Assembly: GCA_001724265.1 (NCBI GenBank)
Contig: MEDY01000062.1
Location: 1 to 64,000, forward strand
Length of the DNA: 64,000 bases
Reading direction: 5' to 3'
Source: Rhizaria sp. SCN 62-66
Lineage: Eukaryota
Positions 1 through 64,000 of the stretch are shown here, piece after piece. The notes under the pieces were generated by a model. That model saw nothing but the letters and a program-made list of their open reading frames with translations. It searched no databases and was not told where the DNA came from. How positions within the stretch are numbered: position 1 is the stretch's first letter; the number at the start of each line of letters is the position of its first letter. A program made the position numbers and the translations under genes.

Positions 1-233
1 CCACCTTTATATACCCGCCCCGAAACGACCGTGGGTGGTGTTTGCCCCAGTGTGAGCCTGTGAGACTTGGTATTTTATGCTAAATGTCGGCGGTAACACC
101 ACATGGTGTGAGAATTTCTGCAAGGCGAAACAGTGCGCTACATGGGGCGGTAAAAACCGCTCCATCGTGTCGTTTGCTCTGGAGGAAAACTGATCGTGTT
201 GGATTTATGCTACACGCCACATAAATATTAATA

Positions 234-261
234 AGTACAAGTACATGTATGTACTTGTACT
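234..261. repeat. Perfect inverted repeat, 12-bp arms with 4-nt spacer
   Basis: AGTACAAGTACA-TGTA-TGTACTTGTACT. Confidence 0.7.
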
Positions 262-574
262 CGCAATATCATGTTGAAGGCATGTGAGATTCTATCACAC
301 TTAAATTAAGATATACCATACAATAGTTAGTTTCATACATCAAATCACACTCTCGCGAAGTCATGGTTTGATACAGATGCTGAGTTGTTTTGAGAGATGT
401 TTCTTCTCGGTTTACGTCACCGTGCGATCAAGGAGTCCAGATCTCCGATTAATATCTCGGTGGTTCTCGTGGCAACATCCGTTGATCAAAGGGCGACAAC
501 GTGTTCGAATTGATTTAACACATTTTTATATGATATCTAAATTTTACATCTCATACCTGCGTTTCTATTGTAGA

Positions 575-2181
575 ATGAGTGCAATCCGCATTCAGGTTCG
601 GACCGAGACAGATCGCCACGTGCTGTCATCTCTTTCGGCTTCGTCAAGCATTGCAGACTTTATCACCGAGGTGCAAAAGACTTTCAGTACAGCGAAAACG
701 CTAGAGTCTGCGTCAGCAGGCTTTCCTCCCCAAGTACGTCGAGCGCTTCTGGCCCTAGCGCCGCATTGATAAGCTGTTTGCATCTTTGACTCAACTCCCA
801 AGTCTCGCGAATCAGTAACTTGTTTTGCTGCCGCACCTTAACACAAACAAAACAACATTCACACACATTGTCGCCCGCCTTTTGCCCATCTTTTTTTCCA
901 CAGCCATTGCCTCTGACGGACTCCACGCGCACTCTGGGCGACTGCGGGCTCAAGACTGGCTCCAGTGTTCTCATCGCTTTCCGCGACCCCCCCACGGACA
1001 CAGCTTCATCTACAGCCGCTGCATCCACGGCGATTTTGGCGCCCGGCTCCGAGCTTGCAACCACACTGCCCTCCGGTGGTGCAGCGGACTTATCTGTGTT
1101 GCCCGGCGCGCGTAAGCAAGTGCTCGACGACAACTCGTGTTTGTTCCACGCGGTCGCCGTCGCGCTCAGCCCCGCCGCCGCGGCGACGACGTACCTCGCC
1201 TCCTCCATTCAGCAGGCCAACAAGCCGCGCGCTGCGGGCAGTGTTGCTGTGCCCGCTGGCGTTGCCGTACTTACCTCGTTGCCCTTTCTGTAGCCCTACG
1301 CGTCCGCCGCCGCCCCGAACACCCCGCTGCCTTCGCTGGCCGCTCTCGAGGCCGCTGCGCCGACTGCGGCCGCGCGCGTCGCCGCGGCCCCGCCCACCGC
1401 GCGCGCGCTGCGCTCGCTCGTTGCACAGGCCGTGCGGCGCGCGGGCGCGGGCGCGGGCACAGCGGCGGCGCTCTTCGGCGGGGCCGAGTCCGGGCTGGCG
1501 CTGGCAGACGCGCTGGGCGAGCCCGCGGAAACGTACGCGAGCAACATCGAGGGCGGCGCGCGCTGGGGCGGCGAGATCGAGCTGCTCGTGCTCGCGCGTC
1601 TTTACTGCGCGCACATCCATGCCATCGACATCGAGACCGGCGCGCTGCTCTCGTACGCGCCCGCCGCCGCGCCAGTGCCGACCGGTGCGGCAGAGAGAGA
1701 GCGCGCGCCGTCGCGGCACATCGTGCTGCTATACTCGGGGCTGCACTACGACGCCTTTGTGCTGCGTGGTGCACCGGGCACCGCCGCGGCGTACGTCGCG
1801 ACCGGGGCCTCGGCCGCGCCGTCAGTCTTCCGACTCGACACCGGGAACGCGCCCGGCACAGACGTCTCGCTCTTCCCCGGCGACGCAGACGCGGCCGACA
1901 TGGACGCTGACGCCGGCGCTGACTCGGGCGCTGCAAGCGTGTCCGCTGGTGCTGCACCGGCAGCGGTGGCGTCGGACGTATCGGTGCGGTACGGCGTGCT
2001 GGACAAGGCGCGCGCGGTGGCGGCGGCGCTGCGCACGGCGGGCGGATTCACCAACACAAGCAAGTTCACGCTGCGCTGCGCGAGCTGCGGCGTGACGCTG
2101 CGCGGGCAGAAGGAGGCGCTGCTGCACTGCGCCGCCACGCAGCACAACAACTTTGAGGAGTACACGCCGCAACAACAGTGA
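575..2181 (+). CDS. OTU1: OTU1/YOD1-type deubiquitinase (ubiquitin-like N-terminus, OTU domain, C2H2 zinc finger), about 478 aa; exons 575-733 and 904-2181; in-frame TAG at 1291-1293
   Basis: Removing intron 734-903 (GTACGT...TTTTCCACAG, phase 0) gives GFPPQ|PLPLTDSTRTLGDCGLKTG. Catalytic DDNSCLF, then WGGEIEL, LLYSGLHYD and FTNTSKFTLRCASC...H...HNNFEE. ORFs 820..1293 and 1432..2181 are the same frame, separated only by TAG. Ends TGA. Confidence 0.9.
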
Positions 2182-2434
2182 ACATTCCGAGAACTGCAGA
2201 GAGTCGTTTCTTACAGCATCGCGTTCTGATTTGGCGCGTTTCTACTTAGTTTTGTGATTTGATTTAGAGCACCAACCTGGCCGCGCTCACGCGTAGGATG
2301 GAAATTATAGTAAGCTTAATCTATTATTCATTTTGTAGTCCATGGAGCGCACTTCGCGTTCTCAGCTAGGTAACCAAATAGTCGAAATAAATCAAGAATC
2401 TTCTGTTCATTTTAAACACGTTATTACAGTTCGT

Positions 2435-5400
2435 TTAATCGTCGTCTGAAGAGAAGCTGTGGAAAGATGCCTCGGAGCCGCGACCGAACACGGCGTCATC
2501 AGCCTCGGCCTGGAACGGGAACGCCGCCTCAGCGTCGACCAGCGCCACCGCGTGCGCGGCCGCGGCATCAGGACTGGGCGGCCCAGCGGCGGCGGCGGCG
2601 ACGGCGGTGTGGCGGGGAGCAAACGCGGCGGGCTCGGGCAGCGGCAGCGGGGGCGTGAAGTGTTCCTCCACCGACGCCACGGACTACACGGTGAACCCCG
2701 CAACAATAGCGGTATTGACAACAAGAGACGAAAGCATGGGTTCGAGAGGCGCCTGGAACGGATCCTGGAACTCATCCTCCTGCGGGTCATCATATTGCTC
2801 ATCGTCGTCATCATCGCCGTTGTTAGCAACGGCATCAGTACGGCCATCGTCGTTACCATCGTTGGTGTGGGACACGTAAGCAGGCTCAGTGGTCTCAACC
2901 TGCACACTTGCACTTAAGGTGCCAGCCTCACGCGCACCATCGCCAACGGCAGAGGAAGCTGCATCGCCAGGCGGCGTGTCGCCGGGCAGTGCGTCATCGT
3001 ACAGCGTGCTGTCGGAGAGCGCGTCGCCTGGGAGCTCGTCCGCGTACTGTGCCTCGGGAAGCACGTTGTCATCGTCGCCACCGACGGGGATGACGCTCCC
3101 GGGCAGCACGTCATTGGCCCACGCGTTCATGTCGTCGTCCAACTTACCGTCGACGCCCGTGTGCCTGCCAAAGCTGGCGTTCTCCGCACTAGGCAGGTGA
3201 GCGGTGCTAGCAGCACTCACAGCAGCGCCCGTGCCAGTGGCCACGTCCGCATCAGCACTGAGATTCCTGTTGGCGCTAACGTTGAACTCCGCGTCGACCT
3301 CGGCGTCCATGTCCATCATATCGTCCAATAGGCCCTCGAGCTCGGCGTCCAAAGGCGCGTCCGCGAGAGGAGCGTTAACAAGTGGCGCGTCCATAAGCGA
3401 CGAACCCGTAAGCAACAACGCGTCCTCGAGTTGTGCGTCCGCAACTTGCGCGTCTCCGACAGGCGCGACAACAGGGGTTTCAGATTGCTTCTCTGTCGCG
3501 ATCTCAAGCTGCTCGGTCGTGACAGCATCACTGGCCTCGTGACAGGGCTCTGCTGCGGGCTCATCTCCGCAACGCACCGCAGCAAGGGACTCATCATTGG
3601 GCTCGTCTGCCACAACAGCAGACTCAGCCGCAGTGGCAACGGACTCAACATCAAGAAGCTGGGAAGCGTCAACCGCATCTGCCTCCTCAACGGCGTCGTC
3701 GGATGCAACACTCTCAATCTCAGAGTGCGCGGCATTGTCGTCCATAGCCTCGCTAGGCATGAACGCGGCATCGACAACAGCGGCGGATCCAGCCATAGAA
3801 ACATCGCCGTGCGAGTACTGCTCTGCAGAATGAATCACGGGCTCAGGTTCCGCGGACCGCTGCGTCACCACGTCGGCACTCGCTACAGCATGGGAGGCAA
3901 AGTGAGACTCAGGAGCCACATCACCCACCGCGCCCGCGCGCGCGGCATCGAGCTGGCGCAGCGCAGCGTTGCGCTGTTGCTCAGCGACCGCACGCAGGGC
4001 CTGCGCCTCGTGCGTCGCCGTCGCGGCGCCGCGCAGCTCGTCAAGCAGCTCGCGCTCGCGGTCCACCGCGCGGTCGCGCACGGCCTTGGCACGTTCCTGC
4101 CACTTGTTCTTGGACACGGAGAGGTCCGTCACCGACTGCTGCAGGTCGCGCGTCAGCGCCGCGAGCTCCTCGGCGCGCGCCGTCACGTCGCCCACCGTCG
4201 CCGCGTGCGCCGCGGCCAGCTCTGCCGCCTCGCTCTGCCGCGCGCGGTGCGCGGCGACGAGCTCGGTGTGCGCGGCCTCGGCGGCGCGGGTCGCCGCGGA
4301 GGCGCGCTCTTCAGCGGCGCGCGCGCGCTCCTCGAGCGCGGCCACAGACTCAGCCGCAGCAGCGTCGCCGCGCTCAGCCGCCGCAGCAGCGCGGCGCTCG
4401 CTTGCGTCCGCGCGCGCCACCGCCTGCGCCGCCGCAGCCTCCGCCTGGTCGGCCCGCACCTCGGCCGCACGCGCGCGCGCCGCAAGTGAGTCCACGCGCG
4501 AGTCGCCCGTTTCCACGCGCGCGTCCGCGGCGGCAGCACGGCGCTCGGCGGCGTCTGCGCGGGCTTCCGCCGCTGCCAAGCGCGCCTCGGCCGAGTCGGC
4601 ACGCGACTCCGCGGCCACGGCGCGGGCCTCGGCAGACGCAGCGCGTGCGTCCAGCGCGGCCGCGCGGGCGTCGGCAGCCCGCGCCTGAGCCGCGCCGTCT
4701 GCGGCCGCGGCTTCGGCAGACTGCGCACGGGCCTCAGCCGACGCCACACGCTGCTCGGCCGCGTCGGTGCGTTGCTCAGCCGCGCCTGCGCGGTGGTCGG
4801 CAGCGGCGGCGCGTGTTGCAGCCTGCGCAGTGCTTGACTCGGCGGTCTCGGCGCGGGCTTCGGCGACGCGCAGACTGATCTCGAGCGCGGTAGCCTGCTC
4901 GAGCGCGGCCACCATCGCAGGATCAGGCTGCACGGCCAACGGATCAGCGGCAGCGGCGGCGGCAGCAATAGGAACAGCAGCAGTAGCAGCAGCAGCTGCA
5001 GCACGCGCTGTGGCTGCCTCGGTCGCCGCAGCCTCAGCCTTTGTCACAGCGGTCTTGATATTGTGATCGTAATCTTGCGCGCGGATCTCAACCTCTGCGC
5101 GCACCTCTGCGCATCTGCGCTGGAACGCGTCCGCACGAAGTGTGGCGCGCGCAGCGTAGATGTACAGCTTGCGCACCAGCGCGCGTGTCTGCTTCAGCTG
5201 CACCGTGGCCAAGAGCGCCTCCGAAGACGCCGCGAGCCGAGCGGACTCGGCACGCTCGCAGGCCGAAGCCGCCTGCGCAGCTGCAGCCTCGGCCTCACCG
5301 TGCTGCAGAATGGCCTCGTGCGCGGTGCGGCGCGCGGCCTCAAGCGCCACGCGCTGCGCCGCGCTGGTGGCCGCCGCCAGCGCCGCGTTGGACCGCAGCA

Positions 5401-8400
5401 CGTCGGCGTCGGCGGCCAGCGTGGCGCGCTGCGCGGCGAGCGCGGATCGCTCCGCGAGCAGCGCCGAGCGCGCGCTGATGTCCACGGCCGCGGCGGCGCG
5501 GAGCCCGTCGACGTCAGCCGACAGCGCGGCGACCTGGCTCGCCAGCAGCGCGTTGGCCGCCGAGGACGCCGTGAACCGCGAGTGCACCGAAGACTGCGAC
5601 GGCGACGGCGACGGCGGTGCACCGTACGGCGCACCATAGAACTGCATCCCGTAGCCGCCGGGGCCACCAATGAGCACAGCGGAGCCCGCATGCGGCGTGA
5701 ACAGCGCATTACTGTGCGCGTTGCTGTGCGCGTTGCTGTGCGCAAGCGGCGTCTGCAGCGCGCGCGGGTGCGGCGGCAGCAGCTGCGCGAGCGGCGCGTG
5801 CGCCAGCGCGATGTGCGCGGGGCCGCGCGCGGACGTCAGCGGCGCGTGTGGTCGGTGCTGCCGCGGCGTGTGCGCGGGCGATGACGGCACCGACGCCGGC
5901 GACACGCCCGCGCCCCCCGCGGCGCCGCCGGAGGACGACGACGACTGCGCGCGCGGCCAGCCCGAGAGCGATCCGCGCGGCAGCGGCAGCGCGTAAGGCG
6001 GGCTGCGGGGCGCAGTCGCGCCCGCGGCGTTTACGACCGACGGAGCGGGGGCGGCGCGCGACATGGCGCTCCCAACCGCTGCAGGACCGCGGCCGGGCGG
6101 GCTGCCCGCGGCGCCCAGAGACTTGTCGGAGACCGAAGTGCCCTGGTGGTGATGATCGGAGACGGAGGCGCCCAGCACCGGCAGCAGCGGCTGCGCCTGT
6201 TTCAGCGATGCCAGCGGCGGCGGCGGCGCGGCAACGGCAGAGAGCGGGGGCAGTGCTGCGCTCGCGACGTCGGGCGCGCTTGCGGGAGCTGAGGAGGCAG
6301 AGTGAAGCTCACCGCTGAGCTAGGGAGCCCAGGTGCCCCAGTCGGCTCTCATGTCCGCATCTGCGTCGGTCGCGACGGCGTGTTGCGCCACCGCGGCATG
6401 CTTAGCAGCAGCAGCTTCAGTGTCGGCGTCAGCCTTCGCCTTCGCGACAGCTTCTTCCTCAGCCTCTACGCGAGCGGCCTCAGCCTCCGTAGCAGCCTGC
6501 GCCTCCGCAGCAGCCTGAGCCTCCGCCTCCGCAGCCTCTGCGGCAGCCTGAGCTTCAGCTGCAGCCTTAGCTTCTGCGACAGCATTGGCTTCAGCCTCTG
6601 CAGCAGCACGGGCTTCAGTGTCAGCCTTTGCCTTTTCAGCGGCCGCAACCTCCACAGCAGCCTTTGCCTCGGCCTCAGCAGCAGCTTTGGCTTCAGCTGC
6701 TACTTTCCCCTCAGATTCAGCTTTCACAACAGCTTCCGCTTCAGCGGCGGCCCTCGCATCAGCCTCTGCCTCCGACTTGGCCTCAACCGCAGCCCTAGCA
6801 ACGGCATCCGCGGCCGCAGCGGCGGCGGTAGCGGTGGCTGCGGCGGCTTGCGCCTCAGCCTCTGCGGTAGCCCGCGCCTCGGCCTCAGCCGCGGCCGCTG
6901 CCCTGGCGTCGGCCTCGGCTCTGGCAGCGCGCGCGTTGGCCTCCACCAGTGCGCGCACCTCTGCGGCCGCGAGCGCCTCGCTGATGCTGCGCACCTCGGC
7001 CTCTGCCGCGGCGGCGCGCGCCTTGGCCTCGGCCTCCGCGGCGGCCTGCGCACCCGCGGCCGCCCGCGCCGCCGCCTCCGCCGCGGTCTTGGCCTCAACC
7101 TCGGCGACCGCGCGCGCCAGCATGTCGGCCTTGGCAATTGCCTCTGCAAGTGACACGGCCTCGGTCTCCGCGGCCGCGCGCGCCTCGGCGGCGGCGGCGG
7201 CGGCCTCGGACACGGCCTGGGCCTCCGCGGCGGCCTTGACGGCGGCGGCGGCGACGGCCTCGCCCTCGGCGCGGAGGCGTGCGGCCTAGGCGGCGGCCGC
7301 GGCGGCAGCGATGGCGGCAGTCTGAACACGCGCCGCTTCGTCCTCAGCCTCAGCAGCAGCGACAGCCTCAGCTTCAGTAGCAGCGGCCTCTGCAGCAGCG
7401 GCGGCCCCGACCCTGACACGTGCGGCCTCAGCTTCGACTTCCGTAGCTTTTGCCTCCGCAGCGCCGGCAGCCTCTGCAGCGCGTTCGGTGTCAGCGCACG
7501 CAACCTCAACAGCCTTTACTCCAGCATCCGAGTTGGTTGCACCAGCTCCAGGCTCGGTCGCGGGCACAGCGGCCGCTGCGCCGGTGTCGGTGTTGGCGAT
7601 GTGGTTTTTCTGAGTTGTATCAGGAGTTATCCAGCACTGCATGTCGTCGAAACCCCACATATCGTAGCCGCCTCCGCCGCCATACGCAGACTCGGGCGCA
7701 GCGGGTGCTGCGACGCGCGCGGCAGTGACTGGAACAACAACAGGGGCCACAGTCCAGGCGAAATGCGGTGCGGGGCCCTGTTGCAGAGGCGCGTCAGCAA
7801 CGGTCGCGCTGTCCTCAACAACTGATCTTTGAGTGTCTGCATTAACAGCGGACACTGCCACATTTGGCTCCGCAGCAGCAGCAAAGTCTTCGCAAGTGGG
7901 CGGCTCAGTAGCAGCAGCCTGAGACACTGCGGGCTCAGTCAGAATGGGCTCAGACACAGCAGACTCAGGAGAAGTAGGCTTAGTCACGGTGAGCTCAGTG
8001 ACAGTGGACTCAGGCACGGCCGCAGAGCCCATGAAAGCTACCCACGGGTCAGTCCAGGTCTCAGTCTCAGCCGCCGTCGCGGCATCAGAGCCTGCAGTAG
8101 CAGGAGCGTAGTCCGTGTTAGCTGCGCCCGCAACCGTGAAAGCGGCCCAGGGGTCGTCCGACAGCGCGCGCGCGGCAACAGGGGCGGCAATCGCGGCGTT
8201 CATACGGGCTTTGTCGTTCGCACTAGCATTATCGCGAGCAGCGTTACCGTCGGCACTGAGGGGCACACCACTGTCAGCTCCCCAAACATCGGCCACCTGA
8301 GCATCGTCGTCAAATGCGTCAGTGTCAACCTCGCCAGCCACTTCAGAGGAGTTGTCTTCGTCGCCGCCCTCGTCGCCCTCGTCCTAGTACTCGTCTTCCC

Positions 8401-9253
8401 ACTCGTCAGCATCCTCGCCAGCATCCGACTCAGCCTCAGCCGCGCTGTCCGCAGACGCGTAGGGCTCGTTGCGTGCGGACAACTCCTCAGCGTTGCTGTC
8501 GGGCAAGTCCGACGGCTCGTAGTGCGCGGGCTCTGCTGCCGCCTCGGGCTCGCTACGTGCCATATGAGCAATGTTCACAGCAGCAGCAGCAGCAGCAGCA
8601 ACAGCGTCGTCGCCACGGCGGTGGCCATGATGAGCAGTGTTGTCGTCCTCGGTCACTGCAACGTCGATGCCGGCAAAGTTCAGCAGCGGCACCGCGGCCG
8701 CGACCGGGCTAACACGGCTTCGCTGCGCAGAAGCAGCGTCAACGCTATTGTCTTCGTCAGAGGATACGGATGACGGCACGGAGAATGAATCTTCCAGATC
8801 GCGGTCGCGGTCACCATCGTCGTCGATGTCATCGTCAACGTCGACATCGCCGTCGTCACCGAGATAGATGTCGGAGCCGCCCGCGGTGCGGCCTCGCACA
8901 GCGCCGCCCGCGCTGGCGCGCGCACTGACAGTGACAGTGGCGTTGGCGGTAGCGTCAGCATCGTTGGCGGGCGCGTTAGATTTGCGGACATTTCGTGGTG
9001 TGGCGTGCGCGCTGGAGCCGGTGGAGAGCGCGTCTGCGAAGAGGTCGTCTTCAGAGGAGGCGTCTGCCGCGCCACTGCGCAGTTGCTCAGGTACTTTAAG
9101 TTCGCTGGGGAGCGTTGTAGAGAACGTTGCGTCGATGAACACGGTGTTAGGTGCGAACTTCTCTGGCGAAAGCACTGGCGTGCCGAACTCTGACTCAGGG
9201 GCGCTCCTGGGAGCGGTTGCAAAGTCCCCAAGCGGAATGGGCACAATGTCCAT
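2435..9253 (-). CDS. Giant low-complexity Ala/Glu-rich coiled-coil protein, about 2272 aa if four in-frame TAG codons are read as sense
   Basis: ORFs 8384..9253, 7286..8341, 6320..7213, 2684..6178 and 2435..2680 share one frame. Each internal break is a single TAG with coding-like sequence on both sides; the final stop is TAA followed by AT-rich sequence. Confidence 0.78.
6400..7500 (-). repeat. Degenerate coding repeat (AAAEAEA/EAKAAAE-type helical units)
   Basis: Translation shows many imperfect Ala-Glu units; boundaries approximate. Confidence 0.75.
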
Positions 9254-10025
9254 TGTGACAAAACCCTAACTGCACGGGTGCCAAGCTGAGAGACTCAACA
9301 ACGGACGTCTTGACGGTCTACGGGCTTGTGTTGCGGTAAGGTCAGATCAAGATTCGATGAAGCTGCGGCGCGGGGATAGACAGAGCCAGGTGTTATGGGT
9401 TGTGAGAGATAGAAAACGTAATATCGTTATATTATTTTAATAAGCACCGCGCACATCATATTCAAGAGTTGCCCTTATTCGTCAATGTTTGAGTTCTGTA
9501 CATGCATATGTCTTTATCCGCTGCTCCACAGTCACAGCGACGAGCCCACTCCTCCTCTCGGCAGCAAGACTACAAGACGACGTCTCTTCAATGTCGGCAT
9601 GCTTTGTACATTGCTGAGACAGGCGTATTCACTGCGAGAATTTGAATCGGACTGTGATCAACTCACGGTATATGGTTTTCAAATTTATGGGCCATTCAGG
9701 TTCCGTTCATGCGATGAATTATTGGTTTTGTTATAGCCAGGCGTCACTCTCGAGAGGGCGACGCTTGTCTCGCCATTGCCTGCCCATATCTTCATAGCAA
9801 CAGAGCTCGAGGCGATGTAGACCCTTGTGAGCTCATCAAGCTCTACTTCAATTCGCATCACTAAACTCAGTTTATTCACATCACATTCTATCACCCTGTT
9901 TCTAACCGCTTCATTCGGTCATTCCTTTGTGCGCACGCAGCTCCTTCAAACCTTCCTTCGCTTGGTATAGCACAACCAAATAGGATAAACCGAGCTTGAG
10001 TTGAGCTTAGGCCGATTTAGCAATC

Positions 10026-12844
10026 ATGTCTGAAGTGGTAAGTGACATTAAATTCCAGATGGACTTTATTTGAACACATCTTCTCCACCCCTTTCCGCCA
10101 CTCCTTCATCCTCACCACATTTTTGTTTCTCCTTTCGATATCTGTCTCCTCCCTCACAGCGCACGGGCTACCTGTACCTGTACACGCGTCTGCGGCAGAA
10201 GTGGAACCGGCGCTACTTTGTGCTGACGACGCGCGACCTGTCGTACCGCACGAGCAAAGACGTGCTGAACTCGCACATCGGCACCATCGACGTCGAGGGC
10301 GCCACCGTGTCTGATATCTCGACGCTTAACGGGCGCAGCTGCGTCTTCACGCTCACGCCCTCCGCGGGCGGCTCGATGCAGTTCTCCGCGCGCACCGAAG
10401 GCGACGCGCGGTCCTGGATCGCGGCGCTGACGAACCCGGGCGGCGCGCCTGTCTCGTCGGGCGACCAGGAGGACCTGGGCGAGGAGTCGGCCGCCGGCAA
10501 GAACGAGGGCCCCACGACGCCGATGCCGACCTTCCACGCTGTGTCACAGGGCGTCGCCGTCACCATCTCGCCCTCGGCCTCAAACGTTTACGGCTCTTCG
10601 TCTCCGGCCTCGGGTGGCGCCGCGGCCCCGGCCTCGCCTAGCAACGGCAACGGCGCCGCCGCCGCGTCTCCCAATAGCGGCGGCAACGGGATCCCGCAGA
10701 CCCCCGGCGGGTCGCGCGCGCTGACGTACGTGTCCCCGCTTTCGATGCTCATCTCCACGCAGGCCGACACGGCCGCGTACAAGCTCGCGTGCCGCCACAA
10801 GGGTCCCCAGCGCTTCGAGAAGTCATGGAAACTGAAGCTCATCAACGCCAACCTCAAGTCGTCTCGCGAGTACCAGGTGTGCCTCATGGCGCCCGCGCGG
10901 CAGCTGTATCTGTTCAACTCGGAGCGCGAGCTCACGGTGTACAACGCGACGGGCAAGCGCACCTTCTCGCAGGTGATCGAGCTCAACGGCGGCATTGTGA
11001 TGCAACAGCCGTCGTACGCGTGGGTGGGCACGTCCCCGCCCGCATCGGCCGTGCCAATCGTCGAGGTGCTACTGCCCGCGGGCGTGCACTACTTCACGGC
11101 CGACGCGGCCGAGGACCTGGAGCAGCTCACGCGCGCGCTGCATGACATGGCGCTGTTGCCGGCCAAAACGAGCGACCGCGCGGTGATGATCAAGGGCGAG
11201 ACGCACTGTGCCACCGTGCTGGGCAAGCACGGCTGGCTGGATCTCAAGGTCAACAAGAAAAAGTTTCGTCGCGCCTTTTACCGCACGCTGGAGAACGCGC
11301 GCGGCACGCAGCTCATCGCCGAGTACGCGTCGCCGACTGCGATCCACCCCGAGATGTTCATGTTCCTGCTCTGGTCCTCTGGCGAGGGCCCGTGCAAGGT
11401 GCTCCGCGGCCTGCCGCCCGGCGACGCGTGGGCGGCGTCGAACCCCGAGGACGAGAAGCGGTGCTTCACCGTCATGGCAGGCGCCGTGCGCATGACGCTG
11501 CGCGCCGAGACCGAGGCCGAGCGCGACGAGTGGGTCGCCGTCATCCTCTCTATCGCCTGCGACGACTTCATGACCACGCCGCTGGGCGCCAGCTCCGGCG
11601 TCGACTACTACGGCGTGCTGGGCGTGCCGCCCAACGCGACGGCCGGAGACATTGGCAACGCTTTCCGCCAGCTCGCGAAGCTCGTGCACCCGGACCGCAA
11701 CCCGACCCCGGAGGCGCTGGCTCACTTCCAGCGGCTCAACGAGGCCTACGAAGTGCTCTCGGACCCCGCGCAGCGCGAGACTTACAACGGGCACCACGCC
11801 GCCATGGTCGCGCGCAAGCTCGCGCTCGCGGGCGCGGGCTCCGGCGCCGGCGGCCTGCGCGACGGGCTGCCTGTGATCCAGAAGAAGCGTCCCAACCGCA
11901 TGCCGATGGTGGCGCCCAACTCGATCTTCGTGCCGGCGTCGCTGGAGCAGACGCTTATCTCGCACGAGAAGCTGCAGGCGCTCATGACCAAGCACCAGAA
12001 GCAGGCCAAGAAGCTCGGCAACGAATCGGCCGACTTCGTGCTCCCGTCCATCGCCAACGTTCGTCTCGCCGGCTCTGACGTTGGGCTTGACTACGACGAC
12101 GAAGGGCACGAGAATAACGCCGAGCTCGAGGCCAAGCGCGCCGAGGCCGAGCGCGAGGCCGAGGAGGCGGCCCGCAAGGCCAAGGCCGAGGCGCAGGCGC
12201 GCCGCGAGGCCGAGGAGCGCCGTCTGCGCGCCGAAGAGGAGGCCAAGGAGGCCGCGCGCCGCAAGCGCGTCGAAGAGGAGCGCCAGCGCCGCATCGTCAA
12301 GGAGCGCGAGGAGGCCGAGCGCCGCCGCCGCGAAGAAGACGAGCGCCTGCGCCGCCTTGCCATGGACCCGATCGATCGCCCGCTGAGCAACGACCTGCTG
12401 ACACAGCTGGAACGCTTGGGCAAGGGCGTCACGGCCGTGCGCGTGCCAGACTCGAGCTTCTCCAAGCCCTCGGAACTGTCGCTGCGGCTGGAGCGCGCCA
12501 AGCTGCCGACGGACGCACCCGTGGTGCTCTACACAGTGGCCTATACTTCGAGCAAGGACAAGGTGGACCGGCGCGTGTTCGTGCTGCCTGAGTGCACCTT
12601 CAGCAAGGCGCTGCCGCCGAAGACGAAGCTGCCCAAGGAACTGTCGGGCCGCGAGGAATTCGTGCTCTACGTCGCGCCCGACGCCAAGAAGGAGTTCGGC
12701 CCCAAGGCCTCCGTCTTCGTCTTTGCCAACGGTGAGGCACGAGACGCCTTCTACGACGCGATCCAGGGCGTGCTCACGAGCATGCTCGCCACGGCGGAGA
12801 AGCGCCCCACCGCTGTCAACATGCGCAAGTACGTCGACATGTGA
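10026..12844 (+). CDS. Multi-PH-domain + DnaJ (J-domain) + coiled-coil protein, about 898 aa; exons 10026-10037 and 10160-12844
   Basis: ATG TCT GAA GTG then intron GTAAGT...CCCTCACAG, joining to RTGYLYL..KWNRRYFVL..FSARTEGDARSWIAAL (PH). A further PH runs KHGWLDLK...LRAETEAERDEWV, with a possible third between them. J-domain DYYGVLGV...HPDRNP...FQRLNEAYEVLSDP. Ends TGA. Confidence 0.85.
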
Positions 12845-13187
12845 GTGCGCCGCAGCGTGGGAAGCGTGTGTGCGACGTTGAGTGGTGCGGAGAGACTGAA
12901 ATAACATCGCGACTGTTTTTGTGAAATGTGCGATGATGCTTGCCGCCTCCCTTTTAAAAAGAAATTCACCAAGAGAAGAACCAGCTATATTCGTAATTTG
13001 GAGTCGATGTTCTTGTGTACAGCTAGTAATCGTGTTGTTGTCGCATTGATTATTGGTTTACATCTGTTTCTGTATTGTTAAAGTAATACATTGTTTCTAC
13101 GTATACGTTTGTTCACAGCCAATACGTGTCAAGTTCTCATCATGATCAATCTTGCTGCTCTTAGTTACACGTCGTCCTCACTCACAT

Positions 13188-14182
13188 TTACTTGCGCGTG
13201 GTGCGGCGGCGGCGCGGTGCCTCCTTCTCCTTCACCTCATGCTCCTCAGCATCGCTTTCATCCTTGGCAACAGCCACGGCCACCGGCGCAGGCGCAGTCG
13301 CAACAGCAGGGGCGGCGCTGGCAGCGGACTTGAGCGAGCGGAAGGCGGTGGCCGGGATGACGGCGGTGCGGTGCGCAACGACGACGGCGTCGGCGACAAA
13401 GCGCGTGGACTGCGTGATGAGGACAAGTGGGACGATGATCCAGACGAGCATGCCGAAGATGACGCAGAACCAGAAGTAGACGAGGTGGTCGAAGGTGAAC
13501 TCGAAGTGGTAGTCGACGATCCAGTGGCTGCCGCCGAACGAGTGAACCTCGGTGCCGACGTACATGAGCGTGCCGAAGAGCTGCACGGCCGAGGTCATAA
13601 GCTGCATCGGGTGGCGCCACGCGGCGCGCGCGTGCACAGCGTAGTAGAGCGCGATGCACATCGGTGCCATGAGGCCCAGCTCGAGCAGGGACAGCATGTC
13701 CACCGTCGGGTCGCCCTTGTAGCGCGCGTCGAGCAGGTAGTACAGGTCGTGAAGCTCGGGCACGCCACGAAAGACGGACAGACCATCCATCAGAAAGTGG
13801 ATGAACACGGCGTTCATGAGGTACCACTGCGCGGTCTTGGCCTCCCAGAACGACAGCGGCGCGGCGTTGGGCGTGAGCTTCTTGGTAACGAGCACCACCA
13901 AAGCGAGCAGCACCAGTGTGACCCAGAGCCAGAAGTTTGTCAGAAAAGAAATGCGCTCCTCCTATATAAAATAAGGATATACACCATACCGTGTCTGGTT
14001 TTGTTAGACAAGCTTTCTTCACGGCAGGGTCTGGGAAAGTAGTTCAACGCGTGCCTTCGTTTCACGTGGTTTGAGTGGAGGATAGGAAAACGTACCATAG
14101 TCTTCACGACGATGAGTGGAACAGAGAAGCAAATAGCGACAAACCCAATAGATGGGTCAGTAACCAGATCAAACAGCCCCAT
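13188..14182 (-). CDS. EBP-like (EXPERA domain) membrane protein, sterol isomerase family, about 286 aa; exons 14182-14096 and 13961-13188
   Basis: Phase 0 intron 14095-13962 (GTACGT...TTTTATATAG). Motifs WYLMNAVFIHFLMDG, DARY, LELGLMAP, RHPMQL..QLFGTLMY and YFWF..WIIVP, plus several hydrophobic segments. Ends TAA. Confidence 0.8.
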
Positions 14183-14688
14183 TTCAAATGACGACCGAAC
14201 AATTGCACACACAGCCGATTTTAAAGTCCTATCTCAACAGCGCCACAGTCGGAGCCAACGGATATTTTCACTGGACATGCACAGATCATCACATAAACAC
14301 ACCTCTATCACTTGACTCATTGTTGAAATCAATTGCAGCGTTAATATATCATCGATATTGCAGGAATGACATCATATGTATGTGTACAACACCTAAATAT
14401 CACGAAGAGAAATATACAAATCAAGACTGTTTCGTCACTTGCAACAACAATGTGAACATACCTACTTAAGGATATACGAACAAGAAACAGAGCAAGTCCG
14501 GTTACTAGACACAGTAAAAAACACACACCATACAACGCACGTCAACAGCATATATTTTCATTATGCAGTCGAGGCGTTCAAAAACAGCAACACAACAACA
14601 GAACGTACGACGCAACACTGGATTGCATCAGACTCTACAAGACACCGGCGGGCAGTTTAAGCAAAGAGCCCGCTTGTTTCCATGGCGT

Positions 14689-17600
14689 TTACATAGCGCG
14701 CGGCTTGAGCGACGCGGGCGCGGCGCCCTGGTCCCTGAGCCCGGACTGCGCCCAGAACTCGGCCTCGTACTTGCGGATCTCGGCCGTGGTGAGCGCGACG
14801 GCGAAGGCGGCCTCCATGAGGTCGTCGCCGCCGCGCGCGCGGTGCCACCGGTGGTCGTGCTCGATGCCGCCGAGCGTGTTGAGCACAATCTCGGGCTGAT
14901 GCGCAGCGCGCAGCAGCTCGGGCTCCCGCTGCGCGAGCAGCGCCAGCGCGAGGCGGTACAGCACCTTGTCACCCTCGAGCAGGAAGGCGTCGAGCACGCG
15001 GTAGTAGAGCTCCGGCGCGAAGGTCGCAAAGCGCAGCGTGAGCCAGCGGAACGCGTAGGTCTCAGGGCGCACGCCGTACTCGTCGAGCACGGCGTGGAGC
15101 CGCGGGTGGTGCTTCTTGAGCAGCGCCGTGAAGACATGCATGTACAGCTGCGCGCGCGGCATGCCCTCGAGGTAGAGCCCGCGGAGGCGGTGCTGCGCGC
15201 CGTTGAGCAGCCGCTCGACGAACCAGAAGGCCATCTCCTCCGGCATGAAAAGCAGCGCGGGCGACGCGAGAAGGTCCATGCCCTGCACGTAGCCCACGGC
15301 CGGGTCGTGCACCGAGTACGCGCGCAGCACGTTGTACAGCGCGGCTTGGCCCTGGCACACTACGGTGCGCGACCCGGCCTCGGGCGAGTGGAACACGATG
15401 TGGTCCTGCAGCACGCGCGGCAGGTCCTTGCGGATCTGCAACTCATCGTGCGCCGCCACGGGCTTCGCCAGCAGCGACTGGTAGTATCGCGACGCGCCCA
15501 GCCGCTCGCGCGCGCGGCCCAGCGAGAGCAGCGCGGGCCACACCACGCCGCGCAGCGCCGGCGGTACGCCCTTGCGCACGCGGCGCTTGAGCACGGCGAA
15601 CGACGACGGCTGCGTCGGCGCCGCAGGGCCCTCCGGTGCGAGAAACTTGGGCCAGTGCTCAAGCATCTGCGTCCACTTCATCTCGCGCGACACGTCCCGC
15701 GCGCTCAGCCGCGCGCGCTCATCCGCCGATACGGTCTCAGCAGGCTCGCAGTTGGCACCACCCGCGGCGGCGGCGTTCGTGGAGCCCGCCGCGCCGTCGC
15801 CCGCGGCGCCCGTGCCGTTGGCGTTGGGGTTGAGGGAGCGGCGGCGCGACTTGTCCTGCATGGCCTCCTTGGCGCGCGCAAGCTCCTTGATGCGGCCGAA
15901 CCGGTCGACCCAGTAGTGGCCCAGCGCGGAGAGGTCCTGGCGGGTCACCGCAAGCGGTTCCAGGTCCTCGTCTGGCAGCAGGCCGCGGCGGTCGACCATG
16001 CGCATCGCCGTCGACACCGACGGCGCCGCAGACAGCGAGCCAGACGGCGCGTGTGCCAGAGCGTAGCTCGCCTCAGCGCCGCCGTCATTGCCGTTACCAT
16101 TCGTGCCGTTGGTGGCCGTGGCGGTGGCCGTGTGCTGGGAGGAGTCGTCGCCGGCGGATACGGAGGACGGCGCGGCGCTGGCGCTGATGCTGGGGCGCGC
16201 GGCGGGCGTCTGCAGGCCCCACCGGTGCCCAGAGCCGTCGCCCGCCGTCGCGCCGCCGCTGCCGCCAACTGGCGTCGTGGGCGCCGCCGCGGCCGAGTCG
16301 CTCTCGCTCTGGCTCTGGCTCGCAGCGTTGGCGTTGGCAGGGCCAGTGCTGTGGCCATTGCTGTCCTTGCCGGCGCCAGAGGCCAGCGCCGCGGGCGAGG
16401 CGTGCAGCCTCAGCCCCGCCACCGCCGTCGCCACCGAACTCGAGCCCCCAGCCGTCACCGGCGCCGTCGCAGTCGTCGCGGTGGCGTCAGCCTCCGAGGT
16501 GGGCGCGGCGCTGGCGCGGCCGGAGCGCAAGATGTCGGTCTGCGTCGCCACCGCTCCGGGGTCCGCGTCCGCGTCCGCGTCGGCGTCCGCCGCGTCGGCG
16601 TCTGCGGCGGCGGCGGCCGAGTCCAGCACACGCACGAAGTGGCCTTGGCCTGGATAATAGAAGTCCGCGTAGAGCGCGGCGACCGCTGCGGCGGCGCGCA
16701 CGTTGGCCGACACCGCGGGCGCCAGCAGCGCCGTCGCCGCCTCCAGCGCAGGGCTCGTGGGCCGCCCACAGTCACTGCTCGCCTGACCGGCCGCAGCGCC
16801 GGCGCCAGAGGCAGCGCCAGAGGCGGCGTGAGAGCTGGACGCGGACGCGGAGGCGGCGGCCGTGGCGGCGGCGGCGGAGGAGGCGGCGGAGGACACGGCC
16901 CAGGCGACCGACGGCGGCACCTGATGCAGCGGCACTGCAAGTGCGGCCGCCGCCGCTGAAGAGGAGCAGCACGACGCGGAAGACCGCGACGAGGCCGAGG
17001 GGCTGGGCGGCACCGGCGGGCCGTGGCTCAGCCCTGCGCCGGAACTCGTGGTGCCCACTGTCACTGCGGCGCCGGAACCCGTGGGACCCGGGCCCGCGGG
17101 GAACGACGCGCTGCTCGCGCTGTCGCGGTGTGTGGCGGCGGCGGCAGCGGCGGCGGCGGCGAGCACCGGCGCGGGGACCGTGGCGTAGGCCTGCATGTGC
17201 AGCCGCGGCGCCGCGGCCCCCGCCGCCGTACTCTGGCGCGGCGTGCGCAGCGAGCCCCCGCCCTGGCCCTGTGCCTGCCCAGTGCCAGAGGCGCCGGGGC
17301 CCTGGCCGGCGGGCCCCAGCGCGGGCGAGCCGAGGCGGGCGCCAGCGGGCGACGAGGGCGCCGACGGCTGGCCACCGCCGCCGCCGCAGTGCCCGCAGCT
17401 GCTCCCACCCGGAGCACAAACGCAGGCGCGGTGCGCGGACGCCGAGAGCGGGCACGGCGCGAGGTAGTAGCTGCCGCTCTCTGCCGCGGCGGCCGCTGCG
17501 GCGGCGGCGGCTGCGGCTGCGGCGGGCGCGCCGGTGGCGATGGCGGTGGGCAGCGCGGGCTGCGGCGCGATGACGACGTGGCGCACGCCGTCGGCCGCGG

Positions 17601-18684
17601 TGAAGACGGCGACGCCACAGCGCGCGGGCGAGTCCACAAGCGCGCCTTCAACGTGCAGCGCGCGCGGCTGCTGCGCCCACCGCTGCGCCAGCGCGTAAGC
17701 CTGCACCGCGGGCGGCAACTGCGCCAGCGTCAGCGTCGCAGCGAACTGACCCGCTCCAGCCCCGGCCCCCGTGCCGCTGCCGTTGCCGTTGCGCTGCCCG
17801 CACGCCGAGGCCAAGGCGGACCCGGAGGCGGAGACTGAGGCGGAGGTGGAGCCGCGGCGCAGCGAGCCCCGGCGGAGCGAGCCGCGGCGGCGCGCGCTGC
17901 TGGAGCTGGGGAAGCCGGGGCCGCCCGCCGCGGTGGCCGACGAACACGCGCGCGCGCTGTGCGGGGCGACCGGAGGCACCAGCGCCGCGGAACCGTGCGC
18001 AGTGCTCGCCACTGCTGTGGCGCCGTGAGGGCAGAGAAGGGCTGCAGCGGAGGCGGAATCGTCAACGTTGACCGAGAGCGGCGGGCGACTCGGCGGGGGA
18101 AACGACGACGAGCCGCCCGCCGCCGCCGCCGCCACAACGTCGCCATTCACACTGGTAGTCGCGGTGCGCGCCGTCGGGGACGTGAGGCTGCTCGCGTGGG
18201 GGCGCGCGGGGTTGCCGTTGCTGTTGTTGTTGTTAGGGTTGTAGTTAGGATTGTTGTTGTTCTGCTGCGCGTCGTCGGGTCCGTCGAGCGCGTCGTTGGC
18301 GTCGTCGTCGCGGAGCAGCGCAAAGTTGGTAAGCACGGTCATGGCAGACATGGCGGCAAGCGAGGGGAACGCCAGCCCGGGGTCGAGCCCGCCAAGCGCA
18401 GTCAGCCACGCAGGCTCCGGACCGAACGGGCCCGCGGACACCGCCGCCACAGAAGCGGCCGACGCGGCTGATGCAGAGGCGGGGTCGGCGGCGCAGGAGT
18501 AGACGACGTGGCGCGTGTACGAGTTGGAGCCCATGACAAGGCGCTCCTCGCCGCCGCCGTGGTGGAGGTGGCCCGAAGCAGCGCGCGGGGACAGCGATGC
18601 ACCGGCTCCACCGACGCCAGCGGCAGTGTGGTGCGACTGGGACGAGGGCGGCGGGGCGCGGTGCGCCGCCGCGAACGTAGACAT
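14689..18684 (-). CDS. TBC-domain Rab GTPase-activating protein with a long low-complexity N-terminus (1331 aa)
   Basis: RVRKGVPPALRGVVW, IRKDLPR (Arg finger), GYVQGM (Gln finger), EEMAFW, YAFRWL, LDAFLLEGDKVLYRLAL. Ends TAA. Confidence 0.9.
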   Translation of the reverse strand: MSTFAAAHRAPPPSSQSHHTAAGVGGAGASLSPRAASGHLHHGGGEERLVMGSNSYTRHVVYSCAADPASASAASAASVAAVSAGPFGPEPAWLTALGGLDPGLAFPSLAAMSAMTVLTNFALLRDDDANDALDGPDDAQQNNNNPNYNPNNNNSNGNPARPHASSLTSPTARTATTSVNGDVVAAAAAGGSSSFPPPSRPPLSVNVDDSASAAALLCPHGATAVASTAHGSAALVPPVAPHSARACSSATAAGGPGFPSSSSARRRGSLRRGSLRRGSTSASVSASGSALASACGQRNGNGSGTGAGAGAGQFAATLTLAQLPPAVQAYALAQRWAQQPRALHVEGALVDSPARCGVAVFTAADGVRHVVIAPQPALPTAIATGAPAAAAAAAAAAAAAAESGSYYLAPCPLSASAHRACVCAPGGSSCGHCGGGGGQPSAPSSPAGARLGSPALGPAGQGPGASGTGQAQGQGGGSLRTPRQSTAAGAAAPRLHMQAYATVPAPVLAAAAAAAAATHRDSASSASFPAGPGPTGSGAAVTVGTTSSGAGLSHGPPVPPSPSASSRSSASCCSSSAAAAALAVPLHQVPPSVAWAVSSAASSAAAATAAASASASSSHAASGAASGAGAAAGQASSDCGRPTSPALEAATALLAPAVSANVRAAAAVAALYADFYYPGQGHFVRVLDSAAAAADADAADADADADADPGAVATQTDILRSGRASAAPTSEADATATTATAPVTAGGSSSVATAVAGLRLHASPAALASGAGKDSNGHSTGPANANAASQSQSESDSAAAAPTTPVGGSGGATAGDGSGHRWGLQTPAARPSISASAAPSSVSAGDDSSQHTATATATNGTNGNGNDGGAEASYALAHAPSGSLSAAPSVSTAMRMVDRRGLLPDEDLEPLAVTRQDLSALGHYWVDRFGRIKELARAKEAMQDKSRRRSLNPNANGTGAAGDGAAGSTNAAAAGGANCEPAETVSADERARLSARDVSREMKWTQMLEHWPKFLAPEGPAAPTQPSSFAVLKRRVRKGVPPALRGVVWPALLSLGRARERLGASRYYQSLLAKPVAAHDELQIRKDLPRVLQDHIVFHSPEAGSRTVVCQGQAALYNVLRAYSVHDPAVGYVQGMDLLASPALLFMPEEMAFWFVERLLNGAQHRLRGLYLEGMPRAQLYMHVFTALLKKHHPRLHAVLDEYGVRPETYAFRWLTLRFATFAPELYYRVLDAFLLEGDKVLYRLALALLAQREPELLRAAHQPEIVLNTLGGIEHDHRWHRARGGDDLMEAAFAVALTTAEIRKYEAEFWAQSGLRDQGAAPASLKPRAM

Positions 18685-19515
18685 GGAGACGAGGGCAGGC
18701 CAGATTCGGCTGCACGGGGGACTTAGTGGGTCAGTTGCAGAGACAGAGACAGAAAAGAAGATCTGACAAGAGCTGTCATTGTTTTAAGGGGCAGCGAAGG
18801 GGTGCGGGAGGAGCAGGATGAGCGTTTGAACAGAAGAGCGAGGATTCACAAAGCAGTTTAGCAGTTTCATTGTATCAGCGTTGCAAATGCAAAAATATAG
18901 CACATTTCAAATATGGAAATACCAACTAGGTCTCCATCAACATTGACGCTTGTGCCTGCTAAGCTCATTTTCATCTTGGCTGAAAGGATAAAGGATACAG
19001 TGGAAGCAAGGCTGATTCCCAGGTGCTAAGTCAGGGGCCGAGGCCATCACAGAAGCTATAATTAAGGGAACCTATACTGTAGATACAAAGTCGTATGTAT
19101 CGATGGAAAACTATGCACAAATGAACCGTTGAGGGTCTCTAAATCAGCCTTAAAGCAGCCCCACTAGCCGGTTCGCACAGTATCCCGTTTCATCACAGTT
19201 GCAGACCGGTTGAGTGGACTCGTGCCGCATCGGCACATGGTTTACGGCTTAAAAAAGGAGTATGAGCAAGACATAAGAGAATACAAGGGTAATTTAACAA
19301 TGTTTTTATGAAGTAGACTATAGATACAATGCGAGCGACTTAATTATCCCTCATATTTGGCCAGTTCAGCGGCACTTCAGACCCTGCGGTCACTCGTGCT
19401 TTCAACCCAGTTTGCAGCGCACACAGCGTGGCACATGTTGTCGCCAAGATGCAGTCTGCCTGATGAGGGCACCGTTATGCTCACAACAAAGCCTCGTAAC
19501 AGCGCGGATGGTCGT

Positions 19516-20955
19516 TCAACGGCGGCGCGTCTGGTCGGGCTTGGTCTTGGTGCGCCCAGACGAGAAGTTGGCGGCGGGACGGAAAGGATTACTTTGCGCG
19601 CCGCGGCCCAGCGAGTTGCCGTTTGCGTTGTGGCCGCGGCGCGTCTCGGCCGTCACGCCCACGCGGCCGAAGACAGTGTTGCTCACGGCCTGCGCCTCGC
19701 GGAGCCCGCGCAGGTGCGGCTTGACTTCCTGTGCGGCGCCCGTGATGCCGGCCAGGTCGAACAGCGCGGCGCGGCGGCCCGCAGCACCCACGCGCTGCTG
19801 CACGCGGAGCCCACCCTCGAGCTGCTGCGCGCGCGGCGCCTGCGCCCGCGCGTCGGCGCGCGCCAGCAGCTCCTGCAGGCGCTGCTTGGACGAGACCTGA
19901 ATCCGGCCGCGCTCGCCCGCGGCGGCGGCGGCGGCGGCGGCCTCGGCGGCGCGCGCGCGCTCGCGGGCGTCGCGGCGCCGGGCCGCCTGCGCGCGCGCGT
20001 CCTCGTCAGCCTCCTCCAGCAGGTCCAGCGACAGCAGCTCGTCATCGTCGTTCTGTGTGCCGGGCCCGCGGGCGCGCTTAACGGTGGGGCCCGATTCAGA
20101 CTCAGAGTCTGAGCCAGAGTCGTAGTCATCGAAGCCGGCCTTAGTGGCTTTCTTGTCGGCCTTGATCTGGGCAGCCTTAACGGCGTCCGCGGCGGCCTGC
20201 GCGGCCTTGCGCTGCGCGATCAGGTCCTCGCGGGCCGCGAGCTTGGCGTCGCGCGCGGCAGCGGCCTTGGCGGCGGCGGCCTGCTCCGCCGATGCGCGGC
20301 GCAGCGCGGTCTGCTTCGCGCTCGACGTCGACACTTCCTCCACCACGTCATCGTCATCATCCTCGTCGTCATCATCGTCGTCGTCGTCGTCGTTACTTGA
20401 GTCAGAGCTAGCAGAGGACTCGGAGTCGGAGTCGGAGATGGAGGGGCCCATGGCGAGAAGCGCGGAGAGAGACTTCTTGGCAGGGGTGCCAGCAGCAGCA
20501 GCGGCAACGGCGGGCTTAGCGGCGGCAGCGGCAGCGGGCCAGCGGCCGGTGGATTCGGCGGGGGGCGCAGAGTCGATGTCCTCTGCATCGTCGTCGTCGT
20601 CGCTGGCACCGTCGTCGTCGTCACTGGTGTCAACGGCGCGGATGTTGACGGCGTCGTCGGTCAGATCGCCGTCGCTCTCGTCGTCGTTCTGCGTCCGCTT
20701 CTCTTCATCGTCGTCGTCCTCTGTGGCGTCGTTGTCCTCGCTGTCGTCCTGCTCATCGTCGTCGTCTTCGTCAGCGTCATCCTCATCCTCGCTCTCGCTG
20801 ACGGGCGCGGGGGCGGCGCGGCGCGAGGACGCAGGGGTAGCACGCGCGGTCGGGGCGGCGCGCTTAGCGGGGGCAGTGGCAGCTGCGCTGGCCTTCTGTG
20901 TCTTGGCGGGCGCCGCAGCCGGCTTGGCGCTGGGGGCAGCGCGACGTGGAGGCAT
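19516..20955 (-). CDS. Acidic/basic low-complexity protein of unknown function (479 aa), possibly nucleolar
   Basis: ATG-initiated ORF filling a GC-rich block; poly-D/E tracts and a basic C-terminus. Ends TGA. Localisation is a guess from composition. Confidence 0.7.
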   Translation of the reverse strand: MPPRRAAPSAKPAAAPAKTQKASAAATAPAKRAAPTARATPASSRRAAPAPVSESEDEDDADEDDDDEQDDSEDNDATEDDDDEEKRTQNDDESDGDLTDDAVNIRAVDTSDDDDGASDDDDDAEDIDSAPPAESTGRWPAAAAAAKPAVAAAAAGTPAKKSLSALLAMGPSISDSDSESSASSDSSNDDDDDDDDDEDDDDDVVEEVSTSSAKQTALRRASAEQAAAAKAAAARDAKLAAREDLIAQRKAAQAAADAVKAAQIKADKKATKAGFDDYDSGSDSESESGPTVKRARGPGTQNDDDELLSLDLLEEADEDARAQAARRRDARERARAAEAAAAAAAAGERGRIQVSSKQRLQELLARADARAQAPRAQQLEGGLRVQQRVGAAGRRAALFDLAGITGAAQEVKPHLRGLREAQAVSNTVFGRVGVTAETRRGHNANGNSLGRGAQSNPFRPAANFSSGRTKTKPDQTRRR

Positions 20956-21754
20956 GCTGCGATTTTGTGCGGGAAAAAAAGGAAGAGTCCGTCAGTTAGC
21001 AATGCGGTTTGAAAAAATGATAGAACAGCACGAATACATAATGGTTATTAATATTATATTTCTATAGCGACACGACACATGCGTTGGAGCGAAGAGTGCG
21101 GGTGGCTCTGACCGTGAGCCTCGCTTGCCAGGTGACCGTGAGCGCTCTGTTTGTGGTGGGGGCGAAGGTAAGCCGGTCGGGTGACGATTGGGTCGACTCG
21201 AGGCGGTGTGAAAACCCTTTTGGCGGATACCAACAGACTCTGCTAGCGTTTGTATTGCACCGACAACTATCTATGGGGAGTGTATTTTGCAATACTGTGT
21301 CAGGACTGGTTACAACTTTGCGGTATGTCCGCATTGGGCTGCTCCTTGATGCTCGATCCGTTTGCATGAGATGACAAGAGCAGCTATGTTATTGTTCCGG
21401 TTTAAGACATATATCTCGATATTATAGCAGTGATACTGGCGCATTATGATATATTCATATGCGCACCAATGAATATTCGTGTTTTTATCTTGTTCTACCG
21501 ACGTCTTCCACCTCAACTGCTCACCCTCCTTGTGTCGCGCGCTTGTTTTATCGTCTGATCCGTTTTCTTGCCTGTTTTGTGCTCGCCCAGCGCCCCCCTC
21601 GCCTCCCCTCTGGACGACGTTGTGGCCTGTCCCCGTTTTCCCCACGTACTCTTACCGCCTGCCGTTGCGCCTGTAAGCGTTTCAGCCCGCCCCGTTACGC
21701 GTTCGCGCCTCTCCCTTTCCCCTTTCTTTTCCTCCCGACCCTTAGCGAGAGAAG

Positions 21755-23062
21755 ATGTTCAGCGCCTCAGCCGTGGCCCCGCCGACCGAGCGCGAGGAGC
21801 TCGAGTACGCCATGGAGCAGATGAAGCTGAGCGAGCCCGTGAAGCGGACGATGCGCGAGAAGCTCGACGCCGTCGACAAGGAGGCCAAGCCCAAGCGCAA
21901 GATGAACGCCGACGACTTCGAGGACGTGTCCATCATCGGCCGTGGCGCCTTCGCCGAGGTCAAGGTCGTCCGCAAGAAGGACGACGGCCGCGTGTACGCC
22001 ATGAAAGTAATGAACAAGAAGGAAATGCTCCGCAAGAAGCAGGTCGAGCACATCCGCGCCGAGCGCGACGTGCTCGCGCTCATCGACTCGCCCTGGATCG
22101 TCAACCTGCGCTACTCGTTCCAGGACGACAAGCATCTCTACCTCGTCATGGAGTTCCTCCAGGGCGGCGACCTGATGACTATTCTTATCAAGAAGGACAC
22201 GCTCTCGTTCGAGGAGACGCGCTTCTACATCGCCGAGACCGCCCTGGCCATCGACGAAGTGCATCGGCTCAACTACATCCACCGCGACCTCAAGCCCGAC
22301 AACATCCTGCTCGATAAGGACGGCCACGTCAAGCTCTCCGACTTCGGGCTCTGCAAGGCGCTGGCGACGCGCCCGGCGCCGTACCTGGAGCAGTACCGCG
22401 ACCAGATCAACGCGGACCCACAGCGCTTCGCCAGTGACGCCGCGGGCGAGCGGTCATTCGAGTCGGTTAAGTCCGACTGGAAGCGCCGCGGCCGCCATCT
22501 CGCCTACTCCACGGTTGGCACCCCCGACTACATCGCCCCCGAGGTGTTTGCGCAGACGGGCTACGACGAGGGCTGCGACTGGTGGTCGCTCGGCGTGATC
22601 ATGTACGAGTGCCTGGTGGGCTATCCGCCTTTTTACGCCGACGACCCGCGCGTGACGTGCAGCAAGATCATCAACTTTAAGAAGTCGCTCTTTTTCCCGC
22701 CCGAGGCGAACCTGTCGTCCGAGGCGCGCAGTTTGCTCACGCGCATGATCTGTGAGCGCGAGCGCCGTATCTCGTTCCAGGAGATTAAGACCCACCCTTT
22801 CTTCGCTGGGCTGGACTGGGACCGTGTGCGCAGCATGCCCGCGCCCATCGTGCCGCTGGTGACGAGCGAGGTCGACCGTCAGAACTTCGACACGTTCGAC
22901 GACAAGCGGCCCAACGAGGACGAGGACGAGGACGACGACGACGCCGTCGACGACCTCAAGCAGACTGGCGGCGCGCCGGCGCCCAACCCGTTCCAGGACT
23001 ACACGTACGCGCGCCCCGCCACCAAGCTGCCCGCGGTCACCGACCTCTTCAACCATCCCTAA
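21755..23062 (+). CDS. NDR/LATS-family AGC Ser/Thr kinase; additional 5' exon(s) possible
   Basis: [25 protein letters not shown], an insert before [15 protein letters not shown], and hydrophobic motif FQDYTY. A pyrimidine tract plus AG at 21745 suggests an upstream intron. Ends TAA. Confidence 0.93.
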
Positions 23063-25105
23063 AGTCGTAAGAGCCAGTCGTAAGAGCCCGCGCGACACGC
23101 TGTTGCTGCTCCGACGGTGTAGGCTTCCCGAGCACGAATGTCGAGCTTCACGAGCGTAAGTGTCGACACGAGCATGGGAGAGAGAACGATATAAAGAGAT
23201 CAAGAGCTGTATGGACCTCACTGCAACGGCAGATTGGCCAAATTGTGTGAGATCAGCTTTGTTCGTCTGCTTTCGGTGACTTCTTTTTCCTCTGTCGTAT
23301 CACGCTTCATCAGCACTACGTATTTGCCGCCGTTTTAGTTTGTTTTCTTTTATGTGAAAAAAGAGGCGTCTTGCAAAGCAGTGCACTGCATTGCATTGCA
23401 TTGCATTTCAGCATAGTATTGTTGTGTTTTGTGTCTTAACTGGGCTCAGCTTTCTCTTACCTCCGCTGTTGCCTACTGTGACGTTACCACACTACTCCTC
23501 ACCTAACTCCCCCATATAATAACATCCATAATCATAATCATTACGTTTCACAACATATTCATTCGTTCATTTCATGTGTCCACCAATCGAAAACATATTA
23601 TACCATCAAGTCATTCTTACTCTTCCCTCCGTCTGTCCGTTCCAAACCAATCGCTCTTGCTTTTTCTTTTTGTCCCTCGTTGTTTTATCTGTAGCTTGCA
23701 GTCAGTTGGTCATCACATTTTCATTAATTTTGTTAGTTTTATCACGCAACATCTAATATTAACTCATCGATCGGTGACTCTGCCAACTCCGTGTGTTTGT
23801 GCCCGCGGCGCAACATACCACATCACATCCCCACCGCGCTTCGCCCACCTCCGCCTCCACAGGATTGCGCCGCGCACAGTTTCAGTGCGGCCTCGGTTGC
23901 CGCACCGCGATATGGCATGGCCGTGCAGCCGCAGCCGCAGCCGCAGTTGCTGTCGCGCGCCGCCCGTCCGTGCCCGTCCCTGCGTTAGAGCCGAGCTTGC
24001 GCGGTGTGCGGGACACAGACCGGCGCTCAATCACAGCGACTGACATGCGCTTCGCAGACAGTCAGGCTGGCGTTAGCGGCGCTTGGTGGCAACGGGCGCA
24101 CCATCAGCTGCGTCATCTCAGTGCAGATGATTCGCAAAATATCACACATCCCCGTTGTAGGTCTTCCTCTTGTTCATTTCTGTTTAGTCTTTTTCTTTTA
24201 TTTCTTTTGTGTGCTCGTTTCTTTTATTCTTTTTAGTTCCTTTATGCATCGTTGTTGATGTGTACGGTGCGCGCCCCGGCCGTCTTGCACGACCCGTTTA
24301 TTGTTGGGCGGGCTTCTGTGTGGACCCGCGGCGCGTGCTGTTGCATCGTTGTGCGTTTCGTTCCTGTCTCAATCAATATCGTCTTATTTTCAGGATTACT
24401 TTTCTGGATACTGTTTATCTTTGCATTTCGCTCAACAACGGCGCACCTACCAACGTAACAATCCAATCGTGTGTCACTCCCCTCTGCATCCCAGCGTCCC
24501 GCGCCCTTCCATCCCACCGCGGGCGCACCATTTTCTTTTTATTTTTTTAATTTGTGAACAAATGATGGAGCTTCTCATTAAACCTCCCGCACATCACTGC
24601 CCCCCGCTAATGCGCGCCACCACTCGCTGTCAGTTCACCGCGCAATGCACATGTCATGCTCGCTTACTAATCCCATTCGTTCACTTCCTAACATGTTCCG
24701 CTCAGCTCGAATCACCATTTGTTATTCGTTTTTGTGTGCGGAAGCTATCGTAACACACACACGTTCACACACGATCTCGCGGGGATGCATACACGTACAA
24801 AGCACGTCTTGCAGAGGTCGATCAATATCAATAATACACAATTTATGGTTTTTGGACACCCCTCCATTCTCCATTTGTATCAAATCGCGATTTGTATTGA
24901 TATCATAATCGTCATATATTCACGACTCGTAACACAGGAGCACTTCAAAGACTCACTCGTATTTCTAGTACATCGTCTCTAAAGTCATTTTAAAGGAAAA
25001 AATCATTCAACTTTTTTAAACAGGAAAACAAACAGAGCTATACGTACAAACTTATACATGGTTTTCATCGATTGACACCTAGAACAATACAAAGAGTGTC
25101 AGTCA

Positions 25106-28100
25106 TCACTGCAACAGCAGCGTTGCCTCAATCTCGACACGAAAGCTGTCGCTGAGAAGGCGACGTTTGAGCTTTTGCAGCAGCCGGGGCGCAACGTCAA
25201 GCGCGTTGCGCGGCACCTCAAAGTAAACTAGGCTTTCTTCTGCGCCAGCCCCCGCGGCCGCGGTCGCTGCAGCAGCCTTAAGCGCCAGGAAGCGCGTGTT
25301 GGCCCACATGGTGGCGACGCGCACGCCGCTGCTGCCGCGTTCTGGGTCAATCAGGTCAAACGCGAAGTCCCCCGCAACGGGCAGTCCGCCACCAAGGTCG
25401 TACTCGACGGCCACGGTGCGCGCGGCGCCCGGCGCAGCGGCCTCGTCAGAGACGCGAACGCGCACGTCAGGGCAACCCGCGTGCCAGCGCCGGGTGTCGA
25501 AGCTCGGCTCCGGTGCGGGACCCGTGGCGTCGACGTCGTGTGCGCGCACGCTGAACGCCACCGGCGGCGGGCGGCGCGCGGGCACGGCGGGCGGGCCGGC
25601 CATCCCGGGCGCCAGCGACGGCGGCGGCGCGACCGGGCCGCCCGCGGCGTCGGAGAAGGACGAGCCCGCGGCGGAGCCACTGTCAGAGTAGAAGCTGGCG
25701 TCCGAGTCCGAAAAGGAGGCAGCTGCGGCAAGTGCTTCGTCGAGCGGGGGCGTCACACACGGCGTGGGCACTGACGCGGGAACGCTGCCGTCGGGCGACT
25801 GCGCCAGCGCAGAGCTGGGCACCGGCGACGCAAGATCGCTGGCGCCGTCCTCCTCCTCCGCAGTGGCGATGGCTGCGGCAGCCGCGGGGCGCCAGGACTG
25901 AGAGTGCGTGTTGAGCGGCGACGTCTCGCTGATGGGCGCGAGCGAGCTGGCGACGGACTGGACGTTGAGCGCGCCGCTGCGCGAGTGCGGCACCGGTGCC
26001 ACAACAGGCGTCGGCGCATCGGCGGTCGAGCGCGAGAGTGAGAGCGGGGGCATGAAGCCTCCGGGCGAGTGCGAGAGCTGCGAGAGCGTGCGGCCGCGGT
26101 CGGAGCGGCCAGCGAGCGATGGCGACTGCGATCCCGACGACGACGCTGACACGTCGCCGCGCGCGGGCGAGAGAGAGCCCCGCGGCAACGATAATACCTG
26201 GGGACTTATGCTCTGGCGGGCACTGCACGTGGCGCGCGGCGACGACAGAGCAACCATCAGTTGCGGCGACTTGGCGGCGACGGAGGCGAGCGAACCCTCG
26301 GTCGCGTAGTGCATCTTGCGAAGACGGCCGTGATGCACATCAACAGCGACGGCAACCGCAGTGGGCAGCGCAACAATCGTGCTGTTCGTAACATCAGGAG
26401 ATCCAGCTTGCGAGTGTGCCCCAACAGTAGACGCAGGCGTGAGCGTGGCCAGAGGGCTGGTCGGCGGTCGGTCCGCGGCGTAGCTGCGCACCTGCGTTGC
26501 TGGCGTCAACACCGAGCTGCGCGCAGGCGTGCCAAGCACAGAGCCAACCTGTGATGCGGCGGCCGGGGCCATGATAGGGCGCGGGGCGGTCACGTCGCCG
26601 ATGTTGAAGGACTGCGACAGCGTGCGCGGCTCCCAGCGCGGCAGCGGTGTGCGCGAGCCACCCAGGATTTGCTTCAGACGCGAGCTGGTCGACGTGGAGA
26701 CGGAGGACGTGGCAGGCGCCTCGGCATCGTACGTGCGTGCCTTGCTCGACACGGTGTCGGCGGGAATGCCACTAAAGCGGATGCGCTTGAGCAACAGAAT
26801 CGGAGCAGGCCGGGCCAAATCAAGCGTGCGCACGACAGACTCACACTCACAGTTGGCGCTGCCAGCGCACGGGCACATTGTTGGGGCGTCGGTGGGCTCC
26901 ACAAAGCTGATCGCACTTGCATCACCGACAGCGGCCATGGCAGCAGCGGCAGCGAGCGGCTTTGCGGCGCACAGAAGCCAATAGGCAGCATACTCGAGAT
27001 AACGGACTTGCGAGGGCAGGAAGGGACTTTCACCGTCGGTTGTGCGCTTCGAAAGTACAATTGCCATCGCGGCCTGAACAGCTGCGCGTGCACCAGCGGC
27101 GCACTGCGCATGTGACAACACGTCACCAGGCGCAGTGCCGCGGGGCAACAGAGGAACAGCGCCACTGGAGATAAGGTACAACGCGGCCAGCACACCAGCG
27201 CGGGCCACACCCTTGCGCGACTGCAGGAAGACCGCGTTTTGAGGGTGCTGCGCAAACCAATCGCGCATGCGTGCGCACGCGCCTAGTAAGTCACCGAGCG
27301 TCGGCACACCGCCACCATCACGCGCGCGCGCAACAGAAATGGACGTTGAGCGGCCCTCGTAGACGGTGTTCCACACCGAGACCGGCAGACCGGGGCGACT
27401 CGAGTTGCCTTGCAGGTGCGGGGGCGCATCAACGCGGAAGACGAGAGCGCGCGCAGGGTGACGCAGGTTCAGCAGCGCAGTGAGTTCATCAAGTCCGTTG
27501 CGTGAGCTTCCCGCGGCGACAGTGCCTTCCATCGGCTCGGCCACAAGCGCCAAACGCGGCGTCACATAGGCAAGATCGAGGTCAAAACCATCGTCACGGT
27601 ACCGACGACGCGCTGCGCTGGCCTTCGAGCCCAGCAGAGAGCGTAGACGGCTACGCATAAAGGCGCCAATGCCGCCCGCGGTTACCGCGCGCGCGGGCGC
27701 GAGCAGACCAACAACACGCGTGCGCACTGAATGTGGCAGCGCAAGCGCGGGCGCGGAGATACTTCGAGCAATGGCCGGCGACGGTGTCTCGAGCGCTGCG
27801 GCTGCGGCTGCAACGCGGCCTTGCGGGGCGGGCGACTGCACAGCCGGTGCCGGTGCAGGAGAGCTGGGGGTCGGCGTCGCAACAGTGGACCGGCGCAGGA
27901 ACGCGGGCATCTCGCCACCGTTGTTAGCGGGGCTCACAGCGGCGCTGGTGTGGGATGAATCAAGCAATGACGACGAAGACGCGGAAAATGCGTGATTGCT
28001 GAGCACAGCCGCGGCGGCGCCAGTGCGGCGCTGTGAGTGCGATTGGATAAACTGCCCGAGCGAGACCGGCAAACGCGGGTCGGGCAGTCCCGGCAGTAAG

Positions 28101-31100
28101 ACAGCAACACAGAGTTCGACTTCAGCAACGGGTTCCCAGGAGCCGCCGGGCAGTGCGCGCCACACAGGGTACCAGGCGGGCCGGTAGGGCGTCGCCAGCG
28201 CCGACAGCGGCAGCGCGGAAACGCCGATAGAGGCATCCGCCGCGGGCTCGCGCAGCAAGTCGTACGCATGCGCAGCACCCGTGCGCGAGGAGGCCTTGGT
28301 GTTCCAGACCTGCGCACGGCTCTCGTCGCCAAAGACGCAGCGCGAGGAGTGCAGCATGAGTTCAACGCGCAGTGCCTGCGTAGTGGGGGCCAGCGGGAAC
28401 AGCGGGTGTGCGTGCGGGCCTGCGTTGTGCGTGCCGGCCTCGCCCGCGCCAACGGGTGACGCGGAGCAGCAGCCCGCAAGACTGTTGAGTTCGCGCCAAG
28501 TGGGCAGACTCACAGTTGCAGCGCTCGCGGTGGAGTCGGCGAGCAAGATCGCGCCCGCGCGCTGCGGCGCCGACAGCGGCGTGACGGGCACGGTGCGCGA
28601 GCCGGGCGTGGTGAGCGGTGTAGGTGGACTCAGAAACGCGCGGCCGTCGACGCAAACGCGCGCAGACACGGTCGCGGTAACCGTGGCAGTGACGTCGCCG
28701 GGCGTGCCCACAGGCCAAGTCAGGTTCAATGGCAGCGACGCCGACGGCAACGCGCGCGCACCACAGAGCTCAACGGCGAGCAGGCGGTCGACTGCGCCGG
28801 TGCACGTAGCGCCCGCAGTGAGCGCGCCAGGCGCGGGCTCGCCGGCCAGCCAGCCCGTCGTGTGCAACATGCCAGCGTCGGCCGACAGGAGCGAAGGCAC
28901 GGACTTGGTCTTAGCGGAGCTCGACGGAGCGGCAGTGACAGCAGTGGAGCCAGCCGCGTCGACAAGGGCGCGCAGGCCGGCGGCGGCGTTGGGCGGACCA
29001 GCAAACGACAACGCGGGCACCGTAACAGCAGCAGCGTTTGCAACATGTCGGCGGCCGAAGCGACGCGCAAGCAATTGCAGCTCCTTGGCAACGCGGTCCG
29101 GCGGTGCAGTGGAGCACAGCGCAACGCGTTCAGTGTGCAAACACTGGGGAAGCGCCCCGCGGGGTGATGCGCTTGCCTTGGGCGTGGGCTCATAATCACT
29201 GCCGCCGTCATCCTCTTCGACGCCGATGCGCGCCACAGCGGACAGTGCGGCGCCGGCAAGTGCAGTCACGGTTGCGTTCGCGGCGGGCAGGTTCAGGTGG
29301 TACAGCGGGGCACAGAGCGGGCAAGGCTCCTCGGCGCCAGAGCTGGAGCGCGCGGCAAGAGCTCGTGCAGACGCGGAGGAAGGCGTTGACACGCTGATCG
29401 ACGGCCGGTTGAAGCTGCTGGAAGATGAAGCAGCGGTGGAGCGAGCCGGGGACGCGGCGACGCTGCGGTTGCTTGCAGGCACAATAGAAGACACCAGAGC
29501 CGGGGCAAGCGTAGGAGCGGGCGCGAGTGCATCAGCCATGGCTTGCGAGGCGATGAAGCGTGAAAAGACGTCGCGCTCGACAAGACGCACGATGGCAGCC
29601 GCGGGCTCGTGGAACACCCAGGGCGCGGCAACGCCGGCCGCGTCCACAGCCCGCTCCGCGGCAACGCGCGTCGGCGCGTCGATGTTAACCTGCCGCGATG
29701 CGCCTTGGCGCACGAACTCGGCGCAGACGCGCTTCGCAGCGGCGTCAACGGCGGCCCATGCAACCGCAGAGGCAGTACTCGACGGCTCACGCGCGCGACG
29801 CGGTGCAGCCAGCAGCGCAAGTGCGGGCGCAGAGCGCAAGTGGCGCATCAGCAGCGGCGCAGTGACGCGGAGCACAGCGCCGCCGGCACCGGGGATGGGC
29901 ACCTCGACGCCCGCCATGAGGGGCGTCGGCGCCGCGCCGGCCGTCGGTGGCAGCCAGCCGACCGGCGGCGCGGGTGGCGCAGGCAGCGAAAACGGGCGGC
30001 TTGAGTCCGCAGCATTCTCAGCAGCGACGGCCGCGTTGTCGACCCAGCGGCGCACGCGGTGGCCGTGCTCAACGAGCGTGGCGGCGGGTGCAGGCGGCGG
30101 ACACGGCATCGTGGTCAGCGCTGAGCGCGGGACTTCGCCCGTCGACAGCGCGGGAAGACCGGGGTTCTGCACAGTCGCAAGCCGAGGCGCGTCGGCTACG
30201 GGAGGCAGCAGCAGGCGCACGGCGGCCGCGGTGTCTGCCGCCGCCATCGCGTCACTGTGCGCCGTCTCCTTGGTGTCAGCCGGAAGGTCGATTGGCGCAG
30301 GGGCCACACCGGCGGGGTAGACCACCGAGAGCGAGACGAGCGCGTCGAGCGCGCGCGCTGCGGTGGCGCGCCAAGAAGACGTTGCTGCGAGGCTGACCGA
30401 CGGCGCGCGCACGCGGGGCGTGGGGGGTGCGGACTCGCCATCTGTCTTTAAATCGACCGCCTCCGCCGCCGTTGTTGCTGCTGCGGCGGCGGGTGAGACA
30501 ACGATGACGGCGGGAGCTGCGACACCAATGGACTGCGCGGCGTCGTGCGCCCAGTCAGCAAGCGCGAGCGCTGTGGCAGCCTCCCAGAAGGCACGCGCGG
30601 CGTCGAGAAACGCCGCTGACTCGGCGCAGTGGCGCGAGGCAAGAAAGCGCAACAACGCGGCACGAGGACGCGGCTGCGACAAAACCCACTGCAACGACGG
30701 CACGGAACCGATGGCGCGCGCACCAGCCGCAGGGGCAGCGCCGGAGGCGACGGCAGCGGCAGACGCGGGCGCGGGGGCCTCGGAAGCGTCAGAGCCGAGT
30801 AGCAGCAGGCGCGCGGGCGCGGTGGCCGGCGCGGTCAGCGCGATGGCGGAGGGTGCTGGAAGCATCGAGACGGAGTCCGTGCCGACTGCGCGTACGAGCG
30901 CGAAGCGCAGCGAGGCAGCTGCCGGCGCGGCAAGCGCAGCGTCAGCTGTGGCGTCGGCGATAGACGGCGAGGCCGTGCTGCTCCGGCGGTGCGAGGGCCG
31001 GCGCGGGCGCAGCGGCGACGCCACGGGGGATCCCCGTCCCGCAGCGGCACCTGCAACAGAGCCGGCAAGAGAGGGCGGCGGCGCATTCGTAGCGACAGAA

Positions 31101-34009
31101 ACCAGCGACGGCGCGGGGCCGCCGAAGGGCGATGCGGTGGAGGACGCCACAGAAGGGGCCGGCGCCGCGGGGAGGGCAGCAGCCGAGGTGTGCGACATTG
31201 CGGTGAGCGCGGGCGACGGCGCTGGCGCAGGCAGCTGCTCGGTGGTTGTACTGGCAACAGACTGCACAAAGGACGGTGCGAGCGAGGGTGCGGGAGCGGC
31301 CGGGCGCGGCGCAGCTGAGCCGGTCTCAGACGCAACCGCGTCCTCCTCAGCGTCGGCGTCGGCGTCGGTCAGAGAGTTCTGGTTTGAGCCAGTGCCGCGA
31401 GAGGAGCGTGCGCGAAGAGACGACACGGGCGCCTGGCCCGCGCCCAGCGTGGCGGAGGGGAACAGCTGGCGCCGCGTCGCGCCAAGGGCGTTGGCCTCGG
31501 ATCTGGGACCCGGAGACCCGGTGCGAGGAGCGGCCGCGGGGCCGGCGACGCTGAAAGCGCGCGGGGGCGACGCTGCTCCAGGAGACGCAACCGTGACAAC
31601 GCCCACTGGAGACATAGGCGCCGCCACAGATGCGGTCGCAACAGCTGTCGCGGTGTGTTCAAGCCACCAGAGCGCGCAGACGCGTTCGTGCACGTTGAGC
31701 CCGGCCGCAGCGCCCGCGCGGACCGCGGCGGCACTTTCCTGCGCAGCGGTGCTGGCGGCCATAGGGACGCGCAGCTCCAATGACGGCACTTCCCCGGCGC
31801 CCGCAGAGGCGCTCGCCGTGGCGGCCAGCGCGGCGGGCACGGGCACCACGAGCTCCTGCGCGGCGTTAAGCTCTACGACCGCAGCGGTGGCGGCGACGTT
31901 AACCGTGGCCGCGCCGGAGGGCCCGCGCGCGCAGGGACTCATCCACAGCCGCAGCGCAGACTCGCGGTGCCGGTAGCGCGCGGAGTGAACCACCGCTGAT
32001 GGCGACGCCTGCTGCATCGCAGCGGACTGCATTTGCGGCTGTGTGATAAAGGCGGAGGGCTGGGGCCGCAGCAGTGCGGGGTCAAGTGATGAGTCGGCCG
32101 CACCCACAGTGGCACCGGCGCTGGCGCTAACGCTTGCGCGGAGTCCGATAGTGCCGTCGTTCTTGTGCTCCGTATCACGGTCACCGGAGAACGCATCGTT
32201 GTTTTTACCGCGAGCTGCTTGAGCCTGTGCGAGTGCAAGCGAAGGCGCATCGAGCGGGGGCGTGGGGGCGCCGGCCAGCGCGAGCGTGACCGAGGCCGAT
32301 AGTGAGGGGGCGGGGGACGCACCAGGCGACGGCGCGCACAGCGCCTGCAGTCCGGGTGTGCCGACCGCGGCGCCGTTGCTGCTGCCAACACCGGGACCCG
32401 CGCCGGTGACGCGCGGGGCGGAGCGCTGCGGGCCCGAGGGCGGCGGCAGCTGCGGCAGCGCCGAGGGAACAAGCGGAGGCACCCGCGAGGGCGGCGGCGG
32501 CGACACCATTTGCGGCTGCGCGCTCGACCGGCCGCCAGCGCCAGCGCCAGCACCAGCGGTGTCCACAACCGCTGAAGTGACGGCGGCGTTGCGGGGCGAT
32601 ACGGGTGCGGCGGAGGCCTGCGTCCACGAGTCTGCGCGGCGGCGCGGGCTCACGGGCGCGGCCAGTGCGCCAGACTGATGCGCCGCACTGGGTTGTTGCG
32701 GGGCGATAACGTGGTGCGCGCGCGGAATAGGTGGGCTCGGGCTGGGGCTCGGCGTCGGTGACAGGGACAACAGCATCTGCGGCTGCGGGGGCCGGCCGGC
32801 GGCGGGCGGCAGCATCAGCGGCGGTGACGGCTCTGGGGACCGCGCGGGCGACCGTGTGAGCACACCCATCGCGGTCTGCGTCTGCGTTGGCGTCGGCACA
32901 GGCGCAGGAGCAAGCGCGGGCGCAAGCGCGGGCGAAGGGACGGCTTTCCGGGCCGCAGCGGAGGGCGGCGACTGCGCGCGCGCAAATGGCGACAGCGCGC
33001 GCGGCGGTGGGCTCAGCGCGCGGCCGCCGGAAACCGCGGGGCTCGAGGCGCGCGCGGGGACCGCGGGCACTGCGGGGCTCTGCGCGCGGGACGGCACCGC
33101 GGGCGCCGCCAGTCTGGGGCTGGCCGGGCGCGAGGGCGACAGAGACCCGGGGCGCGCGGGCACCGGCGGCGACTGCGACTGCGCGCGGTGCGGGCAGCGC
33201 GACCGGCTGCTGTCACCAGCGCGTGTGCCGCTGCCGGCAGGCGACACAGCGCGCGTGGGCGATAGAGCGCGTGCGGGGACGGGCGGCGCGGGGGACTGGG
33301 CGCGCGATGCGAGGGCTGCCACTGGCGCGGGCGCAGGGGACGAGGATTGCGGCCGCGGAGGCACGGGCGGCGACTGGGCGCGCGGGGCCGCGACAGCAGC
33401 AGCAGCAGCACTTGCACTGGCGCTGGCACTGGCGTTGGCGTGAGCGCCAGAAGCGTGCGACTGCGAAGACAAGGAAGATGAGGCTGACGACGACGACGAC
33501 GACGACGGCAGAACAGACGATGATGCCGATACTGATGAAGATGAGGAAAGCGATGAAGATGCAGCGGCAGCAGCAGCGTGCGCAGCAGCCGCGGCGTGGG
33601 CGGTCTGCGCGAACGACCGCGGCGTGACCCCGCCGAGCGACGCGGACCGAGAGCGCGTGCTCCGCGGCGTCACCGCGCCGCCGTCGCCGTGGGGGCTGCG
33701 CAGCGCGCGCGGCGACGGCGCCAGCATCAATGCCGCCGTCGTTGCCGTCGCCAGCGTCATCGCCGCCAGCGTCATCGTTGCCAACGGGGCCAGCGTGTCC
33801 CCGCCGGCGTCGGCGCCTCCGCGTCCACCGGCTGCGGCCGCGGCAGCGCCGGTGTTGGCGCCGGTGTCCGCGTCCAGGTTTGCGTCTAAATCGGCGCTGC
33901 CGCAGCTAGAGGCAGCGTCGTGCAGCTGCAGCAGCGTCGCGCGCGGCGACTGCATTGCGCCCGCAGCTGCGGAGATCACAGCAGGCCCGTGGGAGCCGTT
34001 TCTACCAGC

Positions 34010-34048
<39 letters not shown>

Positions 34049-34456
34049 AGCGCGGCTAGAGTTTGTAAAAGCAAGCGGCAGCGTGGAACCCGGGGTTGCT
34101 GTCATCCGCGCCGCAGCCTCGGACTCAGCCACCAAGGGCGCCTGCGACAACTGCGAGTGAGTGTGCGACTGGGTTGTCGGAGCAGGACGGGTGGGGGCAG
34201 TGAAGCTCGGCGCGCGCGGCAGCACACGCGTAGGACCAGGACCAGGATCAGCAGGGCAAGCAGGAACGCCGAACGGAGCGGCCTTGGTGGTGGCGGTCTG
34301 GGGGCCGGCAGGCGCGGGCGAGGCCGCACTGTCGGCGGGGCGGGCCGGGGAGGGGGCCGCGCGCGTGGGTCCAGTTGGCTGTTGGGGTGCGGGCGAGGCA
34401 GTGGGGCGCGACGGGGCCGCACGGCTAGGGGCTGAGTTCGTAGCGGGCAAGCTCAT
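25106..34456 (-). CDS. Giant protein (3116 aa): Pro/Ser-rich N-terminus, interrupted RGS-like domain, probable C2 domain, PTEN/tensin-like phosphatase domain with degenerate active site, C2-tensin-like C-terminus
   Basis: RGS halves SLQWVL..LLRFLASRHCAESAAF and AEFVRQGASRQVNID..LVERDVFSRFIAS. PTEN-like RRRYRDDGFDLDLAYVTPRL, RNGLDEL and PSQVRYLEY. Ends TGA. Confidence 0.8.
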
Positions 34457-35171
34457 GATGTGAGTGCGGTGATGTGGACGGGGTTAAAACAAACTATAAA
34501 GACAGAAGTCGACTCCGCGGGAGTGACGAGTGCAGGGGGGGAGGGGACAGGGCCACAGAACAACACGGCCAGAAAACAGAGCTACAAATGCAAGAGTCGG
34601 CTATAAATGCAACAATTGGACGTTGAAAATGTTGTCATGAGAAATTACATGGCCATCTATGTACAGTATGAAGTTGCGTTGCGCTGCAGCCTGCATTTGT
34701 AATGACGAGCAATGGATAAGACACGTCACTCCCTGGATTAATTGTGTCGGTCAGTGCAGCATGACAGCAAGAGTGTCAGGCAATATAATTACTGGTTCAC
34801 ACATTGTATATTGCATAAAGGCAGCGCATTCCAACGTATGCACACTTGACGCTAGAATTGCGGCAGTTGAGCTAATTCTAAAAGTTTGACAAGACGCGTG
34901 CCTCAGTGGGCCAGCGGCCACCCCAAATCGGTCGTTTGACTGGGGCTGACCTTCTGTGCCATATGTGCCGTACCCAGTCGTCGACAAGTGCCGTTTCTGG
35001 ACAACATGATAAGAATACGGAATATTATTTATGATTTGAAATTTTTATTGTCTCATATCGTGTTAAACCCTACCATTCACCTATCTAAACCCAGCCCTCC
35101 CTTCAGTCCAGCCTCAACAGCTAAGCCCACTCCGTTTCCCGTCGCCAGCGCCCGCTAGCCACCTCTGGAGG

Positions 35172-35690
35172 ATGAGCGTCTGGGCCCGCAACGCTGTCGC
35201 AAAGGGTACGTTTGACGACAAGCGTGACGCAGAGCTCGCGCAGGCGTGTGCGCGCGGCAACGCCCGTCTGTTCAACGAACTGGTCCGCATCTACCACCGT
35301 GATAACCGCTACTTGCGACCGGACCTACCCAAGCTCGCCACGCCCTACCCCGAGGTGCGCGCAAACCGGCGCCGCAGCCACGCGCCGAATGTTGTGCAGA
35401 CCTCGGAGCGCGCGCGCCGCTTTGGGCTCCGCACCAGCGCGATGATTGACAGCCAACGCCTCACGGCGCGACTCACGCCTGCTTCAGACACCACGCCTGG
35501 ACAGAGCGGGAACGCCAACAGCGGCCGCGGCGTCGCGCCGGACTATGGCAGCGGGCAGACCACGGTCCAGCAGCATCGGCAGCGTGGGACGCGTGCGCGC
35601 CCTGCGCATCAGGCTCAGGTCAGTACGCCGTATTCTGATGAGACGACAGCTCGTTTGGCTGCACTGGGCATCCCGACAGATATCGTCTAA
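35172..35690 (+). CDS. Hypothetical protein (172 aa)
   Basis: ATG..TAA ORF coinciding with a GC-rich island between AT-rich spacers; no recognisable domain. Confidence 0.65.
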   Translation: MSVWARNAVAKGTFDDKRDAELAQACARGNARLFNELVRIYHRDNRYLRPDLPKLATPYPEVRANRRRSHAPNVVQTSERARRFGLRTSAMIDSQRLTARLTPASDTTPGQSGNANSGRGVAPDYGSGQTTVQQHRQRGTRARPAHQAQVSTPYSDETTARLAALGIPTDIV

Positions 35691-36016
35691 TCGTCGGAAC
35701 TCATGCGTCGGCACATGCCGCGCCATCGTTAAATTAGCATTGAAAATATACTTAGCCTCCATATTCAAGTGATTTAATACACATATATGTTACAATATCG
35801 TATTTCTACCTCGGCAAAGACCCACTTTTGTATTCCAGCAGGACAGGCCGACGTGTCGTACAGCTTGCAACTTGAAAAATAATTGGTCACAAGAAAAGTA
35901 TAAAATATATATTCGCTGTCCGCCAGTAGACCTTGCAGCTTACCGTGTAGTGTATTTAACTTTGTTAACTATAGTTTCTTTTTCACGCAGGCAGCGATGC
36001 ACGTTGCGACCGTCGG

Positions 36017-37061
36017 ATGTCAAAATTGCAAGACCAACTGAACCCTCTTGATTCTCGACACACGCAAACCCCAACAAATGTACGTAAAACCATGATAGTC
36101 CCAAAAATACACCCATGAAATGATACTGGTGCGCGTCGATATAAATATGCATCCTGGACCCGTCACTCACTTGAACAGTTTGCCTTCCCGTGTTTGTCAT
36201 AGTAGACGAGCCGCAACCGGAGGCCTCGCCGCTCCAACCCCAAGCCCGAGCCGGGCGAGCTCCTGTCGCCGGCTGCCGCACAGCACCAGCCTAAGCGCAG
36301 CCGCAAACGCGCCGACTCACGAGCTCCATTGCACGCGCCGTCCCACTTTATGTCGGAAAACCGCGCAGGAACGCACAACGCCCCGGCTCCACGCACCCGT
36401 GACCGCGACCGCAACCGGTTGACGCACTCGCGTGCTTCCAGGCCCGCCACAGCCAAAACCGCTGTCCACAGCAGCACAAGACGCCACGTTGGTGCTGCCA
36501 GCGCAGACACTGATGACGACGAGGACGCATGCACGACCCTGGGTCGGGTGTTAAGTGAGCAGCCGTTGCAGCTGTCGCAAGAGAACAGCGATAACGCGTA
36601 TGAGAGCTCTCGGCAACCCGCCGCCCCTGCACGGCTACGCCCGCTCCCACTGGCGACTTGCGCCAACAACAGCACCAGCAATGCTGGTGGCGACTCGCCG
36701 ACGGGCATCGCCGTCGCGCGCGCGATCTCGACTGGCGGCACCGACCGCGAGCGGGGGACCAACTCTGACTCTGACTCGGACTCGGACTCGGTCACCGCGG
36801 CTTTCTTTGCCCCGTCGCGCGGCTCGGTGTTTGACTCTGACGCCGCAGACGAAGCGGCGATGCCGCTGGCGGTGCTGCGACTGCGGCCGGCGGCGGCGGC
36901 GAGCGCACGGTGGACCGCGCCCTTCAGCCCGATACGCTCGCCTCCGCAGCTCTCCGGCCTCGCGCACAGCCACAGCTACACGCACGGCACACACGGCAAC
37001 AGCAGTCACGGTCAGACGCACAGTCACAGTCGCGCGCACTCGGCCGCGCGGCCAGCCCGCA

Positions 37062-37093
<32 letters not shown>

Positions 37094-40000
37094 AGTCAGC
37101 TGTCTCCGCCGCCCATCACGTCGCCGTTGCGCCTGTCGTCCGCGCCCCGCTACAGTGACAACGCCGCCGGTGACGGCCTCGACGACCGTCTCATCGCGAG
37201 TGACCGAGCGGGGAGTGACCGTGGCGGGCCGCTGCTGTCCCCGCCGAGGGCCCAGTGCACCGTGCTGTCGCCGGTCGACGTAGCGCTGCTGCACGACCCC
37301 CACGCGGGCGGGCCCACGGTCTTCGGCGCGGCGCTCTCCGCAGCGGCGGCGCTTACCGCGGCCGGACGCGTGTACAGCGCGCACACGGCGCGCGCGCGGG
37401 CCGCGGCGAGGGCGTTTTCGCCTGACGGCGCAGCGGCCGCGCTCAGCCGCAGCCGCAGCCGCCACAGCAGCGCCAGCGCCAGCAGCAGCAGCAGCAGCAG
37501 CAGCAGTGAGAGCGCGCGCGCAGCGGCGGACTGGGGCCCGCTGCGGGCCAGCGCGGCGACGGGCGTGGAGCCGCGGCGCGCGCGTACGACCGTGGGACAG
37601 CTATCTCTCCTCACTGCGCTCGAGACCGGGCTGAGCCCCGCGCTGGCGCGGCCGCCCGTGGCACCGGTGCAGGCGCACCCGTTCGAGCCGCTCACGCGCG
37701 CAACGCTCGGTGCGCCGCCGCTCGCTGCCGCAAACCTCGGCGGCTTTGGTCAAACGCACACCGGCGGAGGGGGGTTTCGCGGCGCGCTGGGCCGCGTGGT
37801 GCTGCAGGCGGACTCGCATATCGGCGCCACAGACGTGCCCGCGTCCGTGGGGTTTAACTCGGGCGTCGCCGCCGCGGCCGCAGGGTCCGTCGCCGCGGCC
37901 GCGGTCGGCGCCTACGCGCACGCGGTCGCCGAGGAGGCGATGGAGGAGGACACCGAGGCCGCCGGCCGCGCCGCGCGCCTGCACGGTAGCTCCTCCGCCG
38001 CGCTGCTCCAGCCCGCGCCGCTGCTGATTAGCACCGCCGCGGCGGCCGCTGCAATGGCCGCGGGCGAGCGCGCGCCGGAGGCCCCTGCGGCGGCGGCGGC
38101 GCGGGTGCTTGCGGCCGCCGCGGCGCTCGCTCCGCGGGGCGGGGACGCGCTGTGGGGCACGCTCACCGCAGCCGCCTCCGCGAACAACGCCGCGCACGGT
38201 TATCGTCACGGCCACGCTCGGAGCGGTGGCGCGCCGCTGGTAGACGCGGTGCGCAGCGCGGAGGCCGCGGGCGGCGCGGTGAGGGCGGCGCTAGTGGAGC
38301 GCACGGCACGTGTGGCCGACGTAGCACACAGTGCCAACGACGCTTCACAGAGTGCTAGCAGTGCTGCAACACAGAGCGCCACCGATACCGCACAGAGCGC
38401 GATCGGTGCGGCACAGAGCGCAATCGGCGCAGCGCAGAGCGCCGGCGGTGCAGCGCAAGGCGCAGGGTCTGTGCTGCGACAGCCGACCGCAGAGCCCAGG
38501 CTGTCGGGGCTGCGCGTCGACACTGGCGCTGGCGCCGACTCCACGGCGGCAACTGCGACTGGGGCTGCAGCGGCGGCGACGACCTCGGGGCAAATGCAAG
38601 GCTTTCTGTCGCCGACCGGGACCGGTGCGCTCCCGCAGCAGTTTCTGTCGCCGCAGCCGCAGCCGCGGCGGGCTGGGCTGGTGCAGCTCATGCAATCGCC
38701 AACGCCGCAGCCTCAGCCGCAAAGGCTGTTATCGCCCGGCGCGCTGCGGCCAGCGCTGGCGCCCTCTGTGTGCAGCGTCGGCGTCGGCAGCCCCGGCCCC
38801 GGCAACGGCCCCGGCAGCAACTCGATGCAGTCGCCGCCGTCGCACGCCCATATGCTTGGCCAGCAGCAGCTAGCGCGCGCGCGGTTCACGCAGCCGATGT
38901 CGCCCCAGTCCCCGCAGCTGCGCTCGCCGCCGTTATTGTCGCCGCAGTCGAACAGTGCGGTTAACATTGGTGCCGCAGCTTGCGGCACAGTCACGGGTGC
39001 TGCCGAACCAGCACTGCGGCGGCCGCAGTCGCGCGCTTCATTGCAAAGCGCCACCAGCGGTGCCAGCACCAGTGCCCGCGCACCTGCGCTGCTGAGTCCG
39101 ACGCTGTTGAGCCCCGCACCGCTATCGCCGCTGCCACTGGGCAGCGCGCGGTCTGGTCTCGCGACTATGGTAGCGACACGCAACTGGGGCCGCTCACCTC
39201 CGCCGCTGCAGCCTCTGCCGCGCACTGCAACAGCCGCATCCAGTACCGGCGCTACCGCTGCTGCTGCATCTACTGCGTCTCAATCTCAACAGCAGACGCG
39301 GCCCCGGTCCACTGAGCCTGCGACAGTCGGGATAGACCCCCACACTGCGGACACAGGGCAGCGCGTGCTGCTGATGTCGACGCTGCTCGAGCCGCGCTCG
39401 GCCTACGCGGTCACCGCCGCGCTCTCAGGCCAGTCCGTCATTATCACCGGCGGCTCCGGCACCTGCACCAGCTCTGGCAGCGGCGGCAGCATTGGCCACC
39501 GCGCTGGCGACCCCGCGCTGTACACGCCCGCGGGGCTGGAGCTCGCGGCCGCGGCCGCGCGCGGCGCCACGGCCCCGGTCCCCGTGCCGTGCGCTCGCGG
39601 CGGCTGGGACGTTCTCGAAGCCTCCGCGGCGCACGCTGTGCGGGCCGAAGCGCTGCACGGCACGCTGGTCCAGGCCGCCGCGTTCAGCGCCGGCGGTGAC
39701 GACGCCGCGGTCGACGTGGCGGACACGCCTGCCGCGCGCGCCGCGTTTGGCTCAGCGGCGGCGCAGGTCGCCTCGGCCGCGGCGGCGGCAACCGCGGCGG
39801 CCGTAGCGGGTGAGGGAATCCGGCAGGTTGCGGCGTCACGGGTCGTCGTCGCGCCTGCGCTGAGCGATGACTTCTATCTGTCGCTGCTTGCATTTGCGCC
39901 AGATGCGTCGGGCCGTCTCGCGGTCGGGCTCGGCAACGCCGTCGCGGTCACGCGGCCGGGCGCGGGTGCCGGCGACGACGCGGACGCAGCCGAGGACGAC

Positions 40001-42016
40001 GCGGACTGCGATCCGAGCGCCGCCAGCGTGCTGCCTGGAGCACGGACCGTGCTTGACCTCGCGCGCGGCGTGCCTGCAGTGAGCAGCGCGGTGCTCGCGG
40101 CGGTGACTGCGCTGGCGCGCGAGAAAGCCAGCGCGGCAGAGGCGCGGCTTGCGGCGGCGCGCGCCAAGCACAGTCGGCTGACACAGCAGCGGCCTCAGCA
40201 ACAGAGCCAGACGTCTGCGTCACTGACTCATACGCAGACTCCGGCGTGGGCACAGGCAAAGGCAAACAAGAAGGAAGATGCAACCTGGGACGCTGGCCGA
40301 GCAGCACAGCTGTCACCGCGCGACTTATTCGTCTCTGCGTCCTCACTGCGTCGCACTAACACAGCAAGTTCGAGCGCAACTGCACCAAATGCACAGACCA
40401 ATGCCGGCGCGTCTGATGCGGGTTCGTCACCGCGCAGCGCAGATTCGTCCATGTCCGTCTCGGCAGCGCGGGGTGCGGTGGCCCGCAGCCCTATGCCGCG
40501 CCGCCACGCCTCACCAGCCGCGCTCTTGCCAACATCACCACCGCCCCCAGCAGTCACAATCTCGGTCACTGCTCCAACCGCGCTCGAACAGCATCCGAAT
40601 GCGAATGCGCTGCCGCCGCAGGAGATCCCGCTAGCGCTGCGTGGCAAGCCAACCTCACGCGTGGCCGCGGTGGCGTGGCGGCCGTGGGGCGCAGCCGCGG
40701 GCTTCGCCTGGGCCGCGGGCTCCGGGCTCAGCCCGCGGTCCCCGGCCGGCGCGGGCGCGTGCTGCGCGGCGCGGCAGCGTGACGTGCGCGCGCCAGCCGT
40801 GGGGCGCGCGGCGGCGGCCGCGTGGGGGGACACAACGCTGAACCTGTGGGGCGCGGTCGCACAGAGCTGGGAGCACAGGGCGGCGCTGGCGGACACCGAG
40901 ACCGCGGCGCTAATGGCGCGCATGCGCGGTCTCAACATCAACAGCGGCGATGAACTTGAATCTCCTGTGGATATGGCGCTGCCAGTGTGCGACGCGACTG
41001 CTGCGGACAGTAATCTCCCTGGGACGAGCGAGGCCGCTCGGCTGGCGCGGCGTGCACTGGACGAGCCAGAGTCGCAACTCGCCGTGTCCACAACCGACGG
41101 CTCGGTCCTGCTCGTTGACGCCGCGACGGGCGCGCTGGTGCGTTCCTTCGCTGGCCATCGGTCCGGCCACCGCATCGGTGCCCTGAGCTGGGGCGCGCCG
41201 ACGCTGCTGGCGTCGGGCGGGCGCGACCGGTACGTAGTGCTGCACGACACGCGCGCCCCGCAGGCCGTGGCCTGGCTTGCGGGCCACAGCCAGGAGATCT
41301 GCGGGCTCGACTTTGCGCGCGGCGGCGGCGGCGACGGCGCGCCCTGGATGCTTGCGTCGGGCGGCAACGACAACAAGGTCTGCGTGTGGAACATCCGCAT
41401 GCTTTCCTCCGCCTCCGCGCCCCCCGTCTCTGCCAACAGCAGCAGTGTGAGTGGAACCAACAGCGGCAGCGTCGGCGGAGGTCAGTATAGCGGGACGTGG
41501 AACGTGGCGACGGCGCCGATGTGCACCCTGCGCGGGCACCGCGCAGCGGTCAAGGCCGTGGCGTGGTCGCCGCATGTGCCCGGTCTGCTCGCCACCGGCG
41601 GCGGCACCGCGGACCGCTGCATCCGGCTCTGGGACGTCTTCGCCGACGATGGCTCCGGCGCCGCCACCATCGGCACCGGCGCGTCTGGCGCGCTGGGTGC
41701 GGGTGCTGTTGCTGTCGTCGACACGGGCTCGCAGGTGTGCCAGCTGGCGTGGTCGCCGTCGCGCCGCGGGGAGCTGTTCTCGTCGCACGGGTACGCGCGC
41801 CACCACATCGCGCTGTGGCGCGCCCCGGAGCTTGCCCCACTGGCGCTGCTGCAGGGCCACGGCGCGCGCGTGCTCCACCTCGCGCTCAGGCCGGACGGCG
41901 CGCTGCTCGCGTCGGCTGCGGGCGGCGCCGACGGGACGCTGCGCTACTGGCCGGTGGGGCCGCCGCCGGACGCTAGCGGGGGGCGCGGAACGCTTAGTGG
42001 AGGTATTCTGCGATGA
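36017..42016 (+). CDS. CDC20/Fizzy/CDH1-family APC/C activator (WD40), greatly expanded (about 1958 aa); probable exons 36017-36079 and 36203 (or 36206)-42016
   Basis: APALSDDFYLSLL, GHSQEICGL, LASGGNDNKVCVW, HRAAVKAVAWSPH..LLATGGGTADRCIRLW, DTGSQVCQLAWS, SSHGY and C-terminal ILR. The first exon is inferred from a GTACGT donor at 36080 (phase 0); alternative start ATG 36350. Ends TGA. Confidence 0.88.
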
Positions 42017-42297
42017 TAAAGATGCAGTGATGGTCAAGGAAGAGCGCGGAACGCGAGGGGGTGTATTCAACAGTGCGGTGTAGTGCAAAGGGATCAAATG
42101 GGGGCCCAGGGAATTGTAACGATTAAATAGACGGAAGCTTACGCATGTGAATGTACGAGAGCTTAAACTACTGTAGTCATGAGAAAATGCTGCCAACATG
42201 GCGAGCAAAATGAAAATAAAAATAAAGAGAATCAAGCTTTAAATCAAAATATAGCATGAGTCTTGGAAGTACATGAAAGATGACAGGAAGCTGAGAC

Positions 42298-44658
42298 TCA
42301 GGCGATATTTGTGCGGAGCGTGGCCGCGATGGCGTCACGCTCGCGCTGGCACGCCAGCTGGGCCATCCACTCCACATTGGCGAACCGTGACACCGGGACT
42401 GGCGTTATCGACGCCGCGACCGCGCTGCCAGCGCTCGCAGCCGCGGCGCAGTCCGCGTCGGCGGGGTTTGCACCAGTTTCTGCATCAGCGTCTGCGTCTG
42501 CATCGGCGTTGACGGGGAGGTCCGCGGCGGCGCTGGCGGAGAGCGGGTCGGTGTAGAGCCGCATGCGCATCTGCAACAGCCGCAGCCGCTGCAGGAGCCC
42601 GCCCGCGCGCGGCACCGCGGCCTCCGCGGGCGGCGTTGAGTGCTCGGCGTCGAACGCCGCGTCCGCGGCCACCACGGAACCCAACGGCGGCCACAGCGCC
42701 TGCGCCTGCGCCTGGGCGTGCTTGAACGCGGCGGTCGCAACCGCGGCGGCAGCGGTGGACGCCGCGGTCGCGCGGTCCGGGGAGCCCTCTTTGGCCTCCA
42801 GCCAAGCCGCAGCAACGTCTGCGTCAGCGGCGTCACTGTGCGCGGCGTGTGCAGCGCCGTGGCGCTCGCGCGCAGAGCGGAACATCGCGCGCACCGCGTC
42901 GTCAGCACGCATAGCGGCGCCGCCCTTGTAGTGCGTGTGCGTGCGGTGTGAGTGGCGCTCGCCGAAGCCGAAGCCAAGCGTGCCAGTGCAGTCGCTGTAC
43001 TCGTCGCCGAACGGGCACGCGTCGGCCTCGTCGTCGACGGCAATGCCGGCGCCGTCAAGCGCAGACATGCGGTCACCGCCACGAGCACGCCGCGACTGCT
43101 GTTGTAAGTTGTGGCTTCTGCTGTGGTGATTAGTGTTTCTGGTTGCGCCGGCTCTGTGGGTGTTGACGCTAACGCTCGCGTTCGCCCCGTGAATAGCGGC
43201 GAGTGCGGCGGGCGACACGCCCTCGCTGAAAGCCTCGACATCGCCCAGACTCGACATCCATGCGGGGACGTCGTCACGCTCATGGTCACGCTGCTCACGG
43301 TCGCGTTCGCGCTCGCGCTCGAGCTCGCAGGCGTTGGCCTCTGCAAACTCAGCGTCAGCCTCGGCCTGGCTCTGCAACTGCAACTGTGATATGCTCTTAA
43401 CAGAAGGCGTGTGTTTCGCAGCAGTGTGTGTTTGCTGCGGTCGTGCAAGCGACTCAAGCACTGCGGCACGCGGGGCTGCCGTGACCACATCGCCACTCTG
43501 CTGTTGATGTTGGTGCTGGATCTGCGTTTGTGGACTTAGTAACAAACGCGCCAGCGCGGCGTGATCTTTCAACCGCGAAAGCAGCGCGGACGGCGCGACA
43601 GCGGCTTCCGCATCAACCGTCTCCGTGATTGGTGAGGGCACAGCTGCTGTTTCAGCGATGGCGGAGGGGGAGTCGGGTCCAGCCGCGGCGACAACAGCAC
43701 TAGAGCGAGTGTTGGACTCGCAGTGCTAGTCGCATACGGTGCAGAAACCGTCCTCAGTGCTTGTCCGGACACGCAACTCTGCAGTTGTCGCAGCTTCAGG
43801 GGCAGTGGCGTTCGCAGTGACCGATGCGTGCGGAGCAACAACGGGGGCGGCGGCTTTAGCAACAGCAGGTGCGGGCAATTGCATCACACGCGCATGTTGC
43901 TGGAGTTGATGATATTGCTGCTGCTGTTGCTGCTGTTGGGCTGCAAGCGACATCGTTGCAGACTGCGGCAACATAGCATTGTGTGCGAACCAGGACGACG
44001 AGGGCTGTGCAAGCTGCATCTGTGACCTCTGCCAGTGACTTGCGGGCGCCATAAGCGCCGCGTGTGGATGCGACAGTTGCGCCGGCAGCAGCATCGGAGC
44101 CGGTGCCACAAAGCGCGACTGCTGAGACTGGCTGTGATGGGGTTGCTGCGACTGCTGCGCTGCGTAATGGTGGGGCAGCGCTGGCGCATGGTGCTGCGCG
44201 GGCGACGGCATAGGGCCGTAATGCTGCGCCACGGGTTGTTGCGCGGCCTGCACTGGCCAGGCAAGCGCCTGAGCCTGGGCCTGGGCCTGGGCCTGTGCGT
44301 GCACGGACGCCGCGTGTGGCGAGGGCAAAGCGGGCGAATGAGAGCAGAGCGCGGGCGGGGTGGCCGCTGAGGCTTCATAGAGCGAGTCCCAGCCAGCGGG
44401 GCTCTCAAATAGCGCCGAGGCGGGGTTCACAAGCAGTGCGGGGCCGTGATGGGCTCCCGGGTGGACGCGCGTCAACGATTCAGAGCGCGCGAGGACGGGG
44501 GCGGTGACGGCTGTTGACTCGGGGCGCGGGGGGCGCGCCACCGCCTTGCGAGCAAGCGCGGCCTCCGAGATGCGCGAGTTGAGATGCACACCTGTCGCAC
44601 TAAAGAAAACACCCTTGTTCATAGCACCAGCGCCTGCTGCGCCGGGGCCGAACGACAT
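42298..44658 (-). CDS. Hypothetical Gln/Ala/His-rich protein, about 786 aa, with one in-frame TAG at 43726-43728
   Basis: ORFs 43726..44658 and 42298..43641 share a frame: FCTVCD*HCESNTRSSAVVAAAGPDSP. No AT-rich spacer lies between them; ends TGA at the edge of the GC-rich block. Confidence 0.72.
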
Positions 44659-45038
44659 ATATACCCTTCCTTGTGGTAGTTTTGAGCGGCTATAGCGGAA
44701 GCAAAGTGGGCGGTGCGTGGCACGAAAGTAAAGAAGAGTTCAAGATGGTTAGATTGATATTTAAGATATGTTGAAACAGTATAATTTCGAAAACACTCTT
44801 GTATGTGCCATATCCAAATTTGAACGTGGTTAGCGAACATATGGTATCGTATCAAAGCACATGAAGTTTAGGTAGCTAGCGGACCACACTGAACTCCCCG
44901 CTGGCCGCTCGAACGAGTGCTGGGTGAGGACGACTCGAACGCAACTTAAAACCTCGCTGAAACGCGATTCAACATCCGTTACTGAAGTGTTTATAACGAT
45001 AACAAGTTTGACTTGGGCGTTATAACATTTTGTGAAAA

Positions 45039-48000
45039 ATGAGCGCTTCTAAGTGGACACGGCTTCTCGCTGTGGCTATTGTGGCAGCTGCATGCAGCCT
45101 CGCTCCTCAAGTCGCTGCAGTTGGTCCTGGACCTGGCGTGGCGAGCACAACCTTTCGTCCAGAATACTGCAGGACCACGTCACCCGAGACGCACCTCCTT
45201 GAAGGTGCTGTTATGCAAATGGTACGTCTTGGCCTCTCTGTTACACTCCACAATGCATCGCCTACGCTCCCCACTCGTTCGTATCTTCTGACGTCACGTG
45301 CGCTGCCCTGTTTTACTTAATTTCTCCACCAAAGTACGATCTCCAGCTCGTACAGACCATCTTCCGTCACGGTGACCGTATTCCATCAACCTCCAATGGT
45401 ACGTTTTTTGTGTCCTGTTGCCTTTTTCTGTCCGTCTTCGACCTGTGCTGCCCTCGGAGATATCGCTCACATCATTGCACTCCGACTTTGCTTGCTTGGC
45501 CACAGGTTTCTGCTGGGCGGATGAGGCGCCGTTCCGCTGCTCCTCGCATCAAGCGGCCGCGGGTGTAGCGCTGGCTCCGATGGCGCGCGAATATATTGCT
45601 TCCCTGGCCGAGGCCGAGGCCGCGCTCCGCGCCCCCGACACCGCGCCCGCTGGCTCGCTGTCGGCGCAGGCCGCGCTGCACCCGCTGCTGCTGACCGCGC
45701 GCGACGTCGACGAGGCGTCCGCGCAGACGGCCGAAAGTGCCACGTGGCGCGCCGTGCTCTCGCGCCGCCAGCGCCCACGTCCCGCACCCCACACTGGCGC
45801 GCGCCGCCTCTTCGCCCTCACCGAGACTGAGACTGCGACGGCGACTGAGAACACCGGCTCGCTGACTGGGAACGGCAAAGACGACCATCACAGCGGCGGC
45901 GCGGCGCTTGACCTGGACGGCGGGCTAAACGGCGGCGGCGGACTGGGGTTTTCGCCCGCGACGGGCCCCAGCTCCGGCCCGCACCGCGGCCCGCGGCCCC
46001 GCAGCCGCGGCTTCGTCGAGGCCCTGCTCGCTGCGCGCTCCTCTTCACTCGCGCCCACGTCCCTCGCGTCGCCACCCAGCGCGTCGCAGAGCTCTTCACC
46101 GCAAAGTGCGCCGTGGGTGTCCGAACCCGTGCCGGAGGGCACGCAGCTGTCGGTGCCCAGCGAAGTCGCCGCCGCCGCCGCGGCTGCCGCGCAGCGCCCC
46201 GCGGGCCCGGCGCCCGTGTTCCTCTCGCCCTTCTCGGCGCCCTCGGCCGGCCCGGCGCCGCTGGCGATGGCGAAGCGCTACGTCGAGGGCTGGGGCGTGT
46301 GGCCCGGGTCCTGCCACGTCGGCGCACTCACTGTAAAAGGACACGCGCAGCTTTGGGCGCTGGGCCAGGCGTTGCGCCGCACGTACGGCCCCGCGATGGA
46401 CCTCAGCTCTGCCGCTGCGGTGCGGCCCGAGACGCTGTACGCGCGCTCGACGGACTACCCGCGCACGCTGCAGTCGCTGCAGGGGCTGCTGCTGGGCTTC
46501 GTGCAGACCGTGCCCGCGCCGCACGACGACACCGACGCCGACACTGACCCCAGCGGCGGCGACAGCACGGAGGGACCTGCGCCGCGACCCGGTCAGGCCG
46601 GCAGCGGCTATCTCTCGCTGGGTGCGGCTGCGGCTGTGCTGAACCGCGTTCCGATCCACACCACGGACGGCCCCACGGAGACGATGGTGCCGAACCACCG
46701 TGCGTGCCCAGCGCTGCGCTCGCTGCACGCCGCCGCCGCCGCCGCGCGCCAAGCCGCGCCCGTGGTCAAAGAGCTCTCGGAGCGCGTGCGGGCTATCTTC
46801 ACTGACCCGACTGCGGCGGCCAACGATGCCGGCGGCGCGCTGTCCGCGGCCGTGGCGGGAGACCCATACGCGCTGTTCGACTGCGCGGGATCGCACCTGT
46901 GCACTGGCAACCCGCTGCCCGCGGGGCTCACTCCGGACCTGTTCCAGGAGCTCGAGGACGAGGCCGCGCTGGCCGAGCGCGCGCGGCTGTCGTTCCCCAC
47001 GCCGCAGATCGCCGCGCAGCTCGGTGCCGGCGGCTTCGCGTCGCAGCTCGGCGCGATGCAACTGCGGCAGATCATGGCGCGCGCGGGGCTTGTCCCCGAC
47101 GCCGCCCCCGCTCGCGTCCGCGGCGGCAACACGCGCGGCGACGCCAAGTCGCGCGTGGGGCTTTTTCGCGGCGGCACGGCGGGGCCTTGGGTGCGGTCGA
47201 CGCGTCTGGCCGCCTTCTCGGGCCACGACACATCGCTCACTGCGCTGCTCGCCGCGCTGGGCGTGTGGCGCGGCGTCTGGCCGCCCTACGCGTCGCACGC
47301 CGAGATTGAGCTCTTCCGCCGCGCGGGCGACGCGCTCGAGGAGGCGCTTACTGACCCAGACTCGGGCCGTCTGCGGCTCGACGGGCTTGCACCGCAAGGC
47401 GCTGAGGCCTCTGGTGCACCTGCCGACGGTGCCGCCGTGTCTGCGGCCGCGCTGGCCGAGGAGCGGCTCCGTGAGGAGATTGCCGCCCGTGACGTTCTCG
47501 CCGCGTCGCTGGTTGCCAATGGCGCGCGCCGTGGCAGCCAGACGTCGCCCACAATGGACCAGGGCGAGTATGATGCGCTGGGGCGCGCGCTGGACCGCGT
47601 GGTGAGCGCGGCGCAGCGCGCACGTGTGCGCAAGCTGCTGCACTGGTACTACACGCGCACGGCCATGCATCCTTCTTCTGCTGGGACTGGCAGCGACGCC
47701 GCCAACGGCGAGAGCGAGGGCAATGATAGCAACGAGCCTGTGCACGCAGAGGCCCCGGCTCCCGGTACGTGGGACGCCGCCGCATGGCTGTCTGGTTGGA
47801 TGGAGGATGATGTGCGCATTAACGTCGCGGCCGTGGAGATTGCGCGTCACCGCGTGCGTGTCGTCTACAACGGCGACGTGCTGCCGCTGCCCTTTTGCAC
47901 TCCGTCGCCGTCGGACGTCACGCCGCGCGCTAACACTGGCGATATGCCCAAGGACGAGTACGCGCACCTCGCGGAGCACGACGCCGGGTTCGGCGCGGGC

Positions 48001-48276
48001 CCCGAGCAGGGGTTCGCGCTGTGCCCGCTCGTGCAGTGGCTCGAGGCGCTGACGCTTTTCGCGCCACGCCGCCGCAGCTTTGACGCTGATCTGGGCTCCT
48101 GGAACGGCAACGCTGCGCTGCGCACGCCGGCTGCACGTGCCGCGGCGCGCAAGCCCACTGCGGCGACGCTCGAGGCTGCTGGCGCGGAGTGGCACGCTGA
48201 GCAAGTCATGGGCTTCGGCCGCGAGGCCTCCCAGTTTGATTTCCGCTGCGGTACGCCCGCATTTATGAACACTTGA
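45039..48276 (+). CDS. Secretory-pathway histidine acid phosphatase, about 1005 aa; exons 45039-45221, 45335-45398, 45506-48276
   Basis: Signal-peptide-like N-terminus. Exon 2 encodes [17 protein letters not shown] (RHGxRxP). Exon 3 has [33 protein letters not shown] and VRVVYNG. Both introns begin GTACGT with compatible phases. Ends TGA. Confidence 0.88.
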
Positions 48277-48694
48277 AAAGAAGGGTGAAGGAACTGTCAA
48301 TAAGACAGATGCTTACTGGATTGGAGGTTAAGTCGAATGTCGAACAAGAGGACTTTAGGGCCAGTGACAATAATGAAGGAATCGATTTACGAGTCATAAT
48401 GAATTTCTTGAATAAAATCGTCTTGATTTTAACGTGTATTTTACTTTTCACATTAAAATCCAGTTTTTCTTTTTGTTTAATTTCCCATTTTATCGAATAT
48501 CGATGCTTAAATTTTTTTTCTCGTTACTTTAGCGAGATGGTTTCAGGCGCTGCGAATATAGCACGTCTGACAAAAAAAGGTGGGAGAAAAAGAGCATATG
48601 TCACAAACAATGGTATAGAGAGAATATCTGCATTGAGTTTGCAGCTATCGTCAAAGTATATCTTGTCTAATCAAAACAACAGAGTCAACATCGT

Positions 48695-51575
48695 TTAAGG
48701 CAGATCGGCCATGTCCCAGCGCTCTTCGGCTTCCTCGCGCTTGCTGCCCTTGTCTGACTTGCGCTGCTGTTGCTGTTTCTCGTTCTCGCGCAGCAGTCCG
48801 CGGGGCGTGCCGTCACGACGAGGTGTGCGGTCAAAGAGTGCTTTCTCATCGTCCATACCGGCGTCCACAGCACGCAGCGAGTCGATCGTGCCTTCGTCGA
48901 ACATTGCACGCAGCCGGGCTGCCACTGCCGGGGACACGCCTTCGATCTCACTACGGCGCTCGCGGTCAAGCTCGCTGCGACGCTCAGGAGGCATGTCCGT
49001 CCACTTAGTGCCCTTGCTCGTTGTCGACGACGTCTGCTCGCGATCACTCATGCTTGCAGAGTCGCGGCTCTGTGACTTGCTGAGAGGCATGCCACTCCAG
49101 CTGCGCTCGCGCGGGTCGCGCTCGGTGGGGAACGGGATCCACGTGCCTGACACCGCGTCGCGGCTCTGCGGATACTGGCGGAGGAACGCATCCTCGTGGT
49201 AGGCGGTCCAGTGCTCGCGCGACGGCTGCTCAAGTCCTTCGCTCGAGCCTGTGCTGCCGAGGCCCTGCAGGCGCTGCTCGCTCTCGCGCTCACGGCGCGC
49301 GGCCCAAGGGTTGATAGCCTCAAAGCGTTCAAGCTCAGGCGTAACACCAAGACTGCGGCGTTGTTCACGCTCGCGTGCAGCAAGGTCGCGGGCAATGTTG
49401 CCCTCAAGCGATCCCGCCACGCGTTCAGCAGCGCGCAGTACAGCGCCGGCCACACCGCCTGTATGACGCATTTGACGCAGAAAGCCGCGGGCCTCAGCCG
49501 GAGTTGCACGCTGCTCGCGACGCCCCTTTGCTCTTGCGCCGTCGTCATCAACAATGTCGTCTTCGTTAGCCGCAGGTGCACCTTCAAAGGGGTCACGGTC
49601 CGTCATACCGCGGGAGCCACTGCTGTAGGTTGTACCCTGCAGGCCGCGCGAGGCAGTGCCAATACTTTGCGCGTTATAGCGCGGGCCACTCTTGCTTGTG
49701 CTGCCAGCGCCCGTGATGGCGTCACCGAAGCGGTCAACGAGACGATCAACAACACCGACGCCAACGTGGCCCAGCTCGAGCGGGCGCCCGCGGTCATCGT
49801 GCTCACCCGCGCGTGCGGAGCCCGTCTTAGGGCCGGACTGCAGTGCACGGCGCGCGGACTCGCCAAGCGCGCGCTCAGCGGCTTCAATGCCACCACCGGA
49901 GCCGAAACCAAACCATGTCTCCTCAGGTGGACTTAGCTCTTGCTGACGCTGGCGACGTCCTTGTGTGCTCTGCTGTTGCGTAATATCAGTACGCGCGGCG
50001 CCCTTGTTTGCGTTGTCATTGCGGCTAAACTGTGGCATGCTCGCGGCTTGTAACCATTCAGCGTGCCCCTCTTCAGCAGAGTCCCACGCCTCGCCCCAGC
50101 TTTCAGTCGGCATTAGCGGACTTGAGGCAGTGCGCGCACTACTGCCCATATTGCGCTCATTGCGCGAATTACGCTGCGAGCGCATATCACGGTCCGAGCG
50201 CAAGTCAATGCGCGCGCTGCGATCAGAGCGCTGGCCTTGGTCCGAGCGCGGGTCGTGGTCATAACGCATCATGTTGTTGTTCTGCTTGCCGCCGTCAACA
50301 CCCCTGCCGCGCATGTTCCGATTGGAGCTCGCACTAAGATCGCGACTAGCAGCCTCGTTACAGCCTTCAACATAGCTCTCTTGACTTTGCCCACGGTGCT
50401 CAGCCGCCTCCCAAACGTGGTCGGGGTTTGCGCGCTCACTAGTGCTCCTATAGACTTGGTCTTCGTGCTGTCCCTGCGTTGTTGAACCACGCTGCTGCTG
50501 GTTGTTGTACTGCTGGTTGCCTTGTGTGTAGTTGCTATAGCGCTCGCTCATTGTGCGATCGCTCTGCTGCTCCATGCTACTGCTAGCGGGGGTACGGTCG
50601 AGGTTACTCCGCATTGGACCGTTGCGCTGCATCATTGCGTTGTTACCACGCTCAAAGAAACGCTGGTCCCCGCCGCGCGCGTTACTGTACCGAGAATAGT
50701 CGTCGCGCTGCATTGCATTGCGGCGGTCGGCGTCGCGTGAGATTAAGTGCTCACTTGGCGCAGCCGCACTGTAGCCGTCACGGCGACCAAGACCAGCGGC
50801 GTGAGTGTAGGCGTGGTCACGCAGCACGCGCTCTTGGCGGTCTTCATGCGCGTCTGCGGCGGCGTCGTTATGCAGAGTCCATTCAAGCTCGTGAGCGCGC
50901 TCGCCTGTGCTTGTCAGCGGCACGTAGGGGAAGTTGCCTGCTACATGCTGTTCGCGGTCCTGCGCCATTGCTGCCGCGCCGTTGCCGAACTGCGCCCCAC
51001 CGGCAACGTGATGATACGCACGCATGGTGTTCTCGTTGAGCCGGTCAATCTCGCGGGTCTGTTCATTGTTCTTCATATTTGCGGTGCTCTTGACCTGACT
51101 GCTATTGGCGTTATGAGAGCTCTCGTGGCTGTGATGATCACCAACAGTGCGAGCGGTCCACGCGCACTGCTCGGCGTCTTGCATATTCATCTCACCATTG
51201 TGCCAGCTGCCACCAGCTTCGCGTTGAGCCGCGCGGTCGTGCTTGCGCAATGCCTGATCACGGCACCAAGACGCCGCAGCGCGGTCGCGGCCTCCGTCAG
51301 CAGCTGTCCTCGCAAACATATCGTCCATCTCACCCAGCGTCTCTTCCGCGCGCGCATCAAAGAAAACCTCCGGCGCAGTTAAAGCCGCGCGAGCAATAGG
51401 GCTGGGCCGCGCAGACGCTGTACTCCGCGAAGCTGTCTTGCTCGAAAACATATTTTCGAGTCCATCTTTTTGCTGCTGCTGTTGCCACTGCCACTGTTGC
51501 TGTTGTGACTTTTGCTGTTGCGGTTGCTGCTGTTGTTGCGAGCGTTGTTGGTGTTGCAGCTGCTGAGGCTGCTGC

Positions 51576-51617
<42 letters not shown>

Positions 51618-53419
51618 AAGGAACCCGCACGCAAGCGCTCTGCCTGTACGTTAGGACTCGCAGTTGCACTACTGCCTTGACTTGCGTTACTTCGGTGCGC
51701 TGAACTCACACCCTCGCGCAGAATGGCATTGCGCATCTCGAGCTCATCAGTAACAGCGGCTGCCCGCGCGCTGTGCGGAGGCGCCGTAACGTTGTCCATG
51801 TCCACGCCGCCAATAACCAGGCGCGCCCCTGCAGCCTCGTGGTCGGCGACGCTATTCTTGGCGACCGCCTGCGAATGCATTGCGGCCGTAGTGTGCGCTG
51901 CGGCGCCGAGACGCGGCACGGGCGCATCGCATGAGTCACCACCACGCGAGCTTAGCAAGCGGCGCATCACCTCCTCAGACATGGTTCCGTTGCTTACGTG
52001 GCCTTGACTCTGGGAAGACTGAGGACTAAGCTTCTGCTCTTGCTCGCGCCGCTCGTGCGGCAGCGGCAGCTCCGAAGAGCCCCAGCCCCGAAGGTCTTCG
52101 TCCTTGTCAGAGCGGCCGGCCTCTATGTCAGCGCGTTCAGCGGTCATGCGCGCGCGCTGCTCGGCGCGGCGGCGCTCGCTCGCGGCGCGGTCGCTCTCCT
52201 TGCGCGCCGCTTGGCCCTCCCATCCACGGAGTCCCTGTGATGCCGCCATGGCGTGCTCGCGGTCGCTGCGAACAACTTCAGCACGGTAGCTGTCAGTGCT
52301 GCGCTTACCTGCCCCCGATGAGCCCAACCCCTGCGAGCGCGTGCGGTGCTTTGCTCCGCGCTGCTCGCGAGTAAAGGCCGTGTCGTCGTCAATCATGAGC
52401 CTGTCCGCGGCCTCAGGGCTGGTCTCCAGTTCGCCACGATTAGTGTCCATTGCGCGAAAGACAGGCACGCGTTCTTGCACTTCCCGCTCACGCTCGTAAT
52501 CGTTCTGCTCTTGCGTATGGCGGTGTGACTCTTCTTCATTATGAGCCCACTCGCGCGCCCAGCGCTCGGAGCCGCCACTGCGTACGTGCTCTTTCTCGTA
52601 CAGGTCGTACTCGGCATCGGCGCGCATCTCGTGCTCATGGTCACGACCTTGCTCACGGTCAAGCTCGCGGTCACGCTGGCGTGCAGCGGCGTCGCGGCCG
52701 TAGCTGTGACTCGCGTGTGCGCGTTCCTCGTCAGCACGCTCGGCGGAGTCGAACATCTGGTACCGCCACGGCTGGCTGTACAGTGATGTTGGGCGCGCAG
52801 GCTCGCCCTCACGAGTGATTACAGGCGGCTCAACCTTGCGCGCGTCCTTGGTGCCGCCACCGCTTGCGTCCTTAGCTGAGGACACAGGCTTGGTGCTTGC
52901 AGCAGTAACGCGTGCGCCGCTGGGGCGCGTCACAGCGCCCTCGAGTAGCTGTTCCGCCACCGTGGACACGCGCTGCTCGCTAAGAGCAGCGACTTCAGAG
53001 ATCGGGAGTCCGCTGGGAATGCCTTGCTGCCGAGACAAAGGCGCAGTGCCTGCTGCCGGTGAGCGCATGTGGAGCTCGTGGTGCTTGCTTGAGGGCCCGG
53101 TACCAGTGGTGCGCATATCGCTTTCGCGCATGTAGTGGCCGCCTACCACAGATCCAGGCACACCAGGGGCACTGTCACTAGATTTTAAGGCGGTGGCAGA
53201 GCTAGACGCCGTCGTTGACGCGGGGACCGAGTGCGATCCGTGCGTGAGGACTACGGGGGAACCGGTGCCTGGTGGAGCTCGAGTTGAGGATGTCCCGTGC
53301 AGCGCTGCGGTCGTGGACTTAGAGGTAGACCCAGAAGCGGATGAAAAAGACGCGGACGCAGTCTTAATTGTGTTGTGCAGGCTTTGAACCTGCGTCATGA
53401 GCCGCTTTCGCGTCGACAT
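48695..53419 (-). CDS. Large hydrophilic low-complexity protein of unknown function (1574 aa)
   Basis: Long uninterrupted ATG..TAA ORF bounded by AT-rich spacers; R/E/S/Q-rich with a polyQ tract. Confidence 0.8.
51578..51616 (-). repeat. (CAG)13 coding microsatellite (polyQ)
   Basis: Perfect (CTG)13 on the + strand. Confidence 0.9.
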
Positions 53420-53937
53420 GACAGCCTATGACAATGCGTCAAGCAAGGTGGAATGATGCAAAACAAGAATGTAGATATTAAGTTGAAGATGCACTGGTCC
53501 GCTCTGAGAACAAATGGAACGAACACTTTATATGTCAAATCATGCAACCACTTTGTCCAAAGTTAATTTCACAATGTTATCAAGTTGTGGTGTGACACAG
53601 CACACTGCGTTGCTTGTGTGCTTCCATTGCCATAGCGACTAAACTTTTCATCTGCCCACAGTCACTCTTGGTCGATATACCACGCCATAGGTTGATTAAC
53701 CAATATTGTATTTAGGTAATACTCGATTTTGGCCCTAATACACAATAATCAAATTCAAAGATATGGCACTTGCAGTTGTGCAAATATCATAATATTAAAC
53801 ATAGTCACATTTTCAAGTTGCTGTTCAAGTTGTCGCTCTCAATCAAGATCGCTTACATTACGTAAGAACAAGTATTCAATCCGCATGTAGTTCATTCAAG
53901 TTACATTAGCAATTATAACATTCGCATACGTCCGTAT

Positions 53938-56900
53938 TCACAATTGAATCTTCTTTTGCGCAGCACGGCGTTGGCGCACGATGTCAACAACAGCAGCCTG
54001 GACCGCGGACGCAACAGCGGGCCGCAGCCACCAGTCAGCGCGCGCCTGGCGGTCACTCTGAGTCTCCGCACCGGGTTTTGCCGCGCGCACTTGCACGGGC
54101 TGCATCCAGGCCCCGCTTGCAGCCGCAGCGGCGGCGGCTGCGGCAGCAGCGGTTGTTGCTGGTGAGGTCTTGGTGTTGCTGCTGTTGCTGCTGCTGCTGC
54201 GCGGGCGCGGGTTGGACGCAGTCGACGCGTAGCGGCGCGGCTGCCACAGCGGATGCGTGTGTGATGTGCTGTCAACCGCAGGCAGCGCGTTGACACCCGC
54301 GCCGCTGCTGTGCCGCGCTGTCTGCGCGTGCACCCCCGTCTCCGGCGCGCGCTCAAAGTACCCCGGGTGCGCGTACTCGCTCTGCCCGCGCCCGCTGATC
54401 CCGCTGTCAAAGTGTGCTGTAGCATTGCGTTCCTCACTGTACGCGTGCTGTTCAATCTCGCGCGTGCCTTCGTCGCTGCGCTGCATGCGGGTCTCACTGC
54501 CGCCTCGGACCGCGCGCGCGGCCCAGGCGGGCGGGAATGCGGATGTGCCGGGCGGGTTGATCACTGGCATCGGCAGCGGCGCGGGCGGGACCGGCGCGCC
54601 GCGGGGCGTGTTCGCGCGCGTCGGCGTAAGGTAGCCGCGCTCGCCCTCGTACTCGACCCACGGGCCGTTGTGCTCGCTCGACTCCGCCGACGCAGACGTT
54701 GACTGCGGTTGAGGTTGAGGAGTGCGCTCATTTGACGGGCGGCGCCACACACCACCGGAGGGCGGCGGCTTTGGACTTGCAGCACTGCGGGCCGGGGCGC
54801 GTTGTTGAGCACGGCCAACGTTGCTGCCGCTTACGGAGCCGGTGTGGCGCTTCTCCTCGATGATGGGACAGACGTCCGGGTTCGCGGCCATCGCGGCAAC
54901 TTCCTCCTCCGTGCTGCTCATGCGGCCGCCTTCCGTCATCCACTTGCTCTCTTCGTAGCTCAGCTTCGTCAAGTGTGCCGTCAGTGCGGGCGCGGCAGAC
55001 TCACAGTCAGCAGCGTCCAGCTTGCGCTGGCGTTCTTGCGCCGAGCGCACGTTGTAGTCCACGACGCCGCGTGCGCTGGCGGCGCTGGGAGGCGAGTACG
55101 CGCCGCGTGGGAAGGCCTCGACTCCGGCCATTGCGATCTCGCAGTCGAGCTGGCCCATCGAGTCGCTTGCGTTTACAGGGCCAGTCTGGAACCCGCGCCC
55201 TGCGCGCTCAGCGGCTGAGAGTGAGGCCATGCGCGCAGTGTCGGCGCGCGCCTCGCGCTCAGCGAGCGAGCCGCGCGGACCTGTCCACACCGAGTCTGAG
55301 CGCTTGCTCTTGTCGGGCGCGTCCGACCAGTACGACGGCGCGCGCGTGGCGGGCGCCGAGCCGCGGGGACCCGCGTCGCCGGCGCCGCGCGTGTGCACAA
55401 CGTTGACGCCGTCGCCGTTGGCGCGCGCGTCCTTGAGCATGAACGAGCGCGCATTGTAGTCGTTGTGCGCATCCTTTGGCACGCCGTTATTGAGGATCTC
55501 TTCAGGCGACAGAATCGGGAAAGTTTGTGCGCGCTGCATGCGCACGTCATGCATGCTCTCAGCACGCGAGACCTCCAACGGCGTTGGCTGGCGCTCGCCG
55601 CGCGCGATCGCCTGCCAGCGGTGCTCTTGATCGCGCCAGTGCTGCTCGCGCGCGTGCCAGCGCTCCTGCTCAGCCTTCATGTCGCTAGAGGTTGTCGCTG
55701 CGGCGATAAACGGCGCAGTTGCCGCGCTGCGTGCCTTGTTCAGCAAAGCAGCGTCAGTGCCTTCCTTAAGCAGAACACCGCGCATGCATGTCTCCTCTTG
55801 CGCGTCCGCCGTGCGCCGGTTTGCGTGCACAAGATCGTCAGCGATAAGCTCAGAGCCGTAGATCGGCGAATACGTCTCGGCGCGGATGAGCTCGTCGAGA
55901 TAGCGCTCGGTCTCCGGCGTCATGGGCCGCGTGTGCGCCACTTCCTCCCACGCTGGCAACATGCCTCGCGAACGTGTCGCGCTAGCAGCAAGCGTGCACT
56001 CCTTGAAGCCTTGCTGCGCAGCTTTGCTCATTGCCTCAGGCGACGCAGTGCCGGCCTTTGTTGCAGGTACAGGCTTGGCAGCTGTTGCAGCCTTGTCACT
56101 GTCCTGGCCCTTGGAGTAGCCGTTGGTGTAATGCGGCACAGGGTCGGCCGTCGCCTCCGCCATCTGCACCAGCGTGCTCTCGTGATGTTCTGGCATCACG
56201 GTCGACGCCGCGGTCTGTGCGCGCGGCATAACAGGCACGCGCGTAGGCTCAGCGCGCTGCTGCTGCTGTGGCTGCTGTTGCCGCTGCTGCTGTTGCGGCC
56301 GCTGTTGCTGCTGCCAAGACGCCGGTTGTTGTTGCTGACGCTCCGCCCTGGGATGCTCGCGCTGGAACTGCTGCTCCTGCTTGATCGCAGAGAACGGCTG
56401 GCCCGGCTTTGCCTTAACCCACTCGCGGCCTTCTGAGTCAGTGCGGCTCTGCGTCAAGTCGCTTTGCGTTGGAGTAGTGTCACTGGCCTTGTCACCGTGG
56501 ATTGCGCCCTTGACCGCCGCGCCTTTCATGTCGTACGCAGGCCACACGGTCTCGTGCGGCGGCGGGAGCTCCGCAGCCAGCGCTTCCTTGGCAGCCTCAG
56601 GCAACTTGCGGGTTGCACGCGCCACTGCTGCTTCCCCGCGCTCAAGCACCGCCTCCGCGGCGTCAGCGATGCCACTCACTGTGTTGGCCACACCCGCCCC
56701 TACGGCGCCCGCGGCGGCGGCGCCGGCCATTGCGAGCGCGGCGCCCGTCTCGCCCGCAGTGCGCACGGCTGCGTGAAGCACGTCCTTGGCGCGCTCGTCG
56801 CGCTCGGCCTGCCGCTGCGCCTCGCGCCAGCGCGCGCCCACGCCCGCGGGGCCCCCGGGCGCGTGCACCTGTCGTTGCCACTCGCGCGCGCTCGCGTCGC

Positions 56901-59560
56901 CAGCGGCGCCGGCGGTTGGACTGGAGCTGCGGCGCACGGTGACTGAGACGGAGTCAAAACGCGGGATATTGTCTTCGTAGATCGGGCTGTAGTCCTCGTT
57001 GAAAAGGAACTCGCGGCCCAAGCCGGTGACGCGTGACGCGGTGCCTGCGGGCGGCGGTCCACGTGGAGCCTGGCGCGCACCTTGCGCCGCTGCCTCGGCC
57101 TCCATCGCCATTGTGCGCGCCGCGCGGGCCTTGATGGCGGTGCTGCCGTACGCGCTAAACGTGCTGTTCTGGCTCTGCGCCACTCTGCTTCCCGCGCTGC
57201 CTGCGCTGCCCTCAATGCGGTTGATGCTCTCGGCAATGTTGTCGTCGCCGTGCAGGAACTGGCCCCACTCCTTTGCGTTGACGTGTGTGTCTGCATAGCC
57301 GTTGTCGTTGTGGAAGCGCGGAATGTTGTCCTCGTAGATGGGGCTGTAGTCCTTGTTGAACATATGCTCTTTCTCCCGCGCCACTGCGTGGCCCGTGTCC
57401 GGCACACCGTCGCCCTCGCGCTTGCCCGCCGCAGCTGCCGCGCCGATCGCAGTCGCTCGCGCCACGTTGTTCGCGTGGTGCTCGCGCTCAGCGTCCGCGC
57501 GCGTCATCGTCGGCCGTGCGTTGTAGTAGTAATCGCCGCCGCCCGGACGGCTGGCGCCGAGCCCGGATGAGCCCGTGCCTGCACTGGTGCCGGTGCCCGC
57601 GGCGGCTGTTGCGAACGCGCGCGCCGGCGCCTGTCCAATGCTGTTACGCGGCGCTGTTGTATCGACCTGGTACTGGGGTGGCGCACCGTTGTTCTTTCTG
57701 CTCTCTAAGCGGTCACAGGCCGTGCTGTTGCGGATCATCTTGGTTGCGTGCAGATCGTCCGCGTGGTGGTACTCGACGTCGCACTGCTTTACGTGCGGCG
57801 CGCACGACGCCGCATGCACGTCGCGCGCGCACTCGTCCTGACCCGACAGCGGCTGCGAGGGCAGCGTCGGCCGCAGCAGTCGCGCGGGCTTTTCCATGCT
57901 GTAGCCGCGGTCAAGCGAGCCCGTAAAGGCGCCGCTGCTGCCGCCGCACTCGTCCTCCATGCGAGCGCCAGTCTTCCCCTCACCACCGTTGTGGTGCTCG
58001 GCGGCGTGGCCCGACGCCGGCGCGGGCGAGGCTGCGGCTGCGCTAGGAATCGCGTGCTTGCGCATCGCGGCCAGAGTGTACTGCGAGCACGCGTCGGCGC
58101 CGGTCGCACCGCTCGCAATCGACTTGGCGTACTCCCGGTTTGCCTGCTCGAAGCGACTGTCAACGTCGCGGTTTGCGGGCTCAGCGCGGAATCGCTGCCC
58201 GGCCCTGAGCGACTCTGCGCCGGCCTCAGCGTCCGCGCGCGTAAGCCCGCGCGACGCAGCGGAGACGGATACGGGCCCACGCAACATTGCGGCCTCGGCG
58301 GTGGCCTGCATGATTGCCGCGGGCTGCGCCGAACACACCGCGGCCGCGACGCTCGATGACGGGCCCTCGTGCGACGTAGCGGGCGCTGCGGCGGGCGCGG
58401 TGTGGTGCGACTGCTCCCACTGTTCGCGGCGCCCGCGCTCAGCGGCGCGCGCGCGAGCCGCGCTGTCGTGCAGCTGGCCGTCGCTCGCGTGCTGCAACGC
58501 GTAGTCAGCTACCTCGGTGTGGCCCAGCTTGCGATGCGCTTCACGCCACGCGGCCTCGTTCTCCGCGCGCATTGCAGCGTTGTACTCCTCAGTCAAACCA
58601 GCTTCGCCCGCGTACCTCGCGCCCTTAAATTCGCGCGGGCGCGCCGCCATCTCTCGCACCGCCGCGGTAACGCTAGCCGCGCGCGCGGGGTCGATGAACT
58701 CCCAGTACGCCGCGCGCACGGCCGTGCTGTCGGCGTAGCGCGGGGACTCAAACCCGGCGGCCTCGCGCCGAATCAGCGGGTGCAGCCGCGTGTGTCCGCG
58801 GGCCAGCGCGGCTCTCCGCACGCTGCGCGCGGTCGGCGCGCCGGACGCGTCGATGGCGGGCGTGTGCGGGTCCTGGCGCAACGACTCGACTGTGAGCAGG
58901 GCGCGTCCCGTGCGGGCCCGGTACTGCAGCGCGCTCTCGCCAACATGCGGCGCCATTGAGAGCACGTCGCCGTCGCGTCCGTGGCCCGCGGCGAGGTATG
59001 CCGCGCGCAGCTCGGCCGTGGCGGCGTCGTGGCCCTGCGCCTCGCCGCCGCCGCGCAGAGCGGCGACTTCGCCCGCGCCGACGTCGGCGTCGGTGAAGAG
59101 CTTCGTCGAGGGAGCGCGCTCAGGAAACGGGTCCGCGGGCTCGGTGAGCGCGGAGAAAACGCTGCGGGCTCGGGCTGCGATGGCGGAGAAAGGGGACGGA
59201 GTGTGCGAAGCGATGGCGGACGGTGCATGGATGGTGTGGATATCGTGGTGGCTCGTGTCGCGCGCAGAGGACTCGAAATCCGACGCAGCCTTAGAGGGTG
59301 ACGGAAAAAAAGTATCGGGTGGCGTAGTAGGGCGTTGTGACGCGCTATGCTGAGATGTGGTCGCGATCTATGAGTGCAAATGAAGGATGTGGGTGTGAAT
59401 GAAGCCATGTGAGCGAGACAACTTGAAGATGCGGGAAGGAATCGCGAGCGGGATATAATGAGAGCCAGCGTACCAATCGCGTTGTCACCGGGACAAAAGG
59501 GGCAGCGCCAATAATGTTGGCTCTGCGGCACGCCCGAGAAATAGCTCTCGCACGTTGCAT
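53938..59560 (-). CDS. Large low-complexity protein of unknown function, about 1838 aa; exons 59560-59474 and 59367-53938
   Basis: The frame of ORF 53938..58965 stays open upstream to 59367. A phase 0 intron 59473-59368 (GTACGC...TCATAG) joins MQRARAISRACRRANIIGAAPFVPVTTRL to IATTSQHS. Ends TGA. Confidence 0.78.
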
Positions 59561-60030
59561 TGCTGGACTAAAGAGCAACACAGGGAGAACTGACAAGAGT
59601 GAGCACAATCATACGGATGCAATTATAGATGCCTTAAACCGCGTCCCCGAAGGTATAATTAAGGATCTCAATCATATATACGTAGTGAATTTATGGAACA
59701 TTGCTTGTATACTTGAAAGATGGTTGAGTATAGCGAATGCGTGAAGATTCTAGTGTGATCGACAGTCCTCACTGGCTGCGGCTTACTTTCCTCGGCTAGC
59801 CTTGCTCACGGTCATCTGAGCTCAGGAGAACCACGCAAACTCGCTCCCACACCATACAGATACACGGTAGTCAAAATATAATAACAGCTTATTTATTACG
59901 CGACAGTCTAGATATTATTTACACTAAACACTTTCTCACTGACGGTTGCCAGCCCTTTGGTCTTTAATAATTTCAGCACCCAACCACCAACACAATCTGC
60001 GTTGCCTTTGTGCCTCTTGAACGAGCTACC

Positions 60031-63000
60031 ATGGACGCGTTCGGAGGCGCTGACCTTTTTTCCATCTTTGATGACCAGGGCATGGCCGCGGTGACCGAGA
60101 CCGCGCCGGCCCCCGTTGTCAAGCCTGCCAAGGATGCCGCTGCGGCTGCTTCAGGCAAGGACGCCGCCAATACCACCAACACAAGCACCAAGGCCGCGCG
60201 CCGCCGCGCGCGCGAGTCGACGAGCGCGAAGGAGGAGCCATCGACCGACGCTGCCGAGCTCAAGACTGAGGCTTCTGCCGCACGGCCGAAGAAGTCCCGC
60301 TCCGCGGGCGCGGCGAAGCAGGAGGACGCGCCCGACGCGTCGATGAAGCCAGAGGCCGGCGCCACGAGCGCGCTGCTGCAGAACGTCACTCTGGCGGCCG
60401 CGCGCGAGAGCACGCGCCCGTTGGACGACTTTGCGCACTACCAGGAGCAGCTTGTTGTGGGTTCAGCCAAGCCGATCAAGCCGTCGACCGCGACGGAGAA
60501 GACGTGCGCGATGCAGACGTGCTATCCGCCCAACTACGACCCCAACGACCCCGCCAACGCGCCACCCGAGCCGCGCAAGGAGCCCGCCAAGACGTACCCG
60601 TTCACGCTTGACCCTTTCCAGCAGAAGGCCGTCGAGTGCATCGAGCGCAACCAGAGCGTGCTTGTCTCTGCGCACACGTCCGCCGGTAAGACCGTGGTCG
60701 CCGAGTATGCGATCGCGCTGTCACTTAAGATGGGCCAGCGTGTCATCTACACGTCGCCGATCAAGGCGCTGTCGAACCAAAAGTTCCGCGAGCTGCAGGA
60801 AGAGTTCGGCGACGTCGGCCTCATGACTGGCGACGTCACGATTAACCCCACAGCTTCGTGTCTCGTCATGACAACGGAGATTCTGCTCAACATGCTCTAC
60901 CGCGGCTCTGAAGTCGTGCGCGAAATCGCCTGGGTCATCTTCGATGAGGTGCACTACATGCGCGACCGCTCCCGCGGCGTCGTCTGGGAGGCGACGATTA
61001 TTTTGCTACCGCACAAGTGTCGCTTTGTTTTCCTCTCTGCGACCATTCCCAACGCCGCCGAGTTCGCTCTCTGGGTGGCCAAGCTGCACGCGCAGCCGTG
61101 CTCCGTGGTGTACACCGACTACCGTCCCACGCCGCTGCAGCACTACGTTTTCCCCGCGCAGGGCGAAGGGTTGTACCTTGTGCTGGACGAAAAGGGCCAG
61201 TTCAAGGAGCAGAACTTCCAGCGCGCGCTCGCCGTGCTCAACGCAGACACGGCGCCCGGCGCACCCGGCGGCGTCGACAAGGGCGGCTCCGACGTGTCTG
61301 CGGGCGGCGACGGCAAGGCGAAGCGCAAGAAGACTGGCGGTGCGGGGTCCGACGTGTACAAGATCGTCAAGATGATCATGGACAAGGAGTACCAGCCGTG
61401 CATCGTCTTCTCTTTCTCAAAGAAGGACTGCGAGTCCAACGCTGTGGCCATGGCCAAGCTCGACCTGTGCGACGACGCCGAAAAACAGCTCATCACACAG
61501 ATCTTTTCCAACGCTATGCAGGCACTCAACGAGGACGACCGGCAGCTGCCGCAGGTTGTCAACATGTTTCCGCTGCTGCGCCGCGGCATCGGAGTCCACC
61601 ACGGCGGTCTGCTCCCCATCCTCAAGGAAGTCGTCGAGATTCTCTTCGGCGAAGGGCTGCTCAAGGTGCTTTTCTCCACCGAGACTTTCTCTATGGGGCT
61701 CAACATGCCCGCGCGCACGGTCGTTTTCACCTCGGTGAACAAGTTCGACGGTGTCACCTTCCGCTCTATTTCCTCCGGTGAGTACATTCAGATGTCCGGC
61801 CGCGCCGGCCGTCGTGGTCTCGACGACAAGGGTATCGTCATCATGATGATGGACACGCAGATCGAGCCCCACACGGCCAAGGAAATGATCACGGGCGCTG
61901 CCGATCCGCTGCATTCGTCTTTCCACCTCGGCTACAACATGCTGCTCAACCTGCTCCGTGTCGACGGCGCAGACCTCGAGTTTATGATGGCACGCTCCTT
62001 CTTCCAATTCCAGCAGCAGCGCGCGGCGCCACAGATTGAGGCCGCGATCAAGACGCTCGAGGTCCAGCGCGACTCGATCGTCGTCCCACGCGCACGCGAG
62101 GTCGAGGCCTACCACGCGCTTCAGGAGGAGCTCTGGCGGCTCCGGCATGAGATCCGCGTTGTCACCTCGAAGCCCGAGTTCGCGGAGCCCTTTTGCAACG
62201 CGGGCCGCCTGGTGCGCATCTCCGCCGTCGTGCGCGGCGCCGGCGCGGGCTCCAGCGGTGCGTCGGTTCTCGACCCCGCCGCCACGGGCGCGATCGCCGG
62301 CGCGCTGAAGTCGGACGGCGAGGCCGACGCCGTCGCCGTCACCGCCGCAGGCGCCGTGGACCCCAATGCGGGCAAGTCGTCCACGGTCACCCTGCGCGGC
62401 GCTGCGGCGACGGCGCTGGACGTGATGCTGCGGCTGCCTGCGCTGCACGGCGCTCTGGAGCCCACGCGCTTCCGCGCTGGTATGACGGCTGACTACGCGA
62501 CAGGCCTGCCGATGCCGATCATGGGCGCGACGCTGCCGTCGGACGCCGTGGCCGAGGGCGACCGCGACCCCAAGTCGGCTGGCGCGGCCACTGCGGCGTC
62601 GTCTGACCCGCGCGTGACGCCGCAGGGCGCGCTTGAGATGGACTGGGGCTGGGGCGTGATTCTGGGCGTGCGCAAGAACGTCGCACTGCCGCCGCACGTG
62701 CTGCACGGCGCCTACGAGCCCGTGGCACCCGTCGCGTTGCAGCGGCCCGGCCCCCGCGCGACGCCAGTGTCCGTGATGGGCACCGTCGTCGAGGTGCTGC
62801 TGCCAGTGGACCCCGCATCGGTGCCTAAGGAGGCTCTGGCGCCCAAGATGGAGGCCGCGCGCGGCGAGATGCCCGGCAGTGCGATGCTGCACGCGGCGTC
62901 ACTGCGCCCCGCACCTGCTGGCGTGATCCCCGAGTACGTCGTCGTGCCCGTGCTCATGTCCGCGTTCGCCGGGATGTCGACGTATCGCGTCAAGGTGCAC

Positions 63001-64000
63001 GACCGGCTGCAGGAGCGCTCGGGACGCGTGCTCATGGGTACGACGCTGCGCCAGATGCTCATGCGTACCAAGGCCGCCAACGCCGCCAACGCAGAGGCCG
63101 CTGCCGTGACGGCGGCTGCCACGGCTGCTGCGCCGGGCAATGACAAGAACCTCGAGACTGAGGCGATGGAGGACCCGCGCCCCGACGCGCTGCCGCTGCT
63201 GAAGCCGATGGAGTCGATGAAGATCAAGGGCGACGGGTTTCGTGCATTGCTCTCGCGCGTCGCCACACTCAAGCGCAAGGTCGCTGCGCACCCTGTGCAC
63301 ACTGCGGCCGACCGCGCGGACCTCATTGCGCTACATGCCAACAAGAACGCTCTCGCGAAGCAGGTCGACTGGCTGCGTGGCAAGCTCGCAGAGGTGTCAC
63401 AGGACTCCGGACTGCGCCAGACGCTGCAGCGCATGCGGCGCGTTCTGCGGACACTTGGGCACACGTCCGTGGACGACACGATCCAGACTAAGGGCCGCGT
63501 TGCGTGCGAGCTGTCTACGTGCGACGAGCTCGTCGGCTCTGAGCTCGTGTTCACGGGCGTGTTCAACGACCTCAACGTGGCGCAGATCTGCGCACTCTGC
63601 TCATGCATGGTTTTCGACGAGGCACAGGATGACTCGGTGCCGAAGCTCTCCGAGGAGCTTGCCGGCCCGCACCGCAAGCTGGTTGAGGTCGCCCGCGCAG
63701 TAGGCAAGGTGATTGTCGAAGCGCGTCTCCCGCTTGACTTGGAGAAGTTCGTGGCTTCCTTCAACCCGTTCATGATGGAGGTGCTACATGCGTGGGTCAA
63801 CGGCGCGCGCTTCGCCGACATTACCAAGATGACTGACGTGTTCGAAGGCACGATTATTCGCGTGATTCGCCGTCTGGAGGAGCTGCTGCGTCAGTTTGCC
63901 TCGGCCGCCAAGAGTGTTGGTAACACTGAGCTCGAGCAGAAGTTCCTCAAGTCTATTGAGAAGCTCAAGCGCGACATCGTCTTTGCCGCCTCACTTTACC
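60031..64000 (+). CDS. MTR4: MTR4/DOB1 Ski2-like RNA helicase (exosome cofactor); stop codon lies just beyond the window
   Basis: Open frame from ATG 60031: YPFTLDPFQ, SAHTSAGKT, IYTSPIKALSNQK, IFDEVHYMRD, FLSATIPNA, GIGVHHGGLLP, TETFSMGLNMPART, QMSGRAGRRGLD and C-terminal KRDIVFAASLY. Confidence 0.95.
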   Translation, partial: MDAFGGADLFSIFDDQGMAAVTETAPAPVVKPAKDAAAAASGKDAANTTNTSTKAARRRARESTSAKEEPSTDAAELKTEASAARPKKSRSAGAAKQEDAPDASMKPEAGATSALLQNVTLAAARESTRPLDDFAHYQEQLVVGSAKPIKPSTATEKTCAMQTCYPPNYDPNDPANAPPEPRKEPAKTYPFTLDPFQQKAVECIERNQSVLVSAHTSAGKTVVAEYAIALSLKMGQRVIYTSPIKALSNQKFRELQEEFGDVGLMTGDVTINPTASCLVMTTEILLNMLYRGSEVVREIAWVIFDEVHYMRDRSRGVVWEATIILLPHKCRFVFLSATIPNAAEFALWVAKLHAQPCSVVYTDYRPTPLQHYVFPAQGEGLYLVLDEKGQFKEQNFQRALAVLNADTAPGAPGGVDKGGSDVSAGGDGKAKRKKTGGAGSDVYKIVKMIMDKEYQPCIVFSFSKKDCESNAVAMAKLDLCDDAEKQLITQIFSNAMQALNEDDRQLPQVVNMFPLLRRGIGVHHGGLLPILKEVVEILFGEGLLKVLFSTETFSMGLNMPARTVVFTSVNKFDGVTFRSISSGEYIQMSGRAGRRGLDDKGIVIMMMDTQIEPHTAKEMITGAADPLHSSFHLGYNMLLNLLRVDGADLEFMMARSFFQFQQQRAAPQIEAAIKTLEVQRDSIVVPRAREVEAYHALQEELWRLRHEIRVVTSKPEFAEPFCNAGRLVRISAVVRGAGAGSSGASVLDPAATGAIAGALKSDGEADAVAVTAAGAVDPNAGKSSTVTLRGAAATALDVMLRLPALHGALEPTRFRAGMTADYATGLPMPIMGATLPSDAVAEGDRDPKSAGAATAASSDPRVTPQGALEMDWGWGVILGVRKNVALPPHVLHGAYEPVAPVALQRPGPRATPVSVMGTVVEVLLPVDPASVPKEALAPKMEAARGEMPGSAMLHAASLRPAPAGVIPEYVVVPVLMSAFAGMSTYRVKVHDRLQERSGRVLMGTTLRQMLMRTKAANAANAEAAAVTAAATAAAPGNDKNLETEAMEDPRPDALPLLKPMESMKIKGDGFRALLSRVATLKRKVAAHPVHTAADRADLIALHANKNALAKQVDWLRGKLAEVSQDSGLRQTLQRMRRVLRTLGHTSVDDTIQTKGRVACELSTCDELVGSELVFTGVFNDLNVAQICALCSCMVFDEAQDDSVPKLSEELAGPHRKLVEVARAVGKVIVEARLPLDLEKFVASFNPFMMEVLHAWVNGARFADITKMTDVFEGTIIRVIRRLEELLRQFASAAKSVGNTELEQKFLKSIEKLKRDIVFAASLY

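What the first reader, a model, noticed from the sequence alone, without database searches (positions are those of the whole stretch)
575..59560. Probable non-standard nuclear genetic code: UAG read as sense, UAA and UGA kept as stops
Seen: six in-frame TAG codons in three genes (1291 on +; 2684, 6320, 7286, 8384, 43726 on -). Each has same-frame coding-like sequence on both sides, and there is no frameshift or internal TAA/TGA. None of the 14 visible gene ends uses TAG. Known: most eukaryotic stop reassignments move UAA and UAG together; UAG-only codes are rare (reported for the fornicate Iotanema spirale as Gln, an uncultured rhizarian as Leu, and some ciliates). Inference: this lineage has a UAG-only reassignment, which would need a CUA-anticodon tRNA and an altered eRF1. 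Caveats: TAG is very rare, four of the six are in one gene, and none sits at a conserved column. I cannot tell whether this organism's code is already described.
Basis: partly seen in the sequence, partly recalled or inferred. Interest (0 to 1): 0.95.

Follow-up and report, generated by a model that had tools for sequence, protein, structure and literature searches.

The report
Rhizarian protist likely reads through UAG
An uncultured wastewater protist of the Rhizaria group has six real UAG 'stop' codons inside three otherwise intact genes and ends none of 14 visible genes with UAG, so it probably reads UAG as an amino acid, but which amino acid is unknown and the case rests on one 64-kb stretch.

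Summary
Six in-frame TAGs lie at the stated places. 17,510 codons of 14 gene models hold no internal TAA or TGA. The 14 visible gene ends are 8 TGA, 6 TAA, 0 TAG. Five TAGs recur letter for letter in DNA of another study, and one polyA-library contig crosses TAG 6320 unspliced and unedited. Sequence after each TAG stays coding-like, and TAG 1291 lies between the catalytic Cys and His of OTU1. MTR4 places the organism in Rhizaria.

Best reading (0.68): UAG is a rare sense codon and UAA/UGA remain stops. The residue could not be named: no TAG is at a conserved column, a sister species has Thr at one site, and context weakly favours Glu or Leu. No tRNA or eRF1 was reachable.

Statistics are modest (TAG-only P 0.07-0.10; 0 of 14 ends P about 0.045). 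Four TAGs cluster in one orphan gene, and TAG 1291 could close a 27-nt intron. UAG-only codes are known, including one rhizarian (PMC5304391); here UAG is far rarer. It is a probable new case, not a new kind.

The parts
575..2181 (+). OTU1/YOD1-type deubiquitinase gene: ATG 575, intron 734-903 (GT..AG), ends TGA; one in-frame TAG
   Evidence: Pfam zf-C2H2_OTU1_C and weak OTU hit; PDB OTU1 3by4/4boq; sister protein P0123 47% identical; intron read from sequence
1291..1293 (+). In-frame TAG in a lineage-specific insertion between the catalytic DNSC and HYD motifs of OTU1; faces ACT (Thr) in the sister species; also the possible 3' end of a 27-nt GT..AG stretch (1267-1293)
   Evidence: identical in X3 DNA and L001
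2435..9253 (-). 2272-codon orphan gene (acidic N-terminal part, Ala/Glu-rich repeats), ATG 9253, ends TAA; four in-frame TAG at codons 290, 656, 978, 2190
   Evidence: no Pfam hit; no ortholog for residues 2-1108 among 1.84 billion representatives
2684..2686 (-). In-frame TAG, codon 2190 of the orphan gene
   Evidence: identical in X3 and X4 contigs
6320..6322 (-). In-frame TAG, codon 978; crossed without gap or change by a contig of a polyA RNA library
   Evidence: records 2 (X3) and 19 (X5, 6230-6544, depth 4.3, 0 other letters, 0 gaps)
7286..7288 (-). In-frame TAG, codon 656; no in-frame GT(A/G) donor within 200 nt upstream; in the A-x-A-A-R-(L/V) context where the same protein has Glu twice
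   Evidence: identical in X3
8384..8386 (-). In-frame TAG, codon 290, within an acidic D/E tract
   Evidence: identical in X3; the product ending here is on 7 contigs
42298..44658 (-). 786-codon orphan gene, ATG 44658, ends TGA; one in-frame TAG at codon 311
   Evidence: no Pfam hit; only its own second half found
43726..43728 (-). In-frame TAG, codon 311 of the 786-codon gene
   Evidence: the 310-aa product ending here is on 4 contigs; not covered by laid runs
60031..64000 (+). MTR4 RNA helicase (no TAG in 1323 codons), used to place the organism

Best explanation
The window is nuclear DNA of an uncultured, GC-rich, long-branch rhizarian protist in which UAG is a rare sense codon while UAA and UGA terminate translation.

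Shown: the TAGs are genomic and fixed across samples, lie in unbroken frames with coding-like sequence after them, and are absent from 14 gene ends.

Inferred from known cases: a tRNA with a CUA anticodon, one mutation away from a standard tRNA, decodes UAG but cannot pair with UAA, and eRF1 recognises UAG poorly. UAG was first lost from gene ends and has re-entered only weakly constrained protein regions. It stays rarer than the rarest ordinary codons (TAG 6; ATA 7, AGA 16, TTA 18) and is absent from the conserved genes here.

The residue is not determined. My odds are Glu 0.3, Gln 0.25, Leu 0.25, other (Ser, Tyr, Trp, Lys) 0.2.
For: Six TAG, no TAA/TGA and no frameshift in 17,510 codons; 0 of 14 ends TAG.
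The 30 codons after each TAG score coding-like in frame (log-ratio +0.44 to +1.69 per codon, 6 of 6), while 12 of 13 scored true ends are followed by negative scores.
Five sites are identical in another study's DNA, and a polyA-library contig bridges 6320 with no gap or edit.
In OTU1 a stop would cut the catalytic Cys from the His and the zinc finger, yet the downstream motifs are kept as in the sister protein.
Four neutral nonsense changes in the orphan gene need about 180 substitutions; at an assumed 0.05 indels per substitution, P(no frameshift) is 0.002, and 0.09 at 0.02 (ratios assumed).
The organism groups with Plasmodiophora at 100/99, the supergroup with a published UAG-only code (PMC5304391).
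Against: Only six codons, none at a conserved column, so the standard test for a reassignment gives no answer. The one aligned sister codon is Thr, which is not one step from TAG.
TAG-only has P 0.07-0.10 under plain nonsense mutation. 0 of 14 ends has P 0.04-0.23 for TAG shares of 0.20-0.10, and the window was picked from a large scan.
Four of six TAGs are in one orphan gene (P 0.02-0.03).
TAG 1291 follows a GTACTT donor-like start and a pyrimidine run; those nine codons score -0.05.
The RNA support is one contig of depth 4.3 in a library where DNA is not excluded.
UAG is much rarer than in published cases: 3 of 15 genes here, against 384 in 71 genes in exLh and 78-91% of genes in phyllopharyngean ciliates.
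The sister shows no in-frame TAG in three gene frames of L002; its MTR4, OTU1 and kinase products were called without a break.
Confidence: 0.68

Rival explanations
1. Standard code; a coincidence of ordinary causes. The orphan gene is decaying or truncated by nonsense alleles fixed in a clonal lineage, TAG 43726 is a further nonsense allele or a true end followed by a second gene, TAG 1291 is the acceptor of a 27-nt in-frame intron formed from exon sequence, and TAG is simply an uncommon terminator.
For: TAG is the expected majority of nonsense changes (64-68%). Four of six cluster in one gene with no ortholog. The organism is near-identical across studies, as a clonal lineage would be. At 1267-1293 the DNA reads GTACTT..pyrimidines..TAG, close to the window's usual GTACGT donor, and one other intron here ends in TAG.
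Against: No frameshift or other stop in 2272 codons with four TAG. There is no non-coding gap after any TAG. The other introns are about 105-170 nt, and the sister has colinear codons through the 27 nt, with V, T, S and F kept. It needs three independent accidents in 15 genes plus 0 of 14 TAG ends.
Confidence: 0.17
2. UAG is ambiguous: still able to terminate, but read through efficiently by a suppressor or near-cognate tRNA inside genes (an intermediate or position-dependent code).
For: TAG is rarer than any ordinary codon counted and absent from conserved genes, as expected if it is decoded inefficiently. 0 of 14 ends does not exclude a low share of TAG ends (P 0.23 at 10%).
Against: No TAG end was seen. 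Four TAGs in one gene would compound any termination, so read-through would have to be nearly complete, which approaches full reassignment.
Confidence: 0.1
3. Restorative RNA editing: the codons are stops in DNA and are edited in mRNA (A-to-I, UAG to UGG Trp, as in filamentous ascomycetes; or U-to-C to CAG), perhaps in one life stage.
For: It predicts rare, TAG-only interruptions without frameshifts (PMC11156358, passages read). Two sites have Trp nearby.
Against: The polyA-library contig across 6320 shows no other letter. The sister has Thr, not Trp, at 1291. Editing does not explain the lack of TAG ends.
Confidence: 0.05

Closest known systems
Rhizarian exLh (Sainouroidea), UAG = Leu, UAA/UGA stop (Panek et al. 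2017, PMC5304391; abstract and sections 5-9 read)
   Same: Same supergroup by MTR4; only UAG found in frame; gene ends only UAA or UGA; UAG avoided in conserved or highly expressed genes.
   Different: exLh has 384 UAG in 71 genes, many at conserved Leu; here 6 in 15 genes and none at conserved columns. exLh is insect-dwelling, while this DNA is held by bioreactor, wastewater and activated-sludge runs. Ends here are 8 UGA to 6 UAA, against 15 to 56. Neither Sainouroidea membership nor Leu could be tested, so a shared or separate origin is open.
Iotanema spirale (Fornicata), UAG = Gln (PMC5304391, section 7 read)
   Same: UAG-only sense use; UAG a minor codon (204 in 126 genes, about 8% of Gln codons).
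   Different: Unrelated lineage; here TAG would be 0.9% of Gln codons, and Gln got the lowest context score, though that score is skewed by poly-Gln tracts.
[quoted passage not shown] 2024, PMC11687900; abstract and sections 10, 11 read)
   Same: UAG reassigned alone, inferred from genomes or metagenome bins.
   Different: 78-91% of their genes hold a UAG and UAA ends 87-98% of genes; suppressor tRNAs were found in two genomes. Here UAG is in 3 of 15 genes at 65% GC and no tRNA could be sought.
Premature-stop-correcting A-to-I editing in Fusarium and Neurospora (PMC11156358, passages read)
   Same: Rare genes interrupted only by UAG in intact frames.
   Different: There mRNA reads UGG in the sexual stage; here the one RNA-library contig keeps UAG and the sister residue is not Trp.

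Membership tests
UAG-only nuclear stop-to-sense reassignment | In-frame UAG in otherwise intact genes, confirmed in independent data | tested here: met
   6 TAG in 3 of 15 genes; 5 of 6 confirmed in X3 DNA
UAG-only nuclear stop-to-sense reassignment | UAA and UGA terminate and never occur in frame | tested here: met
   0 in 17,510 codons; ends 6 TAA, 8 TGA
UAG-only nuclear stop-to-sense reassignment | UAG is not used as a terminator | tested here: inconclusive
   0 of 14 ends; P 0.04-0.23 depending on the assumed share
UAG-only nuclear stop-to-sense reassignment | UAG aligns to one residue at conserved columns | tested here: inconclusive
   No TAG at a conserved column; one sister codon (Thr); no orthologs for the other two genes; context model weak
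UAG-only nuclear stop-to-sense reassignment | UAG is kept in mRNA, neither spliced out nor edited | tested here: inconclusive
   1 of 6 sites bridged by a polyA-library contig, unchanged; DNA in the library not excluded
UAG-only nuclear stop-to-sense reassignment | tRNA with CUA anticodon | not testable with these tools
   No tRNA gene in the window; no genome held
UAG-only nuclear stop-to-sense reassignment | Altered eRF1 stop-recognition residues | not testable with these tools
   eRF1 is not among the window's genes; no genome held
Rhizaria | Groups with named rhizarians in a protein tree | tested here: met
   MTR4 clade with Plasmodiophora and unnamed environmental proteins, 100/99 (99); one gene, one named rhizarian
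Sainouroidea / exLh lineage | 18S rRNA or phylogenomic placement in Sainouroidea, and UAG = Leu | not testable with these tools
   No named filosan among the 120 listed MTR4 hits; no rRNA sought or seen; residue unresolved
Fungal-type restorative A-to-I editing | mRNA reads UGG and homologs have Trp at the site | tested here: not met
   RNA-library contig unchanged at 6320; sister has Thr at 1291; only two sites, one library

The most novel reading that the evidence does not exclude
A second, independent code change in Rhizaria caught early: UAG has just been captured, possibly as Glu while UAA still stops (a pairing not reported in the papers I read). It is used in under 1% of that residue's codons, and a sister species about 72% identical in MTR4 may still lack it. 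A free-living wastewater protist and its sister would then bracket the moment of a stop-codon reassignment.
Probability: 0.2. Interest if true: 0.85.

Novelty: new member of a known kind. Interest (0 to 1): 0.58.

Why it matters
UAA and UAG nearly always change meaning together, and only a handful of nuclear codes split them. In the papers found, Rhizaria has one example, an uncultured insect-dweller. A GC-rich rhizarian that recurs in bioreactor and wastewater samples and has a close sister species could be binned or cultured. It would test how a stop codon is lost from gene ends and recaptured (codon capture versus ambiguous intermediate), and which tRNA and eRF1 changes allow it. In practice, its genes are now stored as fragments cut at each TAG.

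Tried and rejected
Whole genome: none held, so no genome-wide codon test, tRNA or eRF1 search. No tRNA in the window.

More DNA of the organism: the one metagenome scan gave 2 loci from 217 pattern matches, L001 (same organism, inside the window) and L002 (sister, 2.7 kb). The viral scan with MTR4 gave 0 of 2. The prokaryote-genome scan with the kinase gave 7 loci, all bacterial records.

Orthologs across TAG sites: the first 1107 residues of the orphan gene found only its own two fragments; the other 90 of 92 hits lie over the Ala/Glu-rich part with weak scores, and the two top ones I read are unrelated repeats. Its last 1165 residues were not searched. The 786-codon gene found only its own second half, among proteins of 432-1376 aa. 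Cluster look-ups: 7 of 10 and 3 of 10 exact products found, no member spanning a TAG.

Naming the residue by neighbour context: sums Glu +1.1, Leu +0.7, Gln -5.1. The method recovers the true residue in only 12-67% of six-site draws and Gln is skewed by poly-Gln tracts, so I rejected it as a determination. The sister's Thr is not diagnostic either.

Structure prediction of OTU1 without an alignment: pLDDT 37, unusable. The protein atlas gave no taxonomy.

Base-call error was rejected for five sites. Long introns ending at the TAGs are unlikely: upstream sequence is coding-like and the few in-frame donors are unlike the window's.

Run X6 (share 0.18) holds only short matching pieces and is no evidence of habitat. 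Of 13 listed runs 4 were laid; the difference table was cut (351 rows unseen) and pieces were cut (7607 unseen), so variants at TAG sites in related strains may have been missed. X5 has no cover in two mostly non-coding bins but has a contig at 12872-13176 between two genes; neither settles whether its contigs are RNA. An apparent 28-nt intron in the EBP gene was rejected, since a single intron of about 136 nt keeps the frame.
Full report
Observation. With TAG read as sense they join three long frames without any frameshift. I built 14 gene models by hand (17,510 codons; MTR4 runs off the window): 6 in-frame TAG, no TAA, no TGA. A 15th small gene at 35174-35690 adds none. My first count had the CDC20-like gene one base out of frame; it was corrected. 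The 14 visible ends are 8 TGA and 6 TAA.

Are the codons real? Eleven of 13 listed runs, in 7 studies, hold the stretch or part of it; four hold half its words or more. I laid four runs on 300-20200, leaving out the possible source run. Contigs of X3 cover 1291, 2684, 6320, 7286 and 8384 with no other letter, and X4 confirms 2684. A contig of the polyA library X5 (6230-6544, depth 4.3) bridges 6320 without gap or change. A second X5 contig reaches only 15 bases past 2684 and does not count. DNA in that library is not excluded.

What organism? The DNA is 65% GC with GT-AG introns of about 105-170 nt near gene starts. MTR4 has a sister in JGI data at 72% identity. In a careful tree of 29 rows picked from the 120 listed hits, it groups with Plasmodiophora and ten other unnamed proteins at 100/99, on a long branch; a quick tree of 56 rows agrees. 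This is one gene with one named rhizarian, so Rhizaria is likely. Cercozoa is my inference, and Sainouroidea is untested.

Do the TAGs behave like stops? A codon model trained on the TAG-free genes scores the 30 codons after each TAG at +0.44 to +1.69, against negative scores after 12 of 13 true ends scored. The first gene is OTU1. Its TAG lies in an insertion shared with the sister protein, between the DNSC motif and the HYD motif, so termination would split the active site (catalytic roles recalled; alignment). The sister is colinear there and has ACT, Thr. The same stretch could be read as a 27-nt intron (GTACTT..TAG); its nine codons score -0.05, between coding and intron values. Intron sizes in the window and the sister's colinear codons argue against it, but no RNA contig covering it was shown, so it stays open for this one site.

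Chance. Under plain nonsense mutation TAG is 64-68% of new stops, so 6 of 6 has P 0.07-0.10; 0 of 14 ends has P 0.045 at the non-coding share, and 0.007-0.23 over shares of 0.3-0.1. Four stops in the orphan gene by neutral decay need about 180 substitutions, and the lack of frameshifts then has P 0.09, 0.002 or 6e-6 at assumed indel ratios of 0.02, 0.05 or 0.1. Against the reading, four of six in one gene has P 0.02-0.03. Together these favour a sense UAG but do not prove it, and the window was selected from a large scan.

Which residue? Not resolved. Neither orphan gene has an ortholog in the parts searched, and no cluster member spans a TAG. Context gives Glu +1.1, Leu +0.7 and Gln -5.1, with poor power and a poly-Gln bias. 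At 7286 the protein's own repeats have Glu in the same context twice, and 8384 lies in a D/E tract. The sister's Thr is uninformative.

Mechanism. Most likely (0.68) a CUA-anticodon tRNA decodes UAG and cannot pair with UAA, and eRF1 reads UAG poorly, as argued for exLh and Iotanema (PMC5304391, section 9). Both parts are inferred; neither gene was reachable. TAG is rarer than the rarest ordinary codons counted and absent from the conserved genes, which fits a disfavoured or recently captured codon in a GC-rich genome. Rivals are a coincidence of nonsense alleles plus a tiny intron (0.17), an ambiguous UAG (0.10), and restorative editing (0.05; PMC11156358).

Literature. PMC5304391 (abstract, sections 5-9) describes UAG = Leu in rhizarian exLh and UAG = Gln in Iotanema. 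PMC11687900 (abstract, sections 10, 11) adds five phyllopharyngean ciliates and cites Protocruzia and Scotinosphaera. The Saccharomycomorpha genome preprint (10.64898/2026.07.16.738196, passages only) does not mention a genetic code. Seven searches (listings only beyond the papers named) showed no second rhizarian with a changed nuclear code. The library lacks most subscription journals, and supplements, which hold the exLh sequences, were not seen, so a relation to exLh could not be checked.

Verdict. A real and probably meaningful pattern: a likely new case of a known rare kind of code, with the residue and machinery unknown. Its unusual feature is how rarely UAG is used. Interest 0.58.

Noticed in passing
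window 10687-11377, 15829-16174, also 12589-12640, 13436-13484, 14889-14971, 18313-18400: Runs X4 and X5 hold contigs of a related strain or species about 92-95% identical (35 of 691 and 27 of about 346 letters differ) beside the identical one; its codons at the TAG sites would name the residue.
   Followed up: partly
window 734-903 and L002 2110-2717: The OTU1 intron of the window is absent from the sister species at the same place: recent intron gain or loss.
   Followed up: partly
window 21755-23062 and P0224: The sister's NDR-type kinase product starts at residue 91 of the window's protein, skipping two upstream Met; a contig edge, an intron or an in-frame stop just upstream could explain it.
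   Followed up: no
window 25106-34456 (-), 36350-42016 (+), 14689-18684 (-), 45376-48276 (+), 60031-64000 (+): Conserved proteins are swollen by long Ala/Pro/Ser-rich insertions: a 1888-aa CDC20-like protein and a 3116-aa RGS plus PTEN-like protein (both names recalled from motifs), TBC 1331 aa, His phosphatase, MTR4.
   Followed up: no
window 420-14237: Contigs from separate studies are letter-identical over kilobases, suggesting a widespread near-clonal protist of engineered water systems.
   Followed up: partly
window 42014-42019 (+) and 25103-25108 (-): Two genes end in tandem stops (TGA TAA; TGA TGA).
   Followed up: no
window 48695-53419 (-) and 53938-59367 (-): Two adjacent long orphan genes with hydrophilic Gln/Arg-rich repeats; the second has no ATG for 137 codons after an upstream in-frame TAG that is probably a splice acceptor.
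   Followed up: no
window 23060-25100: About 2 kb without a long frame but with short GC-rich patches, possibly small exons or UTRs.
   Followed up: no

Follow-up and report, generated by a model that had tools for sequence, protein, structure and literature searches.

In this organism, UAG is likely read as glutamate (Glu) while UAA and UGA are kept as stops. The firmest part of this reading is the reassignment of UAG from stop to sense, which is very likely real. The evidence starts from a window of 64,000 nucleotides (the whole stretch of DNA that was analysed), on contig C62 of a 34.9-Mb eukaryote assembly of 714 contigs.

A reading frame interrupted by four TAG codons

Read from 9253 down to 2435, the minus strand translates as a single frame of 2,272 codons that is interrupted by exactly four stops, all of them TAG. 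The original prediction had joined five open reading frames into one frame interrupted by four TAGs, and retranslation returns the same four positions and reproduces its junction peptides, on a strand that had been left unstated and is the minus strand. The features of this frame are as follows.

2435..9253, minus strand: long reading frame, ATG at 9251-9253 and stop TAA at 2435-2437
8384..8386, minus strand: in-frame TAG, codon 290, within an acidic run
7286..7288, minus strand: in-frame TAG, codon 656, within an Ala/Glu repeat
6320..6322, minus strand: in-frame TAG, codon 978, from translation of the frame
2684..2686, minus strand: in-frame TAG, codon 2190, the sole one of the four with a half-plausible look of a splice acceptor
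6404..7456, minus strand: first Ala/Glu-rich region, about residues 600-950, putative coiled coil from composition
3884..5536, minus strand: second Ala/Arg/Glu-rich region, about residues 1240-1790, putative coiled coil from composition

That all four stops are TAG, with no TGA or TAA, had been taken as an argument against decay. This is not significant by itself, as 70% of the single-step nonsense changes from the codons of this frame yield TAG and four out of four has p≈0.24 under plain decay; the four TAGs exceed chance once the genome-wide evidence described below is added, and are weak evidence taken alone. It was also observed that the original prediction gave no residue and no mechanism for TAG.

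Contigs of X4, from another study, bridge three of the TAGs with 0 differences, spanning 2200-3092 over the TAG at 2684, 6214-6459 over 6320 and 8095-8570 over 8384. In the poly(A) RNA run X5, a contig at 6230-6544 spans the TAG at 6320 with 0 differences and no gap, another at 2669-3027 is colinear across the would-be intron at 2684 with just 15 bases beyond the TAG, and at 8384 the RNA contig has just 20 bases on one side. These contigs are shallow and the X5 library may contain DNA. Long clean pieces alone were used, reads at 80% likeness being swamped by the Ala repeats of other organisms. Because X4 (and X5 at 6320) bridges them without change, the TAGs at 2684, 6320 and 8384 are not assembly errors; for 7286, no bridging piece was found among the contigs listed from the two sources. 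GT-AG pairs that would keep the frame across codons 290, 656 and 978 have a lowest GC of 60-69%, compared with 37-40% in two of the introns of the eRF1 gene and 52% in its first.

By composition, the 2,272-residue protein has acidic low-complexity sequence at both ends and two Ala/Glu-rich regions, which are probably helical coiled coil. No Pfam family was found in it, and no homologue among 8,000 candidates with lengths of 1,249-3,976. Look-alikes of the second Ala/Arg/Glu-rich region in the Atlas are generic coiled-coil clusters (0.89-0.91) that have few features in common with it. The protein contains several DPW/DPF-like and WxxF motifs, which we take to resemble those of clathrin-adaptor-binding proteins, and our best guess, held with low confidence, is that the protein may be a membrane-traffic scaffold. 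It probably carries four TAGs because it is weakly constrained.

TAG at gene ends and inside genes

Complete genes of the window end in TAA (5) or TGA (8) and none of the 13 ends in TAG. Inside genes, six in-frame TAGs were found among 16,053 window codons, distributed over three of the 13 complete genes. Besides the long frame, TAG is carried by the following.

42298..44658, minus strand: second TAG-bearing window gene, one in-frame TAG at 43726-43728, ends in TGA, no Pfam family
790..2181, plus strand: OTU1-like deubiquitinase frame, one in-frame TAG at 1291-1293, ends in TGA

Both the Pfam OTU match and the zinc finger come after the TAG at 1291-1293, and an intron acceptor at the position of this TAG is possible.

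A coding model was applied to 752 kb. In these loci, which were partly chosen for holding TAG, 121 stops have coding sequence upstream, and the frame was observed to stay coding past 15 of the 19 TAGs but past only 1 of the 102 TAA or TGA codons (Fisher p=1e-14). TAG makes up 3 of the 102 ends that are followed by non-coding DNA, against 21% of the stop triplets in intergenic sequence. Two of these three are artefacts, one lying opposite a longer gene and one just inside an intron; the third, the end of an ORF on the minus strand of L074 at 5899, may be a genuine TAG stop. Looser cut-offs raise the share to 7 of 141 and to 16 of 181, but by eye most of the frames concerned look doubtful. This genome-wide stop usage supports the original prediction of one gene that is read through TAG and is neither a pseudogene nor split by introns, and readthrough is backed further by the TAGs in conserved domains, including that of eRF1, and by a CTA-anticodon tRNA.

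Gap-free in-frame TAGs were found in eRF1, in six kinase matches, in a UBC-J1-type E2, in SUV3, in one or two USPs and in a Ras-like protein. TAA and TGA within domain matches fall in intron-like sequence in all ten cases with DNA examined. GT-AG introns occur in the genome, and intron sequence also accounts for many of the TAGs flagged in domain matches. Of 11 TAG-bearing Pkinase matches, six were dropped on this ground, as were most matches in other families, and single TAG-only matches in kinesin, DEAD, TBC and SNF2 were dropped as intron acceptors. One paralogue, L072, has three TAGs and is apparently frameshifted. No TAG was seen in the matches to WD40 (149), AAA (22) and ABC (20) or inside the long dynein frames; an alignment of dynein paralogues was considered as a test of the residue and rejected, because each of the seven TAGs examined close to these frames was intronic or outside the gene. 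The great rarity of TAG within coding sequence suggests that the change is probably recent or that decoding is slow or inefficient.

The CTA-anticodon tRNA and the residue at UAG

A pattern search for tRNAs with a CTA anticodon gave four matches, one of which is a tRNA, present in a single copy at G000:C84:76008-76080. The gene is full-length (58 bits with Rfam RF00005; ARAGORN score 117.8) and is followed by a T run. ARAGORN labels it 'Pyl', as it does any CTA tRNA under its bacterial code, and the sequence matches the generic RF00005 model and the organism's own tRNA-Glu. Among 46 other tRNA sequences of this genome, the nearest is Glu(CUC) with 46 of 72 positions, followed by one with 40, while the two tRNA-Gln sequences share 33 and 29. 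Its first five acceptor pairs are those of the main tRNA-Glu(CUC) and tRNA-Glu(UUC) of the genome. The nearest own tRNA and the shared acceptor stem suggest that the CTA tRNA is likely derived from a tRNA-Glu. It also carries U11-A24, U13-G22, A46 and no base 47, which are listed as Glu identity elements in E. coli (PMC9976931). The organism's tRNA-Gln(CUG) has U11-A24 and U13-G22 too, so that the argument for Glu rests on the acceptor stem.

In the anticodon loop, the CTA tRNA has C32-A38, where the main tRNA-Glu genes have C38. A human tRNA-Glu(CUA) is charged normally by GluRS, and in human cells the engineered tRNA inserts about 95% Glu, with C32-A38 raising suppression more than 20-fold (PMC12204705). 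The natural CUA tRNA has the same C32-A38 as an engineered therapeutic Glu suppressor. No UUA or UCA tRNA was found in the 22 of 24 pattern matches examined (one is a tRNA-Lys(UUU) and the others are no tRNA), with a pattern that is blind to introns and long arms. Similarly, 25 of 41 long-spacer matches examined held no long-arm CUA tRNA and returned just the known Leu(CAG) and Ser(UGA). Minimum free energy folding was uninformative because it missed the cloverleaf for the CUA tRNA and for tRNA-Glu(CUC) alike.

Alignments show mostly acidic residues at the TAG columns. In eRF1, 117 homologues have E106, D10, V1 and Q0; in the UBC, 150 have mainly D98, E15, S13, N12 and Q1; and at a kinase hinge site, the column of the organism's own kinases holds E19, D3 and Q0 of 25. 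The nearest eRF1 relative (P0004, 84% identical) has Val, KSR, the nearest solved relatives of the hinge-site kinase, have Ser, and SUV3 has Asp in human and Ser in the fungal chain. Relative to Glu, the summed Pfam bits are -3.1 for Gln, -2.9 for Lys, -7.9 for Asp and -8.8 for Ser over 11 sites, and -13.7 for Tyr, -15.4 for Leu and -19.8 for Trp over 10 sites; the lead of about 3 bits over Gln and Lys comes mostly from one kinase site. Four TAGs lie within acidic runs, and two sites of the 2,272-codon frame suit Glu. Leu, as in the exLh code, was rejected on its score of -15.4 bits, the short variable loop of the CTA tRNA and the failure to find a long-arm Leu-type CUA tRNA in the 25 of 41 long-spacer matches examined.

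An unlikely alternative is that UAG is sense but means Gln or a Glu/Gln mixture, with GlnRS charging the CUA tRNA or a tRNA-Gln reading UAG. GlnRS uses U35 as a determinant, glutaminylation of bacterial amber tRNAs is frequent (PMC9976931), and Gln is the commonest reassignment of UAG (PMC11687900); the CUA tRNA, however, is least like the tRNA-Gln genes of this genome, and a human tRNA-Glu(CUA) variant is described as inserting Glu, Lys and Met, with Gln not among the residues named there (PMC12204705). Three TAGs were found inside poly-Gln runs, and in a ubiquitin-like copy, which is under purifying selection (27 silent and 8 other changes), TAG stands in place of a CAG of the genome's ubiquitin. 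CAG to TAG is a transition, so Gln-context TAGs would be expected at tolerant sites under any code, and Gln is nearly absent from the three columns that inform best (0/117, 1/150 and 0/25). A neighbour-context model of 34 sites gave an E-minus-Q value of -2.7 bits, compared with 13.6±7 for pure Glu and -18±9 for pure Gln, and its EM weights (Q 0.41, E 0.22) favour Gln. When three paralogous kinase genes were compared by eye, TAGs stood opposite Gln, Lys, Asp/Gln, Thr, Asp and Trp. We infer that several neighbouring codons can give rise to TAG, with CAG to TAG favoured, and that such TAGs are retained where the site tolerates them. Because of the TAGs in poly-Gln runs and a context test that falls between Glu and Gln, Glu is likely rather than proven, and we regard it as the probable residue at UAG.

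Release factor, known codes and the organism

A search of the assembly found one eRF1 gene and a second locus that is presumably Pelota-like. The TAG of eRF1 is located in the N domain, 77 codons into an exon that aligns gap-free to 117 homologues, and a second assembly (L165) shows it unchanged. As eRF1 is essential and single, the gene is not a pseudogene, unless the assembly misses a paralogue. A metagenome scan with eRF1 gave 32 loci, among them one identical copy, which is genomic and no transcript, and none from a close relative. The chance of a TAG in a gene of 430 codons at the rates seen is p≈0.04-0.13, calculated post hoc.

The release factor has two substitutions, T32S and G57S, at positions where all 117 homologues, including P0004, keep Thr and Gly; T58K and M34V are common to it and P0004. 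The G of UAG is bonded by Thr32, a position at which Iotanema has Gly (PMC5304391). Residues E55, Y125 and N129, which have been tied to UAG, are intact here, and human eRF1 with T32S terminates normally at all three stops (PMC3632111). Therefore, the eRF1 of this organism may still recognise UAG.

It is improbable that UAG is mainly a stop, with a weak suppressor tRNA giving low-level readthrough so that TAG-bearing genes yield mostly truncated products. The single tRNA gene, the rarity of TAG and its absence from the long dynein frames would suit such a scheme, as would the harmless T32S of human eRF1 (PMC3632111) and the possible TAG stop in L074. TAG, however, is almost gone from gene ends, the sole eRF1 found has a TAG in its N domain, and the 2,272-codon frame would need four successive readthroughs. 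Furthermore, the base at +4 varies among 34 sites (C14 G8 A7 T5), with no fixed readthrough motif. A standard code, in which the long frame is a decaying pseudogene or loses its TAGs through introns or A-to-I editing to Trp, is very improbable: decay alone would give four TAGs with p≈0.24, no homologue vouches for the protein, GT-AG introns exist, many domain-match TAGs were intronic and L072 seems frameshifted, but this leaves unexplained the missing TAG stops, the CTA tRNA and the gap-free exonic TAG of eRF1, and is opposed by GT-AG pairs of at least 60-69% GC across codons 290, 656 and 978, by colinear RNA contigs that keep TAG and by Trp having the worst Pfam score.

Under the preferred reading of UAG as Glu, a tRNA-Glu would have become the CUA tRNA by a C36 to A change in the anticodon, would be charged by GluRS and would outcompete the divergent eRF1 at UAG. 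New TAGs would then come from several neighbouring codons (GAG, CAG and AAG) and persist mainly in weakly constrained proteins such as the 2,272-residue protein. The single tRNA gene, the rarity of TAG and the TAG in eRF1 make it plausible that the reassignment is young or still contested. We also suggest, tentatively, that the TAG in eRF1 might act as a negative feedback switch, in which higher eRF1 levels would cut short the synthesis of eRF1 and thereby set the balance of stop and sense genome-wide. This reading as a whole, which also includes a young UAG=Glu code and a single tuned tRNA-Glu(CUA) competing with a UAG-reading eRF1, is doubtful. Plants control eRF1 via readthrough and NMD, in a different arrangement (PMC5397192).

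UAA and UAG nearly always shift meaning together, with few exceptions. The UAG-only nuclear codes listed in PMC11687900 have Leu, Gln or Ser and none Glu, and Glu at UAG with a separate meaning for UAA is described just alongside UAA=Lys (PMC11687900, PMC10553269). No report of UAG=Glu with UAA as stop was found in the literature searched, which covered few subscription papers, and the combination is likely a new code variant. One of the closest known codes is that of Oligohymenophorea sp. PL0344, in which UAG is also Glu and the tRNA-Sup(CUA) is most like tRNA-Glu; there, however, UAA is Lys, only UGA stops and ten CUA tRNAs are present (PMC10553269). Here UAA is a main stop, a UUA tRNA was not found, there is one CUA tRNA and the genome is not AT-rich in the manner of ciliates. 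The identity of the CUA tRNA to tRNA-Glu is 64% here and 69-93% in PL0344 (PMC10553269). Peritrich ciliates and Blastocrithidia have Glu at UAG too, but with UAA recoded as well (PMC5304391, PMC11687900).

Among UAG-only changes, the rhizarian exLh (Sainouroidea; UAG=Leu, UAA stop) is probably of the same supergroup, but UAG occurs in most of its genes sampled (PMC5304391), whereas here it is rare, Leu fits poorly and the tRNA has no long variable arm. In Iotanema spirale, UAG is Gln, UAA is a stop and eRF1 carries T32G (PMC5304391, PMC9161772). As in that case, the change at Thr32 is absent from the nearest relative; the organism here differs in its conservative T32S with G57S, in a residue that is likely Glu and in its unrelated lineage. 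Phyllopharyngean ciliates (Leu or Gln), Protocruzia tuzeti (Gln) and Scotinosphaera (Ser) also have UAG as sense with UAA as stop, and a CUA suppressor tRNA is found in two of those genomes; UAG is used by 78-91% of phyllopharyngean genes (PMC11687900), against three of the 13 genes in our window. If true, the code proposed here would add a new code table and likely a second independent change of UAG in Rhizaria. With TAG lost from gene ends but still scarce within coding sequence, this genome could help to test codon-capture against ambiguous-intermediate models. Standard annotation breaks up this organism's genes, eRF1 among them.

Sequence comparisons suggest that the organism is a probable rhizarian. 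In a quick tree of MTR4 (52 rows chosen from 120 matches, SH-aLRT only, midpoint root), it groups with Plasmodiophora, the only named member of the clade, with SH-aLRT 95. Its ubiquitin genes begin with Met-Ser-Met, and no polyubiquitin junction was seen in them; this start is compatible with the junction insertion described for rhizarian polyubiquitin (PMC12930898). About eleven dynein heavy-chain loci make a flagellate likely. Three studies have bioreactor or wastewater runs in which the organism was observed (runs X6 and X8, with small shares, were left out of this statement), and therefore RNA and peptides may be obtainable.

The release factor and stop codon context

The only eRF1 gene found in the assembly, the release factor gene in L078, itself carries an in-frame TAG, located in the N domain:

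L078:4464-4466 (G000:C63), minus strand: in-frame TAG of eRF1

The surroundings of the GTS and TASNIKS motifs in this gene contain unusual substitutions. A purine directly follows the stop at 85 of the 99 TAA/TGA gene ends modelled in G000 (ends with non-coding DNA downstream, under a coding model covering 752 kb).

Other TAG-containing genes and ubiquitin

L072, L073 and L074 were observed to form one gene family in which a kinase is combined with helical repeats and TAGs are numerous. Three TAGs lie in the L072 copy, which appears to be frameshifted; one of these TAGs aligns with tryptophan in both paralogues.

A further frame encodes a ubiquitin-like domain together with an internal duplication:

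L207:1-2088 (G000:C681): ORF with two in-frame TAGs

Its C-terminus resembles an intramolecular chaperone of viral fibres, and the ORF is possibly a mobile or virus-like element. The ubiquitin genes (L205, L206, L208 and L028) are monomeric and unusually divergent in sequence, beginning with Met-Ser-Met and having short tails beyond Gly-Gly; no polyubiquitin was found alongside them.

Protein inflation

Intron-free frames of great length are frequent in G000, reaching about 10,000 codons. Four otherwise ordinary proteins in the window are enlarged several-fold by low-complexity inserts rich in Ala, Ser and Pro:

14689-18684, 25106-34456, 36350-42016, 45580-48276: TBC, RGS-containing, CDC20 and histidine phosphatase proteins

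Structural RNA genes

The rDNA of C706 (L124, L164), a putative contig of the organism, is AT-rich and very divergent. There are nine matches to group I introns in it, and its SSU region carries an ORF that resembles a His-Cys homing endonuclease. The tRNA-Ala(AGC/TGC) genes at L033, L036 and L081 start with GTG where GGG is usual, and their T loops are non-standard. An additional tRNA-Glu(CUC), L113, scores low and has what looks like an eight-base anticodon loop.
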